A stretch of 64,000 nt of DNA, taken from assembly GCA_041667185.1 (NCBI GenBank), contig JBAYFM010000005.1:9285-73284 (forward strand), in the 5' to 3' direction. How positions within the stretch are numbered: position 1 is the stretch's first letter; every line of letters begins with the position of its first letter. Positions 1 to 64,000 of this stretch are shown here, one piece after another. Source of the DNA: Patescibacteria group bacterium (GTDB taxonomy: Bacteria; Patescibacteriota; Patescibacteriia; SG8-24). The translations under genes and the position numbers were made by a program. The notes beneath the pieces are model-generated. The model ran no database searches. It was not told the origin of the DNA and worked only from the letters and a program-made list of their open reading frames with translations.

Positions 1-641
1 ACACTCTCCACGACCGCGTGGATGTCGAAAAGACGAACTGGTACATCACCTTCGACGAACCCGAACGGAAGAACTTCTTCCCGGCCAAGGTCGTCGGCGT
101 AGGCTTTCAGCATCGCGGCGATGACTTCTCGGTCTTCGAGGTAACCCTCGACGATGTGATCCCGGTCATCGGACTCGCCGAACATGATCCGGTCCTGGGC
201 GAGGACGTCAGTAACTTCGCCTCGCCGCTCGGTCTAGGCAAGCAGCTGTTCCGCGGTCACATCAGCATGGAAGCGCTCGATCGCCCGATCATCGACGGCG
301 ACATCAACTGGAAAGGCGCAACGCTCCTGCAGATGAGCTCCGGACCCGGTTCCTCGGGATCGTCCATCGTCAGCCGCCACCAAAAAGGCATCGTTGCCTT
401 CCTCGTCGGCGTGATCGCTGTCAGCAACTCGCCTAACATCGTGTCCATCCCGGTAAGCAAGTTCAAAAAGTTCTGGACCGAAGTCCAAGCTGGTACCTAC
501 AAGTGGTATAAGCAGGACGATGCCGCCGCAGCCGCCGGAACTTCGAAGTCGAAGGTCGACAAGCTCTGGAAACGCATCCATGTCGACGGTATCATCTACA
601 CCATCGGCAACGACGAACTCGATGAATCTTCCCAACCCTGA
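1..641 (+). CDS. putative trypsin-like serine protease domain protein (5' end outside window)
   Basis: Frame is open to the window edge. Gly/Ser-rich SSGPGSSGSS stretch resembles a protease active-site serine region. A terminator follows. Confidence 0.4.
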   Translation, partial: TLHDRVDVEKTNWYITFDEPERKNFFPAKVVGVGFQHRGDDFSVFEVTLDDVIPVIGLAEHDPVLGEDVSNFASPLGLGKQLFRGHISMEALDRPIIDGDINWKGATLLQMSSGPGSSGSSIVSRHQKGIVAFLVGVIAVSNSPNIVSIPVSKFKKFWTEVQAGTYKWYKQDDAAAAAGTSKSKVDKLWKRIHVDGIIYTIGNDELDESSQP

Positions 642-676
642 TCGGAGCCAGCTACCAAGCCGCCCCGCCACAGCCG

Positions 677-707
677 CCCCTCGCGCACCAGCGAGGGGAT
701 TTTTTTA
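677..707 (+). terminator. rho-independent terminator
   Basis: Hairpin CCCCTCGC-gcacca-GCGAGGGG followed by a T7 tract. Confidence 0.55.
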
Positions 708-785
708 TCCCGACCAAACGCCCGCGCCGACGATCAAAAAACCGGTCCCGCGCGGGACCGGCGCCATCATTCATCAGGATCGCGT

Positions 786-1319
786 TCACCTGATCGGCAG
801 AAAAATATCGTCGCAATCGTAACCGTTCAAAGCGCCACCATTCGGCCCGAATGACAACACTGCGACTGTCTGCGGCTGGACGGTCTTGGTCGCACAATTA
901 TCATAAGGCACGTAATCCGGATCGAACCAATAATCGTGGCTCCAGGGATCCTGCGCGATGTTCAAATACGGACCCGTCCAATTTTGGACATCCTTGGCGC
1001 TCCAAAAACAACCATTGCCCTGATCGCCGACCACCGGACTCGCGAGAAGACCGGCTTGGACGCCGGTGATCAGAACTTCGGGATTAGCGACCTGATTCGG
1101 CCGACAACCGTTGGGCCATTTGCCGGTATCGGATTCGAGCAGCGTGATCGCCGTCCGGATCTGTTTCAGATCCCCCAGCGCCTTGTTGTGCTGTGCCAAA
1201 GCGCGCGCCCGGACCGTACTTATGACAGCCAGAGTCGACAAAACACCGATGATGCTGATGACCACCAAAAGTTCAATGAGAGTGAAAGCTTTTCTGCTGG
1301 ATCTGAAATATCTGGACAT
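786..1319 (-). CDS. type IV pilin / pseudopilin-like protein with prepilin N-terminal methylation domain
   Basis: N-terminus RKAFTLIELLVVISIIGVL is a prepilin cleavage/methylation motif followed by a hydrophobic helix. Confidence 0.7.
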   Translation of the reverse strand: MSRYFRSSRKAFTLIELLVVISIIGVLSTLAVISTVRARALAQHNKALGDLKQIRTAITLLESDTGKWPNGCRPNQVANPEVLITGVQAGLLASPVVGDQGNGCFWSAKDVQNWTGPYLNIAQDPWSHDYWFDPDYVPYDNCATKTVQPQTVAVLSFGPNGGALNGYDCDDIFLPIR

Positions 1320-1346
1320 ACGCCGCCATTCCCGGCCGACGCCGTC

Positions 1347-1742
1347 CTATTTCACCCCGTGGCCGAACTCCTCGTCTTCTTCATCAGCGTCAGCATCGGC
1401 CTTGGTCTTATGGGTGCGGCCGTCAATATGATTCGGCGGAGCGTAAAGCGTATAGACCTTGAGCGGCTCCGTGCCGGTGTTCACGAAATTATGCTCCGTG
1501 CCGGGAGTCACGATGACGACATCGCCAGGAGCGATCGGCGACCGCTGGCCGTTCAGGATTGTTTCGCCATGACCTGACAGGAAGAACAGTGTCTGCTCGA
1601 CGTTCGGATGCGTTTCCTTGCCGATCTCGCCGCCTGGCGGAATAGCCATGACCACAAGCTGACTCTTCTGGCCGGTGAACAAGACCTGACGGAACAGGTC
1701 GTTCGCTTTCGTCAGATTGATGATATTTCCGATGTAACTCAT
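1347..1742 (-). CDS. cupin domain protein
   Basis: PPGGEIGKETHP...FFLSGHGE cupin metal-binding motifs, ~130 aa. Confidence 0.6.
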   Translation of the reverse strand: MSYIGNIINLTKANDLFRQVLFTGQKSQLVVMAIPPGGEIGKETHPNVEQTLFFLSGHGETILNGQRSPIAPGDVVIVTPGTEHNFVNTGTEPLKVYTLYAPPNHIDGRTHKTKADADADEEDEEFGHGVK

Positions 1743-1873
1743 ATGAGATTGATGAATACTTACCGCGCAAGTATATCATACCGTATCTCAAAAAACATCG
1801 CCGCTTCCAACCGCGATCCGGAATGAAAGATAAAAAAACCGCCAAGCTCAGCTTGGCGGCTGGGGGAGGACGG

Positions 1874-3076
1874 TCAGTGAAGGTCGAAATCCACGACGAC
1901 GCCGTAATGATCGGACATGTTAGTCTGAACCTGTTGGCTCGTCCAATCCAGGATACTGACCGTCTGATCAAAGACACGGAAAGCCTGCAGCGGTTCGAGG
2001 CCGCCTCCTTTCGGCGGATTGCGAACCAGCGCGTGATCGATCAGGATGTTGCTTTTGGAGACGTTCAGATAATTGCTGTCGCAGCAGCTGCAGAACGCCG
2101 GTTCGGCGTATTCCACCGGACTGACGAAACCGAGATCTGCGGTCAGTTTCCATGACGACCACATGAGCGCGGCATTGACCGGATCATTGCGCTGGCCGAA
2201 ATTCATGTCGCCGATGAGGAGCTCTGGGCGCCCCTCTGAACGGAACTTCAGCTTCTCGGAGATCAGCTCGATCTGCGCGCGCTGCTCGTCGCTCCAATCG
2301 CTGAAGGCCGGATGGGTCGGCGAGACGTCATTCCTGGACGACAGATGCGTGCAGGCCACTTCGACGGAGCCATGGCCGGGAACTTCGACCCTGGCCATGA
2401 GAGCGACGCGATTGGCGCCGCTCGATGGCAGATGTTCGACGCCCTTATCGATGAGCGGCCAACGCGAGGCCAAAATGATGCCATTGCGCCCGCCGTAGGT
2501 CCTGGAAGCGCCGGCGCCCGCGCCAGTGCAAGTCTCGACGACCTCGGAAGCGCTTTTGCCGGCGCAGGCCGTGAGACAATTCAGGCAAGACCGCGAGTGC
2601 AGGTAGAGCTGGATGCCGCTCGCCAGACATTTTCTGGCGGCGCAGGCCGTGAACTCTTCCGCTGGTTCGCTGCCGCAATTCTTCTGGGCGCAAGCCAATA
2701 TATCGTCGATCTCGCCGTCCGCGCAGCGATCCTTGCCGGTCTCGCCTTCGCCCTCGGTCTCGACGTAATAGACATTCTCCGGCGGCAAAGCAAGCGCGGC
2801 GACGATCGCGTCCCGGGCCTCTTTGGTCCAGACCTCTTGCAGGCAGACGAGGTCGAAATCCGAGTACGCCACGGCTTCGGCCACAAGCGCGATGCGTTGC
2901 GTGGCGAACGGCACGATCCCCGGCGCCAGGCCGGCGTTGAATGTCAGAGTCCTGAACAACGGTCTTTCCAGACTGGAAGCCATGGCCGGGATCGGCCGCA
3001 TGAGCTCCATTCTGGAAGCGGCGCAAGCCGAACAGACCACGACTGAAACAACGGACAGGGGGAGCAAAGATCTCAT
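1874..3076 (-). CDS. secreted endonuclease/exonuclease/phosphatase (EEP) family hydrolase with Cys-rich insert
   Basis: Signal peptide. FDLVCLQEV and SDHYGV EEP motifs. Internal segment of ~70 aa with more than 10 Cys. Confidence 0.65.
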   Translation of the reverse strand: MRSLLPLSVVSVVVCSACAASRMELMRPIPAMASSLERPLFRTLTFNAGLAPGIVPFATQRIALVAEAVAYSDFDLVCLQEVWTKEARDAIVAALALPPENVYYVETEGEGETGKDRCADGEIDDILACAQKNCGSEPAEEFTACAARKCLASGIQLYLHSRSCLNCLTACAGKSASEVVETCTGAGAGASRTYGGRNGIILASRWPLIDKGVEHLPSSGANRVALMARVEVPGHGSVEVACTHLSSRNDVSPTHPAFSDWSDEQRAQIELISEKLKFRSEGRPELLIGDMNFGQRNDPVNAALMWSSWKLTADLGFVSPVEYAEPAFCSCCDSNYLNVSKSNILIDHALVRNPPKGGGLEPLQAFRVFDQTVSILDWTSQQVQTNMSDHYGVVVDFDLH

Positions 3077-3236
3077 AGCGCCACCTCCGGTGACAAACTG
3101 GCCTGCCTTTTATTTCCAATGAAAAGAACAACAGGACACCATAGACCCCGGCGAATATAAGGTCAAGGCAGGTGCTTGTTTATGACGATATTTTATCTAG
3201 AATAAGCAAAATCAGCCGCCAAAATTACTTTTTTGC

Positions 3237-4178
3237 TCACTGGATGATCCGATACTCGTCCGGCTGCAAAGACAACGCCTGCGCGATCTGCGGAATATGC
3301 TCCGCGAGGCCTCTGCCCATAAAGACCAGTTTCGTCGGGCCGGAATATCTTTCCAGCTGCGCGAAATCGCAGCGGCCGAAGACGCAATTCGCGAGTTCGA
3401 TCCCCGCCGGCGTGCGCACCAGGCCTTTGATGCGATAAAAATATTCCGGCGGCAGGCCCTTGAACAACGCTTCGACAGCCGCGCGTTCATAACTCCGATC
3501 GGTCACGATCTGAAAAACTTCGACCTCGCGTTCGTGGTGTTCCGGATCGCGCCCCCGCTCGGCGAGCGCGACCTCTTCGGCTTTGGCGAACAGCCGCGAA
3601 TCGATGCCGAAGATGACGTCTGGACTCACCCGCCCGTGGTTGGTCTTGATCTTCGGCGTGGTCAGATTCAGCTCGTAAACGTCGTCGAGCGCGGTCTCGA
3701 GCTGGCGCTCGGTCAGAAGTTCGTGCTTGTTCACGAGGATCAGGTCCGTATACTGGGCCTGGATCTTCGCAGTGAAACTCTTATCGCGGTAGCCGGTGAA
3801 ATTCAGCACGTCGATCACGGTCACGATGCCATCGAGTTTCAAGGTCTGCGGATGACGATGGATCTCGACGGCGATCGGCGCCGGATAAGCCGAGCCGGAG
3901 GTCTCGACGATGATCCGGTCCGGATCGTATTTGGCGACGATCTCCTCGAGCGCCTCGCCGAGCCGGCCGACGAGCACACAGCACAAACAGCCGTTCAGGA
4001 TCTGCTGGACCTCGATATTGCTTTCCTTGGCGAGCTGGGAATCGACGTCCAGGTCGCCGAACTCGTTCTTCAGCCAGACGCAACGATAGGACGCCGGCAG
4101 CTGCTTGATCAGATTCAGGATGATGGTCGTCTTGCCGCTTCCTAGGTAGCCGGTGAAGACGGTGATGGGCGTGGGCAT
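3237..4178 (-). CDS. CobW/COG0523 G3E-family metallochaperone GTPase
   Basis: GYLGSGKTT Walker A. GCLCCV CxCC motif. CobW C-terminal-like region. Confidence 0.75.
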   Translation of the reverse strand: MPTPITVFTGYLGSGKTTIILNLIKQLPASYRCVWLKNEFGDLDVDSQLAKESNIEVQQILNGCLCCVLVGRLGEALEEIVAKYDPDRIIVETSGSAYPAPIAVEIHRHPQTLKLDGIVTVIDVLNFTGYRDKSFTAKIQAQYTDLILVNKHELLTERQLETALDDVYELNLTTPKIKTNHGRVSPDVIFGIDSRLFAKAEEVALAERGRDPEHHEREVEVFQIVTDRSYERAAVEALFKGLPPEYFYRIKGLVRTPAGIELANCVFGRCDFAQLERYSGPTKLVFMGRGLAEHIPQIAQALSLQPDEYRIIQ

Positions 4179-4202
4179 AATTCAGTGTTGACGGCTGCTC
4201 GA

Positions 4203-4664
4203 CTATTTATCCTCCGGTGCGGCGACGAGCAGCCAGCGAACATTCCGGCGGCGATGCCGACCATACCAGCGGCTGGTGAAATCTTTCATTCCGAGACGGT
4301 AACCGGAGCCGAGATCCGGATCATTCAGGATCAGTTTGCCATTCTCCAAGCCGATCACCACCGCGTAGTGACTGATCCCCTCTTCCGGCTCGCGATAATT
4401 GACGATTGCCGGTCGGCCGGCGGCCAGAGAGCGGCGCAGATCAGAAACATTGGCATTGCAGGCGGTCCGAACCCGAAGTCCGAAACTTCGGAGTCCGCGT
4501 GCCAGATCCGGACGCCGCGTGCCTGACCGGGAATTCGTATTCAACAGGACGCGAAGCCGCCGCTCGGAAACTCGCTGGCCCCAGAAACTCAAAATCATCC
4601 TCGCAGCCGCGGGGCCGCAGGTGAAGTCCGTGCTTTGGCGATGATACGGCACCTTCAGTTTCAT
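4203..4664 (-). CDS. peptidase C39-like (papain-fold cysteine peptidase) domain protein
   Basis: YHRQSTDFTCGPAAARMIL catalytic Cys region and downstream SHYAVVIG His region typical of C39-like domains. TATAAT immediately upstream of the ATG (possible leaderless transcript). Confidence 0.6.
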   Translation of the reverse strand: MKLKVPYHRQSTDFTCGPAAARMILSFWGQRVSERRLRVLLNTNSRSGTRRPDLARGLRSFGLRVRTACNANVSDLRRSLAAGRPAIVNYREPEEGISHYAVVIGLENGKLILNDPDLGSGYRLGMKDFTSRWYGRHRRRNVRWLLVAAPEDK

Positions 4665-4687
4665 ATGTATATTATATCATCTGTGGA

Positions 4688-4880
4688 CGGGTGGAGTTAG
4701 GGAGAGGTGGAGAGTGCTGAAGTGCGGGAGTGCTGGAGTTTTTATCGGGTCTCCCGCACTCCCCCACTCCTGCACTCTCCCGTTCGTTGAATCGGGGAGA
4801 GACGAAGAGGCGGAGTCAGATAAGCACTCTGACTCCGTCTCTCCCTGACTCCGTCTCTCCCACACTCCCTCACCCCCTCA
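4688..4880. repeat. dispersed composite inverted-repeat element, copy A
   Basis: Module 1 has GGAGTGCTG/GGAGTGCGGGAG arms around a TTTTTATCGGGTCTCCC core. Module 2 has GAGACGGAGTCAG arms. Same family as copies at 33.5, 35.0, 40.9, 42.8, 52.7 and 53.7 kb. Confidence 0.65.
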
Positions 4881-4881
4881 C

Positions 4882-5628
4882 CTACGCCACCCTCGTCAGC
4901 GGCCCGAAATGATGAACGACATCCTTGCGTTCGACGACGATCTCCCAGCCCCGCCGCCGCGCGTGGCGGTAGAGCACCATGTTCGGATTGAAACAGATCG
5001 GCTGCTCCACGAGCTGCAGGAACCGGATGTCGGATTGCGTGTCGCCCACCCCGATCGATCCCTTGAGCGTCAGATCGTTCCGGGCGATGGCGCGGCGCAG
5101 GATGACCGCCTTGTCCGAGATCATGTCCAGGAACAGCGTCGTGCCGGTGAACCGGTTGTTCTTATCCACTTCGTAGATGCGGCCATAGACCTTGTCGAAG
5201 CCGAGCTTGGCGCAGAACGGTTTCAGCACCTCGCGCGGCGAATTGGAGATGGCCAGCAGGAAATAGCCTTTCTTCTTCAGGTCGCGCACGAGGTCGCGGG
5301 TATAGCGGTAGACGCGGTCCTTGTGGAAATCAACCACGCGCTCGGCGACGCGCATGAACACATCGCTGTCCACGCCTTTGATATGACCCTCGAAAGCCTT
5401 GATGACCCCGCCGATGTAATCATCGTAGTGCCCGGTGCGGTCGAGCCAGCGCTGGTAGGGCTTTTCATACATCTTGCGCAGCTTCTTCTTGAAGATGCCG
5501 GCGTGGATCAAAGCCTCGGTGATCTCGATGAGCAGGCTCGATCTGAAGATCGTACCGTCGATGTCGAAGATCGCCACTTTGCGCTGGCCGGAGGCTTTTT
5601 TCGGCTTAACGATGGTCTTTTTAGCCAT
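4882..5628 (-). CDS. HAD-superfamily hydrolase (HAD-IB / phosphoserine phosphatase-like)
   Basis: IFDIDGTI motif I (DxDGT). GVGDTQSD motif IV. Confidence 0.7.
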   Translation of the reverse strand: MAKKTIVKPKKASGQRKVAIFDIDGTIFRSSLLIEITEALIHAGIFKKKLRKMYEKPYQRWLDRTGHYDDYIGGVIKAFEGHIKGVDSDVFMRVAERVVDFHKDRVYRYTRDLVRDLKKKGYFLLAISNSPREVLKPFCAKLGFDKVYGRIYEVDKNNRFTGTTLFLDMISDKAVILRRAIARNDLTLKGSIGVGDTQSDIRFLQLVEQPICFNPNMVLYRHARRRGWEIVVERKDVVHHFGPLTRVA

Positions 5629-5777
5629 AAGTCGCTGGTCTTAGATTAACTTATCTTCATTATGTCGGTTCTCCCGGCCTGACGCAACCCGGACCGCGGA
5701 CAGCCTTGATTTATCGCCCCGGCCATGGCAGGCTGGGACCAGTTCATTTCTGAGCCCTTTCCCAAAGGAGAAACCTG

Positions 5778-6416
5778 ATGACGTTCAAACGTTGGTTCCT
5801 GTTTCTGATAGCCGCGGCATTCCTCTGCTTCTACGGAATATTGGCAGTCGTCGGCCTGCAGATGAAACAGCTCGAAAAAAATCTGGATGCCATCAGTAAG
5901 CAGATCGACCTGCTCGATAGTTCGATCTCCGCCGGCATGAGCGATCTCGACAGCCTGAACGGCTTCACCCTGAACCGCAATCAGCTCGATCTGATCGAGG
6001 GCTTGTCCCCAGCCGAGATCACCGGTTCCAGCTCGAATCATATCGTGCTGCCGGTCGACCAGCGGCTCATGAACGTCGTCTGGCTCTGCGAAGACCAGAA
6101 ACCTTGCGAGCCCTGGTTCCTGCTTCGCACCATGCAACTCAACGCCGTGGCCAAAAATTACCTGGTCTGGTCGCCGGACCTCGGAGTCAAGTACTTCATC
6201 TCCGAGAATCGCGACTCCGGTTACTGGCGCACCGAGAATATAGGCGTCCACCGATTGCCCATAGAACAACGTCTGGTCAGCGTGAGCTGGATCTGTCCGC
6301 CGGACGCGCCCTGCGAACTGTACCCGGTCACGCGCCACATGGAGCGCGGCGAACAGGCTCGTGGCTACACTTTCACTGACGGACATCGCGCTTTCTATAT
6401 CTGGGAAACCGAATGA
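5778..6416 (+). CDS. hypothetical membrane-anchored protein with internal duplicated Cys-containing module
   Basis: SD AAAGGAG upstream. N-terminal TM. HIVLPVDQRLMNVVWLCEDQKPCEPW and HRLPIEQRLVSVSWICPPDAPCELY are paralogous halves. Confidence 0.55.
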   Translation: MTFKRWFLFLIAAAFLCFYGILAVVGLQMKQLEKNLDAISKQIDLLDSSISAGMSDLDSLNGFTLNRNQLDLIEGLSPAEITGSSSNHIVLPVDQRLMNVVWLCEDQKPCEPWFLLRTMQLNAVAKNYLVWSPDLGVKYFISENRDSGYWRTENIGVHRLPIEQRLVSVSWICPPDAPCELYPVTRHMERGEQARGYTFTDGHRAFYIWETE

Positions 6417-6436
6417 CCAAAACGTCTCATAACTAA

Positions 6437-6468
6437 AGCCGGCCCCTGCTCGGGGACCGGCTTTTTTA
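6437..6468 (+). terminator. rho-independent terminator
   Basis: GCCGGCCCC-tgct-CGGGGACCGGC hairpin followed by a T6 tract. Lies between convergent genes. Confidence 0.5.
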
Positions 6469-6491
6469 TTTACTCGCTGAAACCACGGCCT

Positions 6492-7271
6492 CTACGGCGT
6501 CACCGGCTGCGGCTCCGCGGCGGTTCCGAGTACAGCCTTGAGATCGGCACGCGCTTTCTCCACAGCAGTCTTCCAATCGGTCATAGCCTTCTCGACCGCG
6601 GCGCGGCGGGTCTCGTTCAGCTTGACGACGTCCGGTCCGACCTTAGCGGCAGCCTGAACAGCCATCCGCATGTCGGCGCGAGCCTGCTCGACCGCGGCGC
6701 GCAACGTCTCGCGGACCAGCGTCTGGTCGGCCGAGGTCGAGCCACAACTCGCCTTGGCCGCGTCCTCGGCAGCCTTCATATCGCTCTGGAATTTTTTGAC
6801 CGCGGCGTCAATAGCGGTCTTGCGAGCGGCCTTGGCCGCGTCGATCCCCTGGCGAAAAGCCGTATTGGCGGCATCGACGGCGGCGCGCCTAACTTCGCCG
6901 GCGGTCCGGATCGCCGACTGAAACGCCATGATCGCCGTCTTTTGGGCGTCGCCGACGAACTTAACCTGCAGCCGCGCCGCGACCTCGACGCTCTTGGCAT
7001 CCTGTCCCGCGCGCAATTCCATGAGCTGTGCATCGCGTTCGCCGCGGCGCGTGGTCATTTGCTTGTCGACCTCGGCGCGTTTGGCGCCGAGACGCAAGGC
7101 ACGTTCGGCAATCTTGGCCGCGAACCGTTCACTGGCCAAGCGGGAATTCAAAGCCGTACAAAAATTACGCTGTCCGGACGCTGTGGGTGCCGGCTGCTGC
7201 GCCAGGACCGCGAGCGGCAGAATCACGCCGATAGTCAAACCGGCCGCGATCAAAAATTTATTTGACCTCAT
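6492..7271 (-). CDS. secreted Ala-rich alpha-helical hypothetical protein
   Basis: Start chosen at MRSNKFLIAAGLTIGVILPLAVLAQQ (signal peptide). Low-complexity A/K/E-rich body. Confidence 0.5.
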   Translation of the reverse strand: MRSNKFLIAAGLTIGVILPLAVLAQQPAPTASGQRNFCTALNSRLASERFAAKIAERALRLGAKRAEVDKQMTTRRGERDAQLMELRAGQDAKSVEVAARLQVKFVGDAQKTAIMAFQSAIRTAGEVRRAAVDAANTAFRQGIDAAKAARKTAIDAAVKKFQSDMKAAEDAAKASCGSTSADQTLVRETLRAAVEQARADMRMAVQAAAKVGPDVVKLNETRRAAVEKAMTDWKTAVEKARADLKAVLGTAAEPQPVTP

Positions 7272-7536
7272 AGACGGATTCGCTGAAAGCCTGGACCTCG
7301 CCGTCCGCGGCATTTAATTGATTCATCTCGCCCGCCTCGCCCTCCAGGACTCCGGCCTCGCCGTCGGCGTCGTTGAGGATGGCATCGACATTGCTGTCCA
7401 CCGGATCGATCTTCGCCTCCTGTTGGATCGCCGGCAGCGTCGTGGTCGATTCCGGCGGAGTCGTCTTTGATTCGCAACCGGCTCCCACCGCGATGAGTCC
7501 GGCCAGAGTCGCCGTAATTAGCAGTTTATTCCTCAT
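7258..7536 (-). CDS. small acidic lipoprotein (hypothetical)
   Basis: Signal peptide with lipobox-like LIAVGAGC. D/E-rich mature part. Confidence 0.5.
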   Translation of the reverse strand: MRNKLLITATLAGLIAVGAGCESKTTPPESTTTLPAIQQEAKIDPVDSNVDAILNDADGEAGVLEGEAGEMNQLNAADGEVQAFSESVYEVK

Positions 7537-7592
7537 AAACGCCTAACGATTAAGTATTATTTCAAGATGATCATACCACAAAAATATCCGCC

Positions 7593-8336
7593 TTGGACAT
7601 CCGGCGCCGGGCGGCTATAATGACTCGACCTGTTCCGATCCGTCACCTGAACACCATGCCGATCAGACATTTAGGGATCATCCTCGACGGTAATCGCCGC
7701 TGGGCGAAAGCCCAAGGACTGCCGACGCTTGAAGGCCACCGCCGCGGCTACGAGAACCTGAAGACCATCGGTCTGGCGGCCCTCGACCGCGGCATCGAGC
7801 ATTTCTCAGTCTTCGTCTTTTCGACGGAGAACTGGCAGCGTTCCGCCGAAGAGGTCGGCTATCTCATGGACCTGCTGCTCCGGGCACTCACGAGCGAGGT
7901 CGGATTTTTCGTCGAGCACGGGGTGCGTTTGCGGATCATCGGCTCCCGCGACCGCCTGTCAGCGAAAATGATCGAGGCGATCGCCGCCGCGGAAAAAACA
8001 ACCGCCGCCGGACAACGCGGCCAGCTCAACCTCTGTCTGAACTATGGCGGCCGGCTCGAGATCGTCGAAGCCGTGAAAAAACTCATCGCCGACGGGATCG
8101 CGCCCGAAGCCGTCGATGAGGCCGCGATCGCGTCCCGGACCTGGTCGGCCGGCATCCCGGAACCAGATCTCATCATCCGCACCTCGGGCGAACAGCGCTT
8201 GTCCGGTTTCCTGACCTGGTCCGGCGTCTACAGCGAACTGCTTTTCGTAGACAAAAACTGGCCGGATTTTTCCATCGCCGACCTAGAGGACGCGATCGAG
8301 GATTTCAGCGAACGTGAACGGCGCTTCGGACGTTAA
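7593..8336 (+). CDS. uppS: undecaprenyl diphosphate synthase (isoprenyl transferase)
   Basis: ILDGNRRWA, FSTENW and RTSGEQRLSGFL motifs. N-terminus carries a duplicated PIRHL segment, so the true start may be ~7656. Confidence 0.85.
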   Translation: MDIRRRAAIMTRPVPIRHLNTMPIRHLGIILDGNRRWAKAQGLPTLEGHRRGYENLKTIGLAALDRGIEHFSVFVFSTENWQRSAEEVGYLMDLLLRALTSEVGFFVEHGVRLRIIGSRDRLSAKMIEAIAAAEKTTAAGQRGQLNLCLNYGGRLEIVEAVKKLIADGIAPEAVDEAAIASRTWSAGIPEPDLIIRTSGEQRLSGFLTWSGVYSELLFVDKNWPDFSIADLEDAIEDFSERERRFGR

Positions 8337-9154
8337 GCCTGGAGACTGGGCGACGACAGCTGCGGCTCCGGAGCCGGTTTTGGCGTTGCGGCTGCCGGAA
8401 CCGGAGCTGGCCGCAGCGCGCGCCAGTTCAGCCCGGCGGCCAAGAGATTGGCGGCGAGCAATCCGCCGATGAAGATCGTCGCTGGCTGGAACAGGATGGA
8501 CAGGAACGAACCGATCGCTGCGACGGCGGCGAACAGGAGCTGGCCGCGCGGCGCGAGCGGCGAAGTCCGCGGGTCGGTCAGCATGAAGAAGACGAAGAAC
8601 GATGAAATGCTGACATACAGATACAATTCCATCGTGAACGGCTGGCCGCTGAACCAGGATCTGGCGCCGAGCAAGCCGATGAAGACCGCGAGAAACGCCA
8701 GGATCTGGCGCCAGCGTCCGGTGAAGAAAGCCAGCAAGACCGAACCAGCGACGATCGTCAGCAGATGCGACGCGTCGATCCACCAGGAGAGCCTGACGCC
8801 CAGGAACAGGACGCCGCACAGCAATCCGAAAGCCGCCGGGTTGAAAATGTTCCGTCGCTGGATCTTCAGGAGATGTTTGGAGACGATCGCGATCGCCGTC
8901 ATTAGGACGACCGCGAACATGGAACTGCCGGGCGCCGCAACGCCAGCGATGATGAGCCCGGTGATGAGTCCTGATTCGGACAGCGCCAGACGGCGCGTGC
9001 GGCGATAACCGACGGCAGCCTCCAGGACCGCGGCCGTGCTGGCGGCGAGCAGTAGCTGCCACAGAATCGCTTCCGTTCCGAGCCGCCAGACGCTCGAGAC
9101 GGCAAGCAGCAGTATCAGCAGGATAGTGAGTTGTTTGACGTTCAATTTAGGCAT
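8333..9154 (-). CDS. polytopic membrane protein, last gene of the flavinylation module (possibly RnfD/NqrB-like, unverified)
   Basis: About 8 predicted TM helices. Overlaps the apbE stop by a few nt. Contains an NPAAFG motif. Confidence 0.5.
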   Translation of the reverse strand: MPKLNVKQLTILLILLLAVSSVWRLGTEAILWQLLLAASTAAVLEAAVGYRRTRRLALSESGLITGLIIAGVAAPGSSMFAVVLMTAIAIVSKHLLKIQRRNIFNPAAFGLLCGVLFLGVRLSWWIDASHLLTIVAGSVLLAFFTGRWRQILAFLAVFIGLLGARSWFSGQPFTMELYLYVSISSFFVFFMLTDPRTSPLAPRGQLLFAAVAAIGSFLSILFQPATIFIGGLLAANLLAAGLNWRALRPAPVPAAATPKPAPEPQLSSPSLQA

Positions 9155-10049
9155 AAGCGCGATGATTGATAAGCGCGGCGGCAAGTCTGGGACTGGCCTG
9201 GACCTCGCCGTCCGCGGCGATCGCCAGACAGGCGGCCCCGGCGTGGCTCTCGACGAACTCCGGAACCTCTCCGGGCGGCAGCAGGAAGGCGGCCGTGCTC
9301 AGGATGTCGGCGGCGGCGGCGCTAGGCGCGAAGACCGTGAGGCTGCCGGCGCGGTCGCCATTACGTCCGTCGCGGGCGTCAACCAGGTGTTCCCGGCCGA
9401 CAGCGCGCGCCGCGGCCGCGCGAAAATAATTACCCGACGTACAGACCGCGCCGCTCGCTGTTTTAATGACCGCGGCGATCAGTTCCGGATGCCGCGGATC
9501 GCGGATGCCGATGTCCCAGGCGTCCTGACCGGGCGGCAATCTTTTGACCGCGAGATCGCCGCCGGCTTCGATGATCACCGCCGCGTCGTCGGCGAAGGCC
9601 GCCAGCGCCCGATCAAGCGCTAAGCCTTTGACGATCGCATTCAAGTCGAGCACGGAACGCGGCGGCAAGGTCACGCGGCCGCTGGCGTCATCAATGACGA
9701 TCTGATCGAAAGTCGCGGCTGGCAGATCGCGGCCGACGAACCCCGGAGCCGTGAAACGACCGACGAGCGGATCGAAGCGGCCGCCGGTCTCGGCAGCAAC
9801 AGCCAAAGCGCTTTTGAGAGCCGACATGAATTCTGGCGAAACGGCGGTCGCGAGTCCGGCACAGGCGTTAATGGTCACGATTTCCGAATCCGGCCGAAAC
9901 AGGGAAAAGACCTTCTCCAGCTTTTCGAATTCCGCGAAAGCCGCGGCGGCCGACGCGGTCCAGTCCCGCAATGCCGAACCGGGATGGACCGTCACGGTCA
10001 CCCGGGTGTGCATGTGCGTTTCCTCGAATACCAGCGGCGCGGCAGGCAT
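9147..10049 (-). CDS. apbE: ApbE-family FAD:protein FMN transferase
   Basis: DLNAIVKG, EAGGD, TSGNY and HLVDARDG match ApbE conserved blocks. Confidence 0.75.
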   Translation of the reverse strand: MPAAPLVFEETHMHTRVTVTVHPGSALRDWTASAAAAFAEFEKLEKVFSLFRPDSEIVTINACAGLATAVSPEFMSALKSALAVAAETGGRFDPLVGRFTAPGFVGRDLPAATFDQIVIDDASGRVTLPPRSVLDLNAIVKGLALDRALAAFADDAAVIIEAGGDLAVKRLPPGQDAWDIGIRDPRHPELIAAVIKTASGAVCTSGNYFRAAAARAVGREHLVDARDGRNGDRAGSLTVFAPSAAAADILSTAAFLLPPGEVPEFVESHAGAACLAIAADGEVQASPRLAAALINHRAYA

Positions 10050-10670
10050 CTATTTTTGCGACAAGGCGACGATCTGCGCGAGGTCGTCGCGGAACGCGTC
10101 GCTCGTATAGGTCGCGCCAGAGACGCCGTCGATCTGGGCGCCCTGGGCCGCCAAGGCCTGCTGCACCAGATAGGTCACGGCGTAATACGACGGCGGCGAA
10201 TCCGGGATTGCGAGATTCTTGATGTCGGTCCACTTGCCGCCGGCGACCGTAACCTCGATGGTCATCAGCCCCCAGGGAGATCCGGAGCTGGCGGTATAAG
10301 CGCCGTCACGATAATTGCCGGAGGTCGCGGTCGGCGCTGTCGGCACGGGCGCCGCAGTATCCGCTGGTAACTGAGACTGAAAATCTTGAACTGGTCTCAA
10401 GGTCCGCGCTCGGTCATCATCGTCATCATTCCATTCATCCTCCCTTTCGCCATCATCGTCATCGAAATATCCGGCCGGCACGACAGGCCGCGCAACCTGA
10501 CCGGAAGCGGCAACCGTCTTGGCTGGCAGCGGCGCAGCGAATTGCGCCCTGGCCGCCTGATCCAGGTAAGCCCAAAAAGACAGCAGTGTGGAACCGCACA
10601 GCAAACTCACGAGCCACGGCCGGATCTTGCCCGGCACTGACCGCCAGATTCCAAGAAAAATATTTTTCAT
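10050..10670 (-). CDS. FMN-binding domain protein with covalent flavinylation motif
   Basis: Signal/TM anchor. FMN_bind-like block MTIEVTVAGGKWTDI...IDGVSGATYTSDAF with an S-G-A-T flavinyl-threonine motif. Acidic D/E linker. Confidence 0.7.
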   Translation of the reverse strand: MKNIFLGIWRSVPGKIRPWLVSLLCGSTLLSFWAYLDQAARAQFAAPLPAKTVAASGQVARPVVPAGYFDDDDGEREDEWNDDDDDRARTLRPVQDFQSQLPADTAAPVPTAPTATSGNYRDGAYTASSGSPWGLMTIEVTVAGGKWTDIKNLAIPDSPPSYYAVTYLVQQALAAQGAQIDGVSGATYTSDAFRDDLAQIVALSQK

Positions 10671-10677
10671 ACATCGA

Positions 10678-10932
10678 TCATTTCGCAAAAATACGGATCA
10701 GCTCGATCTTCTCGCCGCGCGTCATCCTCTTGATCGCCGCTTCCCGGCGCAGCGCGGCCGATCGCGAAGCATACGCCTGGACGCAGACCAGCCGAGCCGG
10801 CCGGCGGGAGCGCACGTACTTCGAACCGCGTCCGGCATTATGCTCGGCCAGACGTTTCACCGGATCGCGAGCGATGCCGGTATACAAACTGCCGTCGGCG
10901 CAGCGCGCCAGATAAACCGACCAACCAGACAT
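10678..10932 (-). CDS. GIY-YIG nuclease-family protein
   Basis: WSVYLARCADGSLYTGIARDPVKRLAEHNAG...KY GIY-YIG core. Confidence 0.65.
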   Translation of the reverse strand: MSGWSVYLARCADGSLYTGIARDPVKRLAEHNAGRGSKYVRSRRPARLVCVQAYASRSAALRREAAIKRMTRGEKIELIRIFAK

Positions 10933-11003
10933 AAAGGCTGGCTCATTATAGCGCATGCGGCGGTCAAACGCCCAGTCCCGCGAAGGATGGATTTTGCCGG
11001 CAG

Positions 11004-11864
11004 ATGAGGTATCATGCCTCCAGCAAGCCTATGAACCACTTCCGCAAGCCGCGAAAATTCAACCGCTTTGAGAACCGCCGAGATAAACCGGCCGGTCCGC
11101 GCCCGAATGACCAGCGCCAGGGCTGGCAAAATGTCGCCGGCTGGTATTCGAATTATCTCGAAGGCGCGGACACTTACCAGGAAACTGTCGTCTTCCCGGG
11201 CGTCCTCAAATTGCTCGGACTCAAACCGGGCGTGAGCTGTCTCGACATCGCCTGCGGCGAAGGCTCGTTCGCCGCCAAACTGGCGGCCAGCCGCGTCCGC
11301 GTCACCGGCTTCGACGCCGCGCCGGCGCTCGTCGAGCGGGCCAAGCGGCACGTGCCGCAGGGCGAGTTCCTGGTCGGCGACGCGCAGCACTTTCCGGCCG
11401 CTCTCCGCGGCCGTGATTTCGACGCCGCGACCTGCATCCTGGCCATCCAGAACATCCCCGACGCCGCCGCGGTCCTGAAGGAAGCCGCCGCGATCCTGAA
11501 ACCCGGCGCGCCGCTGGTGCTGGTCACCAACCATCCCTGCTTCCGCATCCCCCGCCAGAGCTCCTGGGGTTTCGATGACGCCAACAAGACGCAATTCCGC
11601 CGCGTCGACCGTTATCTCACGCCGCTCGACGTGCCGATCATCATGAACCCGGGCCGCGGCCAGGGCCGTCCGGTCACGACCACGACTTACCACCGGCCGA
11701 TCTCGGCCTACATCGCCACGCTCGCCGCCGCCGGTTTCGTTGTCGACGCGCTCGAAGAATGGATCTCGAATCGCGTCAGCGACTCCGGGCCGCGCGCCAA
11801 GGCCGAGAACCGCGCCCGCGAAGAATTCCCGCTGTTCCTGGCGATCCGGGCGCGCCACAGATAG
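11004..11864 (+). CDS. class I SAM-dependent methyltransferase
   Basis: LDIACGEGSF motif I and downstream motifs. Confidence 0.65.
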   Translation: MRYHASSKPMNHFRKPRKFNRFENRRDKPAGPRPNDQRQGWQNVAGWYSNYLEGADTYQETVVFPGVLKLLGLKPGVSCLDIACGEGSFAAKLAASRVRVTGFDAAPALVERAKRHVPQGEFLVGDAQHFPAALRGRDFDAATCILAIQNIPDAAAVLKEAAAILKPGAPLVLVTNHPCFRIPRQSSWGFDDANKTQFRRVDRYLTPLDVPIIMNPGRGQGRPVTTTTYHRPISAYIATLAAAGFVVDALEEWISNRVSDSGPRAKAENRAREEFPLFLAIRARHR

Positions 11865-11889
11865 CCGGAACGCGCCGCCGGCCAAAAGT

Positions 11890-13647
<1,758 letters not shown>

Positions 13648-13781
13648 ACCCCGATTTTCAAACCCGCCAGCCGCTTTCCGGCAGGCGATTTTTAGCGTAA
13701 AATTAAAGCCTGAATAAATATTCGACTCAATCGAGGCGGCGCTTAAAACACGCGCCGCGATTCCTCTTAAACTAAAACCTC

Positions 13782-16466
13782 ATGACGACACTGAACCCGC
13801 TCACCGCGGCCAAACCCTGGCACGCTCTGACCGCCGAAGAAGCCGTTGCGGCCCTGGGAACCGACGCTCGCACCGGCCTCACCGAAACTGAAACGCGGGC
13901 TCGGCTCAGCCAATACGGTTACAACCAGCTTACCAGCGCCGCGCCGCTGTCAATCATCGGCGTCCTGGCCAACCAATTCAAAAATCATCTCATCGCCATC
14001 CTGCTCGTCGCTACCGCACTCTCGATAATTCTCGGCCAAACTGTTGAAGCCACCGCGATCGGAGCGATCATCCTGTTCGCCGTGCTCCTTGGTTTCTACC
14101 AGGAATACCGCGCTGAGCGGGCCATCGAGGCCCTGCAAGAACTGGCCGCGCCGCTGGCCCTGACGCTGCGCGGCGGCGACGAGCGCAAAATTCCAGCCCA
14201 GGAACTCGTTCCTGGCGATATCATCCTCCTCAACGCTGGCGACCGCATTCCAGCCGACGCCAGATTGCTCGAAGAGATAACCCTTAAGATCGACGAAGCG
14301 GTTCTCACTGGCGAATCCGTCCCTGCTGAAAAAGACAGTCGCATAGTCATCGCTGACGACGCCGTCGTGGGCGACCGACGAAATATGGTTTTCGCCGGCA
14401 CCAGCGCGGTCTACGGCCGCGGCCGCGCCGTCGTCGTCGCGACCGGCATGCAGACCGAATTCGGACTCATCGCCGGACTGCTGCGCTCAGTCGAACGGAC
14501 GTCAACTCCGCTCCAGAAAAACCTCGCTCACATCGGACAGATCCTGACCAAAGCCGCTCTGGCGCTCGTCATCGGTATCGTCCTCCTGGGCGCCCTCCAG
14601 TCTCAACCCGTTCTCGAAATGATCATCTTTGGCATCGCGCTCGCGGTGGCGGTAGTTCCGGAAGCTCTGCCGGCCGTGGTCACGATTTCGCTCGCCATCG
14701 GCGTCCAACACATGGCCCGACGACACGCCCTGGTGCGGCATCTGCCAGCCGCCGAAACGCTCGGCAGCACCAGCATCATCTGCTCGGACAAGACCGGTAC
14801 GCTGACCAAGGACGAGATGACGGTACGAAAGATCCTGATCGATAGTGAAACCGTGATCGATGTCACCGGCAGCGGCTATCAACCGGTCGGCGAATTCCTA
14901 TCCAAAGGCGAACCTTATCCCGTGACTGCCAGCCTGCGGCTCCTGCTCCAGGCATCCGCGCTCTGTTCAGATGCCCATCTCGAGGAAACCGACGGAGTCT
15001 GGGACGTCAAAGGCGACTCGACCGAAGGCGCTCTTGTCGTAGCCGCCGAGAAAGCCGGACTCAAAAAAGTTTTTCTCGACGAGCGGCACCGGCGCGTAGC
15101 CGAGATCCCCTTCAACTCCGACAGCAAACGAATGACCACGCTTCATGAGACCGCGGCCGGAACCATGGCTTATGGCAAAGGCGCCGCCGAAGTGATCCTG
15201 GCGTCCTCGAACCGCTATCAGGTCGGCGACGAAGTGCGGCCGCTCACGGACGAAACGCGCGCCGCCATTCTTGAGACGGCCGAGATATTCGCGGCCCAAG
15301 CCCTGCGCGTGGTCGGAGTCGCCTACGCCGCGACGCCAGACATTGCGCTCGCAGAAACGGACATGGTGTTTCTGGGACTACTTGGGATGATGGATCCGCC
15401 GCGGCCAGAGGCCGGACCAGCGATCGCCCGCTGCCATGAAGCCGGCATCCGCGTAATGATGATCACTGGCGATCACCCAACGACAGCCAAAGCTGTGGCG
15501 CAGGAACTCGGACTTCTGCCGCCAGGCGCGAAGACGCTGACCGGCAAAGAGATCGCCGCGCTGAGCGAAACCGAACTCGAGGAACGCCTCCAGGATACGG
15601 CTGTCTGCGCCCGCGTCTCGCCCGCACACAAGCTGCGGATCGTCGCGGCATTGCAGCGTCTCGGTCACGTCGTGGCCATGACCGGCGACGGCGTGAATGA
15701 CGCGCCAGCGCTCAAAAAAGCCGACATCGGCATCGCCATGGGCATCACGGGCACCGATGTCTCTCGGGAAGCCGCCGACATGACGCTCACCGACGATAAT
15801 TTTGCTTCCATCGTCGCCGCCGTTGAGGAAGGCCGGATCATCTACGACAACATCAAAAAATATCTAAGTTATCTGCTCTCGTCGAACATCGGCGAAATCG
15901 GACTCGTGACTGGCGCCTCGCTCCTGGGTTTACCGCTGCCGCTCGCCGCCACCCAGATCCTCTACGTGAATCTCGCGACCGACGGACTCCCCGCTCTCGC
16001 CCTAGCATTCGATCCGTCGGAAAATGACACCATGCGCCGGCCGCCGCGCCGGCCGAACGATAACATCTTCAGCCGTCGGCTGATCGTGCTCATGACGACC
16101 GGCGGCCTCTGGTCCACACTCGTAAACCTGGGCCTGTTCGTTTGGTATCGCGACTCCGGCCACAGCACCGCCGAAACCATGACCATGGTATTCGTCTCGC
16201 TCGTCCTGATCCAATTCTTCAAAGCTTACAGTTTCCGTTCAATCCGCCATTCACTCTGGTCGCGGCCGTTCGCTAATCACGCTCTGAACTGGTCGATCGC
16301 CGCCGGCCTGCTCCTGCTGGGGCTCGTCATCTACCTGCCTTTCTTACATGCGCCGCTCAATACCATCGCTTTGGCTGGTGGCGACTGGCTAGTCGCTATC
16401 GTCGGTGCTGCCACGGTCCTACCGGTCCTGGAGCTCGCCAAAAAACTCCTGCGGCGCGCGCCATAG
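13782..16466 (+). CDS. cation-transporting P-type ATPase (P2/Ca-Mg type)
   Basis: DKTGTLT phosphorylation motif. TGDGVNDAPALK. Ten TM segments, 894 aa. Confidence 0.9.
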   Translation: MTTLNPLTAAKPWHALTAEEAVAALGTDARTGLTETETRARLSQYGYNQLTSAAPLSIIGVLANQFKNHLIAILLVATALSIILGQTVEATAIGAIILFAVLLGFYQEYRAERAIEALQELAAPLALTLRGGDERKIPAQELVPGDIILLNAGDRIPADARLLEEITLKIDEAVLTGESVPAEKDSRIVIADDAVVGDRRNMVFAGTSAVYGRGRAVVVATGMQTEFGLIAGLLRSVERTSTPLQKNLAHIGQILTKAALALVIGIVLLGALQSQPVLEMIIFGIALAVAVVPEALPAVVTISLAIGVQHMARRHALVRHLPAAETLGSTSIICSDKTGTLTKDEMTVRKILIDSETVIDVTGSGYQPVGEFLSKGEPYPVTASLRLLLQASALCSDAHLEETDGVWDVKGDSTEGALVVAAEKAGLKKVFLDERHRRVAEIPFNSDSKRMTTLHETAAGTMAYGKGAAEVILASSNRYQVGDEVRPLTDETRAAILETAEIFAAQALRVVGVAYAATPDIALAETDMVFLGLLGMMDPPRPEAGPAIARCHEAGIRVMMITGDHPTTAKAVAQELGLLPPGAKTLTGKEIAALSETELEERLQDTAVCARVSPAHKLRIVAALQRLGHVVAMTGDGVNDAPALKKADIGIAMGITGTDVSREAADMTLTDDNFASIVAAVEEGRIIYDNIKKYLSYLLSSNIGEIGLVTGASLLGLPLPLAATQILYVNLATDGLPALALAFDPSENDTMRRPPRRPNDNIFSRRLIVLMTTGGLWSTLVNLGLFVWYRDSGHSTAETMTMVFVSLVLIQFFKAYSFRSIRHSLWSRPFANHALNWSIAAGLLLLGLVIYLPFLHAPLNTIALAGGDWLVAIVGAATVLPVLELAKKLLRRAP

Positions 16467-16477
16467 GCGTTCGGGTA

Positions 16478-16516
16478 ATTTTAAAACGGCCGCGATCATG
16501 ATTGCGGCCGTTTTTT
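16478..16516. terminator. bidirectional terminator hairpin
   Basis: AAAACGGCCGC-gatcatgatt-GCGGCCGTTTTTT. Confidence 0.5.
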
Positions 16517-16870
16517 CGAACTCGCCGCCAGTCGGCTAAAACCACGCGCGACCAGAAAACCGACTGCCAGGGCCAGAGCCAAATCAGCAGCCAAGTTCAT
16601 GGCCGGCCCGCCGACGAGTCCCGGAGCTTCAATATCAAAACCGAAATCGAACTGCCAGCCGCGGCGCAATAATTCCGGCACCGACAGAGTCCGGACCAAA
16701 TCAGCCTCGGTATAAGTTTCGACCTCTTTGTGCAAATTCAAATACGGGAACGGCCAGCCGAAATAACGATTCGATCCGAACATGCAGCAGAGGCGTGGAT
16801 ACGAATACAGCGAAGATAGCGCGAACAAGACCAAACCGATCGCCGTACCGATGACCCGAATCCTGGGCAT
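16496..16870 (-). CDS. hypothetical small membrane protein
   Basis: Start at MPRIRVIG. Two hydrophobic segments. The 3' end runs into the terminator hairpin, so this may be non-coding. Confidence 0.35.
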   Translation of the reverse strand: MPRIRVIGTAIGLVLFALSSLYSYPRLCCMFGSNRYFGWPFPYLNLHKEVETYTEADLVRTLSVPELLRRGWQFDFGFDIEAPGLVGGPAMNLAADLALALAVGFLVARGFSRLAASSKKRPQS

Positions 16871-17098
16871 ATTCCTATTATTGTCATTCCCGCGAAGGCG
16901 GGAATCCAGCGCTTCCTCTGAACCGGATAATTCTACCCGATAAAAAATCGCTCGCAAATCCGGTGCCTGACACCTTTGTAAAAATTGAGCTTAAATTGAC
17001 CGCGGGTACCTGTCCCCAAAGCGACGCTCCTTGGATACTAGCCGATCAAAAAACCACCCCGCAGGACGGCACGCCAGCCAACGGCCAACGGCCAATGG

Positions 17099-17578
17099 CT
17101 AATAGCCGCCGCGCGGCGGACGGCGCTGCTGCTTGCGCTCGCTGTGGAGGCGCTTCTCATCAAGCCGCTGCCGCTTCTGGCCTCGGCTGACCCGAGTTTC
17201 GATGCGCTCTTTCTTCGGAGCGAGCGCCTCGGCCACGAGTTCCCGCAGCCGCCGCACGGCCTCGTCGCGATTCTGGGATTGCGAGCGTTCGTTCTGCGCG
17301 GCCAGGACGATCTCATCCTCGCTATTCAGACGATGGCCCGCCGCCGCGCGGATCAGCGCTTTCTGCTCCTCGCTGAAAACAGCCGACGCGCCGACGTTCC
17401 ATCGCAGCTGCGCCTTGGTCGAGGTCTTGTTCACGTTCTGGCCGCCCGGACCGGAAGACCGCACGAAATCAATGTTGATCTCGCGCTCCGGCACGTCCGG
17501 CGTCCCCTGCTCCTGATTTTCCCGGCCGACCGCCTGCTCCTCGAACACCGGCGGCCAACCCTCGCCTCGGAATGGCAT
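17099..17578 (-). CDS. arfB: peptidyl-tRNA hydrolase ArfB (alternative ribosome-rescue factor)
   Basis: SSGPGGQNVNK GGQ motif. Arg/Lys-rich C-terminal tail. Confidence 0.75.
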   Translation of the reverse strand: MPFRGEGWPPVFEEQAVGRENQEQGTPDVPEREINIDFVRSSGPGGQNVNKTSTKAQLRWNVGASAVFSEEQKALIRAAAGHRLNSEDEIVLAAQNERSQSQNRDEAVRRLRELVAEALAPKKERIETRVSRGQKRQRLDEKRLHSERKQQRRPPRGGY

Positions 17579-17773
17579 ATATTTTAATTATACCACTCTT
17601 AGCCACCACATCGACTGCGACCTGATAATGATCCGGACGGCAAAAAATACCGCCACCATGACAAGACGCCAACCTCTCCCGCTGAGCAAATTTTTTTGCT
17701 ATAATATAAGCTACGATCAATTGCGTTCCAGAAAATAGCGCACCGGAATCAGCACGACCAAAACACTGACCTT

Positions 17774-19441
17774 ATGGCGCAAAAAAGCATCTATTTCGAA
17801 GGGATCACTGCCGAAACGGACGAATTCAAGCGTCAGAGCCGCATGCTGACGATCTATTCGGCGGTTCTGATGACCCTGATCTTAACGTATGGCGTGTTCA
17901 GACTATTGAACGGCCTCTGGGCATCCGGATCAGCCGAAATCGTATTAGGCACGGGACTCGCGGTGAACTACCTTCTCTTCCTGAAGCATCGCAACCTGAC
18001 CTACGCGAAACCGGCAATTTCCCTTGTCACCCTGATCGTGAGCATCGTGATCCTGGTGAGCGGCGGCACCAATGGCACCGCCATCTATTGGGCGAATACT
18101 TTTCCATCCCTGATCTTCCTGCTTCAGGGCATCCGCGTGGGCCTGATCCACAACATCATCTTCTTCGCCTCGCATATCGCTTTCGCGTTAGCCGTGCAAG
18201 CCGGCATGGTGGAGTCATACTACACTTTCAATCAGCTGCAGCAATCCTGGGTGACCATGCTCATGTTGAATATTCTCGGTTACATCGCGGAAAGCGGCTG
18301 GGAAAAATCGCGCCGCACCATCGAAGCGCAGCGCGAACGTCTGCGCACGCTCCTCGCCGATCTGCCGGTCGGCGTCATCATGGTTGCCGCAGACGGCACG
18401 CCCTTAGCCGCCAACGACAGCGTTAAGATAATTTTCGGCCGGCCGATCCTCCCGACCATCAAAGCCAAAGATTTCGCGGAAGCCTACCACATAAGCAAAG
18501 AGAACGGCCAACCGCTCACCACGGATGAAATGCCGACGCTCGCGGCGCTTACGACCGGCAAACCGGTCATTCGCACAGGACTGTTCGTCACCCGCCCCGA
18601 CGGCTCAGTGACGGTCATTCGCGTATCTGCCGCCCCGATCATCGACGCTAAGGGCAAAGTGACGGCGGTCGTGGCTGTATACGAGGACATGACCAAGGAA
18701 CACGAGATCGATCAAATAAAATCCGAATTCGTCTCGCTCGCCAGCCACCAGCTCAAGACGCCGCTTACGGCGATCAAATGGACCGTCGAGTCGCTCCTGG
18801 ACGGAGCCGACACTATGACCGCGAACCAAAAGCAGATGCTCGCGGACATGGACACTACCGCCGAACGCCTGAACCGCCTCGTTTCCGACCTTCTGAATGT
18901 CTCGCGCATCGAGACGGGCCGAAAATTCAACATCGTCAAAAAACCGACGGATATCGCGGCCGTGATCAGAAAAGCCGCCGCCGAAGCCTCTGTTGTGGCA
19001 GCCAAACGACAGGTGGTCATCGACGCGTCGAAACTGCCCGACGACCTGATCTGCGATGTAGACGAGGCCAAGATCCATGAGGTCTTCGCGAACATCATCG
19101 GCAACGCGGTGAAATATTCGTCCGAAGCTGGGCGCGTGGAGATCGGGGTCAGCGCGACGGACCAGCGCGGCCCGACCATCTACGTGAAAGATGGCGGCAT
19201 CGGCATTCCGAAAACGCAGCAAGCCAAGGTCTTCCAGCGGTTTTTCCGCGCCTCAAACGTGGAGGCAGACATCGAGGGCACCGGACTAGGCCTCTACATC
19301 GTGAGAGCGATCGTCGAAAAACACGGCGGCCGAGTCTGGTTCGAATCCGAGGAAGGATTCGACACGACGTTCTTCGTCGCCCTGCCGGCCGTCGCGCCGA
19401 CACCGGCCGCCGATGATCCGGCCGTCGCGCCCAAAACCTGA
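17774..19441 (+). CDS. membrane sensor histidine kinase with PAS domain
   Basis: Six N-terminal TM helices. H-box SEFVSLASHQLKTPL. G-box GTGLGLYIV. No response regulator in window. Confidence 0.85.
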   Translation: MAQKSIYFEGITAETDEFKRQSRMLTIYSAVLMTLILTYGVFRLLNGLWASGSAEIVLGTGLAVNYLLFLKHRNLTYAKPAISLVTLIVSIVILVSGGTNGTAIYWANTFPSLIFLLQGIRVGLIHNIIFFASHIAFALAVQAGMVESYYTFNQLQQSWVTMLMLNILGYIAESGWEKSRRTIEAQRERLRTLLADLPVGVIMVAADGTPLAANDSVKIIFGRPILPTIKAKDFAEAYHISKENGQPLTTDEMPTLAALTTGKPVIRTGLFVTRPDGSVTVIRVSAAPIIDAKGKVTAVVAVYEDMTKEHEIDQIKSEFVSLASHQLKTPLTAIKWTVESLLDGADTMTANQKQMLADMDTTAERLNRLVSDLLNVSRIETGRKFNIVKKPTDIAAVIRKAAAEASVVAAKRQVVIDASKLPDDLICDVDEAKIHEVFANIIGNAVKYSSEAGRVEIGVSATDQRGPTIYVKDGGIGIPKTQQAKVFQRFFRASNVEADIEGTGLGLYIVRAIVEKHGGRVWFESEEGFDTTFFVALPAVAPTPAADDPAVAPKT

Positions 19442-19478
19442 CCAGCTCCCGCCGCCGACCAAAAACTACGCTAAAAAT

Positions 19479-19503
19479 CGGCCTCGCACAGGCCGGTTTT
19501 GTT
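19479..19503 (+). terminator. rho-independent terminator
   Basis: CGGCCT-cgcaca-GGCCG followed by GTTTTGTT. Confidence 0.45.
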
Positions 19504-19527
19504 CATCGTGTCCGAAACCTGGCACTA

Positions 19528-19556
19528 TTGACTTTTCACGCAATTCAAGCTAATTT
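19528..19556 (+). promoter_or_regulatory. candidate sigma70-type promoter
   Basis: TTGACT, 17-nt spacer, TAATTT, upstream of the 19595 gene. Confidence 0.35.
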
Positions 19557-19594
19557 TCAGCCGCGCTCTTTCCCAAACAGCCAAGGAGTACCGA

Positions 19595-20536
19595 ATGATC
19601 ACCGCGAAACGCGCGTTCTACGCCATCTTGGTCGTCCTGTCGTTCAGCGCCTGCAACAAGCGTCCCACCGAGAACGTCCCGGCCGAAAAACCCCGAGCTT
19701 CCTGGATCGGAGTCCAACTCGGCACAGTGACCGCCCAGGAACTGGCGGAAGCAGGGATCACGATCGCGGCAAATACGACCGCCGTCATGATCGTGGATGT
19801 CGTCCCGACAACCCCGGCCGACGGTGTCCTGAAGCAAAACGACATCTTGCTGAAAGTCGGCGCCGAACCGGCAACCGACTCTGATCGGGTCACCGAGACT
19901 ATCCAGAAATCGCCAGCCGGCCAAGCGATCGAAATAACCGTGCTACGCGATAACCGGGAAATGACCGTCGTGCTGGCCCCGGAAACTAAACCGCTGCCCA
20001 CGGCGCTGCTCGATCGCATCTACGTCGGCCGGCCTCTGGCTCCGTTGCCATCAGACGATGTCGAGGTCTTCGTACTGGACGGACAAGGCGGCATCGTGCC
20101 AGCCTCGAAGTGCGTCCCGCGAGACGGACAGACCTGCCCAAAATTGGACCATCAGAGCAAGCAGTTCGCTCTGGCCGCGGGCAAGGCCACGATCCTGCTG
20201 TCCTGGGCGCCGTGCGACCAATCCACCGAGAACACCGAGTTCCTCGCCGCTCTCAAGAGCTGGCATGACCGCTACGGCGCACAGGGTCTTGAGATCGTCT
20301 CCCTCATCCAGAATTCACCGTGTCGGTTGGCAGAATGCCAAAAATATATCCCGCTGCATCCGCACATGACGCTGGTGTACAATTACGGCCCCAGGCTGTT
20401 CCACGAGCTCACGGCTCCCAATGTCCTGGTGCTGGACAAGCAGGGCGTGGTCCGCGCCACGGCCGGCACGATCGCCTACCTGAGCGCGATCGCCAACGAC
20501 GTGCTTCCGAAACTCCTTGGCGAGCCTCAGCAATGA
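19595..20536 (+). CDS. lipoprotein with PDZ domain and thioredoxin-like (redoxin) domain
   Basis: SD AAGGAG. LSFSAC lipobox. PDZ-like GVQLG...ILLKVG. WAPCDQS CxxS thioredoxin-fold motif. Confidence 0.6.
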   Translation: MITAKRAFYAILVVLSFSACNKRPTENVPAEKPRASWIGVQLGTVTAQELAEAGITIAANTTAVMIVDVVPTTPADGVLKQNDILLKVGAEPATDSDRVTETIQKSPAGQAIEITVLRDNREMTVVLAPETKPLPTALLDRIYVGRPLAPLPSDDVEVFVLDGQGGIVPASKCVPRDGQTCPKLDHQSKQFALAAGKATILLSWAPCDQSTENTEFLAALKSWHDRYGAQGLEIVSLIQNSPCRLAECQKYIPLHPHMTLVYNYGPRLFHELTAPNVLVLDKQGVVRATAGTIAYLSAIANDVLPKLLGEPQQ

Positions 20537-20597
20537 TCCAAAAACGGGCAGCCTCTCTGGCCGCCCCTTTTTTATTGCCTGATCCGCTGCGCCGGGA

Positions 20598-20993
20598 CTA
20601 CTTATTGAGCCACGTCACGGTCAGCTGCAGCACCGTCGCAAAAGAAACCCAAAGCAGATACGGGATCTGGGCGTAAGCGATCCAGCGCGCCTGCGGAAAG
20701 ATCGCGACCATCGCCCAGACGAGCGTGCCCAGGACCAGCAGGATATCAGCGGCCGCCAGAAAATTATTCTTGAGTCCGAACTGGATGGGCGTGAACGCGA
20801 AATTAAAGATCAGGTTGAGGATGAACGGCAAAACGACGATGAAAGCGATCTTTTTCTGCGCGGCCAGCAGGAAAACGCGGCCGAACGAGACGGCGATCGC
20901 GATATACAAGACCGTCCAGACCGGCCCGAAGAGGTAAGCCGGCGGCGCCCAGGAGGGTTTCAGGAGTTGTTGATACCAGTCGTAAGTAGTCAT
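20598..20993 (-). CDS. tspO: TspO/MBR tryptophan-rich sensory protein
   Basis: WYQQLLKPSWAPPAYLFGPVWTVLY signature. Five TM helices. Confidence 0.8.
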   Translation of the reverse strand: MTTYDWYQQLLKPSWAPPAYLFGPVWTVLYIAIAVSFGRVFLLAAQKKIAFIVVLPFILNLIFNFAFTPIQFGLKNNFLAAADILLVLGTLVWAMVAIFPQARWIAYAQIPYLLWVSFATVLQLTVTWLNK

Positions 20994-21040
20994 AGGTGAA
21001 GTCCTTATTTTATAACCGACGCGCTCATGATGCCGCGGCG

Positions 21041-22891
21041 TCAAGGACACTTAGTGGCGTAACTGGCGTTCATACAGCCGGTAAAACACTTGCTTCGATC
21101 GGATCCAGCTTTCAACCAGGAGGAAATGCAGACGTTGGAACAATTAGACTTTTCGATCAGGTCGTTAATGGGATCGCAGCCGGCCAAACAGGCGTCATAG
21201 GGCCCCATACTATTATCAATGGCTTCACAGCCAGCTATACACTGATCATAGGCGTCTTGTTTAGCCTCTTCACAGTTCGGAGCTGGCGGCACAGGAGAAG
21301 GAGAAGGCGACGGTACCGGCGCGGGAGTCGGCACGATATCAAGATCGGGCATCGGCACGGGCTGAGGTCGAGGTTTCGGCGCGGGCACGGGCGCCGGCGG
21401 TACGGGATCAGAGTCCGGTTCCGGATCATCGAAAGGCTCCGGATCGACGAGAAGTTTCTTGGGCATCTCCGGGATCAGGAGCGAACCGAAAATGCCGTCC
21501 AGAACGCCGCCGCCTAAATACGTCATCTTTTTGAGAGGACCGTCGATGACAGCCTGTATATCCGCGCGCAGCGGCTGGTCCGGACGGGTTTTATCGATCG
21601 CCAAGAGCAGCCCCAGCACGTCATTCAAAGGACTGAGCCAGCCTGCCTTGGCGTCGTCGAGCGTATTCTCCATGATCTTGATCCCGGTCTTATCGTCCGC
21701 GACGGCTACGCCGACCGCCCACGGGACTTTCCAGCCTTTGACCGCGTCCAGGTCACCACGGACCATCACGTCGACCAGAATGGGCATGCCGACCGCGATC
21801 GCGACCCCGGCCGCGACCGGCAAGCCAGCCGTCGCCACCAGGCCGCCCGCCGCAAGATAGACCGGCAACATGGCGACGTTCATATAAAAACCAGCCGTCT
21901 CGTCCAGCGCGCCGCCGATCGTATTGAGCCAGCCGTTCGTATTCACGATCTTTTGACAGACGATGTCATTAAGCATGAGACCGCTCTGCATCTGGCTATC
22001 CGTATCGCCGATCACCATCGCCGAACAATCGGCTAAAGCGTCGGCCCTGGCGGCGGGTATGATCTCGAATGACGTCTCGTTGAGAGCCAGCATCCCCCGC
22101 TCCTCAAGCAGACCGAGGAAGCCGGCATAGAAAGCGTCGAGCCAAGCGAGATCATCGACGCTGAGGATTACCTTCGCTCCGCCGGCAATCGGCACGGCGA
22201 CCCTGGCCTTGGAATCATCGACGATCGTCGTCACCGCCGCGAACAGCTCTCGCAACGACCGCTCCGACTTCACGAACGACGGCTTGAGCTCCGACAGATC
22301 GGCCGGCAGACCGTCAGCCGCTTTCTTGAGGATGCTCGCACTCATGGCCAAAAACGCCCGGGCAATCTCTCCTTTTCTGATCTTACCGGCATCAGTACCT
22401 TTCAAAAAACTCGGGATCGCCGGCGCATAGATAAAGATGTTCCTGATCTCGTTCGATGTCCGGACTTCCAACTGATTACCGTCATTTTTGACCTGAACCA
22501 CCCGAAAAGAAACCTGATCGGGAGCGAACGCTCCTTTGGCTTTGTCGTACGCGATCGGCGGAACCGCGGCGATGACCTCGGTCGGTGTGACGCGTAGCGC
22601 CGGAATCGTCAGAATCTCGCCAATGTGCGTAGTGTAGATCACCGAAGTCGCAGCCGCTGCATCAAGACCCGCGCCTCTGATGGAAATAACATCGAACGGA
22701 TAGACCCCGTACTTGTCGAACTTGATGGCAATACTGCCATCGGCGGGCTGCTCAATAGTCTGCGACTTCTGATCAGCGACCAGCGACGAATCATGTAATT
22801 TATTCCACAAAAAGAACAGCGCCGGCAGGCCCAGGATGATGACGACCGCTGCCGTGATCCGTGTCGATCTCTTATCAATTCTTATTCTCAT
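21041..22891 (-). CDS. large membrane-anchored hypothetical protein with Pro-rich linker and C-terminal Cys-rich domain
   Basis: N-terminal TM. Mid hydrophobic segment. P-rich linker (PVPPAPVPAPKPRPQP...). Ten Cys in the last 75 aa. No recognisable family. Confidence 0.6.
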   Translation of the reverse strand: MRIRIDKRSTRITAAVVIILGLPALFFLWNKLHDSSLVADQKSQTIEQPADGSIAIKFDKYGVYPFDVISIRGAGLDAAAATSVIYTTHIGEILTIPALRVTPTEVIAAVPPIAYDKAKGAFAPDQVSFRVVQVKNDGNQLEVRTSNEIRNIFIYAPAIPSFLKGTDAGKIRKGEIARAFLAMSASILKKAADGLPADLSELKPSFVKSERSLRELFAAVTTIVDDSKARVAVPIAGGAKVILSVDDLAWLDAFYAGFLGLLEERGMLALNETSFEIIPAARADALADCSAMVIGDTDSQMQSGLMLNDIVCQKIVNTNGWLNTIGGALDETAGFYMNVAMLPVYLAAGGLVATAGLPVAAGVAIAVGMPILVDVMVRGDLDAVKGWKVPWAVGVAVADDKTGIKIMENTLDDAKAGWLSPLNDVLGLLLAIDKTRPDQPLRADIQAVIDGPLKKMTYLGGGVLDGIFGSLLIPEMPKKLLVDPEPFDDPEPDSDPVPPAPVPAPKPRPQPVPMPDLDIVPTPAPVPSPSPSPVPPAPNCEEAKQDAYDQCIAGCEAIDNSMGPYDACLAGCDPINDLIEKSNCSNVCISSWLKAGSDRSKCFTGCMNASYATKCP

Positions 22892-23015
22892 ATCGGCCTC
22901 GTTTTAGGTACGGCCCGCTTAGCGGAGAAAAATGCCCGGCGGGGGCTGAATTTCGCTTTAATTATAGTTCAATTCCAGCCCAAAGTATACGCGCAGCCGC
23001 TCCAACCGACTGACT

Positions 23016-23050
23016 TATCCCCAAAAGGTGTCAGGTACCTTTTGGGGATA
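23016..23050. promoter_or_regulatory. perfect 14-bp inverted repeat (candidate operator) in divergent promoter region
   Basis: TATCCCCAAAAGGT-gtcaggt-ACCTTTTGGGGATA. Confidence 0.45.
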
Positions 23051-23123
23051 ACTTCGAGGCAGAATTGACTGAGAACGGCGGATGCCGCAAACTGACCGCG
23101 TTGTTCTTTCCAGGAGGTTACCC

Positions 23124-23639
23124 ATGATCAGTTCGCCAACGACGCTTCGCGGAGTTCTCCATCTTTGGACCGAAACCGGCACCGAAGGCGGCTACTGGTC
23201 TTTCCAGGACGAGCGCTTCATCACGCCGAACACCACGCGCTTCTCCTGCCGCAAGTGCGGCGCCTGCTGGGACAAGACCAGCCACCCCGCCGTCCCGCCC
23301 GTGGACGATCCAGCCAGCGGCCACCGGACTCTGTTCGGCGATTCGTACTGCGCGCCCGGCGCGCACGACTTCCAGCTGACCTGCGCGGAAGACTGGTCCT
23401 ACGAAGGCCTGCACGTCCTGAAGGACGGCGACAAACTGGTCATCTTCGATAAGACCGACCCTTCCAGAGTACTCTGGTCGGGTACGATCAGTCTGCGCCA
23501 ATATCCGCTCTTCACGGAAGATGCGTCCGGCTACTGGATCCATGCCACCCAAAAAGGCATCGACCGCCAGCAATGGGCGGGATGGTTCTTAAGAGAATAT
23601 CCGGCCGAGCTTACACCCGCGCCGGATACGACGCCCTAG
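23124..23639 (+). CDS. hypothetical protein
   Basis: SD AGGAGG 7 nt upstream of ATG. Cys/Trp-containing. No known motif. Confidence 0.5.
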   Translation: MISSPTTLRGVLHLWTETGTEGGYWSFQDERFITPNTTRFSCRKCGACWDKTSHPAVPPVDDPASGHRTLFGDSYCAPGAHDFQLTCAEDWSYEGLHVLKDGDKLVIFDKTDPSRVLWSGTISLRQYPLFTEDASGYWIHATQKGIDRQQWAGWFLREYPAELTPAPDTTP

Positions 23640-23660
23640 TTCATCAGCTCTTCGGTTCAC

Positions 23661-23691
23661 AACTCCTCCCGACTGGGAGGAGTTTATTTTT
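23661..23691 (+). terminator. rho-independent terminator
   Basis: AACTCCTCCC-gact-GGGAGGAGTT followed by a T-tract. Confidence 0.55.
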
Positions 23692-23756
23692 GGTTGATTT
23701 GACTTTACCGCCGCCTCGGATAACATAGCCGCAGGTTCTTTACATGGGAGATCATC

Positions 23757-24365
23757 ATGGCAGAATCGTTCATCATCGCGATCGCCGGAGGATCCGGATC
23801 CGGAAAATCCACGCTCACCGACAACCTCGCGCACTCGGCGTTGGCTGGCCGCGTTTCCGTCTTGCGACTCGATTATTATTTCCGGCCCGAAAACCGCATA
23901 CCGCTCGCCGCGGACGGCTCGCTCAATTACGACCATCCATCAGCCCTGGATATCCGTCGTTTCGTGCTGGATCTGCGGATACTGCGCCAGGGCCAGCCTG
24001 TCGAAGTGAACATCCAGGATCCGCGAATGGCCCGGATCGAACAGGTGGCGGAAGGCGGAACCAAGCGCATTCCGGCGGCACCCATCATCGTCGTTGACGG
24101 TTTCCTGGCGCTCTGGCCGCCGGCCGCGCGATCGCTATTTGATTTCTCGGTCTTCCTCGACGCTCCTGTCGACCTGAGGCTCAAACGGCGGCTGCCGGTC
24201 CAAAACCGACGCTATCTCGAAGAGGTCTTCCAGCCCATGGAGGCGCGCTACGTGATGCCGACGAAAACTTATGCCGATCTGGTCCTCAACGTCGCCGCGC
24301 TGCCGCCCGATCTCGTCCTCCAGCAGGTGCTGGACGCGCTGCAGCTCCGCCACCGGGAACACTGA
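23757..24365 (+). CDS. udk: uridine kinase / PRK-family nucleoside kinase
   Basis: IAIAGGSGSGKST P-loop. Uridine kinase-like length and motifs. Confidence 0.7.
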   Translation: MAESFIIAIAGGSGSGKSTLTDNLAHSALAGRVSVLRLDYYFRPENRIPLAADGSLNYDHPSALDIRRFVLDLRILRQGQPVEVNIQDPRMARIEQVAEGGTKRIPAAPIIVVDGFLALWPPAARSLFDFSVFLDAPVDLRLKRRLPVQNRRYLEEVFQPMEARYVMPTKTYADLVLNVAALPPDLVLQQVLDALQLRHREH

Positions 24366-24385
24366 CCGCGAACAAAGCTTTCCCA

Positions 24386-24412
24386 AAGCCCGCTACCCGG
24401 GCTTTTTATTTT
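24386..24412 (+). terminator. rho-independent terminator
   Basis: AAGCCCG-cta-CCGGGCTT followed by a T-tract. Confidence 0.5.
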
Positions 24413-24581
24413 TACAGAAAATCATCGCGGCGGGATCGCGCCCGCTTGTTTTCGGCGAAAAACGGGAGTATATTATTCCAGCGCAGCCGCGAGCTCTTTA
24501 CAGCCGACCCGAACGTCTGGTAATAATTATGCGCGCGCTCGGCAAGTATCCAACCGCTCGCCGCCAGATAAAAACCGATCC

Positions 24582-24655
24582 GGGGGAGTAGTTAAATGGT
24601 ATAACTGCGGTCTCCAAAACCGCTATCGTGGGTTCGATTCCTACCTCCCCCGCCA
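24582..24655 (+). tRNA. tRNA-Trp (anticodon CCA), CCA-encoded
   Basis: Cloverleaf GGGGGAG/CTCCCCC acceptor, anticodon loop CTCCAAA, T-loop GGTTCGATTCC. Confidence 0.9.
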
Positions 24656-24660
24656 TCTAA

Positions 24661-24693
24661 AAGCAGCATTCCGATCCAGAATGCTGCTTTTAG
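24661..24693 (+). terminator. rho-independent terminator after tRNA-Trp
   Basis: AAGCAGCATTC-cgatcca-GAATGCTGCTTTT. Confidence 0.55.
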
Positions 24694-24712
24694 TATTCCT
24701 GAAACTCGCTTG

Positions 24713-24743
24713 CCAAAAGCCGCCGGTTTTGGGCCGACGGCTT
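24713..24743 (-). terminator. rho-independent terminator after rpmG
   Basis: Minus-strand GCCGTCGG-cccaaaa-CCGGCGGC followed by TTTTGG. Confidence 0.45.
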
Positions 24744-24747
24744 CCAA

Positions 24748-24903
24748 TTACTTGGTCTCCTTGTGAGGCGCGTGCTTCTTGCACCATTTGCAGAACTTGG
24801 CGAGCTCCAGGCGCTCCTTGAGCTTCTTCTTGTTCTTCTTGGACTGGTAATTGACGCGCTTGCAGGCGGTGCATTCCAGTTTGATGAGTGATTCCTGAGA
24901 CAT
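24748..24903 (-). CDS. rpmG: 50S ribosomal protein L33
   Basis: [27 protein letters not shown]...[14 protein letters not shown]. Start taken at the internal Met. Confidence 0.85.
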
Positions 24904-24965
24904 ATGATCTAATGGATAGTGTTCCGGGAGCTTACCCCCCTTTTCCAAATGTGTCCAGTATTGAG

Positions 24966-25041
24966 TGGAGCCACCTCCCGGGATCGAACCGGGGACCTAC
25001 AGTTTACAAAACTGTTGCTCTACCGGCTGAGCTAAGGTGGC
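24966..25041 (-). tRNA. tRNA-Thr (anticodon TGT)
   Basis: GCCACCTTAGCTCAG... anticodon loop TTTGTAA. T-loop GGTTCGATCC. CCA encoded. Confidence 0.9.
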
Positions 25042-25179
25042 GCAGCTTGCCACCCGAAGCTTCCGCTCCAGACAGCAGTAGTCCCCCTTCGCTGAAGCTT
25101 CCTCCTCCGCTAAAGCCATGGAGAACAAATCAGGTGACACCCTTCGCCTTCTCACTTCTCGGTGTCAGGAAGCGGAGGG
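25042..25179. repeat. structured inter-tRNA spacer, copy 1 of a duplicated ~140-nt spacer
   Basis: Shares CCACCCGAAGCTTCCGCTCC...CCCCCTTCGCTGAA...CAGGAAGCG(A/G)AGGGTGG with spacer 25265-25424. Contains nested hairpins. Confidence 0.5.
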
Positions 25180-25264
25180 TGGTGGGCAGGCTAGGATTCG
25201 AACCTAGGAAGGCATAGCCAGCAGATTTACAGTCTGCCCCGTTTGACCGCTTCGGTACCTGCCC
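25180..25264 (-). tRNA. tRNA-Tyr (anticodon GTA), long variable arm
   Basis: GGGCAGG acceptor. Anticodon loop CTGTAAA. Variable-arm hairpin GGCTATGCC. CCA encoded. Confidence 0.9.
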
Positions 25265-25424
25265 TTGCAGCCCGCCGCCCAAATCCTTGGACAGGAGCTC
25301 CCGCCTCGCGGCGGGTATTGGTTTACCACCCGAAGCTTCCGCTCCGAGCAGCATGTCCCCCTTCGCTGAAACTTCGGGGGACCACCCTTCGCTCTCTCAT
25401 TCTTATGGATCAGGAAGCGAAGGG
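25265..25424. repeat. structured inter-tRNA spacer, copy 2
   Basis: Same architecture as 25042-25179. Confidence 0.5.
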
Positions 25425-25500
25425 TGGAGCCGACGACCGGGATTGAACCGGTGACCTTCTCCTTACCATGGAGATGCTCTACCAGCTGAGCTACGTCGGC
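25425..25500 (-). tRNA. tRNA-Thr (anticodon GGT)
   Basis: GCCGACGTAGCTCAGCTGGTAGAGC... anticodon loop ATGGTAA. CCA encoded. Confidence 0.9.
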
Positions 25501-25555
25501 GTATCGCGTATGATTTTTTGATGAACTTCCTGAGCACACCTTATTAGAGATGCTC

Positions 25556-25686
25556 TACGGCGCAGGTCGGTCCGCGGCAGCGGACTGACATTATAGACTA
25601 AAGCGCCGGTGGGCGCCACTTCTCGCCGTATGCCGCCTGGTCCCTGGGCGCAGCCCAGGGCGGCATACCAGCTGAGCTACGTCGGC
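25556..25686 (-). pseudogene. partial 5' copy of tRNA-Thr(GGT), nt 1-32, split in the D-loop by a 98-bp structured insert
   Basis: Minus strand reads GCCGACGTAGCTCAGCTGGTA, then a 98-nt insert (25568-25665) flanked by TA, then GTAGAGCATCTCT. The ~35-bp upstream region is also duplicated at 25687-25720. Confidence 0.5.
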
Positions 25687-25758
25687 GTATCGCGTATTAT
25701 TTTTTGATGAACTTCCTGGGGTTGTGTACAACTTTTTGACGACCGAGAAATATTATAC

Positions 25759-26664
25759 CTATTTTCCTTTTTTGGGAATTTTTAAGACGGTGCCAACCGG
25801 CATCGCCGCTATCCTGTCGTATAAAGACTGGAGCTTCTGGTTGTCGGGGTTCGCCGCCTTAAGCTGACCGAACACCTCCATCGCCCTGCCTTTATCGCCT
25901 ACCAGTATACACGCCTCTATTAACAAATCAAGATGTTTGGGGTTCGCCGGCTCATGGGCCACCGCGCCCTCAAGCGCCTCCCTGGCCCCGGCCACATCCC
26001 CCATCGCCCGGCAGGCGTTGCTCAGGTCGAAATAACTTTTGGCGATCTCGGCCTGGACGGCCGGCGGCGCCGAACACGGAACGGTCCGGCGATGATGATC
26101 GGCGGCGTGTCCGTGGGCGGATTGATCCTTCACGCTGAGCCGCACCAGAAATTCGAACGTCTCCTTGGCCTGGGAATAATTCTTGGCCTCCAGATAGATC
26201 TGTCCGAGCCCGCGGTAGGCTTCGGCGTTGCGCTGGTCGAGCTTGATAGCCTCCAGATATTTCTTCTCAGCCTCCGGCGTCTTGCCGAGCACCAGGAGTT
26301 CGGACGCCTCGGCGATCAGTTGGGCGGCGGACTCGCGGACTTCGGCCACGGTCGGAGTCGGCGGCACTGTAGCCGGTTCCTGGAATTTCTTCTCGAGCTG
26401 CAGCAGCCGGCGATATTGCGCCCGGAAACCGGCGCGGATCCGGCCGAAGAACGGTCCCACACGATCGCAGAACCGGCGCCAGGAGTCGATCGACATGCGG
26501 CCGACCCGTTCATGGATGATCTCTTTCTTCTTTTTATTCTCGCGCTCCTTGGGCAGCGTCGCTGTGTCGATGAGCGTCAGCTGCGGGAACTTGCGGGCCA
26601 GGATCACGGCAACGCCAAGCAAGCTGCCGATGACGATGCTGAAAGCCACGAGATAGAAAGTCAT
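25759..26664 (-). CDS. membrane-anchored TPR-repeat protein
   Basis: N-terminal TM (MTFYLVAFSIVIGSLLGVAVIL). TPR-like AEAYRGLGQIYLEAKNYSQAKETFEFL repeats. Confidence 0.65.
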   Translation of the reverse strand: MTFYLVAFSIVIGSLLGVAVILARKFPQLTLIDTATLPKERENKKKKEIIHERVGRMSIDSWRRFCDRVGPFFGRIRAGFRAQYRRLLQLEKKFQEPATVPPTPTVAEVRESAAQLIAEASELLVLGKTPEAEKKYLEAIKLDQRNAEAYRGLGQIYLEAKNYSQAKETFEFLVRLSVKDQSAHGHAADHHRRTVPCSAPPAVQAEIAKSYFDLSNACRAMGDVAGAREALEGAVAHEPANPKHLDLLIEACILVGDKGRAMEVFGQLKAANPDNQKLQSLYDRIAAMPVGTVLKIPKKGK

Positions 26665-26672
26665 AAGATTGA

Positions 26673-27449
26673 TCAACCGGCGTCAGCGGCGAGCTCCGCC
26701 ATCTTCACGAACTCCGCGGCCCGAAGCGAGGCGCCGCCGACGAGCGCACCCTGGATGAGATCGACGGCCAGGAAAGCGGCCAGATTCTGGGTGTCGGCCG
26801 AACCGCCGTAGATGATGGAAAAATACTGCTCGACGATGTCGTTCGGCAGGAGGTCGTAAAGAGTTTCCTTGATGAGCCGGTGCATCGACGCGGCGTCGTC
26901 CGGCGCCACGGCCTGGCCAGTGCCGATGACCCAGCGCGGCTCATAGGCGATGATGATCCGCTGCGTGCCCACCGGACGATTGTCCTGCAGTGCGGCCCTG
27001 ACCTGGCCGATGACCACGGAGTCGCGCTTGCCGGCGCGGCGTTCTTCGAGCGTCTCGCCGACGCAAATGACCGGAGTGATGCTGTGCCGCAAGAGAGCCG
27101 CGACCTTCTTCTGGACCATCGCGTCGGTTTCGCCGAGGAAACCGCGGCGCTCCGAATGGCCGACGATGCAGAACTCGCAGCCCAGCTCCTTGAGCGTCGC
27201 GGCGGCGATCTCGCCGGTGAACGCACCCTTATCCTCCCAGAAGACGTCCTGCGCGCCCATGGCGACCGAAGTGCCGTTCACGATCTTGTGGACCGCATCC
27301 AAAGACACGTGCGACGGACAGACCACCACGACCGTGTCGGGCTGGCCCGCGCCCTGGGCGCCCCACAGCTTCACGACCTCGCGCGCCAATTCGACGCTCG
27401 CGGCGGCGTTCAGCTGCATTTTCCAGTTGGCGATCAGGTAGCGCTTCAT
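26673..27449 (-). CDS. tpiA: triosephosphate isomerase
   Basis: ANWKM, GHSERR and GGASL motifs. Confidence 0.9.
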   Translation of the reverse strand: MKRYLIANWKMQLNAAASVELAREVVKLWGAQGAGQPDTVVVVCPSHVSLDAVHKIVNGTSVAMGAQDVFWEDKGAFTGEIAAATLKELGCEFCIVGHSERRGFLGETDAMVQKKVAALLRHSITPVICVGETLEERRAGKRDSVVIGQVRAALQDNRPVGTQRIIIAYEPRWVIGTGQAVAPDDAASMHRLIKETLYDLLPNDIVEQYFSIIYGGSADTQNLAAFLAVDLIQGALVGGASLRAAEFVKMAELAADAG

Positions 27450-28747
27450 AAGAGCTCGGCGTGTTTCGTGAAAGCCGTTCCGTCCTCGTAAGGACCGATG
27501 ATGGCGGTGGTCATGCGCTTGGCGCGGAAGATGTCGGCGGCGACGCGCCGGACTTCGTCTTTCGTGACCGCGGCGATCTTCTTGAGCTTGTCCTCGGGCG
27601 TATCGGTGCGCCGGACCAGGAGCTCCTGCTTGGCGTACCAGTCGGCGAGCTGGCTCGAATCCTCAAGCCCCAGCACCGTGCGGCCCTTGATGTTCTCCTT
27701 GGCGCGGGACAGCTCTTCAGCCGTGACGTCGGAGCTGGCAATCTTGTGGAGTTCCTTGACGATGATATTGAGCGCCTGCTCGAGGCGATCCTTGGCGAGA
27801 CCGGCCTGGATGGCGAGCGTGCCGACATCCTGATACGGATTGGACGCGGAGCGGATGAAATAAGCCAGCCCCTCTTTTTCGCGGACGGTCAGGAACAGGC
27901 GCGAGCTCATGGTGCCGCCGAGGATATTACTCATCACGTTCAGAGCCGCGAGGCGCGGGTGGCCGTACGGATAGGCCGGGAAACCCAGCGCCAGCTGGAC
28001 CTGTTCGGTCTCCTTGGTGAGCAGTCGAACGCGCGGTTTGTTGTAGCAGGTCCGGCCGGCAGCGAAAGGCAGATACGGCTTCGCGGCCTTGCCCGGCTTG
28101 CGGCTCCCCCATTTCTGTCTGATGAGCGCCAGCGCCTCCTCCTCGTCGAACTTGCCGGCGATCGCCACGACCGTGCGTTCCGGCGCGTAGTAGGCGTCGC
28201 GATATTTCACGAGCTCCTCGCGACCGATGCCCATCATGGTCTCGACGGTTCCGGTGATGCGGCGGCCGAGCGGCGTGCCGCAGAAAACCTCCTGCTCCAT
28301 CAGTTCCTCGACGAGCATCAGCGGATTATCCTCGTACATGCGGATCTCCTCGATGATGACCTTGCGTTCGGAATCCAGGTCCTGAGGACGATACAGCGAA
28401 TGATAAACCATGTCCTCGAGCATGTCGGCCGCCAGCTCGAGTTTGTCGGCCTGAAGCTTGATGTAATAGCCGGTGTAATCCTTGCTGGTGAAAGCGTTGT
28501 ATTCCGCGCCGACCGCATCGAGATCGCGCGAAATGGACATGGTGTTGGGGCGGCGTTCCGTACCCTTGAACATCATGTGCTCGATGTAGTGCGAGGCGCC
28601 GGACAAGGCCTCGGTCTCATAACGCGAACCGACCTCATAAAGAGTGAGGACCGTGACCGAAGACACGTCCTTGTGGGGCACCAGGATGACGCGGGTGCCG
28701 TTCGGAAGCTCGATCTTCTTGTAAGCGCTCATAAACGGCGTCAGCAA
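27446..28747 (-). CDS. M16-family zinc peptidase (insulinase-like)
   Basis: [11 protein letters not shown] HxxEH zinc motif. 433 aa. Confidence 0.8.
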
Positions 28748-30120
28748 CCGAGCTTGGAAGCGAGATAAGCCTCGACCTCGGCGATAGCGACGCGCTCCTG
28801 AGCCATGGTGTCGCGATCGCGGACGGTCACTTTCTGGTCGTTCGGGGTCTCGAAATCCACCGTGAGACAGAACGGCGTGCCGATCTCGTCCTGGCGGCGG
28901 TAGCGGCGGCCGATGGAACCGGACTCGTCGTACTGGACGGACCAGCGTTTGGCGAGCTGCGCGCGAAGCTTCTTGCTGATCTCGGCGAGCGGTTCTTTCT
29001 TCGACAGCGGCAGGATCGCGGCCTTGACCGGCGCGAGCGTCGGATGCAACCGCAGCACGACCTCGACCTCCTTGTCAGCTTCGGTGGTCGTCGTGCGGCC
29101 GCCTTCAACCTCGTCGTAAGCGTCGATGAGCAGCGCGAGCACGGCGCGGTCGAGTCCGAGCGACGGTTCGATGACGTATGGCAGATAGCGCTCGTTCGTG
29201 ACATCGTCGCGATAGCTCAGATCCTGGCCGCTCGCCTGCGAATGCTGCTTGAGATCGAAATCCGTCCGATTGGCGCAGCCCCAGAGTTCCGCCCAGCCCC
29301 ACGGGAACTCGTATTCGAGATCCACCGTGCGCTTGGAATAATGCGACAGGTCTTCCTTGGGATGTTCGTAATAGCGGAACTTCTCGCTCTTGCCGCCGAG
29401 TCTCACGAACCAATCCATCATGAAAGCCTTCCAGGTCTCGAACCATTCTTCGTCAGTGCCGGGCTTCACGAAAAATTCCAACTCCATCTGTTCGAACTCG
29501 CGGGTGCGGAAAGTGAAATTGCCGGGCGTGATCTCGTTCCGGAACGCCTTGCCGGTCTGGGCGATGCCGAACGGGATGCGTTTTCGGGAGGTCTGCTGGG
29601 CGTTCAGGAAATTGACGAAGATGCCCTGCGCGGTCTCGGGGCGCAGGTAGACGACCGCGGCCGCGTCCTCGAGCGGGCCCATGAACGTCTTGAACATCAT
29701 GTTGAACTGGCGGATGTCCGTGAGCTCGCTGTCGCACTCTGGGCACCTGATGTCCTTGATCGTCAGCGGTTTCTCGCGGAGGCCTTTCATTTCGCGCGAA
29801 CGAGCCTCGAGCAGATGATCGGCGCGGAAGCGCTTCTTGCAGCCTTTGCAATCCACGAGCGGGTCAGTGAAGCTCTGCAGGTGGCCGGAAGCCTCCCAGA
29901 CTTTCGGCGCCATGAGGATAGCCGAATCCAGCCCGACGACGTCGTCGCGCTCCTGGACCACGGCGCGCCACCAGGCTTGCCGGACGTTATTCTTGAGCAG
30001 GACGCCTAACGGACCGTAGTCGTAAGCCGAACCCAGGCCGCCATAGATCTCGGAGCCGGGAAAAATGAAGCCGCGGCGCTTGGCCAGGGCAACGATCTTC
30101 TCCATTTGCTTCTCTTTCAT
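28741..30120 (-). CDS. glyQS: glycine--tRNA ligase (alpha2 dimeric type)
   Basis: [14 protein letters not shown] and class II motifs. Start set at MKEKQMEK (30120). Upstream extension of the listed ORF is unlikely. Confidence 0.9.
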
Positions 30121-30753
30121 AATAATAAAAACTGCTTTTAACAGGGTCGTGCTGGATAAAAATAGCATAACGGCCGCTGAGTTACAATGAGATCGGCTTG
30201 GCCGGATCGATAGCGCCGTCTTCCCAGCCGCCGCTGCCGCTAGCACCACGGATAAGCTGAAGAGTGTCCCAGGCTCTCCGGGCCTTCGCTGGGTTTAGCC
30301 GAAATATTTTTGGGGACAGTCCCCAAAAAAAAGACTCCGTCACGAGTGTGGCGGGGTCTTGGCAACAAAAAAATCCCGGAAAACGAGCTGGAGATGGAAC
30401 TTGGGTTATTCCGCAAGCGGACTCCCAAGCGACGGCGCTTCCATTGGTTACTGCCAGTCGAAACCGGCTGCTACCGACTTCTGCGCCACCTAGACCTTAG
30501 AGCCGAAGCCCGGCGGTCTAGGTACCCCCTCCATTTCGTTTTCCGGGATCAATTTCAATGAACATAGTAATGTAGCACATCCTTTCAAGATTGTCAAGGG
30601 TTGATGACAATTATTGCTGCGGGCAGACTCAACCGCGCCTTATTTAGCCTTAAAGTAGCCCTTGATAGGCCCTAGTCGGCAAGTTAACAATCTATAACAA
30701 AACGGCCGGCCCCAGACCGACCGCTTGGTTTCTTTGACTATCCGCAACGCTGC

Positions 30754-31308
30754 CTAGATGGTCATGATATCTTTCTCCTTCTCCTCCCCGGCAGACTTGA
30801 TCTTGTCGTTGAAGCCCGCCACCATCTTCTCCAGCTGTTCGAGCATCCGGTATTTGTCGTCCTCCGGAATCTCCTTGTCTTTCTCCTTGCGGATGATTTC
30901 CGCCTTGGCGTTCTCGCGCACGCCGCGGATGCCGATCCGAGCCTGCTCCAGTTTATCGCTCATGATCTTGGCGAGCTCCCGGCGACTCTCCTCGGTCAGC
31001 GCGGGCATGGAGATGCGGATGATCTTGCCCTGGATGACCGGATTCAGTCCGGTCTTGGCCTCCTGGATGCCGCGTTCGATATCTTTGAGCAGGTTCTTGT
31101 CCCAGGGATCGATGACGATGGTACGGGCGTCGGGCGTCGAGATCGAAGCCAGCCCCACGATCGGCGTCCGCGCGCCGTAGGCTTCGACCTGAATGTTCTC
31201 GACGAGCGCGGGCGTAGCGCGGCCGGTGCGGAGCGTCTTGAGTTCAAGATGCAGGAACTCGATGACCTCTTCGAAATCGTCGACGAGCGAAGTAAGGATG
31301 TCGGACAT
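30754..31308 (-). CDS. frr: ribosome recycling factor
   Basis: Full-length RRF-like. VEAYGARTP and characteristic coiled-coil C-terminus. Confidence 0.9.
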   Translation of the reverse strand: MSDILTSLVDDFEEVIEFLHLELKTLRTGRATPALVENIQVEAYGARTPIVGLASISTPDARTIVIDPWDKNLLKDIERGIQEAKTGLNPVIQGKIIRISMPALTEESRRELAKIMSDKLEQARIGIRGVRENAKAEIIRKEKDKEIPEDDKYRMLEQLEKMVAGFNDKIKSAGEEKEKDIMTI

Positions 31309-31322
31309 ATTCAGGAATGGAT

Positions 31323-32390
31323 TTATTGCTTGAACTTGGTCACGCCCAGGTACAGCACCGCGGAATTACGCTCGTCGATGTGGAGCACCGTGGCCGCCCG
31401 GCTCGTAGGCAAGCGCTTGGTATTCCAGTTGGCTCCGCCGTTCGCGGTCTTGTAGAAATTGGTCGCGGTGCCGTAATAAATAACGTTGGGATCCTTGGGA
31501 TCGATGGCCAGCGAATAGATGCTGACCGAACCCGGGGCGGTCAGGAGATCGATCTTCTGCCAGGTGTCGCCACCATCAGCCGAACGGATCAAGCCATACT
31601 TCGAAGCCAGGATCATGATCTTGGGGTCGGAGACGCCGAACGCCAGGTCGCTGAACTCGCGGGCGCCGGAGAAATCCTTGTATTTCTGGCTCAGATCATC
31701 CCACTTGGCGCCACCGTCCGTGGTGCGCCAGATGCCGTTCGATTTCGTCGCCACGTAGACGCGGCGCGAATCGGCGCCGCTCACATAGATCCGCATGATG
31801 TCGTCGTTGTTGAAGATCTTGATGTTGTCCCAGTAATTCCCGCCGTCAACGCTCTTCAGCAGATCACCGGCGCTCGTCGCGATCCAGACGACGTTCGGAT
31901 CGTAATGGTCGATGGCCACAGCCTTGATCCGCTTGTCCGTCCGCGTATCCGTGAACGGCACGGTAAAGGTCCGGGAGCAATCGTCGGTCCGGAGCAGTTT
32001 ATTCTCGGAAGTGGCGTAGATGATGCATTTGTCCTTGGGGTGCACGGCGATCGAGGAGACCCGGCCGCGGCTGACGGCGCCAGGCTGATACCAGGATTCG
32101 CCGCCGTCGTAGGTGAAATACAGACCCTGTTCGGTGGTGCCGATATAGAGCGCATTCGGATCCTGCGGATCCTGAACGATGGTCGCCACGGAGGCGCCGT
32201 TGAAATTGCGCCGCTCGCCGGTGATCGTCGGCATGGCGTTCTTCTGCGCCCAAGCGTCGCCCTTGTTGGTCGATTTATAGATGCCGCCGTCGCCCAGGCT
32301 GGACGTGGTGGAACCGATGGAGATGCAGCCGGCGCCGGCGAAGATCAAGACGGCCGCGGCCATTCCGAACAGGGTTAAGGACTTGCGCAT
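31323..32390 (-). CDS. lipoprotein with BNR/Asp-box repeats (beta-propeller, Ycf48-like)
   Basis: Signal peptide plus AGAGC lipobox. Six SxDxGxxW Asp-box motifs (STNKGDAW, TYDGGESW, SVDGGNYW, TTDGGAKW, SADGGDTW, TANGGANW). Confidence 0.65.
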   Translation of the reverse strand: MRKSLTLFGMAAAVLIFAGAGCISIGSTTSSLGDGGIYKSTNKGDAWAQKNAMPTITGERRNFNGASVATIVQDPQDPNALYIGTTEQGLYFTYDGGESWYQPGAVSRGRVSSIAVHPKDKCIIYATSENKLLRTDDCSRTFTVPFTDTRTDKRIKAVAIDHYDPNVVWIATSAGDLLKSVDGGNYWDNIKIFNNDDIMRIYVSGADSRRVYVATKSNGIWRTTDGGAKWDDLSQKYKDFSGAREFSDLAFGVSDPKIMILASKYGLIRSADGGDTWQKIDLLTAPGSVSIYSLAIDPKDPNVIYYGTATNFYKTANGGANWNTKRLPTSRAATVLHIDERNSAVLYLGVTKFKQ

Positions 32391-32492
32391 GTTGCTCTGG
32401 TTAGGGGTTTCTTCGGATTTTTGAGCGCGTCAGCGTCCGTTCAGGCCGGATGCCTGGCGGGACTCTAAAGTAAGGACAATTTTAGCACGGCC

Positions 32493-33491
32493 TCAGGCTA
32501 AATCAAAGGCCAAAGCCAGCGAGCCCCAGACGCCGCGTAGTCCGATATTCTCATCGATGAGTTTGCGCGCGGCGATGGCTGCCTCGAGGACGCGGACCGC
32601 GCCGGCGGTCTGGAGCGCATCCGACCAGGCCGTGAGCGCCGGCAGCGCATCAACGTGCACGATCTTCTCGCCCGCGCCAGCGGCCACGAGCAGGACATCG
32701 CGCAGCAGTTCGATGAGCAGATCAAGGATCCTGTGCCCCTCGACCGCCGCCTCGTTGAACGGAAGTTTTTCCGGCACCAAACTCTCGAGCAGGCGCCAGC
32801 GCTCGGTCGGACCGGCGGCAGCGAGCTGCAGCAGCTGGTTGCGGCGTTCGAGCAGCGCTTCGAGCGCCGCCGGTTCGCGCCAGAGTTCGATAGCCTTGCC
32901 CGGGCAGCCGGCGGCGAGACGCGCCAATAATTCAGATCGGCCGATCTCGCAGCCGAGGCTGCGCAGATGTTCGGCGATCGCCGCGGCGGCCACGCGGCCG
33001 AAAGTCAGCACCTGGCAGCGCGACCTGACCGTCGGCGAGACCGCGGCGGCGGACTCGGCGAGCAGGATGATCAGGGTCTTGTCTTTCGGTTCTTCGAGGC
33101 TCTTGAGCAGCGCGTTCCCGGCTTCTTTATTCAACAGCTCGGCTCCGTCGAGAATCACGACCTTCCAGACGCCGGCCATGGCGCCGAGCGCCAGCCAGCC
33201 GCGCAGCGCATGGACCTGATCGAGAACGATATCCGCGCGCAGCTTGTCGGTCTTGGGATCGCGCCCGCGCTCGACGACGCGGAAATCCGGATGGCGGTCG
33301 AGCGGTGTTTCCGCGCCCAGGACCAATTCGGCCGCGCGCCGGGCCGCGGCCATCTTGCCGATCTGCGCCGGACCGGCGAAAAGATAGGCGTGCGCCAGCC
33401 GACCGCGCGAAAAAGCCCGGCTGAGAAGCTCCAGGTTCTGCTCGTGGCCGATGACGGTTGAAGATTGCGGTCCGGAAACGGCAGATTTCAT
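32493..33491 (-). CDS. holB: DNA polymerase III subunit delta'
   Basis: AYLFAGPAQIGK P-loop-like. LNKEAGNALLKSLEEP. Confidence 0.8.
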   Translation of the reverse strand: MKSAVSGPQSSTVIGHEQNLELLSRAFSRGRLAHAYLFAGPAQIGKMAAARRAAELVLGAETPLDRHPDFRVVERGRDPKTDKLRADIVLDQVHALRGWLALGAMAGVWKVVILDGAELLNKEAGNALLKSLEEPKDKTLIILLAESAAAVSPTVRSRCQVLTFGRVAAAAIAEHLRSLGCEIGRSELLARLAAGCPGKAIELWREPAALEALLERRNQLLQLAAAGPTERWRLLESLVPEKLPFNEAAVEGHRILDLLIELLRDVLLVAAGAGEKIVHVDALPALTAWSDALQTAGAVRVLEAAIAARKLIDENIGLRGVWGSLALAFDLA

Positions 33492-33537
33492 ATCTTGGCT
33501 CTCCGCAGTATAGCACTGGCCTTTGGCTAATGGCTAT

Positions 33538-33627
33538 TAGGAGAGACGGAGTCAGGAAGAGACGGAGTCAGGGAGTGCTGGAGTGCTGGAGTTTTTGTCG
33601 GGTCTCCCCGACTTCGCAACTTCGCGA
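33538..33627. repeat. dispersed composite inverted-repeat element, copy B (left border of orphan island)
   Basis: GAGACGGAGTCAGG (x2), then GGAGTGCTGGAGTGCTGGAG, then TTTTTGTCGGGTCTCCCCGAC core. Confidence 0.65.
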
Positions 33628-33659
33628 AATTCAAGCTCTTGTCGCATCACCAGCCACGA

Positions 33660-33688
33660 TTGACAAGCAGCGATATTTCTGCTAAGTT
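33660..33688 (+). promoter_or_regulatory. candidate sigma70 promoter plus downstream palindrome GTCAC-tagcc-GTGAC
   Basis: TTGACA, 17-nt spacer, TAAGTT. Inverted repeat at 33694-33708. Confidence 0.4.
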
Positions 33689-33740
33689 GCCCTGTCACTA
33701 GCCGTGACCAAGTCGCCCTTTCCCAAACCAGGAGGAACAC

Positions 33741-33983
33741 ATGAACGCGAACACCAGACAGGTCTTCACAAGCAGCAGCGTTGGCGCGGAGAACAAGCCT
33801 GAAAAGACCCTTTCGCCAGACGACCTGCTCAAGGAGATTGCGGACTCAAGATGGAACCGGCTCAGCCACAACTCCCGGTGTGTCGACGCGCGAGCCAAGC
33901 TCATCATCAAGCGCTTGCCGCTCTGGTTCTACAAGGAACCAAACAAGAACTGGTTCTACAAGGAACCGATCAAGAAAGGTTGA
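33741..33983 (+). CDS. small hypothetical protein (80 aa) with C-terminal micro-duplication
   Basis: SD AGGAGG 6 nt upstream. The WFYKEPNKN / WFYKEPIKKG duplication is 27 nt long. Confidence 0.4.
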   Translation: MNANTRQVFTSSSVGAENKPEKTLSPDDLLKEIADSRWNRLSHNSRCVDARAKLIIKRLPLWFYKEPNKNWFYKEPIKKG

Positions 33984-34077
33984 GGACTCGAGATGGAACC
34001 GGCTCAGTCACAACTCCCAGTGCGTCGACATGCGAGAAATGTATGTCCTCGGACGTTTGCCGCTCTGGTTCTTCTAG
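33975..34077 (+). pseudogene. frameshifted duplicate of the 3' half of the 33741 ORF
   Basis: About 100 nt at ~80% identity to 33838-33935, read in another frame (EDSRWNRLSHNSQCVDMREMYVLGRLPLWFF vs ADSRWNRLSHNSRCVDARAKLIIKRLPLWFY). Confidence 0.4.
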
Positions 34078-34103
34078 CCGGAACGACCCGCTCGACAGAA
34101 AAA

Positions 34104-34131
34104 CCTGGCATCAGCTTTGCCAGGTTTTTTT
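34104..34131 (+). terminator. rho-independent terminator
   Basis: CCTGGCA-tcagctt-TGCCAGG followed by a T7 tract. Confidence 0.55.
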
Positions 34132-34206
34132 ATTTGTTCTCAGCCAAATTTTGGATATTCAGCCTAAATAAGCCTAAATCATTGTCGATAACTTTGTCAG
34201 CCACCC

Positions 34207-34235
34207 TTGACAAAATACCAAATCCGTGCTATATT
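34207..34235 (+). promoter_or_regulatory. strong candidate sigma70 promoter in AT-rich segment
   Basis: TTGACA, 17-nt spacer, TATATT. Local GC is far below the window average. Confidence 0.5.
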
Positions 34236-34312
34236 ACTCGCACGATAGTCATTATCTAGAGTCGTACCTTACAACCAACCATGAGCCTAAAAAGCTCGAT
34301 CGGAGACAGACC

Positions 34313-34876
34313 ATGGTGTTTCATGACAACAGCGAGCCGAAGTACTATCTGCGCTTCTCGATGCGCAGACGCGGCACGATCAAGGACACCAACCTGATCG
34401 AGCGTGATCCCCTGAGGTACGAGGGTCGGACGAACGACGAGATCCTCATCGCCCGCGGCGAAAACCCGGAAGCCCTGATCGACTTCCGCAGCGCTGAGAA
34501 CGATCTGATCGCTTCGATCGACGACGATCTCGTCGAACCGACGTTCTGCTCGGCCAAGTCCGCTCCGGACGATGTGTTCGATCATGTCTACGAATATCTC
34601 TACTTGCAATGGCTCGACGAACTCGCAAACGATGATCTCGGCGAACGCAACGGCTTTCGCGACATCATGTCGCCGTCCTACGCGCCAGATGTCACCGTCG
34701 TCCCGCGATTCGTCGGCCGCCGGATCGATGATCTGCCCCGCCGCATCGGCAGCCAGCGTCTGGCCGAGTACACGAACCCCAACCTCATCGAGGATCGTCA
34801 GGACGGATGCCGCGCCGCGGAACTCCGCAGCTGGAAGAATCTGCGCATCCTCAGGCAGTTCGATCGCCACCGGTGA
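34313..34876 (+). CDS. orphan hypothetical protein (acidic, no recognisable domain)
   Basis: SD GGAG. Start at MVFHDNSEPKYY. A longer alternative start lies at 34226. Confidence 0.5.
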   Translation: MVFHDNSEPKYYLRFSMRRRGTIKDTNLIERDPLRYEGRTNDEILIARGENPEALIDFRSAENDLIASIDDDLVEPTFCSAKSAPDDVFDHVYEYLYLQWLDELANDDLGERNGFRDIMSPSYAPDVTVVPRFVGRRIDDLPRRIGSQRLAEYTNPNLIEDRQDGCRAAELRSWKNLRILRQFDRHR

Positions 34877-34954
34877 GCACGACCGAAGTCTCATGGTTCC
34901 CGCCTCTAAGAGACCCCTGTTCCGTTCTGGAATGGGGGTCTTTTCAATTTAAAG

Positions 34955-35046
34955 AGAGAGTGCGGGAGTGCAGGAGAGACGGAGTTGGGGAGATTTGAGA
35001 ACTTCGTCTCTCCCTGACTCCGTTTCTCCCTGACTCCCCCACTCCT
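34955..35046. repeat. dispersed composite inverted-repeat element, copy C (right border of orphan island)
   Basis: GAGTGCGGGAGTGCAGGAGAGACGGAGTTGGGGAG ... CTCCCTGACTCCGTTTCTCCCTGACTCCCCCACTCC. Confidence 0.65.
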
Positions 35047-35049
35047 AAA

Positions 35050-35080
35050 AAGTGTCAGCCTCTTGACACTATTTTTTATA
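35050..35080 (+). terminator. candidate terminator
   Basis: AGTGTCAGCCTCTTGACACT hairpin followed by ATTTTTTA. Confidence 0.4.
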
Positions 35081-35130
35081 TCCCCTACTGTCCGAGTACC
35101 CATGGGTCATTTAATTCACCTAACCCCGCT

Positions 35131-35745
35131 ATGCGGTACACGAAGTACTACTTCGCTTTGGGCGTCGTCGCGGCCGTCGGGACCTCGACTTTCGCTCTGA
35201 CCGCGCTGGCCTCCAAACCTATGCCAGCCACGCCGAAAGACGCCGAGAACGGGCTTCAAGCCCGACCGGCCGAACTGCGAGCCGCAGCCTTAAAGAATGT
35301 CCGCCGTTTCCGCGGACGCGACGAGCTGCGCCTGGACTACCAGGCGACATCGTCTAATCCTTATCGCGACGACGCGTCGCTCATCGAAACCTATGTCGAT
35401 GATGAGGGCAACGAGTATTGGGTCGATCGGGCAACTGACGCTTTGGTCCAAATGGGTCCGGCAGCGGGTGCCGATACGCCGGCATACGCGGCTCGACCGG
35501 AGGACCGACTTCCGGTCGCGGCGCTGAGGACTCTCGCGCTGCAATACGCGGAAGCGGCGCGTCCCGGTTTTGCGGAACGCCTGAGCACGCTGCATCCGCT
35601 CGAAGATAACCGGGAGCGGCGGATCTATTTCTTCCGCTGGGACGATTTCTCGGCGCCGGTCGGTGAATCCGAGCTGCCGCCGTTCCTCCAGGTGGCCATC
35701 AGGGCCGACGGGCGGCTGGCGAGCTTCACCGACACGCTGCGCTGA
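35131..35745 (+). CDS. secreted hypothetical protein
   Basis: N-terminal signal peptide. No recognisable motif. Confidence 0.55.
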   Translation: MRYTKYYFALGVVAAVGTSTFALTALASKPMPATPKDAENGLQARPAELRAAALKNVRRFRGRDELRLDYQATSSNPYRDDASLIETYVDDEGNEYWVDRATDALVQMGPAAGADTPAYAARPEDRLPVAALRTLALQYAEAARPGFAERLSTLHPLEDNRERRIYFFRWDDFSAPVGESELPPFLQVAIRADGRLASFTDTLR

Positions 35746-36274
35746 CCCAGCGCGGAACTATCAGGCGAAAACGAAAAAGACCAGGTCGCCGAGCGACGAA
35801 ATAAACATCAACTTTCAGAACAGTGAACGTCGGATATCGGCGGCCAACCAGCGGCTGACAGATGATGGATAGCTTGAGAGTCGCTGGTTCGGAGAGAGCG
35901 CGCTCTTTGACACGACCCGAAAACGAGACAAGACGAAAACCGACGGAGTTGCGTGGGAACTCCGCCGGTTTTTCGTTCGGTATGTCCTGACACGGCGATG
36001 GCGAGACCGCCGCCGGACACCTCCGTATTATGGTGTCCTTGCGGCGGTGGTCTCGCCGACGTCTAACTCACTCAAAAATTGCTTCGTTGACAAGCGCTCG
36101 GCCTGCGGAGGCGGCAAGGCATTGCCGCCTGGCCTCACGATAAGTAGACGAGTCTTCCGCAAGGTGTGCTGCGCACATTTTTAAAATGCCCGGCGTCTGA
36201 ATGCCAGGCAACGGACTTCTTTCATTTTATTTTCCTCACCTCCACGACGGACTAATCGCCGCAATCGAATTCAT

Positions 36275-36634
36275 TCAACGCTCAAGACCTTCCAATTCCA
36301 GCGCGATTAGTCCGAACTTCTTGATCTTCTCCCTGTAGCCGGGGAAACTCTCGTACATCGCCTTGAGCGCCGCGGCCGTCCGGACGTCCGGATTGATGTC
36401 CCTGACGCGATAGCGCCTAAGGAGCGCCGGCAACGACCGGAAAATACGCGCGCTTTTCACTATTTTCGCGAAACTATCGCGGCCGCAGACGAACAATATC
36501 TGATCGCCGCCCGCGATATCGCGGTATCTCTCGGTGGCCGCCCGCGTCTCGACGGTCTTTTCACCAGACCTGACGGAATCAAAAATATCCCTGTCGATCT
36601 CCCGGAACCGCAGTCTGTACGTCTTGCCAGCCAT
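36275..36634 (-). CDS. ASCH (PUA-like) domain protein
   Basis: 119 aa, MAGKTYRLRFREIDRDIFDSVRSGEKTVETR ASCH-like N-terminus. The remainder of the listed 343-aa ORF is an out-of-frame overlap with murD. Confidence 0.5.
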   Translation of the reverse strand: MAGKTYRLRFREIDRDIFDSVRSGEKTVETRAATERYRDIAGGDQILFVCGRDSFAKIVKSARIFRSLPALLRRYRVRDINPDVRTAAALKAMYESFPGYREKIKKFGLIALELEGLER

Positions 36635-36636
36635 AG

Positions 36637-38121
36637 TCAGCGCAATTTCTTCACCTCCGCGACGAACTGGTCGCCGCGGTCGAATTCGTTGATGAAGAGG
36701 CCGAAGCTGGCGCAGCCGGGCGATAACAAGATAACGTCGCCACGCTCGGCTTGCATCAGAGCCAGCTTCACGGCCTCGGGCATGGTCTTGGCCATTCCCC
36801 GCAGGACCTTGTTGCCGGCCGCGGCGAGCGCCGCTTCCATCTTCACGGTCGCCGCGCCCTCGAACAGGACGAGATATTTCACGTGGCGGCGGACCTGTTT
36901 GGCCCAGTCCTCGAACCGCAAAGCTTTGTCCGCGCCACCGGCAAGCAGAATGATCTTCTTGGTCTGACCAGCGGACAAAGCGCGCAAAGCTGCGATCGCG
37001 GCGTCCGGCGTGGTCGCCGTCGTGTCGTTCACGAACCTGATCCCGCGCTTGGCCGCGATCTCTTCGAGCCGACCGGGCACGCCGTGAAACTCGCGGACGA
37101 CCTTGGCGATGGTCTGAACCGGAATACCCATGACCGCGGCGGCCGCGCAAGCCGCGAGCACGTTGCCGACGTTGTGGCTGCCGAGGATCTTGAGCGAGCG
37201 GAGCGGCAGCAGTGTCGTTTCTTTGCCGCCCGCGGCCAGCACGATCTTGCCGGTTCGCACGAAACAACCCTCGGCTTTCTTGACCGGCTTCTCCGCGAAC
37301 CACCACACTCGCGGCTGGCCGCTAGCCAATAGCTTATGGCCGATAGCTGCTAGCCGTCCGTCGCCGGCGTTCAGAATAGCCGTGTCCCCCGCTCCCTGGA
37401 ACATCACGTTCAGTTCCTTGGCGCGGGCGTAATCATCCATGCTGTTATTATAACGGTTCAAGTGATCCTCCATGATGTTCGTGATCACGGCGACGCGCGG
37501 ACTCAGCCGATGTTTCTCCAGGCCTTCGAGCTGCCAGGACGAAAGTTCCAGCACGATCGGCGGCGGGGCGACCGGTTTCTTCCGCGCCTTCATCTCCAGG
37601 AGCCCGTCGAGAGCGTCCATGGGCGAAATGCGGATGTTGCCGCCGACCACCGTGCGGCGGTCGTGAGCCTCGCAGATGTCCGCGAGCAGCGTCGTCGTGG
37701 TCGTCTTGCCCTTGGTGCCAGTGACGGCCGTGATGGGATACGGACAGAGCAAAAAAAACAGGCTGATATCGGATTCCACCGGCACCTGGCGACTGCGCGC
37801 CCGGGACAGGAACGGGTTGTCGCGGGGCACGGCCGGATTCTGGATGACCATGTTGGCCTCCGTGAAGTCTTTTTCCTCGTGACGACCCAGGACGTAGATG
37901 AAGCGATGGACGTCGGACTCGCCGAAACAGAACACGGCTTCCTGATAAGTTTTTTCCAATTCCGCCACGGAAGCGGCGAGCTGGGCGGGATCCTTGAGAT
38001 CGGTCACCGTGACGACCGCGCCGTGGCGCATCAGCCACTTGGCGATGCCGACGCCGCCGCCATGGAGGCCCAGCCCCATGACGGTGATCTTTTTATTTCG
38101 GAACCACTCCAGACCGTACAT
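36637..38121 (-). CDS. murD: UDP-N-acetylmuramoylalanine--D-glutamate ligase
   Basis: ITVMGLGLHGGG Rossmann region. GTKGKTTTTTLLA P-loop. Mur ligase C-terminal region. Start at MYGLEWF. Confidence 0.85.
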   Translation of the reverse strand: MYGLEWFRNKKITVMGLGLHGGGVGIAKWLMRHGAVVTVTDLKDPAQLAASVAELEKTYQEAVFCFGESDVHRFIYVLGRHEEKDFTEANMVIQNPAVPRDNPFLSRARSRQVPVESDISLFFLLCPYPITAVTGTKGKTTTTTLLADICEAHDRRTVVGGNIRISPMDALDGLLEMKARKKPVAPPPIVLELSSWQLEGLEKHRLSPRVAVITNIMEDHLNRYNNSMDDYARAKELNVMFQGAGDTAILNAGDGRLAAIGHKLLASGQPRVWWFAEKPVKKAEGCFVRTGKIVLAAGGKETTLLPLRSLKILGSHNVGNVLAACAAAAVMGIPVQTIAKVVREFHGVPGRLEEIAAKRGIRFVNDTTATTPDAAIAALRALSAGQTKKIILLAGGADKALRFEDWAKQVRRHVKYLVLFEGAATVKMEAALAAAGNKVLRGMAKTMPEAVKLALMQAERGDVILLSPGCASFGLFINEFDRGDQFVAEVKKLR

Positions 38122-38135
38122 AAATGATGGCGTTC

Positions 38136-38870
38136 TCAAGTGCGCGGGACGACCTCTGCGGGCGGATGACCGGGCCGATGCTTGTGGTTCATGTGCGCGC
38201 CCTTTTCCCGGAATTGCGCCCGCGCGAGCCGCACGGCAGCCATCGCGGCCGCGACCTCGAACCACATGGAAAGATAACCGGCGAGTCCGCGCCAAAAACC
38301 GACCTTGGCCATCTTGCGCGTGATACTGAGTCCAGACAAGACCACGAAGCCATAAGCCAAACGATTGGCGCGGCAAAAATAATTGAGCGCCGTCTCGGTC
38401 TTGAAACCGCGCAGATAACTTTCAGGCAACAGGTCGAAGATCTCGCGCCGCAACGCCCGTTCGCCGCTCACGAGCGGCAATAATTTCGCGATCGCGGTCC
38501 AGACCGGGCCGCGATCCCGCAGGCCGACATTCATCTGGCGGACGCCCGCGACCACGGGCTCGAGAAGCAGCCGGACGTGTTCCGTCGTGAGTCCCTGGAG
38601 ATCGGCGTCGAAAAAACAGACGATCGCGGCGTCGGTGTGCATGACGCCGTGAGCGAGGGCTGAGCCCTTGCCATACTTGAACGGCAATTCATGGACCAGC
38701 GTGGCGCCGGCGGCGCGCGCTTCTTCGGCCGTCGCGTCGGTAGAGCCGTCGGAGACGACGATGATCTCGTCGAACCGGCCGGAAGCGGCCGCGGTCCGGA
38801 CGACCTGGCCGATCCGGCCCGCTTCATTGAACGCCGGCACCACGGCCGCGGTCTTCGGTCCTCCGGTCAT
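38136..38870 (-). CDS. family 2 glycosyltransferase (dolichyl-phosphate sugar transferase-like)
   Basis: VVPAFNEAGRI, IIVVSDGSTD and FFDADL DxD motifs. Confidence 0.75.
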   Translation of the reverse strand: MTGGPKTAAVVPAFNEAGRIGQVVRTAAASGRFDEIIVVSDGSTDATAEEARAAGATLVHELPFKYGKGSALAHGVMHTDAAIVCFFDADLQGLTTEHVRLLLEPVVAGVRQMNVGLRDRGPVWTAIAKLLPLVSGERALRREIFDLLPESYLRGFKTETALNYFCRANRLAYGFVVLSGLSITRKMAKVGFWRGLAGYLSMWFEVAAAMAAVRLARAQFREKGAHMNHKHRPGHPPAEVVPRT

Positions 38871-38872
38871 AG

Positions 38873-39448
38873 CTATTTCGAACGCAGCGACAATTCGTAA
38901 AGCACCTCTTCGGCGCGGCGCAGGTTATTCTTGGCCTGATCGAACTTGTTGCGGAGATAACCGCCGAGGTCCATGTCCAAAAGTTCCGCCACGATCGCCT
39001 CCATGAGTTCTTTGATGCGTTTGACCTCGTCGAGCTTGCCCTCGGTCGCGAGCCGCACCTGGCGGCGCTGCAGTTCGCCGGTGAGATCCGACAATCCGGA
39101 AAGATAGATCTCGTAATCGACGTTCTCGATCTCGACGCGGCCGACATCGCCCGTGGCGAGATAGCGGCGATACAATTCGGCCTCGACGAACTCTTCGAGC
39201 GCCGCCCGGAACGATCCCTCGGCCGAGACGTCGAGTTGCGAACCGACCGCTTTCACGATCGCAGCCAGGCCGGAACCGGCCTCTTCGAGCAGTTTGGCCG
39301 CGGCCGCCGCATCGTCGCGATGCAACGCGAAGATGGCGCGCTTCGACGCCGACAGGGCGTCGCCGGACGATTTGATGACCTCGCGCCGGGACGCTTCGTA
39401 AACAGCGACCTGCGAGCGCACTTCGGAAAGATATTCCCGATCCAACAT
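38873..39448 (-). CDS. hypothetical alpha-helical protein
   Basis: 191 aa. No confidently recognisable family. Confidence 0.45.
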   Translation of the reverse strand: MLDREYLSEVRSQVAVYEASRREVIKSSGDALSASKRAIFALHRDDAAAAAKLLEEAGSGLAAIVKAVGSQLDVSAEGSFRAALEEFVEAELYRRYLATGDVGRVEIENVDYEIYLSGLSDLTGELQRRQVRLATEGKLDEVKRIKELMEAIVAELLDMDLGGYLRNKFDQAKNNLRRAEEVLYELSLRSK

Positions 39449-39535
39449 AAATGTGACGATAAAACCGTGACTGAACCTGAACTAAAGAATATGGCTCCGG
39501 GAGCTATTAATCAAGCCGCGCGATGCCGTCGCGGC

Positions 39536-40868
39536 TCACTGGCCGAACGGTTTGCGGAATTCGAACCATTGTTTGTCGAGCGCGTCGGTGAGATAAAGCG
39601 AGCCGTTCAAACTGATGTAGACGCCGTCGCGGCCCGGCGTCAGGAAGATATCCGACCGCGCCCAGTGCGTCAGCGGCCCGAACTCGAGGAACTTGTACCA
39701 GTCGCGGCCGTTCAGCGAAACGATGATCCCGAACTTGCCGGCGAAAGACGCGACCTCGTTGGCTTCGGTGTGGAACGCGGCGTAATAGACGCCGTTCCAG
39801 GTCAACAGGCTGTAAGTGTAGCCGGCATAACCGTACGTGACTGGACTCCAGACCTCCCGCAGCTTGTCGGCAGCCACGTCATACATCGCGATCCCGTGAG
39901 CCTGCAAGCGATCAGGTCCGAACAGGATCCCGGCATTATCTTTCATGATGGTCGCCGCCGTGAAGCCCTCGTCCCAGATCTGGCGCCAGGTCTTGCCGGC
40001 GTCTTTCGAGACGAGCGTGTAGCGGGCCACGTCGCCCGTGCCGACGTAGAGATCGCCGTCATGCCAAAACACAGCGTGCAGGTGGCGCAGCCGGAACCGG
40101 TCGTCGCCCGCGGCGTAAGTGACCGCGTCCTTGGGATAGAGCTGCTGAAAATCGATCCAGGGCGACCAAGTCAGGCCGTCGTCGGTGCTGCGGTACAGGA
40201 CCGCCTGATTGTAGGCGTGCTGCGTTCCGTAGATCGTACCGTTCCGGTCGTCGGCGATCGTCCAGAAAGTGCCGCCGATCTCTTTCGAGACCAGATCCCA
40301 ATTCTCGCCGACGTCGGCCGAGCGGTAGAGATCGCCCGGCAGGTCGAAATGCGCGTAGAGATTGCCGCGACTGTCGCCATCGAGGAAGATGTCGCCGGGG
40401 CGCTGATTCTCGTTCAGGACGCGCCGGACCGTCCCGTCATCGACGGACATCTTATAGATGGAACGCCAACCGTCGAATTCGACGACGGCCATGAGCAGCG
40501 AGCGGCTCGGGGCGTGAAAATAAATGCGGCCCACGTCGCCGATCGCTGGCGCGACGGTAATCGGCCGGAGGCCCTGGGAATTGATCTGCCCGATCGTGGC
40601 GCGCGGCAAGGGCGGCGGTTCCGGCGTCGGCGGCACGGCCTCCTCGATCGTGATCGGCGGCGTTTCGGGAGCGGCGGTTTCGGCCGCCGGTGCAGTGGCG
40701 GGTTCGGCAGCAGGCGGCGGTCCGGCGACCTCTTTCTGGGGTGCGGCCGGAGCGATGACCGTCGGCCGCGACGAAAAAACGAACAACCCGGCGGCTGCGG
40801 CAAACAAGACCGCGACCAGGAGCGCAAGCAGGACGTCAATTGGTTTGAGCTTGAACATAAAAGATCCT
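39536..40868 (-). CDS. membrane-anchored BNR/Asp-box repeat protein
   Basis: Start at MFKLKPIDVLLALLVAVLF (TM). Asp-box-like SADVGENW, STDDGLTW and SKDAGKTW. Upstream extension of the listed ORF is a translation of repeat D. Confidence 0.55.
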
Positions 40869-40887
40869 GGTTTCAGCTTAACATAAT

Positions 40888-40962
40888 TTGGGAGAGTGCT
40901 GGAGTGCGGGAGAGACGGAGTCACGTCGTTCGCGAACGACGTGACGGAGTCATGGAATTCTG
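40888..40962. repeat. dispersed composite inverted-repeat element, copy D
   Basis: GGAGAGTGCTGGAGTGCGGGAGAGACGGAGTC plus perfect 26-nt palindrome GTCACGTCGTTCGCGAACGACGTGAC. Confidence 0.6.
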
Positions 40963-40965
40963 CGG

Positions 40966-40997
40966 AATTGAAAAAGCTCGCTCCGGACGGAGCGAGC
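40966..40997 (-). terminator. rho-independent terminator
   Basis: Minus-strand GCTCGCTCC-gtcc-GGAGCGAGC followed by TTTTTC. Confidence 0.45.
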
Positions 40998-41007
40998 TCA
41001 AGGTAGG

Positions 41008-42546
41008 TCAGACGCATTCACGGAACGCGTCTTCTTCGGGCAGATATTCCATCAGATCTATAGAGAACTCTTCACCACGATGTTTGACGAGTCCGTAGGT
41101 CAGCCGCTGGATGGACTCGACGCTGAGCCTCACCGCGAAGATCCGGATGAATCCGGAGATCAGGGCGAAGACCAGCATGATGGCGATCGGCGTCTTCAGA
41201 TCGGCCAAACCGTACTCCCAGATGCGCCAGCCCTCTTTCGGAAAGCTAGTGAACAGGAAAACGGTCATGGCTCCGACGAGCGCCGCCCAACCGGACATCT
41301 TGGTGATCTGTCGGGCGAGCCGCAATTCGCCGGTCTGGACGAAATGCAGGAGCACACGCACCGGCAATTCGAAACAGCGCAACCGCCGCCACTTGAGTTC
41401 GATCAGCGGCTCGACCAATCGGTACATGAGCGTCCAGGAGCCAGTGTTCACGTAAGTGCCGTCCGGATCGGAGGTGCGGCGCCACTCATGAGTATGACCC
41501 ATGATGATGGCTTTCGCTCCCCGCTCCTGACGCAGACGTTTCGCGTACTCGTCGATGCGACAAGCCGTGAAGGTCTCCAGCACGATGCGCAAAGTATTGC
41601 GGATGCTGGACTTGCGCCGGATGTCCCAAAAGGCGAACAATGCGTTGAACACGAAGCTCCACATGAGCACCGCGCCCGCGTAGAACGTCCAACCCCAGCG
41701 ATGCAGAGCCGCGTTCTTCCACAAGCCGCGATAGTTCAGGAGCCGACCGATCAGCGGATTCTTCTGCTTCAGGCTGATCATGGGACCGCACGCCAGATAA
41801 GAACCGTAAGGCTGGTTCAGGATCGGACGCTCGATCGGCACGCCGAAACGCTTCGTCAGGATCACCGCTTCCGGATCGACCCGATTCTGAGCCTCGGCGT
41901 TCATGCCGTGGTAATAAAGCACGCCGCGATGCAGATCCATGAACTCTGAACTGTGATCGATGAAGCGGATGCGGCTCGCGGCTTCGGCGTCGGTTCCGGC
42001 GATGCGCGCCCGGACCAGTTCCTGGACCTTTTTCCAGACCAGGATCAGGTCGTGGTTGCCGGCGAAAATGTCCAGGCGACAATTGGGCCGGCGCACGAAC
42101 CGGAACAGCGCGTCGAAGAAATCCGCGTGACCATCGATGATCTTGCTCATCTGCAGGACGCCGGTCTCTTCGTACGGCGGAACGGAGAAATGTCCGTTGA
42201 TCGAGACCGCGAGCGGATCGAACATGTCGCCCAGAAGCCGCAAGCGCAGCAGCGGGGCGGAACCATGAAGCGAGACCGCCTTGTCCAGGAACCGCACGAA
42301 CACGCGATCATCCGGGAAATCCTCGAGCGGATTCAGCGGACTGATCTTGGTCGGGACGTCGTACTCGAACAGACTTGCGCACCAGCGCCAGACCCGGCGC
42401 AGGAGCGACGGTCGGGAGCGCACGCGCGCCGCCAGACCCTCGGACATGTGCAGGTCGCTGACCACATAAATCACCTCATCGACTGCGGCCTTTCCGGTGT
42501 CACCGGAAGGCTGGTTGTTGGCAACCACTACTTCCGATGTCTCCAT
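41008..42546 (-). CDS. calcineurin-like metallophosphoesterase with C-terminal membrane region
   Basis: VVSDLHM, GDMFD, GNHD and MGHTHE metallophosphatase motifs. Three hydrophobic helices near the C-terminus. Confidence 0.7.
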   Translation of the reverse strand: METSEVVVANNQPSGDTGKAAVDEVIYVVSDLHMSEGLAARVRSRPSLLRRVWRWCASLFEYDVPTKISPLNPLEDFPDDRVFVRFLDKAVSLHGSAPLLRLRLLGDMFDPLAVSINGHFSVPPYEETGVLQMSKIIDGHADFFDALFRFVRRPNCRLDIFAGNHDLILVWKKVQELVRARIAGTDAEAASRIRFIDHSSEFMDLHRGVLYYHGMNAEAQNRVDPEAVILTKRFGVPIERPILNQPYGSYLACGPMISLKQKNPLIGRLLNYRGLWKNAALHRWGWTFYAGAVLMWSFVFNALFAFWDIRRKSSIRNTLRIVLETFTACRIDEYAKRLRQERGAKAIIMGHTHEWRRTSDPDGTYVNTGSWTLMYRLVEPLIELKWRRLRCFELPVRVLLHFVQTGELRLARQITKMSGWAALVGAMTVFLFTSFPKEGWRIWEYGLADLKTPIAIMLVFALISGFIRIFAVRLSVESIQRLTYGLVKHRGEEFSIDLMEYLPEEDAFRECV

Positions 42547-42653
42547 GAAAGCCTCCTTGTTTTTGGATTTTTAAGGAACTTTTAGGCGGAAAAGGGCCGA
42601 TTTACCCCTTACCGCAACATACTATTTAAGCACAAAATAGGCCGTTTGTCAAT

Positions 42654-43036
42654 GAGGGGAGTGCGGGAGAGACGGAGTTGGGAAGAGACGGAGTCAGGGA
42701 GTGCTGGAGTGCGGGAGAAATGGAGTTATCAAAACTCCCCCACTCCTCCACTCCCGCACTCTCCCATTCATTGGATCAGAGAGATGCGGAGAGACGGAGA
42801 TACGGAGTGCTGGAGTACTGAAGTGCTGGAGAGACGGAGTCACGTCGCTCGCGAACGACGTGGCGGAGTGCTGGAGTACTGGAGTTCTGGAGAGACGGAG
42901 TATCAAAACTCCCCCACTCCTCCACTCCCGCACTCTCCCGTTCAGTGGATCAGAGAGATGCGGAGATACGGAGTACTGGAGTACTGAGATGCTGGAGAGA
43001 CGGAGTCACGTCGCTCGCGAACGACGTGACGGGGTT
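42654..43036. repeat. dispersed composite inverted-repeat element, copy E (two tandem ~175-bp units)
   Basis: Each unit has module-1 arms around an ATCAAAACTCCCCCACTCC core, module 2, and palindrome GTCACGTCGCTCGCGAACGACGTG(A/G)C. Confidence 0.7.
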
Positions 43037-43053
43037 GCCAGGAACCGGGGAAC

Positions 43054-44193
43054 TCAACGGCTCAGTTTCGCGTACAGTTCCGCCGTGGCGGCGGCGATCC
43101 GGTCCCAGTCGTATTCCCTGGCCGCCCAGGCGCGCGAGCGCGCGCCGCGTTCGGCCACGACCTCGGGATGATTGAAAAGCGCTTCCAGCTTCTCGCGCAG
43201 ATCGGCGACGTCGGCTTTGACGAAAGTGATGCCGGTGTCGCCGACGGGTTCGAGATTCTCTGGAATGTCGGAGACCAGCACGCAGCGCCCGGCCGACATG
43301 GCTTCGATGATCGAGACCGACAGCCCCTCGGCTTCCGACGGGTGGACGTAAAGGTAGGCGTTCGCGAACAGCTGCCGCAGCGCGTCGCCGCTCTGGAAAC
43401 CGGTGAACACGATGGCAGAATTCCCGGCGCTGAGGTTGCGGATGTAGTCGGCGTACTCGCCGCCGAAACCCGGCGCGCCGGCGATGACCAGTTTCTTGCC
43501 GGTCGCGAGATCGCCGAAAGCCTCGATCAGATGATGGATGCCCTTCTGCCGGACCAGCCGGGCGACGGTCAGGATATAACCATCGGGTTCCAGGCCCCAG
43601 GTCTTCAGACGGTCGGAACCGGGATATCCTTCGAAACGCGAACCGTTGGGGATGTAGACCGTTTCCGCGCGGAACTGCTCGCGGCAATAGCGCTGGATGG
43701 TCTTCGAGACCGCGATGGTGGCGTGCGCGAACCGGACCGCGCACCATTCGCCGAAATACAGGTACGCCTGAGCCAGGCTCCCCCACTTCGGATGCAGCCG
43801 GTCGATGCTGTGAAACGTGATCACGACCCGGGCTCGCGGCTTGAACAATTTCGGTATCCAGGCCAGGGTCGCCGGACCGACGCCATGATAATGGACGATG
43901 TCGGCCGGCCGGAACAAGACCGCGATCGAGGCAAGAAAAGTGTGGGTCAGCGTATCCAGGCTTTTGGTGGGGATGGACGGCAGGCGCAGCAGCCGAATGC
44001 CGTTCCAGGACGCTTCCTTGGTGCCAACGAACCGCGGCCGGACATAAGCGCTCACGTCATGGCCCATGGCGGCCAGGCGGACGCCCAACTCTTCCACGTG
44101 GCGCTCGATGCCGCCGGAATCAGCCCGAACCGGCAGCCCTTTAAGGCCGATCATGACGATCCTGAGTTTTTTCCCGTTAAAAGCTTGATCCAT
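43054..44193 (-). CDS. family 4 (GT-B) glycosyltransferase
   Basis: EGLSVSIIEAMSAGRCVLVSD EX7E-type motif. GT4 architecture. Confidence 0.8.
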   Translation of the reverse strand: MDQAFNGKKLRIVMIGLKGLPVRADSGGIERHVEELGVRLAAMGHDVSAYVRPRFVGTKEASWNGIRLLRLPSIPTKSLDTLTHTFLASIAVLFRPADIVHYHGVGPATLAWIPKLFKPRARVVITFHSIDRLHPKWGSLAQAYLYFGEWCAVRFAHATIAVSKTIQRYCREQFRAETVYIPNGSRFEGYPGSDRLKTWGLEPDGYILTVARLVRQKGIHHLIEAFGDLATGKKLVIAGAPGFGGEYADYIRNLSAGNSAIVFTGFQSGDALRQLFANAYLYVHPSEAEGLSVSIIEAMSAGRCVLVSDIPENLEPVGDTGITFVKADVADLREKLEALFNHPEVVAERGARSRAWAAREYDWDRIAAATAELYAKLSR

Positions 44194-44350
44194 AGGCTGC
44201 GGCAGTCGTTCTGCTCCTCCTTAAGTTTATCACGGCCTGGCCCAATCAAGAACCCGCTTGCCTCCAGACGCAAAAGATGAAAAGATGGCGCTGCGCACGC
44301 ATCTCATGAATATTTTGACCGCGTACCGGTCGAATCCATAGGAGACGATC

Positions 44351-45478
44351 ATGAACGCACGCTCAGTTCTTTTCATGCCACTGATCTTTGGTATCGCTGT
44401 GGCGGCAACCGCCACCGAGGCGCCGAGCGCGACGGAATCAATGCCGTCGACCGCCGCCCTGATCGAAAAGATGGCCGCGGCCAGGGCTCTGGTCGCCGTG
44501 CACAACGTCCGCATCAGCCATGACGGGACCAATGCCGTCATCGCCGTCTGGAGCGGCGCGTCCGAAGACCCAATCAGGGTCGTCGAACTCCGCTCTTGCC
44601 GGACCAGCGCGTCCGATCTCGCCGTCGAATGCCGACGCTACACCAGATCGAGCGTCGAGTACGTCGTCACCGCGCCCGCGAACACGCTAGTGCTCGCCGC
44701 CAAGACGCGCACCTGCATCGATCATCGCTGCCGCCGGACCCAGACCGCGACCCAGACGCCCTACGCCGCGATGATCCATACGCCCGGGATGGTCGCGGTC
44801 GGCCGGAGATATCTGGACAGCCTCGTCCTCAGCGCCAAGGCCGAACTCGACAAGCTGGAAACGCCTTCGCTGGCCGTGCCCGGCTCCCGCGTCACGGACC
44901 TGGCGCTTGAGCGTATCCTGGCCGCGATCCCGATCGTCGAGCACGGACGTTCCGACCAGGTCGAGGAACTCGGCATCAGGCACGTGGTCGAGGAATTTCT
45001 GGTGTTCCTGGCCGCGAACGGCGAAAACGCTTTCGCCGGCACGATCTCGCGAGCCAACGCCCGCGGCATCGCCCAATTCATCAGCAGCAGCTACCAGCTC
45101 ACCCGGACGCGCTACAAGAACGCCCAGCTGATCGCCGACTTCCGCTCCGGAACGGATGATCACCTGAACGCGGTCAAGGCGCAATTCTGCCTGGCGGACT
45201 GGACGCTCACGGAGCTTTCGTCAGAAAGTCTCGCCAAGCTGCGGATCCCGCTCTTCGAGGAAGATCTCGGCGCCTACATCGCCGCGGCCTACAACGGCGG
45301 TGAACATCGGGCCGCGCGGGCCCACCGCCGCTACCCGGAGTCCTGGGAAAAATCGGGTCGCGGGCTGTTCCGCGAAACGATCGGCTACGTCAACTTTTTC
45401 CGCCTGGTCTATCGCCAGCTCTGGATCGATCCGGACATCAAGATGGCGGCGACCCAAGACCGCACTTTCGACCCCTGA
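44351..45478 (+). CDS. secreted hypothetical protein (possible lytic-transglycosylase-like C-terminal region, weak)
   Basis: SD AGGAG. Signal peptide. AAAYNGG resembles the SLT AYNAG block. Confidence 0.45.
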   Translation: MNARSVLFMPLIFGIAVAATATEAPSATESMPSTAALIEKMAAARALVAVHNVRISHDGTNAVIAVWSGASEDPIRVVELRSCRTSASDLAVECRRYTRSSVEYVVTAPANTLVLAAKTRTCIDHRCRRTQTATQTPYAAMIHTPGMVAVGRRYLDSLVLSAKAELDKLETPSLAVPGSRVTDLALERILAAIPIVEHGRSDQVEELGIRHVVEEFLVFLAANGENAFAGTISRANARGIAQFISSSYQLTRTRYKNAQLIADFRSGTDDHLNAVKAQFCLADWTLTELSSESLAKLRIPLFEEDLGAYIAAAYNGGEHRAARAHRRYPESWEKSGRGLFRETIGYVNFFRLVYRQLWIDPDIKMAATQDRTFDP

Positions 45479-45630
45479 CGCAACGACATCTCAAGACCTC
45501 GGTCCATGCGGCCGGGGTTTTTCTTGCGGCCAATGATACGAACGGACGGCTAGGGCCGTTATTTTTAAACTCAAGGCGCGCTGCCGACGTCCGAAGGGAC
45601 GTCACGATGACCATTTCCAAACGGATATCA

Positions 45631-45674
45631 CCCAAAAATAAATGGGCCGCATGAGATTAGATCTCACACGGCCC
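45631..45674 (-). terminator. rho-independent terminator
   Basis: Minus-strand GGGCCGTGTGAGATCTAATCTCATGCGGCCC followed by ATTTATTTTTGGG. Confidence 0.5.
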
Positions 45675-45688
45675 GAGGGTCCAGGCGA

Positions 45689-46309
45689 TTAAACGCCGGA
45701 CTTGCGAACGACGAGAAACCGACCGAAACTGTCATCAAAACATTTCCAACGTTGCTCGGAACTGAGTTTCAGCTGGCGACAGCAGTGGTTCGACCACAGA
45801 TACGGGACATGACAATGACCGCACGGATCCACCCACGAGGAGCCGAGGGCGAAGATGTGACCTTCACCATTCCATTTTATCCTGGCATAAGCGAGCAACT
45901 CGACAAGGGTCGCACTGCGATAACCATTCTGGTCGATGATGCGACGCAGATCGGCGGTGGACGTATATCGAAGGTCATCGTGGTCGCGAATGTTCAAGAC
46001 TACGATGTCCGATATGTCCGCAACCGGATCGGAGAGCGAAAAATTACGCTCATTGATGTCGGGGTCGACGATGTAACGAAAAGCCAAGTCGGCGGCCACC
46101 TGGGCAAAGGTGACTGTCTCTTTTACCTCGGCGGCGCCGATAACGAGCTTGGCCATCTTCCGGATGGTCGATCGGCCAGCACCCTTGTTGAGGGCGAACA
46201 GATGTTCGTCACTGCCGCCCAGATCAATGATGTCGGTGCGAAGCTTCAGGATGAGATCACCGATGAAACCCGCTCCCGCCACGATCGTCGAATCGTTCTT
46301 CTTTCCCAT
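45689..46309 (-). CDS. hypothetical protein with Cys/His-rich C-terminus
   Basis: SD GGAGTAGGAG. ...WVDPCGHCHVPYLWSNHCC... No recognisable family. Confidence 0.5.
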   Translation of the reverse strand: MGKKNDSTIVAGAGFIGDLILKLRTDIIDLGGSDEHLFALNKGAGRSTIRKMAKLVIGAAEVKETVTFAQVAADLAFRYIVDPDINERNFSLSDPVADISDIVVLNIRDHDDLRYTSTADLRRIIDQNGYRSATLVELLAYARIKWNGEGHIFALGSSWVDPCGHCHVPYLWSNHCCRQLKLSSEQRWKCFDDSFGRFLVVRKSGV

Positions 46310-46410
46310 GCTCCTACTCCTTTTCCGTGGGCTCGTCCCTCATCCCGCGTCATGCGGAACACCAGACTCGCCTTGAAAGGTACTACTTAAGGGCTAGGTT
46401 GGCACCAGTA

Positions 46411-46675
46411 GGCGGCTTTGTCAAAAGAAATAGCCCCATCCCTGCGGGATGAGGCTCTTTCTTATGGTGGGTCGGCTGCCGGGGATTCCTCCTCCCCCAC
46501 CGCTCGCTACTTGGGGCCCCTGCCCCAAGTGCTCACGGCTCCTCCGGAGCCCGCCGCTCCGCAACGCACCATACTAGGTGCGTTGGCGGAGTCGGCTTCG
46601 AATCCCAGACGACCCTGCGCAAAAGAAATAGCCCCATCCCTGCGGGATGAGGCTCTTTCTTATGGTGGGTCGGCT
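46411..46675. repeat. att-like 57/58-bp direct repeats (tRNA-Lys 3' end plus terminator) flanking a 150-bp structured segment
   Basis: 46411-46467 and 46618-46675 are near-identical (CAAAAGAAATAGCCCCATCCCTGCGGGATGAGGCTCTTTCTTATGGTGGGTCGGCTG). The intervening DNA has four or more GC hairpins. Confidence 0.6.
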
Positions 46676-46738
46676 GGGATTCGAACCCAGGACCATCAGC
46701 TTAAAAGGCTGTTGCTCTACCAGACTGAGCTACCGACC
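46662..46738 (-). tRNA. tRNA-Lys (anticodon TTT)
   Basis: GGGTCGGTAGCTCAGTCTGGTAGAGC... anticodon loop CTTTTAA. T-loop GGTTCGAATCC. CCA encoded. Confidence 0.9.
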
Positions 46739-46777
46739 CATAACGAACTGGTTGTTGTCGAACTAACCGTCTTTATT

Positions 46778-47037
46778 TGTTGCTCTACGACGCAGTTCAG
46801 TCGCTCTGCGACTGAACATTACAGATGCGCGGCTAAGGCCGCAACTCATCGTCGCAAGCCGTACTATCGGACGAACGGAGTCGCCGCGGCGGCGAAGTTC
46901 TGTTCGGCGGCTTACGACGCAGTTCAGTCGCTCTGCGACTGAACATTACAGATGCGCGGCTAAGGCCGCAACTCATCGTCGCAAGCCAGCATTAAAGTCC
47001 ATCTTCTTTCAGAATCAAGCTGGCTTACCAGACTGAG
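46778..47037 (-). pseudogene. partial 5' copy of tRNA-Lys split at the D-loop TA by a 229-bp insert
   Basis: Minus strand reads GGGTCGGTAGCTCAGTCTGGTA (47016-47037), then an insert (46787-47015), then TAGAGCAAC (46778-46786). TA is duplicated at both junctions. Confidence 0.45.
46787..46983. repeat. two 73-bp direct repeats, each folding into a two-hairpin dumbbell, separated by 51 bp
   Basis: Copies 46787-46859 and 46911-46983 are identical (CGACGCAGTTCAGTCGCTCTGCGACTGAAC...GCGCGGCTAAGGCCGC...CGTCGCAAGCC). Confidence 0.6.
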
Positions 47038-47223
47038 CTACCGACCCATGACGACGCTGTTTTTGATTTTGTCCGTCTCACATCAAACCGCTTGCCACCC
47101 GCAGATCCGCAGGAGTGGAGGGTGGGGCTACCGACCTATAACGAACGAACTTTATCGAAAACGCGGAGGAAGCGTAACAAAATCCCCCGCGTTCATCAAC
47201 TCTCTTCCAAAACGCCTACCGAT

Positions 47224-47448
47224 TTACATCTCGCCGGTCTCGGCCAAAAAGTCGTCGAACCGGGCCTGCAGCGATTCCTTGATCGACATCAGATCCTCAT
47301 CGTCGTCCATCTCCTGGAACTGCATCTTATCCTCAAGAAGTTCCTCGATGATCTGATCCCACTGCTCCCGCTCGAAAGCGCCCTCGGCGGTCGCTTTCTC
47401 TTTGGCCTCCACGAACAGCTCTTCAAGATCGAACGCTAAATTATCCAT
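47224..47448 (-). CDS. small highly acidic hypothetical protein
   Basis: 74 aa, D/E-rich. No motif. Confidence 0.4.
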   Translation of the reverse strand: MDNLAFDLEELFVEAKEKATAEGAFEREQWDQIIEELLEDKMQFQEMDDDEDLMSIKESLQARFDDFLAETGEM

Positions 47449-47563
47449 AAATGCGGATTAAAATATGACGTGCGCAATGATAGCACGAATCGGTTTCCAG
47501 GCAAGCCCCCAAAGTGCTTTCTTAAAATGACCCGCAAAAATATCGCTCAACCAAGCTTAATAA

Positions 47564-47592
47564 TTGACTTTTGAAAAAATTCGTGCTAATCT
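47564..47592 (+). promoter_or_regulatory. candidate sigma70 promoter
   Basis: TTGACT, 17-nt spacer, TAATCT, in an AT-rich segment upstream of the 47617 gene. Confidence 0.45.
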
Positions 47593-47616
47593 AAAATTGT
47601 CATTAATCACAAAACT

Positions 47617-48426
47617 ATGTCCGGAGAACAACCGCGGGAACTCAACCTGGAGGATATCATCAACAAGACCGAACCGACCTCCAGCCAGGACAGCTCCAAA
47701 ACTGAACCGGCCGAAAAAAACCGCGATGCGGCCCAGGACGCTCAGCAGCCGGCTGCTGGCGAAGAATCCCGGCTGGCCAAAACCTCGGTCTTCCAAGCCG
47801 AGACCAAAAAGCTGGCTGATAAATACGAAGGCGTGCGCGACGAAGTGGCCCGCCTGTCGCAGGAACTCAACTCCGGAAAACTCGACCCGAAACAAGCCAA
47901 GTTCAAACAGGACTTCCGGGAAAACCTGAAGCAGGATTATTTCCGCGAGCTGGTCGACAGCGTCGTGACCAGCGACACCAAATTAGGGACGGAAGTCGTC
48001 AAACTGGGCATGGATTATCCCGAGATCGCCAAAGACCATCCGTACCAGGACATGCTCAAGGAGCTCAGCAACAACATCCTGGAGACGACCCAGGCCAAAA
48101 GCCAGTTCGAAGCCCTGATCGCGGGGTCGCAGACTGGCGAGGTCGCGGTCCAGAAGCTTCGCGAGCGGATCACACAGAACATGGATGGTTTCATGAAAGG
48201 CGCCAGGTCCAAACTGGAGAATCAGTTCGGAGCGCGGGGCGAGCGGGCGAAAAAACTGGCGGCCAACCGGGCCAAGATCCAGCCGCCCAAGGTCCTCGAA
48301 TTCAAGACCAAACGGCAGCTGCTGCGCGAGCAGCTCAAAGGTTTCTTCGACGAGGTCCAGGAGCGGCTCGGCAATAAACCCGAGGATCAAGAAAAAGAAA
48401 AGCCGGCGCGAGATAAAGCCGCCTGA
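47617..48426 (+). CDS. hypothetical coiled-coil protein
   Basis: 269 aa, K/E/Q-rich. Predicted long helices. No TM. Confidence 0.55.
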   Translation: MSGEQPRELNLEDIINKTEPTSSQDSSKTEPAEKNRDAAQDAQQPAAGEESRLAKTSVFQAETKKLADKYEGVRDEVARLSQELNSGKLDPKQAKFKQDFRENLKQDYFRELVDSVVTSDTKLGTEVVKLGMDYPEIAKDHPYQDMLKELSNNILETTQAKSQFEALIAGSQTGEVAVQKLRERITQNMDGFMKGARSKLENQFGARGERAKKLAANRAKIQPPKVLEFKTKRQLLREQLKGFFDEVQERLGNKPEDQEKEKPARDKAA

Positions 48427-48518
48427 TACTGAGACAGATAAAAAAATACCTCGCCGCCCGGCGGGGTGTTTTGATTCTGAATATCCCGAGCTGACGCTCG
48501 GGATCGAATTAAAGTGGC

Positions 48519-48548
48519 GAAAAAAATCCGCCAACAAGGTTGGCGGAC
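48519..48548 (-). terminator. rho-independent terminator
   Basis: Minus-strand TCCGCCAACC-ttg-TTGGCGGA followed by a T7 tract. Confidence 0.4.
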
Positions 48549-48578
48549 GGCGGAAAGGACCTGGCGGCGCACGGCGGC

Positions 48579-49022
48579 CTAGACGGTCTGGTCGCGATGA
48601 CGGATGAGATGCTCCAAGCGATAAAGCCTGGCGAACAGGGCGGCGAAATACCGCGCCATTTCCCGCAGCTCAGGATCACTCTCGTCCTGCCAGACCTCGG
48701 CCCAGATGGCGTGGAGACCGGCGGTCTCGGGATCGTTCTCCATCAGGCGCAGCTCCTCGTCCGCGAACTCGCGGCGCGGCGTGTCATGGACGATGGCGGC
48801 GGCGGCTTGCGCGCTCGCGAGTTTCGGAGCGTGAAGGGTCCGGCGGAACAGTTCAGACAGGATCCGCTCGCAACACGGACGGAAAGTCGAAGTTTCGGCG
48901 GGCAGCAGCGCCGCGACCGGAGCGTAGACCGGATAACGGCCGATGAACCGCTGAATGTGCCCGGCTGCAGCGCGTGGCAAACGCGTGATGTTCGTCATCG
49001 AAGCTTCCATGGAGGCCTCCAT
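48579..49022 (-). CDS. hypothetical protein
   Basis: 147 aa. Tandem MEAS-MEAS at the N-terminus makes the start ambiguous. Confidence 0.45.
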   Translation of the reverse strand: MEASMEASMTNITRLPRAAAGHIQRFIGRYPVYAPVAALLPAETSTFRPCCERILSELFRRTLHAPKLASAQAAAAIVHDTPRREFADEELRLMENDPETAGLHAIWAEVWQDESDPELREMARYFAALFARLYRLEHLIRHRDQTV

Positions 49023-49183
49023 TTCGGGTGTCTGGATCCGTGCAGCACCCGAACTGATGCCGGGTTCGGCTGTGAAAGAACTGGCTATCTAAGCAGTAAT
49101 TCGGCCAAAAGTCAAGGGTGACGGCCTGAATCCGGCTCCCGGCGTGCCAAAAAAAAAGACGGGCGGCGAGGCCGTCCGTCAGG

Positions 49184-49639
49184 TCAGTTCAGGAGTTTGG
49201 AAGGGATGATGCTGGGAACGACACGAACGCCTGCCGTCGTTCGGGGCGCGGTCTTTGAGTCGGCTGGACGCGCTTCAGCACGTCCGTCGTGCTGCCGCTT
49301 GGCCGCCGCGAGCGACTCTCTCCGGGCCCGCATCTGATCCGTGACCTGCTTGCAAGCCTCGGCCAATTTTTTCAACTTAGCAGTGGACTCCGCCTGCGCC
49401 AGCCGGGCCTTCTCCATGACCTCGGCGGTCTTGCGCAACTGATCAACAGTATTGTTCAGCGATTCAGCGACCTGCTCGAAAGGATTTTTCCAACCCAAGG
49501 CTTTAGCCTCCTTCTCCCAATGTTCGGACCGTTCCTGGGCGGACTTCAGCTGATCCCGAAGTTCCAGGCGGTCCTGATACGATATGAGCGCGATGAATGC
49601 GGCGGCGACGAACAGACACCAAGCAATGATCGCGAACAT
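49184..49639 (-). CDS. membrane-anchored coiled-coil hypothetical protein
   Basis: N-terminal TM (MFAIIAWCLFVAAAFIALI), then a heptad-rich helix. Confidence 0.5.
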   Translation of the reverse strand: MFAIIAWCLFVAAAFIALISYQDRLELRDQLKSAQERSEHWEKEAKALGWKNPFEQVAESLNNTVDQLRKTAEVMEKARLAQAESTAKLKKLAEACKQVTDQMRARRESLAAAKRQHDGRAEARPADSKTAPRTTAGVRVVPSIIPSKLLN

Positions 49640-49720
49640 GATCCTCTCCTTGCCTGATCAAAAGAGCGAGGGAATCCTACCCCTCGCCCCGCCGTTTGGC
49701 AACACCGAACAACAAACCGC

Positions 49721-52096
49721 TCAAGCCGCTTTCTGGCCCGTATCGCGGTAAGCCTCGTCCATCCGGCCGCGCGTCGAGATCAGCAGTTCCCGCTCCCGGT
49801 TGGCCTGCTCCAGACGCGCCGCCAAATTGATGATCTTGGCGTCTTTGGCGCTCGATTCCTGTCTGACCGACCCGAGTTCCTGCTCCAGATCGCGGATCTT
49901 GGCGTGGACCTCGATCATCCGGTCGACCAGTTCGCGCTTGTTGTCCCAGACGTTATGCGCCGTTTCCGCCTGCCGGTCGACGTAGGCGCGGATCTCAGAT
50001 TCGAGATCCTCGAAACTCCGGCCGCTCTCCACCCAGGCGTCCAACTTGTCCTTGCCGCCCTGTTCGGCGAAGATCGCTTTCTTGGAAAAATCCGTCCGGG
50101 CATCGACCTGGCTCTTGAAAAGAGCATCGGCCTGATAAGCCGGATCGCGCCGCTCGCCGATCAGCAGCTTGAACCGCGAGACCGCTTTCTCCTGTTCGAT
50201 GTCCATGTCGGCGATCTTGGTCATGAGATCGGCTTTGACGTTCCACAAGCGTTCCGGATCATCCTCGAGCTCGGCCTTATCCAACCGGCCGGCGGTCGCC
50301 AGATCCTCGAAAACCTGTTCCATGAACGCCGTGTCGCAGCTGCCGGTATTGAAGTTGAGTTTGGTCGGGGCGTACTCGGGCTGGGAACGCGGCCCGCGCG
50401 GCACCCGTCCCTTGGCATCGCGCAGCTCGGCGATCTTCTTCATGACCTTGGCGACCTCATCCATGCCCCCGTCGATCTGCAGGGTGTATTCGTCGCCGCC
50501 ATACCGGAACGCGCGCCCTTCGACGCCGGCCTCCTCGATCGCCTGCTCCATGATCTGCGCGGCCAGCCGCGTGGCGGCGTCGCCGATCTCCGTGCCGCCT
50601 TTCTGATCGAAATACTTGAGGAAGGCCATGTCCACGAAAACGACCGAGACGTCCTTGCCCTCCTTGAGCGCCTGGCCCAAATTTTCATAATGCACGCCGC
50701 GATCCTGGAGCCCGGTGCTCGCGTCGCTCTTGGTCCGTTCGACTTCGTATTCCAACCGGAGCAATTCCGCTTCTTTGCCTTCGCCGGCGGCGTCAGCCGA
50801 CTCCTTGAGTTCGGCCAACCGGCGCAGACCTTTCAGGTCGCCGCCCTCCGGGATCTTCGCGATGCGCTGCTTCTCGCCGGTCTCGTCTTCGCCGGCCTCC
50901 TCGAATTTCGGCCGGCCATCGGCGCGGGCCTTCAACCGGCGCTGGATGATCTCCTGCTCGACTTTGTTCACCCGCCGCGCTTCGAAGATCCGGATGTTGG
51001 CGGCTTCTTCGGCCAGATCCCTAGTCCGCTCCGGGGATAATTTCAGAATGCTCTCGACCGTCACAGCGCCGGCGGGATCCTCCTTCAGGCCCTCGACGTT
51101 GCTGAGGCCTTTTTTCAGATAATTCTCGAAGATCTTGGCGGCGTGCTCGACGCCCTGTTCCGCCGCGGCCGTCTGGAGACGCTGAATGCGGCCGGCAAAC
51201 TTGGCCTTTTCCAGGGAATGGTTCGCCATGTTCTTCACGAGATCCACCAGCTCGCGCGCCGCGTCCTCGCCGGCATCGAGGCGTTCGGATCCGGCGGCCA
51301 GCTGCGATTCGTTGAGCAGCCCGACCGCGTCCTTGAAATTCAGCCCGACCGCGGCGACCGGAGCCGCTTCGGCGACGCCCTCCACCCGCGGCTTGGCGGC
51401 GTTGACCTCGGCCATGATCTCCTGGAAATCCTGCTCGTCGATGTCGCTGAAATCGACCATGAACTCGTTGGCGTCGTAGCGCAGGAGCGTGTAATCGGCC
51501 TGGTGATCCGGCTTGTCGCGCAAACGGTCCCGCACGATCCTCTCGATCGTCCGCGCGGTCTCGGTGAGCGCCGCGTCGCCGGCCGCGTGGCCGCCGCCTT
51601 CCTTATTGAACCGGTCGAGCTCGCCCATGTTGACGACCAGCAACCGGCGCCGCTCCTGGCTCGCGTCCAGCGCGAACTCGCCGTTCTCGCGCTGTTCGAT
51701 CGCGGCCCGTTCCTGGCCTTCCGCGCGCTTGAACAGATCCTGCGTCTCGCGGCCGAATCGCTTGAACTTGAAAGCGCCCGAAGCGTCGCGCTCGGCGTTG
51801 AACAGTTCCAGTTTTTTCTCGCTGATCGAGGCGGCAAGCGCGGCGTCCGCGAGCTCCAGGCGCTTTTCTTCGAGCGCTTCCGCGAGCCCGGCTTCGGCGC
51901 CGTGGCCGACCTGCGACTGATCGATCCGGGACAACTCGTCGGTCAGGGACCGCTTCTTGTCCTGCGAGCCGGCCAGGCCGGCTTCCAGCTTCAACTTCTC
52001 CTGGTAGCCGGTCAGGCCGCCGAACTTGGCAATCTCCGACTCCTCTTCGGCCGAAAGGGCCTCGCGCTTATTTTCCAGCTTGGGATCTGGCGACAT
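49721..52096 (-). CDS. large coiled-coil protein with two GGDEF-like (nucleotidyl cyclase palm) domains, the first degenerate
   Basis: Domain 1 is VVNMGELDRFNKEGGGHAAGDAAL...RYDANEF (GGDEF changed to DANEF). Domain 2 is VFVDMAFLKYFDQKGGTEIGDAATRL...RYGGDEY. Confidence 0.65.
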   Translation of the reverse strand: MSPDPKLENKREALSAEEESEIAKFGGLTGYQEKLKLEAGLAGSQDKKRSLTDELSRIDQSQVGHGAEAGLAEALEEKRLELADAALAASISEKKLELFNAERDASGAFKFKRFGRETQDLFKRAEGQERAAIEQRENGEFALDASQERRRLLVVNMGELDRFNKEGGGHAAGDAALTETARTIERIVRDRLRDKPDHQADYTLLRYDANEFMVDFSDIDEQDFQEIMAEVNAAKPRVEGVAEAAPVAAVGLNFKDAVGLLNESQLAAGSERLDAGEDAARELVDLVKNMANHSLEKAKFAGRIQRLQTAAAEQGVEHAAKIFENYLKKGLSNVEGLKEDPAGAVTVESILKLSPERTRDLAEEAANIRIFEARRVNKVEQEIIQRRLKARADGRPKFEEAGEDETGEKQRIAKIPEGGDLKGLRRLAELKESADAAGEGKEAELLRLEYEVERTKSDASTGLQDRGVHYENLGQALKEGKDVSVVFVDMAFLKYFDQKGGTEIGDAATRLAAQIMEQAIEEAGVEGRAFRYGGDEYTLQIDGGMDEVAKVMKKIAELRDAKGRVPRGPRSQPEYAPTKLNFNTGSCDTAFMEQVFEDLATAGRLDKAELEDDPERLWNVKADLMTKIADMDIEQEKAVSRFKLLIGERRDPAYQADALFKSQVDARTDFSKKAIFAEQGGKDKLDAWVESGRSFEDLESEIRAYVDRQAETAHNVWDNKRELVDRMIEVHAKIRDLEQELGSVRQESSAKDAKIINLAARLEQANRERELLISTRGRMDEAYRDTGQKAA

Positions 52097-52197
52097 ATGC
52101 CTTAATTATCGGTTAAAAACGGCTTCGTGTCAAAGCGGTGCGGCGCTGAAAAATCCCCCGGCTGGCGCCCGATGGGCAGATAAAAAAAGCGACCATC

Positions 52198-52488
52198 TCA
52201 GAGAGGGTCGCTCAGCATCTGCTTGAGTCTGGCGAGAACCATTTTGCGCCGGCCGCCTAGTATCGGCCGAAGCCTTTCGACCAGCTGGCTGACCTCGTCA
52301 TCGGAAAGATGATCGATGTCGGCGTGGCTGAGCGGTTCTTGGCGCGGCAGGATCTCGCGCACGAGTCGAAGCGAATCGTCGAAATTGCTCGAGTGATCCG
52401 GATGATAGAGCATCCGGAGGAGTTCCTGACGCGCTGTCAGCTCCGGAACCTGATCGGTCGTTGATCGCGGATGTCGAGAAGCGCACAT
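52198..52488 (-). CDS. small hypothetical protein
   Basis: 96 aa. No motif. Could start at an internal Met. Confidence 0.35.
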   Translation of the reverse strand: MCASRHPRSTTDQVPELTARQELLRMLYHPDHSSNFDDSLRLVREILPRQEPLSHADIDHLSDDEVSQLVERLRPILGGRRKMVLARLKQMLSDPL

Positions 52489-52597
52489 GGTCTGCCGCCT
52501 TTCTGGGCTTCGTGGCCTGAGATTGCGTAAGGTCCGACTCCGGCGAGGATCGCCAGAGAACCAAAAAAGCTAGCAAAAAATTTCAGTGTTGTCAAGG

Positions 52598-52836
52598 GGG
52601 GTGAGGATGCAGAAGTGCTGGAGTGCGGGAGTTCGGAAGTGCGGGAGTACAGGAGTTTTTGTCGGGTCTCCCCGACTCCAGAACTTCAGTACTCCAGGAC
52701 AGGTGCCTGACACCGAAGGACTCAGGAGTGCGGGAGTTCGGAAGTGCTGAAGTGCTGGAGTTCGTGTCTGGTCTAACTGACTCCAGCTCTCCAGCACTCC
52801 AGAACTTCAGAACTTCAGATTCCCGTTCATAAAGAA
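52598..52836. repeat. dispersed composite inverted-repeat element, copy F
   Basis: GGAGTGCGGGAGTTCGGAAGTGCGGGAG...GGAGTTTTTGTCGGGTCTCCCCGACTCC core ... CCCGTTCATAAAGAAAAGCGCC terminus. Confidence 0.65.
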
Positions 52837-52886
52837 AAGCGCCGGGCCGCGAGTGTGCGGTCCGACGCTGAAGTGTAACGAGAACG

Positions 52887-53633
52887 TCAGATTTCCGAAC
52901 TGGTTTGATCTTGCTTGTCTTTGGCTATGAGCCAGCGGCCAAGATGCCGCCAGATGTCGAGGCGTGTCAACAACATGACCAATCCGTAGACCAGACCGAA
53001 GCCCAAACCAAGGACCAGGACGTAGACCAGACTGTAAACCAGACCATAGACTAGACCTAAGCCCAAACCGAGGACTAGGCCGGGGACCAGACCGAAGCCC
53101 AAACCAAGGACTAGGCCGGGGACCAGGACGTAGACCAGGCCATAGACCAGACCATAGACCAGACTGTAGACCAAGCCGTAGACCAGACCGAGGACCAATC
53201 CGTAGACCAGACCGAAGCCCAAACCAAGGACTAGGCCGGGGACCAGGACGTAGACCAGGCCGTAGACCAGGCCAGGGACCAGACCGATGATCAGACCAAC
53301 GATCAAGGCACTTTGAAGATCATCCTCAATGCTTGATCGAATGGTTACAACCAGCACGATGAGAGCGGCCAAGATAGCTGCCGCTGGCACGTCCCACCAG
53401 CGGGAGACAGCGAAAGGCAACTCTAGCGTCCAGTTTTCTGCTATTGGAATGATGGCTGTCGAGGGCACCGAACCGGTGCACAGGTACCAGACCGTCCAGA
53501 AAGCGGCAGTCAGACTCGCGGCCCGAAGGGCCCATTTGAAGAAAATCCGAGCCAGTTTTCTCTTTGGAATCATTTGACGCTCCTTTGTCGTTTGTGAAGG
53601 TTCAAGATCCGCACGCAAGATGCGGGCCACCAT
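52887..53633 (-). CDS. membrane protein made of ~25 tandem GLVY/GLVP/GLGF tetrapeptide repeats
   Basis: Two N-terminal TM helices, then (GLV[YP]GLVxGLG[FL])n for ~110 aa, then a short charged tail. The internal MIPKRK is an alternative start. Confidence 0.6.
   Translation of the reverse strand: MVARILRADLEPSQTTKERQMIPKRKLARIFFKWALRAASLTAAFWTVWYLCTGSVPSTAIIPIAENWTLELPFAVSRWWDVPAAAILAALIVLVVTIRSSIEDDLQSALIVGLIIGLVPGLVYGLVYVLVPGLVLGLGFGLVYGLVLGLVYGLVYSLVYGLVYGLVYVLVPGLVLGLGFGLVPGLVLGLGLGLVYGLVYSLVYVLVLGLGFGLVYGLVMLLTRLDIWRHLGRWLIAKDKQDQTSSEI
52975..53290. repeat. tandem 12-nt coding repeat (GTAGACCAGACC variants) with ~120-nt higher-order units
   Basis: Direct inspection. The unit GACCGAAGCCCAAACCAAGGACTAGGCCGGGGACCAG recurs three times. 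Confidence 0.6.
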
Positions 53634-53667
53634 TTATTATCATTACAATGCTGTTTGGTCAATTATC

Positions 53668-53805
53668 GGAGTACGGGAGTGCTGAAGTACTGGAGGACTG
53701 AAGTGCTGAAGTGCTGGAGTGCTGGAGTCGGGGAGACCAGACAAAAACTCCTGTACTCCCTCACTCCAGTACTCCCCCACTCCCGCACTCTCCCGTTCAT
53801 AAAAA
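53668..53805. repeat. dispersed composite inverted-repeat element, copy G (inverted relative to F)
   Basis: GGAGTCGGGGAGACCAGACAAAAACTCC is the reverse complement of the F core. The terminus CCCGTTCATAAAAAAGCGCC overlaps the murG stop codon. Confidence 0.65.
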
Positions 53806-54891
53806 AGCGCCAGACCGCCGACGCAGAAGTTTCAGGATGAGATCGGCCAGCTTGGCGGCCGCGGCGGGATCATTCAGCCGAGCCAGGCTCTGGCCGATGG
53901 AGGCCAGCCGCTCCCGGCTGCGCAAAAGCATCAGGATCTGGGCGGCGAAACCATCCGGACCGACCTGGCGTTCATCAACGACCGGCACACCGGCCTCGCG
54001 CCCGTAAAAAGCCGCGTTGTCTTCCTGATGCGAAGCCGGCATCGGCACGATGATCGTCGGTTTGCCGAGCGCGGCCAGCTCCGTGAGCGCGCCCATGCCG
54101 GCGCGCGTGACCACGAGATCAGCGACCGCGTAAGCATGCCGGATCTCGCCCGTGAGGAACTCGATCTCATGGTAGCGGTCCGCAGCCACTTCGCCGGTCG
54201 CTTTGCCCTTGCCGGTCAGATGAATGATCTGGCAGGCCGGCGTCAGGGCCGGAACGGCCGCGCGGACCAGGCTGTTGAGTCCGGTCGCTCCGGTGCCGCC
54301 GCCGAGGATCAGCACCGTCGGCACGCCGGCAACGAGGCCGAACAAGCGCCGCGCTTCCTCAGCCGACCCGGTGAACAGCTCCGGCCGCACGGGATTGCCG
54401 GTCCAGACCGGATGCTGGCGCGGAAAATCAGCCAGGGACTTCTGCAGAGCCACGGAGACCGAAGCGGCGAACGGCGCGGACAAGCGGTTGGCGAGGCCGG
54501 GGCCGATATCCATCTGATGGATGTGAACCGGGATCCGGCGCAACGCCGCGGCCCAGACGACCGGCACGGCGACGAAGCCGCCGGCGCTCACGACGACGCC
54601 AGCCCGCAACCGGCCCAGCAGGATCCAGGCTTCGCCGAAGCCGCGCAGGATGCGGAACAGATCAAGGAAATTCTCCCCGGACAGGTAGCGGCGGAATTTT
54701 CCGGAACTCACGGCCTGAAATTCCATGCCGGCTTCGCGGACCAGCCGGGACTCAGGACCCGACCCGGTCCCGATCCAGACGAGATCGGTCCGGGGATCGG
54801 CGCGGCGGATGACCGCGGCGACCGCCAGGAGCGGCGTCACCGAACCCAGGGTCCCGCCGCCGGTGAAAATTATCTTCTTGCGATCATTCAT
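53797..54891 (-). CDS. murG: undecaprenyldiphospho-muramoylpentapeptide beta-N-acetylglucosaminyltransferase
   Basis: KIIFTGGGTLGSVTP N-terminus. GT28 architecture. dcw context. Confidence 0.85.
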   Translation of the reverse strand: MNDRKKIIFTGGGTLGSVTPLLAVAAVIRRADPRTDLVWIGTGSGPESRLVREAGMEFQAVSSGKFRRYLSGENFLDLFRILRGFGEAWILLGRLRAGVVVSAGGFVAVPVVWAAALRRIPVHIHQMDIGPGLANRLSAPFAASVSVALQKSLADFPRQHPVWTGNPVRPELFTGSAEEARRLFGLVAGVPTVLILGGGTGATGLNSLVRAAVPALTPACQIIHLTGKGKATGEVAADRYHEIEFLTGEIRHAYAVADLVVTRAGMGALTELAALGKPTIIVPMPASHQEDNAAFYGREAGVPVVDERQVGPDGFAAQILMLLRSRERLASIGQSLARLNDPAAAAKLADLILKLLRRRSGAFL

Positions 54892-54900
54892 AAGAAGAGC

Positions 54901-56019
54901 TCAGAACCAGCGACGCGCGTGGTCGCCGCCGTGAGCGGCGATATTGGCCAAGAGACCGACGGCGCCCAGCAGGATCATGAGCGCAGTGCCGCCATAGCTC
55001 ACGAACGGCAACGGCAGGCCGGTCACCGGGAACAAGCCGAGCATCGAACCGATGTTGAACAGGCTCTGGAAAAAGATCCAGGCCACGATGCCGACCGCGA
55101 GCAGCCGTCCGAAATCATCGGGCGCTCTCCGAGCTGCGCGCAGACCGCGCCAGATGAAAGACATGAGCAAGATCAGGAATCCGATGACCAGAACGAACCC
55201 CAATTCCTCGGCCATGACGGCGAAGATCGAGTCGCCGATGACCTCCGGCAGATAGAGATATTTTTGCCGCGAATGCCCCAAGCCCAGGCCCAACAGGCCG
55301 CCGGAACCGATCGCCAGATAAGCCTGATTGATGTGATAACCGATGCCCAGCGGATCGAGCTCCGGATGCAGGAAAGTGGTCAGGCGCTGAGCCCGATATG
55401 GCACCGCTTTCACCAGCGCGAAAAAAGCGACAGCCGCGGCGGCGAGCAAGCCGAAAAGATGCGACCAGGAGGCGCCGGCGGCGAAGAACAGCGCGGCGGC
55501 GGCGACCACGATGATGATCAGGCTGCCGAGATCCGGCTGCAGGAGCACAGGCGCGGCCACGAGTCCGAGGGTGATGAGGAACGGCAGCGTCCCCTGCTGC
55601 CAGTCGCGGGCGCCGGCCTCGCCGACCCGTTCGAACCAGGCGGCCAAAAAGACCAGCAGAGCGAGTTTAGCCGCTTCCGCCGGCTGGAAGGACAGCCCGG
55701 CGACATTGATCCAGCTGCGCGCCGAACTCCAGTCGGCTGACAGGCCGGGGAGGAACACCAGGAGCAGCAGGATCAGGCCGAGGATGAAGAACTGCAGGGA
55801 GAAACGGCGCCAGAACCGATAATCCACGTTCGAGGTCACTAAAAAAAGCGCGAGCCCAGGCAGCAGTCCGTAAAGCACCTGGTGCCGGAGATACCAGTAG
55901 CCGTCCTGAAATTTCTGATAAGCGATGGGGCCGGAAGCGGAGGTGAGGACCACGAGCCCGAAGAGCACCAAACCGGCCGCCAGCGCCAAGAATACGAGAT
56001 CGGGCTTGTTCTTGGTCAT
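54901..56019 (-). CDS. ftsW: SEDS-family peptidoglycan glycosyltransferase FtsW/RodA
   Basis: Ten TM segments. Conserved SEDS blocks. Between lon and murG. Confidence 0.85.
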   Translation of the reverse strand: MTKNKPDLVFLALAAGLVLFGLVVLTSASGPIAYQKFQDGYWYLRHQVLYGLLPGLALFLVTSNVDYRFWRRFSLQFFILGLILLLLVFLPGLSADWSSARSWINVAGLSFQPAEAAKLALLVFLAAWFERVGEAGARDWQQGTLPFLITLGLVAAPVLLQPDLGSLIIIVVAAAALFFAAGASWSHLFGLLAAAAVAFFALVKAVPYRAQRLTTFLHPELDPLGIGYHINQAYLAIGSGGLLGLGLGHSRQKYLYLPEVIGDSIFAVMAEELGFVLVIGFLILLMSFIWRGLRAARRAPDDFGRLLAVGIVAWIFFQSLFNIGSMLGLFPVTGLPLPFVSYGGTALMILLGAVGLLANIAAHGGDHARRWF

Positions 56020-56022
56020 AGC

Positions 56023-58467
56023 TTACTGCCGTCGGCTGTTCCGGCGCGAGCGGCGCACCTCGGCCTGGCTGGGACGCCGCGCGGGCGCGACCGCTGGCCG
56101 CTCCAGCGCCGCTTTGAGCACTTCTGACATGTCCGCCGCGAAAACGAAACGGATCTCTTTCCGGACCGCCGCCGGCACATCAACCAGATCTTTCTTGTTG
56201 GCCGCCGGCAGGATCACGGTGCGGATGCCGTAACGATGCGCCGCCAGGACCTTTTCCTTGACGCCGCCGATCTCGAGGACGCGTCCGTGAAGCGTGACTT
56301 CGCCGGTCATCGCGAGACCGGAGCGCACCGGCGCGCCGGTCAGCATCGAGACCAGCGCTGTCGCCATGGCCGCGCCGGCCGAGGGACCATCCTTGGGTAC
56401 GGCGCCGGCGGGCACGTGAATGTGGACATCGGCTTCCTTATCGAACCCGGCCTTGGCTCCCAGGCTAGTGGCCGCCGAGCGCGCGAATGAGAAAGCCGTT
56501 TGGGCGGATTCCTGCATGACCTGTCCCAGATGTCCGGTGAGCGTCAGTTTGCCCTGGCCAGGCACGCGCACAGCCTCGATCTGCAGGACGTCGCCGCCGG
56601 CTTCGGTCCAGGCGAGCCCGGTCACGATCCCCGGACGGCCGGCGGTGCCGTCGGTGGCCGTCGGCGAGAATTTTTCCGGACCGAGCAATTTCGCCAGTTC
56701 AGCGGCTTCGATGATCCGGCCTTTTTTATTGGCCGCCGCGCGACCGCGCTCGGCCAGGCCGCGCGCGATCTTCCGGCAGACCGCGGCGATGGCGCGTTCG
56801 AGCGCGCGCACGCCGGCCTCGCGCGTGTAGCCGCTGATCATCCGGCGCAGCGCTGCGTCGGCGAACCGGCAATCCCTGGCCGCGAGGCCGTTATCCTTGA
56901 GCGTCTTGGGCACGAGATGATCCTTGGCGATCCGCAATTTCTCTTCTTCGGTGTAACCGGGGAACTCGATCACCTCCAGCCGGTCGCGCAGCGCCGGCGG
57001 CACGGTGTCGAGGATGTTGGCCGTGGTGATGAAGAAAGTTTCGGAGAGATCGAACGGGACCTCGAGATAGTGATCGGAAAAAGCGTTGTTCTGTTCGGGA
57101 TCGAGCGCTTCGAGCAGAGCCGCCGAAGGATCGCCGCGGAAATCCGCGCCGATCTTGTCGATCTCGTCGAGCATGAACACCGGATTCCTGGTCTTGGCCG
57201 TGTTGATGCCCTGGATGATGCGGCCGGGCAGCGCGCCGACGTAGGTGCGGCGATGGCCGCGGATCTCCGCTTCGTCGCGGACGCCGCCGAGGCTCAGGCG
57301 CTGGAACTTGCGGCCGAGCGCGCGGGCGATCGACTTGCCGACCGAGGTCTTGCCGGTGCCGGGCGGCCCGGCGAAACACAGGATCGGCCCACGGATCTTG
57401 CCGACCAGTTTCTGCACGGCCAGATATTCGAGGATGCGCTCCTTGACCTTGGCGAGGCCGTAATGATCCTCGTCGAGGATGCGCGCGGCCGCGGCGATGT
57501 CGACCTCGGCCTCGTCGCGCCGGTGCCAGGGCAGGTCGCAGAGCCACTCCAGATAGGTGCGCAGATACGACAACTCTGGACTGAACGACGGCAGCGCGCG
57601 CAAGCGTTCATATTCTTTCAACGCCTTTTCGAGCACCACCGGCGGCAGCCCGGCTTTCTCGATCCGCTCTTTCAGATCCTCGGATTCCGGCCGGTGTCCC
57701 AGATCCTCGAGTTCGTGCTCAATGGTCTTCAGCTGCTCGCGCAAAAAAACCTCGCGCTGCATCTTGTCGAGTTCCTGGCCGGCGTCGGTCTGGATCTTGG
57801 ACGCGATCTGCAGCATCTTGAGCTGCCGCGTGAGCGCGCGAGCCGTCAGATTGAGCTTATTTTCGATGCTGTCAGCTTCGAGCACGGCCTGTTTTTCTCC
57901 GACGCGAAGATCCAGATTGGCGGCGATGAGATCGCCGAGCATCCAGGGATCGGAGACGTTCATGATCACGAGCAGCGTGTCGAAAGGCACGTTCGCGCCC
58001 AGACTCACGGCCTGGCGCACCTGGGAAAGCAGGCTGTACATCAGAGCCTCGACCTGTTCGGTCTTCTTGCCCGACGGCCCCGGCAGCAGGCTGACCTCAG
58101 CCTCGAGATACGCCGCGTTGTCGGTGAACGGACCGATCCTGACGCGCGCGATGCCGTCGACCATGAGCCGCTGGCTGCCGTCGGGCTGCGCCGCCGCCTC
58201 GCGCACTTTCACGAGCGTGCCGACGGCGTAGATATCCTTCGGACCGGCGTCCTCAGCCTCGGAGTCCTTCTGCGCCGCGACCACGAGCAAGCGGCCGCGG
58301 CGAGTCGCCTCGGCCAAGGCCTTGAGCGAACGCGCGCGGCGGACGATGATCGGCAAAGAGACCCGCGGAAAAACGACCGTATCCCTGAGCGCGATGATCG
58401 GCAGCCGCCGGCGCTCCTGGCCCGCGAGCATTTCCTGTTCGCCGCGCTCTTCCGGTTTCAGCGCCAT
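56023..58467 (-). CDS. lon: ATP-dependent Lon protease
   Basis: LON N-domain. GPPGTGKTS Walker A. PKDGPSAGAAMATALVS catalytic Ser-Lys region. Confidence 0.9.
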   Translation of the reverse strand: MALKPEERGEQEMLAGQERRRLPIIALRDTVVFPRVSLPIIVRRARSLKALAEATRRGRLLVVAAQKDSEAEDAGPKDIYAVGTLVKVREAAAQPDGSQRLMVDGIARVRIGPFTDNAAYLEAEVSLLPGPSGKKTEQVEALMYSLLSQVRQAVSLGANVPFDTLLVIMNVSDPWMLGDLIAANLDLRVGEKQAVLEADSIENKLNLTARALTRQLKMLQIASKIQTDAGQELDKMQREVFLREQLKTIEHELEDLGHRPESEDLKERIEKAGLPPVVLEKALKEYERLRALPSFSPELSYLRTYLEWLCDLPWHRRDEAEVDIAAAARILDEDHYGLAKVKERILEYLAVQKLVGKIRGPILCFAGPPGTGKTSVGKSIARALGRKFQRLSLGGVRDEAEIRGHRRTYVGALPGRIIQGINTAKTRNPVFMLDEIDKIGADFRGDPSAALLEALDPEQNNAFSDHYLEVPFDLSETFFITTANILDTVPPALRDRLEVIEFPGYTEEEKLRIAKDHLVPKTLKDNGLAARDCRFADAALRRMISGYTREAGVRALERAIAAVCRKIARGLAERGRAAANKKGRIIEAAELAKLLGPEKFSPTATDGTAGRPGIVTGLAWTEAGGDVLQIEAVRVPGQGKLTLTGHLGQVMQESAQTAFSFARSAATSLGAKAGFDKEADVHIHVPAGAVPKDGPSAGAAMATALVSMLTGAPVRSGLAMTGEVTLHGRVLEIGGVKEKVLAAHRYGIRTVILPAANKKDLVDVPAAVRKEIRFVFAADMSEVLKAALERPAVAPARRPSQAEVRRSRRNSRRQ

Positions 58468-58473
58468 AGCAGG

Positions 58474-59535
58474 CTAGAAGAAACCGTGATCGACCATGGC
58501 AATGACCAGGCCGCTCACGGCCGAGACGCCGGCGATGATCCAGAACCGCATGACCACTTTGGGTTCGGTCCAGCCGATGGCCTCGAAATGATGATGGATG
58601 GGAGTGGAGAGAAAGACTTTCTTGTGGCGGATCTTCTTCGAGATCATCTGGATGATGACGGAGACGGACTCGACCACGAAGACCAGGCCGATGACCGGCA
58701 GGAGCAGCGCTGAATTCGTGAGCATGGCCACGACGCCGAGCGTGATACCGAGCGCCATGGCGCCGGTGTCGCCCATGAAGAAGCGCGCCGGATTGATATT
58801 GAACCATAGGAAAGCCAGCAGGCCGCCGGCGATGACGCCGCAAAAAGTGGCGAGATCGGTCTTGCCCTGCAGGAAAGCGATGGCGCCGAAAGCCGCGTAA
58901 CTCGAAAGCAGCACGCCGCCGGCCAGGCCGTCGAGGCCGTCGGTCTCATTGACCGAGAACGACGTGGCCACGAGCACCAGGATGAAGAACGGGATGTACC
59001 ACCAGCCGATGTTGAAGTCGCCGACGAACGGCACGCGCAGCAGATCCCACTCCAGCTTGTAATAGAACCACCAGGCGCCAACGGCGGCGATGGCGGTGTA
59101 GAGCAGCAGCCGATGCCGCATCCGGAGTCCGCCGCCGTGCGGCCCGATGCGCCGGACGTTATAATAATCGTCCACGAGCCCGACGAGCGCCGAAGCCAGG
59201 AGCGCGCCGACCGGCAGCAGCGTCTGTTCGCGCGAGAAGAAATCCAGCCGCGCCAGCATCGGCGAACCGGTGAGCTGCGCGCCGAAATGGAAGACCAGCA
59301 TGACCGCGCACGTGGTCGCCCAGATCAGGATGCCGCCCATGGTCGGCGTCCCCCGCTTGGCCTCGTGCAACTTGGCGAAAATGGGAGCCGAACCGTCGTC
59401 ACGGATCTGCTTGCCCAGTTTGTATCTGTATAAAAAATGGGTCAGAAGCGGCGTCCAGAGCACGGCGACGATGAATGACAACGAAGACAGCAGGAAGACC
59501 TTGATGACGCTGAAAAGTAGCATAGGGGCGAACAA
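58474..59535 (-). CDS. mraY: phospho-N-acetylmuramoyl-pentapeptide transferase
   Basis: Ten TM segments. GTPTMGG. DDxxN and HHH motifs typical of MraY. Confidence 0.9.
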   Translation of the reverse strand: MFAPMLLFSVIKVFLLSSLSFIVAVLWTPLLTHFLYRYKLGKQIRDDGSAPIFAKLHEAKRGTPTMGGILIWATTCAVMLVFHFGAQLTGSPMLARLDFFSREQTLLPVGALLASALVGLVDDYYNVRRIGPHGGGLRMRHRLLLYTAIAAVGAWWFYYKLEWDLLRVPFVGDFNIGWWYIPFFILVLVATSFSVNETDGLDGLAGGVLLSSYAAFGAIAFLQGKTDLATFCGVIAGGLLAFLWFNINPARFFMGDTGAMALGITLGVVAMLTNSALLLPVIGLVFVVESVSVIIQMISKKIRHKKVFLSTPIHHHFEAIGWTEPKVVMRFWIIAGVSAVSGLVIAMVDHGFF

Positions 59536-59545
59536 CCGAAGCGGA

Positions 59546-59926
59546 TCAACCGTTGATCCTGATGACTAAAAACGACGCGGCCGCGAGCATGGCTTCGATG
59601 GCGAGCGTGGCCGTCCAGATCAAGTGGCCATACAGACGGTGCTTCTTGGCCAGTATACCCGAGAACAGAGCGTTGCTGAAGAAAACCATGACGCCCAGGC
59701 CCGGAAAGATGAAAATCTTCCACCACTCCGCCACCCAGTCAACGCCGAGCTCGGCGGTGTAATGCAGGCGCAGGAAATCCAGCTGGCCGAAACGCGGCAG
59801 CAAAAAAACGAGGACCAGGACGAAATTGACGGCCAGCAAAATACCCGCGGCCGCGGTTAACGCCAAACCGCTCCGGCCATTGATTCCGAACGCCACGCCG
59901 AGGTTGTTTGTATCGTTCCGAGGCAT
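59546..59926 (-). CDS. small hypothetical membrane protein
   Basis: 126 aa, three hydrophobic helices, immediately upstream of mraY. Confidence 0.5.
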   Translation of the reverse strand: MPRNDTNNLGVAFGINGRSGLALTAAAGILLAVNFVLVLVFLLPRFGQLDFLRLHYTAELGVDWVAEWWKIFIFPGLGVMVFFSNALFSGILAKKHRLYGHLIWTATLAIEAMLAAASFLVIRING

Positions 59927-60061
59927 AAGTTAAGCAGCCCAAGAGTATCATCGCCTGAAAGACCAGACAAGGGCGACAGTCTGCGCGGGAGGAGCCAAAA
60001 CATCGCCCTCTTAAATATGTATACAGCCAGACCATCGATATGGTAAAATATCCATATCCCT

Positions 60062-61807
60062 ATGCTTAATAATGAGTTATTAAAGAAGATCTTGCGGGAG
60101 ACCGGGACTTTCGACGCCCGGGGCCTCGCCGACCTTCTTTCCGAAGCGAAAACAGCCGATCCCGACATGCCGTTCGAAACCTTCCTGCTGAAGGTCAAAA
60201 AGATGCCGGAAGAGATGCTTTACCGCATCGCCGCGCAATATTACAAACTGCCGTTCATCAACCTGCGCGACATTCCCATCCGGCAGGACATCCTTTTCCT
60301 GATCCCCGAACCGATCGCCATCTCCCACAAGATCGTCGCTTTCGAAAAGACCGCCGACGAACTGCGCGTCGCCACGCTCGAACCGACCGACCTGCAGACT
60401 TTCGAATTCCTGCGCCGCAAAGCCAATCTGCGGATCAAAGTCTATTTCACCACGCCCTCGTCCATCGACGAGTCGATGAAACAGTACCGCCAGAGCCTCA
60501 GCGCCGAACTCGGCGCGCTCACCCAGGTCCCGAAAAAGGAAGGCGAGGGATCGTCGGTGGAAGAAGAGAAAGAACTTTCCAAACTCGCCGAAGACATCCC
60601 GATCGTGCGCGTCGTCGATTCCATCCTCGAACATGCGATCCTCGAAGGCGCTTCCGACATCCACATCGAACCGACCGAAACCGAGGTCGTGGTCCGCTTC
60701 CGCGTCGACGGCGTGCTCCGGCCGGTCATGACCTTCCCGCGGCTCGTCGCCTCCGGCATCGTGGCCCGCATCAAGATCCTCTCGAACCTGAAACTCGACG
60801 AACACCGCCTGCCGCAGGACGGTCGCTTCAAGATCGAAGGCAAGAGCTACAAGTTCTCGATGCGCGTCTCGATCCTGCCGGTCATCGACGGCGAGAAGAT
60901 CGTCATGCGCCTCCTGGCCGAGACCGCGACCGCGCTCACGCTCGACCAGCTCGGCTTCCAACCCAAGGCCAAAGCGATCGTCGCGCGCAACATCAAGAAG
61001 CCGCACGGCATCATCTTCGTCACCGGCCCGACCGGTTCGGGCAAATCCACGACGCTCTACTCGATCCTGGGCATCCTCAACACGCCGAAGGTCAACATCT
61101 CCACCATCGAAGACCCGGTCGAGTACCGCATGGCCGGCGTGAACCAGAGCCAGGTCAACCCGCGCATCGGCTTCACTTTCGCCGGCGGCCTGCGCGCTCT
61201 CCTGCGCCAGGACCCGAACGTCATCATGGTCGGCGAGGTCCGCGACGAAGAGACCGCCAGCATCGCCGTCCAGGCCGCCATGACCGGCCACCTCGTGCTC
61301 GGCACCCTCCACACGAATGACGCCGCCACCGCTCTCCCCCGTCTCATCGACATGCACGTCCCGGCCTTTCTCATCGGCTTCACCGCCAACATGATCGTCG
61401 GCCAACGGCTCGTCCGCAAGATCTGTCCCGGCTGCGTCCGCTCCTACAAGATGCCGCCCCACGCCATCGAGCAGCTGCGCGAGCAGATCAAGATCGACTC
61501 CATCTGGAAAACGCTGCAGCGCGAAGAGGTCATCGGCAAAGACCAGAAGATCGAAGACACGACATTCTGGCGCGGTTCGGGTTGCGCCCAGTGCGGCCAC
61601 GAGGGCTATAAAGGACGCCTCGGCATCTACGAGGTTCTCGAGGTCACCACAGACATCGCCAAACTCATCGGCGCCTCGGCGAGCGCCGACGAGATCCTGA
61701 CCGCGGCCGTCAAAGGCGGCATGATCAGCATGATCGAGGACGGTTTCATGAAGGCGGTCAAAGCCATGACCACGATCGAGGAAATCCTCCGCGTAACCAA
61801 AGACTAG
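60062..61807 (+). CDS. pilB: type IV pilus assembly ATPase PilB / GspE family
   Basis: GspE N-domain. Walker A GPTGSGKSTTLYS. Asp box. His box GHLVLGTLHTNDAA. Zn-finger-like CPGC...CAQC. Confidence 0.85.
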   Translation: MLNNELLKKILRETGTFDARGLADLLSEAKTADPDMPFETFLLKVKKMPEEMLYRIAAQYYKLPFINLRDIPIRQDILFLIPEPIAISHKIVAFEKTADELRVATLEPTDLQTFEFLRRKANLRIKVYFTTPSSIDESMKQYRQSLSAELGALTQVPKKEGEGSSVEEEKELSKLAEDIPIVRVVDSILEHAILEGASDIHIEPTETEVVVRFRVDGVLRPVMTFPRLVASGIVARIKILSNLKLDEHRLPQDGRFKIEGKSYKFSMRVSILPVIDGEKIVMRLLAETATALTLDQLGFQPKAKAIVARNIKKPHGIIFVTGPTGSGKSTTLYSILGILNTPKVNISTIEDPVEYRMAGVNQSQVNPRIGFTFAGGLRALLRQDPNVIMVGEVRDEETASIAVQAAMTGHLVLGTLHTNDAATALPRLIDMHVPAFLIGFTANMIVGQRLVRKICPGCVRSYKMPPHAIEQLREQIKIDSIWKTLQREEVIGKDQKIEDTTFWRGSGCAQCGHEGYKGRLGIYEVLEVTTDIAKLIGASASADEILTAAVKGGMISMIEDGFMKAVKAMTTIEEILRVTKD

Positions 61808-61808
61808 T

Positions 61809-62903
61809 GTGCCAAGCCTCTCCGAACGAGTGGACCAGTTCCTGCTCAAGCACCAATCCATCCCGCTGACCCAGAAGGTGTTCTTCACCGAAAACTTGCG
61901 GGTCATGATCAAGGCCGGCCTGTCCATGACCGAATCCCTGAACACGCTGGCGCTCCAGGCCGAATCCAAATTCTTCCAGAAGATCATTCGCCTCATCAAA
62001 GACGAAGTGGAGGGCGGCAAACTGATGTCCGCGGGGTTGGCGAAATTCCCCGGCGTCTTCCCGCCGGTCTTCGTCAGCATGATCCAGATCGGCGAGGTCT
62101 CCGGCACGCTCGACGAAGTGCTGAACGAACTCACCATGCAGATGAAGAAGGATTATAACCTACGCTCCAAGGTCAAGGGCGCTATGACCTACCCGATCGT
62201 CATCCTCGTCGCCATGTCGGGCATCACCGGCGGCCTCCTGGTCTTCGTGCTACCGAAACTCATCGGCATCTTCAAGGAATTCGGCGACGTCCAGCTCCCG
62301 CTCGCCACGCGCATCCTCATCTGGATCAGCGATTTCACGCAGGTCAACGGCCTCTGGGTGCTGATCGGCTTCATCGCCCTGGCGATCTCGTTCGTCGTCT
62401 TCGCGCGGACCACCCAGGGACGCTCGCTCATCCACATGATGATCATCTCCATGCCGATCATCGGACCGATCGCCAAAAAAGTTAATCTGGCCCGCTTCTC
62501 CCGCACCCTCTCAGGCCTGCTCAAGACCGACATCCCGGTCGTCCAGTCGCTCACCGTCACTTCGGACGTGCTCGGCAATGTCCATTACCGGGCGTCGCTC
62601 CTGGAAGCGGCCGAACACATCAAGACCGGCGAAACCATTTCCCGCAGCCTCAGCGCCCACCCCAAACTCTACCCGCCGCTCGTCATCCAGATGATCATGG
62701 TCGGCGAACGCTCCGGCAACGTCGACTCGCTCCTGGCCGAGATCGCCGAATTCTACGAGCAGCAGGTCGACAACATCCTGAACAACCTGTCGTCCATCAT
62801 CGAACCGATCCTCATCCTGATGCTCGGCGGCATGGTCGGCGGTATCGCTCTCGCCGTGATCACGCCGATGTACTCGCTGACCCAGGCCGTGGCCGAACAA
62901 TAA
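61809..62903 (+). CDS. pilC: type IV pilus inner-membrane platform protein PilC / GspF family
   Basis: Two GspF-like repeats, three TM segments, follows pilB. Confidence 0.8.
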   Translation: MPSLSERVDQFLLKHQSIPLTQKVFFTENLRVMIKAGLSMTESLNTLALQAESKFFQKIIRLIKDEVEGGKLMSAGLAKFPGVFPPVFVSMIQIGEVSGTLDEVLNELTMQMKKDYNLRSKVKGAMTYPIVILVAMSGITGGLLVFVLPKLIGIFKEFGDVQLPLATRILIWISDFTQVNGLWVLIGFIALAISFVVFARTTQGRSLIHMMIISMPIIGPIAKKVNLARFSRTLSGLLKTDIPVVQSLTVTSDVLGNVHYRASLLEAAEHIKTGETISRSLSAHPKLYPPLVIQMIMVGERSGNVDSLLAEIAEFYEQQVDNILNNLSSIIEPILILMLGGMVGGIALAVITPMYSLTQAVAEQ

Positions 62904-62915
62904 AACGACAGTCTC

Positions 62916-63884
62916 ATGAAACTCTATCGACTCCCCGGCCGCTCCCGGCTCGCCGGGTTCACTCTGGCAGAGGTCCTGATCACGATCATGGTCGTGGCCG
63001 TGCTTTTGACGGTCTACACGACCATGCTTACCGGCTCGTTCTTTTTGCGCCGGTCGCAATACAACACCCAAGCCGCCAACTTCATCCAGGAAGAGATCGA
63101 CACCCTGCGCGTCCTGCCGTACGCCGAACTGCTGACGCGGACCAACGGCAATTTCCTCGGCGTGGCCCTGCAGCGCGGCGCCTGGAAAGTCGTGGACGAC
63201 GGCGGACGACGGCTGGCCCTCACGACCGCGGCTCCGGCGCTGGGAGATGAGACCGGCCTCGCGCTCGTCCCAGGCAATTATCGCGACGACTTCACGTTCA
63301 GCGCCCAGATCAAGGTACCGACGGCGGCCGCGAGCGGCGGCAGCGCCGGGATCGCTTTCCGCTACCGCGACGCGGAGAATCATTACCGGTTCCGTTTCAG
63401 TTACACCACCCCGACCGGACTCGCGCTCGACAAGGTCTATCACGGCGTCGCCACGACCGTCTGGTCCTCAGCCAAAGCTTTCAGCAAAGATACCTGGTAC
63501 ACCCTGCAGGTCAGCGCCGCGGGCAATATCATCACCGTGACCCAGGGAGCCACGACGACAACCTATACCGACGCGAGCAACCCGCTGCTCACAGGCGATC
63601 TGGCGCTGATCTCCCGGAGCGGAGCCATCGCGAGCTATGACGATGTTTCCGTGACCGAGAACGCCGCCACGACCGTCTGGAACTTCAACGCTGACGCCCT
63701 GAATCTCCTGCCCAAGGCCTGGCAGCGCCTGAGCTATGCCGACCTGACCGGCGGCACCGGCACACTGACCATCGAGGACTACCTGGGCGAAACCAGCATG
63801 AAAAAAGCGACCGTAACGATCTCCTGGAGCGACGCCGGCAAAACGCGGCATGCCACCGGCTCAACCCTGATCGGCAGCAACTGA
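62916..63884 (+). CDS. prepilin-type N-terminal methylation domain protein (large pseudopilin/minor pilin-like)
   Basis: AGFTLAEVLITIMVVAVLL prepilin motif. 322 aa. Confidence 0.65.
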   Translation: MKLYRLPGRSRLAGFTLAEVLITIMVVAVLLTVYTTMLTGSFFLRRSQYNTQAANFIQEEIDTLRVLPYAELLTRTNGNFLGVALQRGAWKVVDDGGRRLALTTAAPALGDETGLALVPGNYRDDFTFSAQIKVPTAAASGGSAGIAFRYRDAENHYRFRFSYTTPTGLALDKVYHGVATTVWSSAKAFSKDTWYTLQVSAAGNIITVTQGATTTTYTDASNPLLTGDLALISRSGAIASYDDVSVTENAATTVWNFNADALNLLPKAWQRLSYADLTGGTGTLTIEDYLGETSMKKATVTISWSDAGKTRHATGSTLIGSN

Positions 63885-63886
63885 TA

Positions 63887-64000
63887 TGCGCGCTTACTCC
63901 CCCCTCCGGCCGCGGCGGTCAGCCGGCGTCTCTCTCATGGAGACGATCGTGGTCGTCGGCGTCATGGCGCTCATCATGCTGATCATCTCGCAGATCTTCG
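63887..64000 (+). CDS. second prepilin-type protein (3' end outside window)
   Basis: MRAYSPLRPRRSAGVSLMETIVVVGVMALIML prepilin cleavage/methylation motif. Confidence 0.5.

Follow-up and report, generated by a model that had tools for sequence, protein, structure and literature searches.

Octanucleotide-based mosaic repeats in the intergenic spacers of a Patescibacteria genome: a possible new REP/BIME-like family

RESULTS

Seven Intergenic Sites Share Modules Built from an 8-nt Unit

The 64-kb stretch of DNA analyzed here (the window) belongs to a metagenome-assembled genome of the Patescibacteria (candidate phyla radiation). Seven intergenic sites in it (E1–E7, Table 1), amounting to nine to ten hairpin modules, are built from the 8-nt unit GGAG(T/A)NNN. 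Each module has a GGAG array at its 5′ end and a complementary NNN(A/T)CTCC array at its 3′ end, an arrangement that allows extrusion of an imperfect hairpin or cruciform with a mismatch roughly every 8 nt. Three modules recur and are combined in varying orders between sites: module A (GAACGGGAGAGTGC... plus the core GTCGGG-GAGA-CCCGAC), module B (GGAGAGAC/GGAGTCAG units), and module C (a 26-nt palindrome nested within an array). Period-8 arrays were detected by TRF at all seven sites, and motif counts greatly exceed chance expectation (GGAGTGCKGGAG occurs 14 times in the window against 0.08 expected). The module copies align as one family with the consensus CAATGAACGGGAGAGTGCGGGAGTGGAGGAGT.GGGGAGACCCGACAA.AACTCC...; ten loci fit a single consensus for module A, and segments from different loci are 80–94% identical across 63–133 nt.

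The original prediction of a dispersed seven-copy family is therefore upheld, although several of its details were wrong. The tandem dimer placed at 42.8 kb is real (a 166-bp repeat at 42687–43032 by TRF), and the second module attributed to most copies has its GAGACGGAGTCAG arms at five of the seven sites; GCACTCTCCCGTTCA is present in E1, E5 (twice), and E7. The core hairpin, said to be in every copy, was found within three mismatches at only four sites (E1, E2, E6, and E7), and in E7 the core and its loop are inverted relative to the other copies. The perfect 26-nt palindrome credited to three copies occupies three positions in two sites (E4 once, E5 twice), with the copy at 40920 the sole perfect one. 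The proposed conserved terminus "AAAAGCGCC" does not mark an end of the element: at 53.8 kb it codes for the last residues of murG (..GAFL*), and at 52.83 kb it forms the tail of an intrinsic terminator. Long hairpins, expected of every copy, are predicted for E1, E3, E5, E6, and E7 (z = −3.6 to −8); E2 and E4, each a half element whose array is confined to a single side, form none.

Table 1. Repeat elements and associated features in the window
Feature	Position	Strand	Description	Setting
E1	4688–4885		Two adjacent hairpin modules	Entire spacer between HAD-family gene (4882–5628, −) and C39 peptidase gene (4203–4664, −)
E1 module A	about 4700–4790		Carries core hairpin	
E1 module B	about 4793–4870		Arms GGAGAGAC/GGAGTCAG	
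E2	33535–33625	+	Half element: G-type array (GGAGAGAC, GGAGTCAG, GGAGTGCT) and small core hairpin, no CTCC arm	Divergent spacer, holB (32493–33491, −)/promoter 33660–33688
E3	34952–35048		One long hairpin, −61.8 kcal/mol, z = −8	Terminator 34911–34945/conserved promoter hairpin GTGTCAGCCTCTTGACAC (35062–35090)
E4	40885–40955		G-type array, then perfect 26-nt palindrome GTCACGTCGTTCGCGAACGACGTGAC	Downstream of terminator 40974–40999 (−); upstream of true start of BNR gene (40858)
E5	42655–43035		166-bp tandem dimer: palindrome, arrays, module-A hairpin	Ends 7 nt upstream of conserved promoter 42624–42652 (−)
E6	52598–52830		Hairpin modules 52612–52700 (with core hairpin) and 52722–52822	Directly after terminator 52831–52869 (−); ends 2 nt from −35 TTGACA (52590–52595) of 96-aa gene
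E7	53660–53796		Long hairpin, −67.5 kcal/mol	Starts at murG stop codon
Junction terminator	53801–53824	−	GCGTCGGCGGTCTGGCGC, then T6	
Repeated intrinsic terminator	52831–52869	−	AGCGTCGGACCGCACACTCGCGGCCCGGCGCT, then TTTCTTT	
GLV-repeat membrane-like ORF	52887–53573	−		Flanked by E7 and E6
BNR/Asp-box protein gene	39536–40858	−	Inserted together with E4	

Copies of the family extend beyond the window. At least 25 more were found in 112 kb of metagenome contigs, mostly from one sample (compared with seven sites in the 64 kb of the window). Unit order differs between every pair of copies, and each metagenome copy is a different mosaic. The two tandem copies within E5 differ by exactly one 8-nt unit indel, and pure arrays of 13–14 identical units occur at three loci (L144, L218, and L049). 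Similar arrays with the same head-to-head architecture are present in many other phyla, where the two arms differ systematically (e.g., GGAGTGAT versus GGAGTACT).

The Elements Lie between Transcription Units

On a GC3-based gene map (85% coding density), all seven sites are intergenic, as originally predicted. Of the 35 regions detected, 30 are non-coding, even though most of the loci concerned are 77–91% coding. Immediately ahead of E3, E4, E6, and both copies at locus L204 there is a separate canonical intrinsic terminator, and recognizable terminators also precede the elements at L129, L160, and L158. Where flanking signals are recognizable, the element sits between the terminator (or stop codon) and the −35 box of the next promoter, which many copies abut. 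The GGAG elements, originally thought to occupy the place of the terminator, are not themselves the terminators, since a separate terminator or stop codon precedes them; most copies thus fall in poorly transcribed spacer. E7, E5, and E1 have no independent terminator between stop codon and element, apart from the junction terminator at murG. At the two L204 sites, near-identical copies of the terminator AGCGTCGGACCGCACACTCGCGGCCCGGCGCT are joined to "ATGAACGGGAGAGTGC" or module B, and the junction of terminator and module A recurs at three loci.

The Elements Are Absent from Related Genomes with Conserved Gene Order

The window was compared with relatives L226 (MurG 79% identical), L227 (63%), L225/L228 (65%), and L230. 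No GGAG element was found in about 62 kb of their sequence, orthologous spacers included. Because these four related genomes retain the gene order (GT4/512-aa/translin/Mur ligase ... holB, and murG/96-aa/GGDEF) but not the elements, the elements are, on this sequence comparison, lineage-specific insertions relative to them. The case for gain, as opposed to loss in all relatives, is one of parsimony, backed by the arrangement at murG. In L226, L227, and L225, murG ends with a TGA stop codon that forms part of the next promoter's −35 box, TTGACA. The window has a 1.2-kb block (E7, the GLV ORF, a terminator, and E6) inserted between GGTCT and TGACA; this insertion lengthens murG by four codons and leaves the old promoter intact downstream. 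The junction terminator has a 5′ arm of ancestral murG coding sequence; its 3′ arm and T-tract, together with the last four murG codons, arrived with the insertion. The left junction shows only the microhomology GCGG(T/C)C. Ancestral sequence could be reconstructed at two junctions, and neither showed a target-site duplication or a clean terminal inverted repeat. The promoter next to E5 is conserved with L230 and the promoter hairpin next to E3 with L228. Contigs of the same species are all identical, so no ongoing mobility was observed. Intergenic spacers of L228 contain small heptamer/octamer arrays unrelated to the GGAG elements.

Two window-specific genes adjoin elements. The GLV-repeat ORF (its start that called on the identical ENA contig) lies between murG and the 96-aa gene and is missing at four loci from three related organisms (L225, L226, and L227; window-identical copies excluded). 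The BNR gene and E4 are inserted between the 512-aa gene and translin, which are adjacent or nearly so in L228 and L230, where both the BNR gene and E4 are absent. Pairs of copies had been proposed to bracket two gene cassettes. This holds for 52.6–53.8 kb, where the gene is missing from three relatives, and is weaker for 33.5–35.0 kb, where the 216-aa ORF is probably a diverged ortholog of the gene at that position in relatives.

Searches for Partner Enzymes and Known Families

No window ORF matched a transposase family, in agreement with the claim that the copies encode no transposase, and no transposase, RAYT, or integrase was seen in the window or beside any copy in the visible fraction of the genomes. 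Nor was an RHH or other small DNA-binding gene detected in the window. The Rfam search suggested with the original prediction returned only sub-threshold matches to eukaryotic miRNA hairpin models. The repeats gave no plasmid or phage match, and no published sequence matching them was found. The repeats have neither a GTAG nor a CGTC tag, and where CGTC does occur in them, it is always part of the stem of the 26-nt palindrome. The predicted "REP/MITE-like, non-autonomous" character is thus retained as non-coding, non-autonomous, high-copy intergenic DNA. Formal membership of either class was rejected, given the lack of a GTAG/CGTC tag and of a target-site duplication at the two reconstructable junctions, and with no partner transposase seen.

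DISCUSSION

The repeats behave like selfish intergenic DNA of the REP/BIME type yet match no described family. We hold with about even confidence that they are lineage-specific, non-coding, non-autonomous mosaic intergenic repeats with a REP/BIME- or NIME-type role and a different construction. The best reading is a new REP/BIME-like family, with copying as its means of spread and unit slippage as its source of diversity. Copies would be pasted into new intergenic sites; the insertion itself is shown, and it might be carried out by a hairpin-recognizing enzyme encoded elsewhere in the genome, or by recombination and gene conversion after DNA uptake. Judging from the positions of the copies, survivors would be confined to spacers bounded by a terminator or stop codon on one side and the next −35 box on the other, because these compact genomes have no other neutral space. 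Copies would then diversify through slippage that adds or removes entire 8-nt units and also through loop inversion and nesting; a single unit indel and a single flipped loop were seen. Finally, dispersed homologous copies may act as junctions at which new genes are recombined in, as a by-product, and copies are indeed associated with new genes.

The main competing explanation, which we consider unlikely, is that the arrays are binding sites for a small DNA-binding protein, for example an RHH protein of the ParG/omega/MetJ type. One 4–5-bp box (ACTCC/GGAGT) per 8 bp would be coated cooperatively, giving an insulator, a nucleoid-organizing site, or a promoter-upstream complex between transcription units, and the hairpin potential would be incidental. 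The unit does consist of an invariant GGAG(T) core with 3–4 free positions. The arms of the modules are not simple complements of each other: the GGAG core pairs at 67–89% of positions and the variable positions at only 56–64%. The GGAG-first (head-to-head) polarity is nearly invariant (34 of 37). Such weak pairing and strict polarity suggest a conserved sequence box more than a conserved hairpin, and the systematic arm differences in other phyla and the contact of many copies with the next −35 box fit the same picture. ParG of TP228 has the same period and nearly the same box (PMC3130281), and paired octanucleotides in Geobacter have been interpreted as global-regulator sites (PMC2700814). 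However, arrays are missing from the orthologous spacers of relatives and are therefore not conserved regulatory sites, and stretches of 60–130 nt, "free" positions included, are common to unrelated loci, which argues for copying rather than local selection. The spacers are GC-rich, as opposed to AT-rich in parH, and no candidate gene for the protein was found in the window. This reading implies tens to hundreds of sites per small genome; the RHH arrays known so far are limited to one or two loci.

Could the repeats instead be recombination sites that capture genes, in the manner of integron attC sites or of Neisseria NIME and minimal mobile elements? The GLV and BNR genes, the recurrent terminator–module A junction, and the presence of microhomology alone at the left murG junction speak for such a gene-cassette system. 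We nevertheless think it improbable: the neighbors of most copies (E1, E3, E5, and many in the metagenome) are ordinary conserved genes rather than cassettes, neither an integrase nor a recombinase was seen, and the 216-aa "cassette" gene is probably a resident gene that has diverged. From just two associations, cause is not distinguishable from co-occurrence at permissive sites.

A function in RNA, with UTR hairpins that terminate or insulate transcription, stabilize the upstream mRNA (as some REPs do), or yield a small RNA, is in our judgment very unlikely. The predicted hairpins are long and stable, they lie downstream of genes, and E7, E5, and E1 have, murG junction aside, no terminator of their own ahead of the element. 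Against this, many elements follow a recognizable terminator, no T-tract follows the element hairpins, E2 and E4 have no long hairpin, and no Rfam family matches. Which of the two strands folds more stably does not depend consistently on the direction of transcription, and there is no G-U versus A-C asymmetry.

A purely local origin, in which independent microsatellite-like 8-mer expansions acquire an inverted arm by template switching and nothing moves between sites, agrees with the pure arrays, the E5 indel, and the unrelated arrays of L228 but is already hard to hold, and we regard it as highly improbable, as complex non-repetitive parts, among them the GAACGGGAGAGTGC boundary, the GTCGGGGAGACCCGACAAAAA core, the 26-nt palindrome, and the GATCCAATGAAC linker, are shared at 80–94% identity by numerous unrelated loci.

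Comparison with Known Systems

Size (70–380 bp), inverted symmetry, and non-coding, intergenic, multi-copy occurrence recall MITEs, but the repeats have no defined terminal inverted repeats, target-site duplication, or parent insertion sequence, and their mosaic structure sets the copies apart from diverged descendants of a single master. In cyanobacterial STRRs, 7-nt units are arrayed in tandem between genes, frequently in inverted form, and small palindromes are nested in the arrays; STRRs differ in unit length (7 versus 8 nt), sequence, and phylum. In Neisseria, a naturally transformable organism, intergenic mosaic elements (dRS3/RS arrays) and minimal mobile elements are recombination substrates. 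There too, mosaic arrays of short intergenic repeats lie where the gene content of strains differs. The sequences and unit structure are different, however, dRS3 being a CGTC-tagged REP and phage integration target. Clustering of Neisseria dRS3 has been noted (PMC3733652).

REPs, BIMEs, and REPINs are likewise high-copy, non-coding, and extragenic, mostly between unidirectional genes (PMC3733652, PMC3116915). They share the head-to-head pairing of units with potential for larger hairpins, the mosaic arrangements, and the lineage-specific distribution typical of mobile DNA. REPs are single 20–40-bp palindromes with an unpaired GTAG or CGTC tag, the GTAG REPs having a RAYT partner (PMC3733652, PMC3116915). 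Unlike REPs, the repeats described here have arms that are arrays of 8-nt units, with no tag and no RAYT seen.

Operators of other RHH proteins include the heptads of omega and the 8-bp metboxes of MetJ. ParG of plasmid TP228 binds arrays of 8–20 degenerate 5′-ACTC-3′ boxes with 4-bp spacing; the boxes are found both direct and inverted, and each takes one dimer (PMC3130281). ParG-parH/OF therefore shares with our arrays a 4–5-bp box (ACTC) every 8 bp, both orientations, and a location upstream of a promoter. ParG-type arrays occupy one locus per replicon beside the cognate gene and have AT-rich spacers, whereas the repeats in the window are at many dispersed loci with GC-rich spacers and no cognate gene in view.

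The closest described thing, compared by description rather than by sequence, is the set of "class 1/class 2 global regulator binding sites" of Geobacter metallireducens (Aklujkar et al., 2009; PMC2700814). Those sites have been catalogued only and interpreted as IHF/HU sites; their arrays are much shorter, the insertion sequences ISGme8 and ISGme9 keep a constant distance from class 1 sites, and neither composite modules nor a core hairpin nor any comparison with relatives was reported (PMC2700814). They too are opposite-strand pairs at variable distance, each of 3–4 tandem octanucleotides, in dozens of species-specific intergenic copies, and the class 2 unit TCTCCGTS is nearly identical to the ACTCCGTC/TCTCCCTG unit of the window (PMC2700814).

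Construction and Folding of the Elements

The seven intergenic sites (E1–E7) constitute a real, abundant, non-coding repeat family. In the window, GGAGTGCKGGAG occurs 14 times against an expectation of 0.08, GAGACGGAGTCAG (with at most one mismatch) occurs 10 times against 0.11, and the boundary pattern GAGAGTGCNGGAGTGNNGGAG occurs six times against 0. Reading of the sites, together with Tandem Repeats Finder (TRF), resolved all seven into 8-nt units, GGAG(T/A)NNN. A weight matrix of the unit from 45 arrays gave G.92, G.95, A 1.0, G.99 and T.73/A.24, after which come three variable positions. The 5′ arm consists of runs of GGAGNNNN and the 3′ arm of runs of NNNNCTCC; arrays contain 3–14 such units, and hairpin lengths range from 60 to 140 nt. 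The CTCC-arm in the window reads ACTCCGTC TCTCCCTG ACTCCGTC TCTCC.

Three hairpin building blocks (modules A, B, and C; see the table) recur in the elements, whose outer ends are asymmetric, with the module A boundary on one side only. The original prediction had named failure to align as one family as the result that would count against it; alignment of module A copies from ten loci gave a single consensus, so the motifs do align as one family. Some details needed correction. The core hairpin, expected in each copy, is present at four of the seven sites and missing from the remaining three, and it is inverted in E7. The 26-nt palindrome, described as perfect in three copies, does occur at three positions, but these are confined to two sites and only one is perfect.

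Positions and sequences of the elements, their modules, and neighboring features
Feature	Position (nt)	Description	Terminator before element	Promoter
E1	4688-4885
E2	33535-33625
E3	34952-35048		34911-34945	TTGACA-N17-TACTGT, after element
E4	40885-40955		40974-40999
E5	42655-43035	tandem dimer		TTGACA-N17-TTAAAT, 7 nt from element end
E6	52598-52830		52831-52869	TTGACA-N17-TAGCTT, 2 nt from element end
E7	53660-53796			TTGACC-N17-TAATAA, after element
Module A		boundary GAACGGGAGAGTGC + core GTCGGG-GAGA-CCCGAC, then A5
Module B		16-nt period GGAGAGAC GGAGTCAG
Module C		26-nt palindrome nested within array
80-aa ORF	33741-33983	27-nt tandem repeat (WFYKEPNKN twice)
BNR-repeat gene	39536-40858	E4 at head
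57-nt direct repeat	46422-46478, 46620-46676	perfect, 198 nt apart
tRNA-Lys	46663-46739	minus strand
79-nt direct repeat	46782-46860, 46910-46987	98.7% identical
tRNA-like 5′ half	47028-47050 region	minus strand, GGGTCGGTAGCTCAGTCTGG...
GLV ORF	52887-53573	minus strand
GLV ORF interior	52977-53305	12-, 24-, and 120-nt tandem repeats encoding GLVYGLV...
lon	56023-58467	between mraY and ftsW

Long hairpins of −44 to −68 kcal/mol (z −3.6 to −8) form in E1, E3, E5, E6, and E7; E2 and E4 carry a one-sided array, and the long hairpin does not form. When both strands were folded, the stability of either showed no consistent bias with respect to the direction of transcription. Across 23 folded modules, Watson-Crick pairing reached 67%–89% at the GGAG core positions but just 56%–64% at the variable positions, and arm mismatches are spaced about every 8 nt. 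Arm complementarity is only moderately maintained. The lack of a consistent strand bias and the weaker pairing of the variable positions thus give no sign of selection on RNA structure, and a function at the RNA level is among the less likely explanations of the elements.

Elements Lie between a Terminator and the Next Promoter

Genes were mapped from GC3 and Pfam scans, with one start-codon correction. All seven sites are non-coding in a window that is 85% coding, and the repeat family takes up about one-eighth of the window's non-coding DNA. The copies had been thought to sit where a terminator is expected; E3, E4, and E6 are instead placed after a terminator, not at it. The elements do not fit the definition of an intrinsic terminator: no T-tract directly follows the element hairpins, and E3, E4, E6, and both copies in L204, a metagenome locus, have canonical terminators of their own upstream. 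The order gene, terminator, element, TTGACA promoter, gene occurs twice in L204. A crude scan of 23 elements in unidirectional context found an abutting terminator in at least 12 and a TTGAC promoter in at least seven, both lower bounds. The elements occupy the stretch that separates a terminator or stop codon from the promoter of the following gene.

Predicted −10 elements lie within a few nucleotides of the first ATG of the listed ORF at 4664 (window 4660–4700) and 53633 (53631–53665, minus strand), which suggests leaderless mRNAs or mis-called starts. The ENA gene call starts the GLV ORF at a downstream ATG (53573) that has an AAGGAG ribosome-binding site.

Elements Are Insertions Relative to Related Genomes

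The MurG and 512-aa proteins of the window are identical to proteins encoded by a "Patescibacteria group bacterium" MAG (locus tags WCT10_) and have homologs in Uhrbacteria/Parcubacteria-type CPR bacteria. Four related genomes were compared: L226 (MurG 79% identical), L227 (63%), L225/L228 (65%), and L230 (GCA_037916955.1). Gene order is preserved in all four. No GGAG elements were found in ∼62 kb of the relatives, from which arrays of period 7/8 are nearly absent as judged by TRF.

The junction at murG is informative. In L226, L227, and L225, murG ends inside the next promoter: its stop codon TGA belongs to the −35 sequence TTGACA of a small conserved gene, whose orthology was checked. This overlap of a coding end with a promoter (L226, 1920–1960; L227, 5120–5150; L225, 11085–11120) is extreme compaction. 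In the window, ...GGTCT and TGACA... are separated by an inserted block (53796 down to 52598) that contains E7, the GLV-repeat ORF, a terminator, and E6. The ancestral promoter is kept intact beyond E6, murG is extended by GAFL*, and a new terminator is formed by pairing of the incoming GGCGC-T6 with GCGTCGG of murG itself. This accounts for the apparent terminus AAAAGCGCC, which is not an element end. The terminator-plus-ATGAACGGGAGAGTGC junction is seen again at 52.83 kb and in L204, so the copied unit can include a terminator.

Flanking sequences elsewhere are also shared. The promoter just downstream of E5 is common to the window and L230 (TTGACAAAC.GCCT.ATTTGTG.TTAA.T), and E3 is flanked by a terminator and a promoter hairpin, the latter common to the window and L228. 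The elements are, therefore, insertions relative to the related genomes. The relatives reveal the ancestral sequence at the murG/96-aa and GT4/512-aa junctions, and no target-site duplication flanks the insert at either. An IS200/IS605-like specificity for a TTGACA/GTCAA target was considered and is unsupported, since the distance from element to −35 ranges from 0 to 40 nt.

Other differences from the relatives were noted. Because mraY, ftsW, and murG are contiguous in L225 and L227, the placement of lon marks a further rearrangement of the cell-wall gene cluster that is specific to this lineage. The GT4-to-512-aa spacer of L228, which corresponds to the E5 spacer, carries the heptamers ACTCTAA/ACTTTAG with an inverted partner (7842–7875), and (CTTCACGT)×2.8 lies just upstream of the Mur ligase gene in the same locus (11080–11101).

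Abundance, Probable Copying, and Unit-Wise Length Change

A scan of metagenome contigs with the boundary pattern returned 101 loci, of which 13 (112 kb; 10 from sample Ga0172379) contain the same modules. These 13 hold about 25 further elements, nearly all non-coding, in addition to the seven sites in the 64 kb window. Non-coding DNA accounts for 30 of 35 detected regions; both flanking genes could be assigned for 30 regions, and in 26 of these the two genes are unidirectional. The GAACGGGAGAGTGC end is co-directional with the flanking genes in six of seven cases, too small a sample to support a conclusion. Protein matches between the Ga0172379 organism and the window organism are at the paralog level only.

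The order of units differs in every element, each being its own mosaic of units and modules. Despite this, segments of 63–133 nt are 77%–94% identical between loci. Copying between sites is therefore required, and purely local expansion is a less likely origin of the family. Length does change unit by unit: the tandem copies of E5 differ by one exact 8-nt indel. Pure arrays of 13–14 identical units, further evidence for slippage by whole units, occur in L144, L218, and L049, the last from a distant CPR MAG. No strain polymorphism was seen among same-species contigs (ENA, JGI, Logan), which are identical save for one run of N; Logan contigs terminate within E4, E5, and E7. In L049 (1333–1510; Patescibacteria MAG STA_55, MurG 57% identical to that of the window), a start codon is immediately preceded by a pure (AGCACTCC)14 array, which adjoins a small hairpin, GGAGGAA-CCCCGACAA-TTCCTCC, resembling the core hairpin of the window.

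Head-to-Head Arrays in Other Phyla

One genome per species was scanned for GGAGTRCKGGAGTRCKGGAG, which gave at least 120 loci in many phyla. The scan favors GGAGT by design, and the generality of the GGAGT box is for that reason not established. Architecture and polarity do recur across loci: among the matches listed, 37 loci have a partner array no more than 250 nt away, and in 34 of these the GGAGT-array is 5′ and the ACTCC-array 3′. Among these same matches, 18% of the 34 paired loci fall in long stop-free spans versus 80% of random positions, and several loci hold two or three copies with ordinary housekeeping genes between them. The module A profile recognizes hairpins of other-phyla loci, and the construction is seen again in Deltaproteobacteria, Verrucomicrobia, Planctomycetota, Gemmatimonadota, and other phyla, again among the matches listed.

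Some of these loci share further sequence. L009, L094, and L113 (MAGs of Syntrophobacterales and other Deltaproteobacteria) have a conserved ∼50 nt before the GGAGT octamer arrays (..aggtcaa..ggctttgcc..ctgtttt), and L037 and L116 (Kiritimatiellae) have ∼100 nt of internal sequence in common between the arms. Both groups are composite elements built to the same plan and specific to their lineages.

Association with Gained Genes

Pairs of copies had been proposed to bracket gene cassettes. This link is partly supported: what stands is an association of the elements with two gene gains; the cassette at 33.5–35.0 kb is less clear. The BNR-repeat gene is inserted between the 512-aa gene and the translin gene, which are neighbors in L228 and L230. 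The 216-aa ORF at 33.5–35.0 kb has no homolog but itself in a large database, and direct comparison gave a weak C-terminal match to a 190-aa gene at the same position in the relatives. This match suggests that the ORF is a diverged ortholog of the 190-aa gene; as a possible resident of the locus, it weakens the cassette. A dedicated cassette-capture system is a less likely reading.

The GLV ORF has a GC3 of 0.65, below that of its neighbors, and no Pfam match; it may be a young gene grown out of a tandem repeat. The 80-aa ORF between E2 and the 216-aa ORF likewise has no Pfam match, and no counterpart was found in the related loci.

A separate group of repeats surrounds tRNA-Lys. The second copy of the 57-nt direct repeat overlaps the 3′ end of the tRNA gene, and the pair resembles either an att-type duplication that a small integration event left behind or the 3′ end of the tRNA and its terminator duplicated in place. 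The 79-nt direct repeat lies downstream of tRNA-Lys. The tRNA-like 5′ half, not called by ARAGORN, could represent tRNA remnants or an interrupted tRNA.

Interpretation

We favor, with confidence that is evenly balanced against doubt, the reading of the elements as a REP/BIME-like repeat family. Such a family would spread by copying, through some hairpin-recognizing enzyme or through recombination after DNA uptake. It would survive only in the one neutral slot of compact genomes, and its dispersed copies would be used as recombination junctions.

The main rival, which on our analysis is unlikely, holds that the conserved feature is a protein-binding box of 8-bp period in the style of ParG and other RHH proteins. 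Strict polarity and the poorly paired variable positions are better accounted for by such a box than by a REP/BIME-like family, whereas it explains less well why orthologous sites lack the elements and why long segments are shared. In a broader reading that we consider improbable, the window would show one instance of a many-phyla class of unrecognized intergenic elements in which the box and not the pairing is conserved, serving as a binding platform or as mobile-element ends. Its members would be head-to-head 8-bp boxes (GGAGT plus three free bases) of near-invariant polarity. The platform would be that of a widespread DNA-binding protein, an RHH-like "coat" that insulates neighboring transcription units; alternatively, the arrays would be the ends of a superfamily of mobile elements. 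If this broader reading were true, arrays in streamlined CPR genomes would also mark the entry points of new genes.

Because Patescibacteria/CPR genomes are considered small and streamlined, a family that takes up such a share of non-coding DNA, at sites of lineage-specific gene gain, is unexpected. It offers a handle on gene acquisition by CPR genomes. Because the repeats break short-read assemblies, as the ends of the Logan contigs illustrate, they are probably under-reported in MAGs. They are also built in an unusual way, from an 8-nt box that leaves three or four positions free, arranged strictly head-to-head and with a mismatch about every 8 nt. A partner protein or enzyme, once found, would account for a widespread class of unexplained intergenic DNA.

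Comparison with Known Repeat Classes

The original prediction of a REP/MITE-like non-autonomous family is partly supported: the elements are non-coding and multi-copy, but they conform to the formal definition of neither class. A REP is a 20–40-bp palindrome with an unpaired GTAG or CGTC tag (PMC3733652). The elements resemble REPs in being extragenic, in high copy, and mostly between unidirectional genes. They are unlike a single imperfect palindrome of that length, and only the module C palindrome is REP-sized. They have no tag: GTAG is not found at module boundaries, and CGTC occurs only in the paired stem GTCACGTCG..CGACGTGAC. A reading of the 26-nt palindrome as a CGTC-REP was rejected because it fails the published definition (PMC3733652). 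No RAYT (IS200/IS605-type Y1 transposase) was found among ∼60 window ORFs scanned against Pfam. MITEs have terminal inverted repeats and a target-site duplication; the outer ends of the elements are asymmetric, and no duplication is seen at the two junctions of known ancestral sequence. MITE copies derive from one master, itself a deletion derivative of an IS, whereas the elements are all different mosaics. An autonomous element, with arrays 0.4–4 kb apart enclosing a transposase, was also considered and rejected; the enclosed ORFs are purL-like, ClpX-like, glycosyl hydrolase, amidohydrolase, and similar, and genes between distant arrays are housekeeping genes, with no transposases.

Only five tRNAs in the window reached the gathering score in Rfam 15. 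At gathering and E-value thresholds, the elements matched no Rfam family, and what hits they gave, to models of eukaryotic miRNA hairpins, were sub-threshold. E5 had no match when compared by BLAST with plasmid and phage collections. Full-text literature searches with the repeat strings returned no relevant paper, and searches on octamer repeats and STRR turned up only Geobacter genome papers.

Two other published systems were compared. ParG of plasmid TP228 binds arrays of degenerate ACTC boxes with 4-bp spacers, direct and inverted, one RHH dimer per box (PMC3130281). The elements match this type of array, in which a degenerate 4–5-bp box recurs every 8 bp in both orientations; the period is identical and the box almost so. 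ParG arrays have AT-rich spacers at a single locus, whereas the elements have TGCT, TGCG, AGAC, and TCAG at many dispersed loci, and no RHH or ParA gene adjoining them was found in Pfam scans of the window. Geobacter metallireducens contains dozens of intergenic pairs of 3–4 tandem octanucleotides that lie on opposite strands and have the unit sequences GTTGCTYN and TCTCCGTS; the paper put them forward, untested, as binding sites of IHF/HU-like global regulators (PMC2700814). Similar "multicopy nucleotide sequences" are present in G. bemidjiensis (PMC2996986). In the searchable literature, such arrays appear only as catalog entries, listed as "putative global regulator sites" for G. metallireducens. 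The elements have the features of the class 2 sites (at least three tandem TCTCCGTS octanucleotides, paired across strands at variable distance, intergenic and multi-copy), a resemblance of pattern only, compared by description. These paired octanucleotides are the closest description in the literature.

Follow-up and report, generated by a model that had tools for sequence, protein, structure and literature searches.

On balance, and with somewhat better than even confidence, we read three co-directional minus-strand genes in the window (the whole 64,000-nucleotide stretch of DNA analysed here) as encoding a minimal flavin-only transmembrane electron conduit, made up of an FMN-binding (FMN_bind) protein, an ApbE FAD:protein FMN transferase and a short RnfD/NqrB-like membrane protein (here RnfD-like; Table 1). 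The three genes make up a self-contained module, and the "minimal membrane electron-transfer unit" proposed in a preliminary description of this DNA fits the conservation of gene order, the natural fusions and the topology statistics set out below.

Table 1. Positions in the window of the three-gene module, its features and the adjoining gene.
Feature	Positions	Strand	Remarks
RnfD/NqrB-like membrane protein, short	8333–9154	-	273 aa; PF03116 match
NqrB riboflavin-ligand equivalents	8573–8962	-	T65 (8960–8962), N102, N105 (8840–8842), D194 (8573–8575)
SWW motif (S123 W124 W125)	8780–8788	-	outward loop, at the site of the RnfD/NqrB SGAT loop
ApbE FAD:protein FMN transferase	9147–10049	-	300 aa; PF02424 match
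Overlap of ApbE stop and RnfD-like start	9147–9154	-	8 nt, ATGCCTAA
FMN_bind (NqrC/RnfG-like) protein	10050–10670	-	206 aa; PF04205 match
Flavinylation motif DGVSGATYTS	10101–10130	-	residues 181–190 of the FMN_bind protein
Hydrophobic N-terminal anchor/signal of the FMN_bind protein	10563–10616	-	residues 19–36, WLVSLLCGSTLLSFWAYL; KD17 1.67
GIY-YIG small protein gene	10678–10932	-	7 nt upstream of the FMN_bind gene

The genes are as tightly packed as had been described: the ATG of the ApbE gene directly abuts the TAG stop of the FMN_bind gene, with an in-frame stop immediately upstream of the ApbE start, and the overlap between the ApbE and RnfD-like genes constitutes translational coupling. 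Overlaps of a similar kind (8–14 nt) are found in the related loci L001, L004 and L005, while in L002 the two genes do not overlap and are separated by a 3-nt gap. Fusion of FMN_bind and ApbE by stop-codon read-through, for which the two ORFs lie in the same frame with one stop between them in the window and probably in L001, was rejected as a general mechanism because the ORFs are out of frame or overlapping in L002, L004 and L005. The GIY-YIG gene is probably co-transcribed with the module; it is likewise placed in L001 and is missing from the Bacillota loci. An Rfam scan of the region from 7.0 to 12.0 kb, covering for example FMN riboswitches, was negative, and a promoter and terminator consensus scan of the same region was uninformative. 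The earlier statement that no other Rnf/Nqr subunits are present nearby holds for the remaining subunits, as the 64 kb window contains neither a further Rnf/Nqr subunit gene nor any other redox gene (RnfA, B, C, E and G are absent from it as an Rnf set and do not recur in 80 related loci), but it fails for the membrane protein, which is itself an RnfD/NqrB homologue.

That the first gene encodes a signal-anchored FMN-binding protein with an SGAT motif is borne out. Its product, 206 aa long when counted from the ATG (in L087 it is called as a gene of this length), matches PF04205 with 29.5 bits against a cut-off of 22 and has 8p2a_A as its best solved match (7.7e-14); a signal-anchor at the N-terminus is followed by an acidic linker and, at the C-terminus, by the FMN-binding domain. 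An acidic D/E tract is present in the CPR FMN_bind proteins. Across the family, the flank preceding the anchor carries on average 2.33 K+R and the flank following it 0.65, the former exceeding the latter in 55 proteins and falling below it in 4, which by the positive-inside rule predicts an N-in/C-out anchor and an outward-facing FMN domain. Thr187 (codon 10110–10112) is the predicted FMN-phosphoester acceptor: the segment DGVSGAT, with this modifiable threonine, aligns to IDAVSGATYTS of 8P2A, a solved FMN-binding domain, VSGAT is invariant among the FMN_bind proteins of relatives (alignment A1), and [ST]GA[TS] occurs in all FMN_bind ORFs found adjoining an RnfD-like gene. The protein combines the PF04205 domain with the acceptor motif D-x-x-[S/T]-G-A-[T/S].

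The second gene likewise proves to be that of an ApbE FAD:protein FMN transferase, with a PF02424 match of 156.6 bits (domain from residue 13), 1vrm_A as best solved match (92.7 bits) and homology to 1VRM, 4XDT and 6NXI. The enzyme looks functional judging from its intact catalytic motifs, since DL..KG, GGD, TSGxYxR, H221 and DxxST are invariant in the alignment of relatives, the invariant residues being D135, K141, G142, GGD163–165, T204, S205, G206, H221, D248, S251 and T252. Signal peptide, lipobox and TM segment were not found in it (N-terminal KD19 of at most 0.37), a lipobox is present in 0 of 74 relatives and an export signal nowhere in the family, so that the "extracytoplasmic flavinylation" previously ascribed to the module is not established by sequence. 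There is a mismatch of sides between ApbE, predicted to be cytoplasmic, and the substrate domain, predicted to lie outside.

The membrane protein had been described as an 8-TM protein of unknown family, for which an HMM search against RnfD/NqrB was suggested; this search places it in PF03116 (NQR2_RnfD_RnfE) with 56.2 bits against a cut-off of 27.7 for the 273 aa counted from the ATG, and thus in a redox family. The two refuting conditions named in the preliminary description, loss of the modifiable threonine and membership of the membrane protein in a non-redox family, both fail to apply. PF03116 was found in 77 of the 77 homologues of the membrane protein. The AF2 model (pLDDT 94.9, pTM 0.88) has ten helices instead of eight, in agreement with the alternation of K+R between loops, which suggests an N-in/C-in topology with both termini in the cytoplasm. 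In Foldseek searches with this model each of the best 15 PDB matches is an RnfD or NqrB chain, with TMq values of 0.71–0.73 to RnfD and 0.65–0.73 to NqrB, whereas Amt and urea channels, to which the RnfD/NqrB fold is distantly related, match only at E ~0.07 or worse. A phmmer search of the PDB with the single sequence gave no match; RnfD and NqrB were reached there only with the family profile. The automatic NCBI annotation as RnfABCDGE subunit D is misleading, and the NCBIfam scores are 40.9 against a cut-off of 207 for TIGR01946 (rnfD) and 42.8 against 415 for NF002011 (RsxD). An NAD-binding domain is absent from the protein, which contains PF03116 alone followed by a Pro/Ala-rich C-terminal tail. 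The long family members L010, L083 and L084, considered as hidden NAD-binding fusions, instead carry an extra TM helix and a Ser/Thr-rich domain without Pfam match.

What sets the RnfD-like protein apart from solved RnfD and NqrB is the loss of the loop that bears their covalent FMN, reduced from ~40–70 residues to 5–16; the profile alignment of the family to NqrB accordingly falls into two blocks that skip NqrB 222–276, and [ST]GA[TS] occurs in 0 of 75 members. At this site W124 is found in 75/75 and W125 in 71/75 members, with 5–16 residues from SWW to the next helix. The SWW loop faces outward, since its mean K+R is 0.27, and is proposed as the place where the FMN carried by the FMN_bind protein docks. 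The second flavin position appears to be retained. Riboflavin is bound in NqrB by T162, N200, N203 and D346 (PMC9325719), and profile alignment maps the equivalents into the ITG, FNPAA and TDPxTSP motifs of the RnfD-like protein, with T/S, N105 and D/E each conserved in 75/75 members and the equivalents of T162, N203 and D346 among the most conserved positions of the family. These residues suggest that a non-covalent flavin may be held at an NqrB riboflavin-type site. The Asn and Asp residues of NqrB were formerly ascribed to Na+ handling, and for this reason their conservation is no proof of a flavin site.

The genomic context in relatives, whose inspection had been recommended, shows the order FMN_bind, ApbE, RnfD-like in 71 of 87 loci from CPR, Bacillota, Gemmatimonadota and Chloroflexota. 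The RnfD-like family comprises ~787 representatives (clusters at 50% identity, E<=1e-30), with relatives in at least 547 species genomes. When all ORFs within 6 kb were clustered (86 loci), the three genes of the module were the only universally recurrent neighbours; the only others to recur were a two-component system (~33 Bacillota loci), for which no NCBIfam model scored above cut-off and some of whose response regulators match heavy-metal-type models best, and DUF2231 (9 loci). In five loci RnfD-like and FMN_bind genes occur with no adjacent ApbE. Natural fusions are informative on topology and on coupling. P0186 and P0188 consist of a signal peptide, FMN_bind, one TM segment, a basic loop and the RnfD-like domain, an architecture in which the two domains are physically coupled, which supports their association, and in which the FMN domain comes to lie outside. 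P0125 and P0195 join the RnfD-like domain to FAD_binding_6 and NAD_binding_1, which indicates that the RnfD-like core accepts cytoplasmic reducing equivalents; in the FNR-fused loci L006 and L088, neither FMN_bind nor ApbE adjoins. A ZIP permease gene overlaps an FNR-fused RnfD-like homologue, cupredoxins, DsbD, FTR1 and an Fe-dependent repressor surround P0186, and in loci without FMN_bind and ApbE a secreted cupredoxin or YHS protein adjoins the RnfD-like gene, the cupredoxin neighbours occurring in DPANN archaea. The fusions and the DPANN cupredoxin neighbours support a role as a transmembrane electron conduit, possibly metal-linked.

In the electron conduit that we favour, the ten-helix RnfD-like protein would hold a non-covalent flavin at the NqrB riboflavin-type site, while the outer pocket emptied by loop loss would be served in trans by the FMN on Thr187 of the FMN_bind protein. 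Flavinylation of this residue by the co-encoded ApbE is suggested by the motif, the intact transferase and the outward topology, and docking of the FMN_bind protein onto the RnfD-like protein would follow by analogy with the AlphaFold-multimer model of a fused homologue (Huang et al., 2024). One-electron transfer would then run from a cytoplasmic or membrane donor through the RnfD-like flavin and the FMN of the FMN_bind protein to an extracytoplasmic acceptor, the metal ions Fe3+ or Cu2+, or else a small redox protein, being the most plausible candidates. In the absence of NqrD/E and RnfA/E no ion pumping is to be expected, and the donor must act in trans because the RnfD-like protein carries no NAD(P)H-binding fusion; no electron donor gene is present in the operon or in the 64 kb window and none recurs in 80 related loci. 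Since ApbE has no export signal, flavinylation would most likely take place in the cytoplasm, prior to export of the small C-terminal domain, and an FAD exporter would then not be needed. We know of no precedent for flavinylation ahead of Sec export. Besides the missing donor gene, the mismatch of sides between ApbE and its substrate and the distant kinship of the fold to channels speak against an electron conduit, as does the general lack of quinones and respiratory chains in CPR (PMC7507113).

That kinship, together with the metal-related contexts (the ZIP overlap, FTR1, the Fe-dependent repressor and cupredoxins by P0186, the cupredoxin and YHS neighbours), the acidic D/E tract of CPR FMN_bind proteins and the below-cut-off preference of some Bacillota response regulators for heavy-metal-type models, would suit a permease for a metal or an ion that works together with a reductase at the surface. 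In this view the RnfD-like protein would act as channel or permease, with Fe2+, Cu+ or Na+ as conceivable substrates; the substrate would be prepared on the outer side by the flavinylated FMN_bind protein, or in archaea by the cupredoxin, as a reductase or metallochaperone that electrons reach by another route. We regard this as unlikely. NqrB has no membrane-spanning cavity because riboflavin fills its centre (Kishikawa 2022, PMC9325719), and those ligand positions are conserved here; an FNR module fused to the cytoplasmic C-terminus suits electron input and not a permease; the ZIP and FTR1 permeases, where present, are separate genes, so the transport role is already covered; and the reductase would be left without an electron source. 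Distinctly unlikely in our view is a role in flavin trafficking, with the RnfD-like protein carrying a flavin (FAD, FMN or riboflavin) through the membrane, or presenting it there, for an ApbE docked on its cytoplasmic face, the module being a maturation machine for FMN_bind and not an electron path. The overlap of ApbE stop and RnfD-like start from CPR to Bacillota and the retained flavin-site residues would accord with it; a trans-membrane step is needed because ApbE lacks an export signal and its substrate is outside, and extracytosolic flavinylation in other systems requires a dedicated FAD exporter (PMC9973259), none being encoded here. However, RnfD-like genes accompany cupredoxins without ApbE or FMN_bind, FMN_bind occurs without adjacent ApbE in the five loci mentioned, and fusion to FNR modules misfits pure flavin delivery. 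ApbE passes FMN straight from bound FAD to the protein threonine, a transfer hard to conceive across a bilayer, and we know of no RnfD/NqrB protein with transporter activity.

The mismatch of sides would disappear if the FMN_bind domain were cytoplasmic, flavinylated there, and fed or drained a cytoplasmic flavin site of the RnfD-like protein, and indeed no ApbE member has an export signal and there are documented cases of ApbE enzymes that act in the cytoplasm on substrates located there, such as that for the Klebsiella fumarate reductase (PMC12052999). Such an inward-facing arrangement is nevertheless very improbable given the charge bias of the anchor (55 against 4 proteins), the cleavable signal peptide and exactly one TM segment that precede the N-in RnfD-like domain in P0186 and P0188, and the position of the vacated pocket, which is on the outer face because the deleted FMN loop of RnfD/NqrB was there. 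The NCBI label and the absence of the other subunits might finally point to a decaying, functionless remnant of an Rnf/Nqr operon, but the ~787 representatives, the cross-phylum gene order, the invariant motifs, the confident compact fold and the rnfD and RsxD scores far under cut-off effectively refute this.

Among published systems the closest is the NQR/RNF-like two-subunit complex (Méheust et al., 2021, eLife, PMC8238504; Huang et al., 2024, PMC10979944), of which the module is a relative; literature searches on stand-alone RnfD-like proteins or on RnfD in CPR/DPANN found Huang et al. (2024) alone. Both combine an NqrC/RnfG-like FMN_bind protein carrying the flavinylation motif with an NqrB/RnfD-like protein that lacks a flavinylated threonine of its own (Huang et al., 2024), both occur in CPR, and one-way electron transfer to the outside has been proposed. 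The FNR-fused P0125, P0195 and P0075 moreover score inside the same profile family as the window protein. The published complex is, however, defined by a PF03116 membrane domain with a C-terminal PF00175 NAD-binding fusion (Méheust et al., 2021), which is missing from the window protein and most of the RnfD-like family, so that the module has no built-in NAD(P)H input and its cluster falls in none of the ten systems of that operational definition. Its ApbE gene lies between the two others and is signal-less, and unfused members are frequent in Bacillota and Gemmatimonadota as well, and so not confined to Actinobacteria and CPR. With Rnf (RnfD/RnfG) and Na+-NQR (NqrB/NqrC) the module shares fold and Pfam family, the FNPA and TDPxTSP motifs including NqrB riboflavin ligands, and an SGAT threonine like NqrC-T225; in contrast, RnfA/B/C/E and NqrA/D/E/F are lacking, there is no basis for ion pumping, and the RnfD-like protein has ~273 aa compared with 305–415 aa in solved RnfD/NqrB chains.

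The flavin-based extracellular electron transfer system of Listeria (Ndh2, EetA/B, PplA, FmnB; PMC8238504; PMC9973259) likewise employs a membrane-tethered, ApbE-flavinylated FMN_bind protein as outward terminal carrier in a monoderm, with the transferase in the same locus. Its membrane component is EetA/EetB instead of an RnfD-like protein, Ndh2 and a dedicated quinone have no counterpart in the module, and FmnB works outside the cytosol and needs an ECF FAD exporter (PMC9973259), while the module has a signal-less ApbE and no exporter gene. The ApbE of Klebsiella pneumoniae also lacks a signal peptide and is dedicated to a co-encoded FMN_bind-type substrate (PMC12052999), but this is a soluble cytoplasmic fumarate reductase, whereas the substrate domain of the module is predicted to be exported.

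The unfused FMN_bind-ApbE-RnfD-like module is thus widespread yet not covered by any operational class of the main survey of flavinylation. A broader reading, which we put forward tentatively and think doubtful as a whole, would make the RnfD-like protein a free-standing, partner-swapping electron module that pairs with a trans-flavinylated FMN_bind protein in bacteria and with cupredoxins in DPANN archaea, optionally with a fused FNR input, the FMN of the FMN_bind protein being installed in the cytoplasm by the signal-less ApbE ahead of export. Should it be true, CPR and DPANN cells without a respiratory chain could move electrons over the membrane, for instance to dispose of reductant or for the reduction of Fe or Cu; that CPR have a conserved redox module in the membrane bears on the redox balance or metal acquisition of such cells. 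The module may also represent a minimal functional core on which the electron paths of Rnf and Nqr were built, or the end point of their reduction. The combination of a signal-less ApbE with an exported substrate raises the question of where and when flavinylation occurs; to our knowledge, maturation in the order of flavinylation before export has not been described for any ApbE substrate. The module is amenable to genetics and biochemistry, since it is carried by the culturable Bacillus altitudinis, Priestia aryabhattai and several Paenibacillus and Sporolactobacillus species.

The membrane protein of the three-gene module (FMN_bind protein, ApbE and membrane protein), described preliminarily as an 8-TM protein that could not be assigned, belongs to the NQR2_RnfD_RnfE family, which it matches above the Pfam threshold (56.2 vs 27.7 bits), and it misses the NCBIfam RnfD/RsxD cut-offs widely (40.9 vs 207 and 42.8 vs 415). 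Its AlphaFold2 model (75 homologues in the alignment; pLDDT 94.9, pTM 0.88) shows ten helices rather than eight. The best 15 PDB matches to the model are RnfD or NqrB chains throughout (TMq 0.65-0.73), followed by urea and Amt channels at E ~0.07 or worse. An identical protein, encoded by a Patescibacteria group bacterium MAG, has already been deposited publicly under the automatic annotation Rnf subunit D.

Module genes and neighbouring features in the window and in loci of relatives (L numbers; positions numbered within the window or locus)
Feature	Where	Position	Strand	Remarks
FMN_bind protein	window	10050..10670	-	206 aa from ATG; Pfam FMN_bind 29.5 bits, cut-off 22
ApbE	window	9147..10049	-	300 aa; Pfam ApbE 156.6 bits
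Polytopic membrane protein (RnfD-like)	window	8333..9154	-	273 aa from ATG
Acidic tract DDDDGEREDEWNDDDDD	window	10413-10463	-	FMN_bind protein residues 70-86
Small GIY-YIG gene	window	10678-10932	-	ends 7 nt upstream of module
TspO/MBR family tetrapyrrole-binding membrane protein	window	20598-21050	-	1.8e-31
GIY-YIG gene	L001	4067-4444		immediately upstream of module
GIY-YIG gene	L002	3142-3414		near module, opposite strand
Cupredoxin beside RnfD-like gene	L019	5321-5971
Cupredoxin beside RnfD-like gene	L027	4621-5343
Cupredoxin beside RnfD-like gene	L039	4452-5015
Cupredoxin beside RnfD-like gene	L073	4112-4537
YHS metal-binding protein beside RnfD-like gene	L056	5551-5979
OmpR-type system (or DUF2231 entry)	L005	3997-6476
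OmpR-type system (or DUF2231 entry)	L043	6710-8615
OmpR-type system (or DUF2231 entry)	L059	6772-7242
OmpR-type system (or DUF2231 entry)	L061	6835-7338
ZIP gene and FNR-fused RnfD-like gene	L088	4201-6491		MAG contig GCA_022561615.1
RnfD-like protein with C-terminal extension	L010	5992-7359
RnfD-like protein with C-terminal extension	L083	3470-4840
RnfD-like protein with C-terminal extension	L084	5539-7263

Against the solved RnfD and NqrB, the family profile aligns in two blocks that skip residues 148-187 of C. tetanomorphum RnfD and 222-276 of V. cholerae NqrB, the segment that holds the flavinylated Thr (NqrB T236). The RnfD-like family retains 5-16 residues at this site, and an [S/T]GA[T/S] motif was found in none of its 75 members. 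The riboflavin of NqrB is hydrogen-bonded by T162, N200, N203 and D346 (Kishikawa 2022, PMC9325719), and alignment mapping places the most conserved motifs of the family at the equivalent positions: T65 is T/S and D194 is D/E in all 75 members, N105 is invariant among them, and N102 varies (P, N or H). The K+R counts of the loops alternate between two sets (1.0, 2.1, 2.7, 2.0, 1.0, 2.5 vs 0.09, 0.27, 0.05, 0.04), which points to an N-in/C-in protein whose outer face bears the site of the lost loop, where an invariant SWW motif now stands.

The FMN_bind protein has a hydrophobic segment in its N-terminal part, then an acidic linker, and carries DGVSGATYTS near the C-terminus. VSGAT shows no variation among CPR (candidate phyla radiation) and Bacillota orthologues, and [ST]GA[TS] occurs in every FMN_bind ORF found beside an RnfD-like gene. 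The best solved relative of the domain is 8P2A, an FMN-binding domain from a study of a multi-flavinylated protein, whose IDAVSGATYTS lines up position by position with the IDGVSGATYTS of the window protein; Thr187 is therefore the predicted flavin acceptor, and the modifiable threonine noted earlier in the SGAT motif is borne out by the alignment. The anchor carries more K+R before than after it (2.33 vs 0.65; N>C in 55 proteins, N<C in 4), in keeping with the positive-inside rule, so the FMN domain should lie outside. The linker between anchor and FMN domain contains a strongly acidic tract which might bind cations; its CPR counterparts in L001 and L002 have comparable D/E-rich linkers, and those of Bacillota do not.

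That the two proteins act together is also suggested by natural fusions. Two family representatives, P0186 and P0188, open with a cleavable signal peptide and continue with FMN_bind, a single TM helix, a basic loop and the RnfD-like domain, a layout that physically ties the two and fixes the FMN domain outside; P0186 neighbours three cupredoxins, DsbD, a thioredoxin-like protein, FTR1 and an Fe-dependent repressor. Others carry reductase domains at the C-terminus, FAD_binding_6 and NAD_binding_1 on the cytoplasmic side in P0125 and P0195 and NAD_binding_1 in P0075, and correspond to the published NQR/RNF-like type. The window protein lacks such a fused reductase module (FNR), and P0125 and P0195 score amid unfused proteins with the family profile. 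The P0125 gene overlaps a ZIP metal permease gene; in L088 the last base of the ZIP gene is the start of the FNR-fused RnfD-like gene, which hints at a reductase-permease pair, and neither FMN_bind nor ApbE was found within 5 kb upstream. Nine loci, six archaeal plus L053, L056 and L073, lack FMN_bind and ApbE, and in most of them the gene of a small secreted or anchored protein adjoins the RnfD-like gene. Among those tested, the neighbour is a cupredoxin or YHS protein in DPANN MAGs (Aenigmatarchaeota, Micrarchaeota and one unclassified archaeon), in an Omnitrophota MAG and in a low-GC MAG labelled 'Gammaproteobacteria', and in L011 a protein without a Pfam match. These variants suggest that more than one kind of outward one-electron carrier serves as partner of the RnfD-like core.

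A flavin-only transmembrane electron conduit is the best-supported reading of the module; what the analysis shows directly is the family and fold, the loss of the loop, the conserved ligand positions, the motif, the topology statistics, the shared gene order and the fusions. A non-covalent internal flavin would occupy the retained riboflavin site, and the outer pocket, vacated through loss of the loop, would receive the FMN bound covalently to the anchored FMN_bind protein, as in the model of a fused homologue (Huang 2024, PMC10979944). Electrons would then pass between a donor in the cytoplasm or membrane and an acceptor on the outer side; Fe(III), Cu(II) and a small redox protein are possible acceptors. 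No recurrent NAD(P)H-, ferredoxin- or quinone-linked partner was found among the neighbouring ORFs of related loci, and CPR bacteria are generally without respiratory chains (PMC7507113).

The RnfD-like protein might instead be a permease served by a surface reductase, or the module a device for flavin trafficking, but the cupredoxin-paired and FNR-fused relatives count against both. An inward-facing system is argued against by the topology of the fusions, and descent as a remnant of an Rnf/Nqr operon by the conservation of the genes.

ApbE retains the full set of hallmark motifs, including the catalytic-site His. Its Pfam domain begins at residue 13 with an in-frame stop directly upstream, and a hydrophobic N-terminus or lipobox is absent in the window protein and in all of ~74 orthologues. 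Judged from sequence, this cytoplasmic-looking enzyme with an exported-looking substrate is the main puzzling feature of the module. We favour that ApbE would flavinylate the FMN_bind protein in the cytoplasm, ahead of export, in which case an FAD exporter would not be needed; we know of no precedent for this order of events. Signal-less ApbEs with cytoplasmic substrates have been described (PMC12052999). Five Bacillota loci (L016, L028, L065, L074, L075) have the RnfD-like gene directly after FMN_bind with no ApbE, and in Sporolactobacillus laevolacticus such a locus (L028) coexists with one of the other kind (L052). In L009 and L012 ApbE is split into two ORFs, possibly by a frameshift or as a pseudogene.

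Relatives are encoded in at least 547 genomes in a scan of species-representative genomes, and a profile search of 1.84 billion representatives returned 787 cluster representatives at E<=1e-30, nearly all matching in one unbroken stretch, with lengths of 230-350 aa in most cases. The order FMN_bind, ApbE, RnfD-like is found in 71 of the 87 loci analysed. The 80 genome loci, grouped by record title, comprise roughly 56 from Bacillota (including Paenibacillus, Bacillus altitudinis, Priestia aryabhattai, Sporolactobacillus, Alicyclobacillus and Sulfobacillus), 10 from Gemmatimonadota, 6 from archaea, 3 from CPR (Gracilibacteria, Peribacteria, Collierbacteria), 2 from Chloroflexota and 3 others; loci with all three module genes come from CPR, Bacillota, Gemmatimonadota and Chloroflexota. 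When all neighbouring ORFs were clustered, only the three module genes recurred universally. An OmpR-type response regulator and histidine kinase flank the module in ~33 Bacillota loci, with heavy-metal-type and RppA/B models among their top NCBIfam matches, all below cut-off, and a DUF2231 membrane protein adjoins it in nine.

The module is not categorically new: it is related to the NQR/RNF-like complex (Méheust 2021, PMC8238504; Huang 2024, PMC10979944) and would work in a similar way, but lacks the PF03116+PF00175 fusion that defines that complex. It is neither Rnf nor Nqr, and has the key genes of none of the other nine classes of flavinylation systems (PMC8238504). Neither Méheust 2021 nor Huang 2024 mentions the RnfD-like/cupredoxin pairing or, in this context, DPANN or signal-less ApbE, and full-text literature searches found no other accounts of stand-alone RnfD-like proteins. 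The module is widespread, mis-annotated and outside the published classes, with one puzzling feature, and cultured Bacillota give ready experimental access to it.

In the window, the three co-directional genes lie exactly where first described, and the absence of other Rnf/Nqr subunits noted for the vicinity extends to all 64 kb, where no further Rnf/Nqr or redox genes were found; a TspO/MBR family protein is encoded elsewhere in it. The ApbE ATG directly follows the FMN_bind TAG stop (junction 10047-10052), and the RnfD-like gene start overlaps the ApbE stop within ATGCCTAA. FMN_bind and ApbE share a reading frame with one TAG between them, probably likewise in L001 (about 5103-5108), and read-through in the window would yield an exported fusion; as the arrangement is not kept in L002, L004 and L005, it is probably coincidence. 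A convergent UppS (Prenyltransf) gene overlaps the 3' end of the RnfD-like gene by 4 nt (8333-8336), and L001 has the same neighbour. A functional link of the GIY-YIG gene with the module is not obvious. The RnfD-like proteins of L010, L083 and L084 are extended at the C-terminus by one more TM helix and then a domain rich in Ser, Thr and Gly (about 150-200 aa), which is without a Pfam match and by topology should lie outside.

Follow-up and report, generated by a model that had tools for sequence, protein, structure and literature searches.

The window analyzed here, the whole of a 64,000-nt stretch of DNA from a Patescibacteria (CPR) genome, is GC-rich (approximately 60%), and all of the genes scanned in it are housekeeping genes. 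Its triose-phosphate isomerase (TIM) matches a protein of a Patescibacteria group bacterium with 100% identity, and the next named relatives of the enzyme belong to Uhrbacteria and Parcubacteria. ARAGORN places all four of the tRNA genes relevant here, Thr(GGT), Tyr, Thr(TGT), and Lys(UUU), on the - strand. GC skew of the + strand is negative almost throughout the window, which suggests that the - strand, carrying four of the five tRNAs (Trp is on the + strand), is the leading strand. Upstream of tRNA-Thr(GGT) and of tRNA-Lys(UUU) lies a second, partial copy of the tRNA 5' end, split in the D-loop by a structured insert. The tRNA-Thr(GGT) locus consists of the following features.

25425-25500, - strand: intact tRNA-Thr(GGT), the functional copy (ARAGORN; Rfam tRNA 68.5 bits)
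25501-25546, - strand: leader of the intact tRNA-Thr, its proximal 32 nt (25501-25532) duplicated upstream (repeat D16)
25533-25546: filler at the duplication junction, the distal 14 nt of this leader (sense TAATAAGGTGTGCT)
25547-25558, - strand: tRNA-Thr nt 19-30 (GAGATGCTCTAC), 3' part of the truncated copy (12/12 bases match)
25559-25665, + strand: structured element, Thr copy (107 nt, with a TAC on either side)
25666-25718, - strand: 5' part of the truncated copy, made up of tRNA-Thr nt 1-21 and 32 leader nt (52/53 versus 25480-25532)

The direct repeat at this locus measures 53 nt (32 nt of leader plus tRNA nt 1-21), with its copies 186 nt apart, and 46 nt separate the fragment from the intact tRNA-Thr. 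A promoter-like TATAAT of the operon lies further upstream, near 25754-25759, and is kept in the relative L006. The preliminary description of this DNA had recognized the tandem copy upstream of the intact gene, but it took the copy to comprise about 35 bp of leader and tRNA nt 1-32, where we find 32 nt and nt 1-30. It also gave the insert as 98 bp, which becomes 107 nt (25559-25665), and the long perfect hairpin it reported there is indeed present, with GTATGCCGCC at 25628-25637 pairing with GGCGGCATAC at 25659-25668. Similarity of the 14-nt filler to the upstream leader was not significant (p 0.25). On the 3' side, structured spacers of about 110-160 nt run from the CCA ends of tRNA-Thr(GGT) and tRNA-Tyr (25042-25179 and 25265-25424, - strand) and carry the motifs CCACCCTTCGCTTCC...GCGAAGGGTG, TCCCCCGAAG...CGAAGGGGGA, and GGAAGCTTCGGGTGG; such spacers are found in the relative L008 (6670-6777 and 6854-6980) and are absent in L009, where the tRNAs abut.

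The tRNA-Lys(UUU) locus repeats this arrangement with 2 inserted units.

46663-46739, - strand: intact tRNA-Lys(UUU) (ARAGORN; Rfam tRNA 74 bits)
46740-46777, - strand: leader of the intact tRNA-Lys, made up of a 15-nt filler (sense AATAAAGACGGTTAG) and a 23-nt copy of the ancestral flank/leader
46778-46788, - strand: tRNA-Lys nt 20-30 fragment (11/11 bases match)
46789-46915, + strand: unit a, dumbbell P1-P3 (46786-46860, including the leading TAC) and hairpin P4a, ending in GGCGGCTTAC
46916-47028, + strand: unit b, dumbbell (46913-46987) and hairpin P4b, ending in GCTGGCTTAC
47026-47047, - strand: tRNA-Lys nt 1-22 fragment, 5' part of the split copy (22/22 bases match)
47048-47136, - strand: segment B and an extra tRNA stub, absent from the relatives L005 and L101
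47137-47225, - strand: ancestral upstream flank of the tRNA-Lys unit, probable promoter region, kept in L005 (92%) and L101

The whole Lys insert spans 237 nt (46789-47025), and its two 75-nt repeats (46786-46860 and 46913-46987) are 100% identical; the distance from the fragment to the intact tRNA-Lys is 38 nt. This is the arrangement that had been reported as a 229-bp insert with two 73-bp dumbbell repeats between tRNA nt 1-21 and nt 20-29, correct in outline with the numbers now revised (nt 1-22 and nt 20-30 for the tRNA pieces). By alignment, unit a (repeat D9) is absent from L005, while unit b is the ortholog of the single unit found there. Segment B, at 79 nt, consists of a leader-like 3' half and a hairpin CCACCC...GGGTGG, and is followed by the extra stub, tRNA-Lys nt 2-11, at 47127-47136. 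The 23-nt copy in the leader resembles the flank at 47137-47165 (p 0.009; the comparison was also made with L101 and L005).

The 3' side of tRNA-Lys holds further structures. Directly after the tRNA-Lys terminator lies a candidate tRNA-like RNA of 151 nt (46465-46615, - strand) with its own terminator at 46422-46464. Its 5' GGGUCGUC pairs with an apparent partial 3' copy of tRNA-Lys (...GCCGACCC-ACCA), forming a stem that encloses four hairpins (MFE -93.5 kcal/mol, z -6.4), and its last 14 nt together with the terminator make up a 57-nt perfect repeat with the tRNA-Lys end. The candidate shows compensatory changes in L005, its 3' half is kept in the distant L103, and it has no Rfam match. Its 5' motif UGGGAUUCGAAG recalls the tRNA-like domain of tmRNA. 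Just beyond the terminator there is also a 19-nt inverted copy of tRNA-Lys nt 55-73 (46597-46615 versus 46667-46685). [quoted passage not shown] L005 carries it unchanged (19/19), and L101 has a more diverged version. The adjoining protein gene (45689-46309, - strand) encodes 206 aa without a Pfam domain, and its homologs on other CPR contigs (L092, L093, and L102) have as neighbors either a reverse transcriptase together with a small bAvd-like gene or a large serine recombinase. These neighbors suggest a link of the protein to diversity-generating retroelements or mobile elements; neither a reverse transcriptase nor a template/variable repeat pair was seen in the window.

The preliminary description had allowed for a misassembled region. 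The Thr locus is identical in the contigs L001 and L002 and the Lys locus in L089 and L090, so that both are reproduced base-for-base by four longer contigs from two other samples and assemblers. Since these independent assemblies are identical, a misassembly private to the window is ruled out. Repeat collapse or chimerism as the source of the arrangement would fit the behavior of two short-read contigs (L003 and L004) that stop exactly at GCTCAGCTGG, the branch point of the repeat paths, but the four longer contigs argue against such an artifact, as does L005, which has the same architecture with sequence differences, and we consider its probability negligible. The D-loop-split tRNA fragments with structured inserts are confirmed as real and reproducible.

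At both loci the split falls after G19-T20-A21 of the D-loop and the insert has the same orientation, in agreement with the earlier observation that the position is identical in two tRNA species. The trinucleotide TAC, which is GTA of the D-loop, stands on both sides of every junction, including the junction between the two Lys units (GGCTTAC/GACGCAG). The TA noted previously at both junctions is part of this TAC, and the shared sequence is 3 nt rather than a clean TA. Both tRNAs have GTAGAGCA in common, and the match of each fragment to its cognate tRNA goes further, by TCTC in Thr and by ACA in Lys; since the flank matches are cognate-specific beyond GTAGAGCA and lie at fixed positions, they are not due to chance and represent genuine cognate fragments. 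In both fragments nt 30 is the last nucleotide of the tRNA, and a filler of about 15 nt comes next (TAATAAGGTGTGCT in Thr, AATAAAGACGGTTAG in Lys of the window, and GTAGAGAGACGAGTCC in L005). Tandem duplication of the tRNA 5' end produced the split copies, which are truncated at nt 30 and cannot make a tRNA. Each duplicated 5' copy probably forms one transcription unit with the intact gene. No insert occupies the intact GCTCTACC sites, of which three lie in tRNAs and three elsewhere, and no copy of the module was found at any other TA site in the window.

The inserts belong to a family of modules of about 110-130 nt that encode no protein and consist of a three-way junction of about 75 nt followed by a variable hairpin. 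TAC is followed by the 5-bp stem P1 (CGRCG with CGYCG), which encloses the 10-bp hairpin P2, the conserved linker CATTAYAGA, and the 5-bp hairpin P3. Hairpin P4 starts one nucleotide past P1, varies between copies, and ends at its 3' side in GGCWTAC, with a base that covaries as ATGCC/GGCAT or AAGCC/GGCTT. In the Thr copy these elements are placed as follows.

25558-25562 / 25624-25628: stem P1
25566-25575 / 25580-25589: hairpin P2
25589-25597: linker (CATTATAGA)
25603-25607 / 25612-25616: hairpin P3
25628-25668: hairpin P4

Modules fold far more stably than shuffled sequences (z -3.2 to -5.9), the Thr insert reaching z -4.4 as RNA and -5.7 as DNA. On the + strand, the Thr P2 contains one G.U pair and P4a contains three; the two strands differ little in overall energy, and GC skew is weakly negative on the + strand. 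No ORF is present in the module. An origin of the module from tRNA sequence was rejected, as no similarity between the two was detectable on either strand (all p > 0.05).

We built a covariance model, R1, from the Lys dumbbells only (window and L005), in which units a and b score 113.6 and 106.7 bits. This model finds the Thr copy with 41.9 bits (E 7e-9) and all 20 of its 20 pairs standard; a scan of 157 kb, covering the window and related loci, gave no match besides the known copies. The Thr and Lys modules are 58% identical on the structural alignment, and seven of the 20 base pairs are changed on both sides with none broken, which 0 of 500 shuffles reached, although the covariation comes from two independent lineages only, in an alignment made to fit the structure, and one register shift could account for five of the P2 changes. 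Judged by these alignments, the Thr and Lys inserts are one family, and the suggestion that they are related as one element is borne out by a model that had seen the Lys copies alone.

The preliminary description had put forward 2 mechanisms. Its favored one, a miniature transposon of the IS630/Tc1 type with TA duplication, draws on the TA contained in TAC at both junctions, and MITEs of the IS630/Tc1-mariner group are likewise small, non-coding, and structured with TA inside the junction repeat. The terminal inverted repeats that such an element should show are absent, since the first 15 nt compared with the reverse complement of the last 15, under every definition of the unit, gave 1-6 matches (p 0.14-0.99). 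In addition, the junction repeat measures 3 nt, insertion is strictly limited to a single target and one orientation and does not use generic TA sites, none of which is otherwise occupied in the window, and Pfam finds no DDE transposase, IS630/Tc1-like or other, in the approximately 50 window ORFs scanned. A transposition of this type is disfavored and very improbable. The second mechanism has no element at all: template switching or aberrant recombination at highly transcribed tRNA genes would have left junctions filled with hairpin sequence. Several local events combining a direct repeat with a structured insert, the filler at the junctions, and the usability of TAC as a 3-nt microhomology are all in keeping with it. 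Repeated aberrant recombination at tRNA 5' halves cannot, however, place homologous, covarying modules of 75 nt at one and the same nucleotide in two different tRNAs 21 kb apart, nor does it account for conservation of the module across species, and we give this explanation little chance of being right.

Relatives of the source organism provide empty and partly filled versions of the same loci. In L006, L008, and L009/L010, whose TIM is 88%, 76%, and 74% identical to that of the window, tRNA-Thr directly follows the same TPR gene with the TATAAT conserved, and neither fragment nor insert is present at tRNA-Thr in these three relatives. At tRNA-Lys, the more distant relative L101 (neighboring protein 61% identical) retains the ancestral state, with a flank ...CGCGTTTTCGATAAAG-GCCGGTCGTCAC that runs into the tRNA without fragment or insert. 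L005 has one split fragment with a single unit, then a second leader and the intact tRNA-Lys, so that the number of module units at tRNA-Lys is 0 in L101, 1 in L005, and 2 in the window. When compared with the empty orthologous loci, the occupied loci are derived. Every copy has a leader that closes with a variant of the ancestral GTCGTCAC, and in the window 23 nt of flank stand duplicated before the intact gene; the extra tRNA 5' ends therefore represent intragenomic tandem duplication and not foreign DNA. No 5' fragment without an insert was seen, so that duplication followed by insertion is a presumed order of events. Synteny is lost in the other relatives representing the tRNA-Lys neighborhood (L092, L093, L102, and L104), and extension of the window flanks through L097-L099 brought no further tRNAs or module copies.

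The origin of the leaders also weighs on the possibility that the two loci are scars of tRNA-integrating islands that displaced the 5' part of the tRNA gene, with the island body since deleted and the module surviving as a conserved att arm. The Islander signature is a regenerated tRNA with a 5' fragment upstream that has the tRNA's orientation; in tRNA genomic islands a tRNA and a cognate end fragment share orientation, and a minority class, 159 of 3919 islands, displaces the 5' fragment upstream (PMC4383910). Known crossover subsites in tRNA genes are the anticodon loop, the T loop, and the junction of T and acceptor stems (PMC4383910), and our fragments end at nt 30, beside the anticodon-centered site; the 3' end of tRNA-Lys lies in the 57-nt perfect repeat (D15). 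Against these points, there is no integrase and no island body of at least 2 kb, the gap from the fragment to the regenerated gene is only 36-46 nt, and the module interrupts the fragment in its D-loop, no known crossover subsite, instead of standing at the fragment end. With both copies' leaders traceable to the ancestral chromosomal leader in L101, we regard island scars as improbable.

Conservation of the module between the window and L005 points in another direction. Unit b is 93-95% identical between the two, compared with 86% for the adjacent CDS and 68% for sequence further on, and none of the seven differences touches P1-P3 or the P4 base (p about 0.008). The module is therefore under structural constraint. 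In the main rival to an insertion element, the module would be a structured RNA functional for the host in the tRNA leader (for example a stable sRNA derived from the leader, a decoy that binds protein, or a module for processing or stability) that arose once and spread between tRNA leaders by duplication or by ectopic gene conversion via D-arm homology rather than by transposition; this reading is unlikely on balance but has a real chance of being correct. The module lies downstream of a conserved operon promoter region, and its sense strand should for that reason be co-transcribed with the tRNA, and we infer its release when RNase P cleaves the downstream tRNA. Conservation above the adjacent CDS with substitutions confined to loops, the covariation, and the presence on the 3' side of tRNA-Lys of another conserved RNA candidate built on a tRNA fragment all argue for a host RNA. 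On the other hand, no Rfam family matches, close relatives manage without the module, no convincing promoter lies inside it, and the exact TAC boundaries and head-to-tail doubling resemble insertion events. The Thr and Lys copies are also only 58% identical, yet the Thr duplication is young (52/53), which indicates that the Thr copy is no recent derivative of the Lys copy. Insertion element and host RNA would be compatible readings if an element had been domesticated.

A sigma-70 promoter within the module was considered and rejected, as the sense linker reads TATAAT in Thr and TGTAAT in Lys but has no -35 element and a promoter scan finds no site. Comparison with Rfam at gathering and permissive thresholds (E up to 10) returned only chance-level matches of 12-20 bits and no intron or ribozyme. 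Weak Rfam matches to C/D-box snoRNAs were discarded after a hand check, since the C and D boxes are not kept in the Thr copy, and no core motifs of hammerhead, twister, or group I/II introns were recognizable by eye.

Known copies of the module total four, at two kinds of locus, with three of them in the 64-kb window. A strict pattern had no match in reference genomes (GTDB, one per species), and a relaxed pattern gave 2 chance matches there, in Acidobacteria, without the structure. The metagenome pattern scan recovered L005 only. Viral contigs yielded 78 chance matches, none with the hairpin, and no match to the exact junction sequences, while phage and plasmid collections had no match. At the sequence level, the family appears confined to a narrow CPR lineage. 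Among the approximately 50 window ORFs scanned, Pfam detects no transposase, integrase, or reverse transcriptase domain, and no Y1/HUH transposase, TnpA, or RAYT was found in the window. Our literature search found no description of D-loop-split bacterial tRNA fragments, and the module family is previously undescribed. A separate and abundant repeat family in the window consists of 8-nt periodic intergenic arrays (GGAGTGCT, GGAGTGCG, GGAGAGAC, and similar) opposite complementary ACTCC arrays, forming long imperfect inverted repeats around short A/T loops (4700-4890, 33520-33640, 34950-35060, 40880-40960, 42650-43050, 52590-52820, and 53660-53800).

The reading that we tentatively prefer, and that we hold to have a little less than an even chance, is that the module is a non-autonomous element whose insertion is confined to a single site of the conserved D-loop, always in the same orientation. 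It would be tolerated only where the 5' part of the gene is duplicated as a fragment, and it has perhaps been co-opted since. One family, an identical D-loop position and orientation, and derived loci together make a small element aimed at the D-loop a reasonable interpretation, and to that extent the mobile or recombinogenic element of the preliminary description is upheld while its Tc1/IS630 mechanism is not. The truncation at nt 30, the structural constraint, and the tRNA-fragment construct on the 3' side of tRNA-Lys had escaped that account. The element would recognize a nearly universal D-arm sequence (GCTCTAC/C antisense, TGGTA/GAGC sense, with the slash marking the joint) and would be joined through a 3-nt core, TAC/GTA. 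Ending in TAC, it would regenerate its own target, which would explain why two units stand head to tail at tRNA-Lys. A CPR genome is expected to have a single copy of each tRNA gene; insertion into the only functional gene would be lethal, and insertions would survive only in duplicated 5' fragments. This would explain why every copy lies in a truncated fragment beside an intact gene. The catalyst would act in trans from outside the window, and the enzymes that would fit best are of the kind that reads hairpins in single-stranded DNA (HUH, IS200/IS605-like) or short-core recombinases (IS110-like). After insertion, the module would be kept under structural constraint and may also serve the host in the tRNA leader transcript.

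Several observations count against an insertion element. No mobilizing enzyme was found among the approximately 50 window ORFs scanned, and only four copies are known, with none in reference genomes, viral contigs, phages, or plasmids. The absence of any 5' fragment without an insert also counts here. The greater conservation of the module than of the adjacent CDS between the window and L005 is the pattern of a host-functional RNA, and hairpins P2 and P4 at its ends are unlike each other, which speaks against IS200/IS605. That both fragments end at nt 30 is an odd coincidence that the model does not explain.

In its working, the module is by analogy most like IS200/IS605 single-strand or IS110 core-mediated recombination, a likeness that does not establish membership in either family. 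IS200/IS605 derivatives and REP/RAYT elements, like the module, have neither terminal inverted repeats nor an ORF, rely on hairpins, and insert in one orientation just 3' of a short motif without true target duplication, and tandems are possible; every module unit likewise follows ...YTAC antisense, or ...GGTA sense. The module differs in that similar subterminal palindromes at both ends, read by one TnpA, are wanting (P2, GTTCAGTCGC..., is unrelated to P4 with its base AAGCC/GGCTT), and in its three-way-junction core, tRNA D-loop target, four copies, and lack of a TnpA or RAYT in the window. The module also has CTAC-spacer-hairpin in place of GTAG-hairpin (compare PMC3733652, PMC8266576). REP/RAYT elements have GTAG/CGTC at the foot of a 20-40-nt palindrome and a high copy number, whereas the module reads CTAC-GRCGCAG-hairpin and has 3 copies in 64 kb.

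IS110/IS1111 elements share with the module the lack of inverted repeats, insertion in one orientation into a conserved sequence, and a short core at both junctions. They encode a recombinase and a guide RNA and exceed 1 kb, and we know of no miniature derivatives of them; no such recombinase gene is present in the module or the window. The D-arm position has a further parallel in tRNA introns, which also intervene in the D-arm region of tRNA coding sequence. In archaea and red algae, tRNA introns occupy non-canonical D-loop positions and are removed via bulge-helix-bulge motifs (PMC3978253, PMC3728597). Those introns split functional genes, in contrast to the module, which has a bacterial host and interrupts a copy truncated at nt 30 with the intact gene adjoining.

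The common end at nt 30 hints that duplication and insertion are coupled. The local events that combine a long direct repeat with a structured insert involve repeats of 53, 57, and 75 nt, and together with the nt-30 coincidence they leave room for a single insert-and-duplicate mechanism, in which a miniature tRNA-targeting cassette breaks the tRNA gene in the D-loop and rebuilds an intact copy in the same event. We treat this version as doubtful, with a small chance of being correct. It could proceed by a template switch, or by guide-like use of the cognate tRNA segments flanking the scaffold, and would explain both the nt-30 fragment ends and the approximately 15-nt filler. If true, a protein-less element would have a new means of colonizing essential single-copy tRNA genes with the host remaining alive.

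To our knowledge, bacterial tRNA genes serve as integrase landing sites always on the anticodon or T-arm side and for elements that encode proteins. An ORF-less covarying module of about 110 nt at one D-loop nucleotide of two tRNA species would add a new target subsite, as well as a new class, either a miniature site-specific element or a tRNA-leader RNA. With tRNA genes expected to be single-copy in CPR, any insertion into one must be squared with its essentiality, and the series of 0, 1, and 2 units in relatives offers a system for studying how short tandem duplication shields essential genes from targeted insertion and whether such insertions are later recruited as leader RNAs. A Translin-family protein is encoded at 38873-39448 (- strand; Pfam E 1e-18). 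The eukaryotic translin-TRAX complex degrades pre-tRNA 5' leaders, and the protein could be relevant to the long structured tRNA leaders found here.
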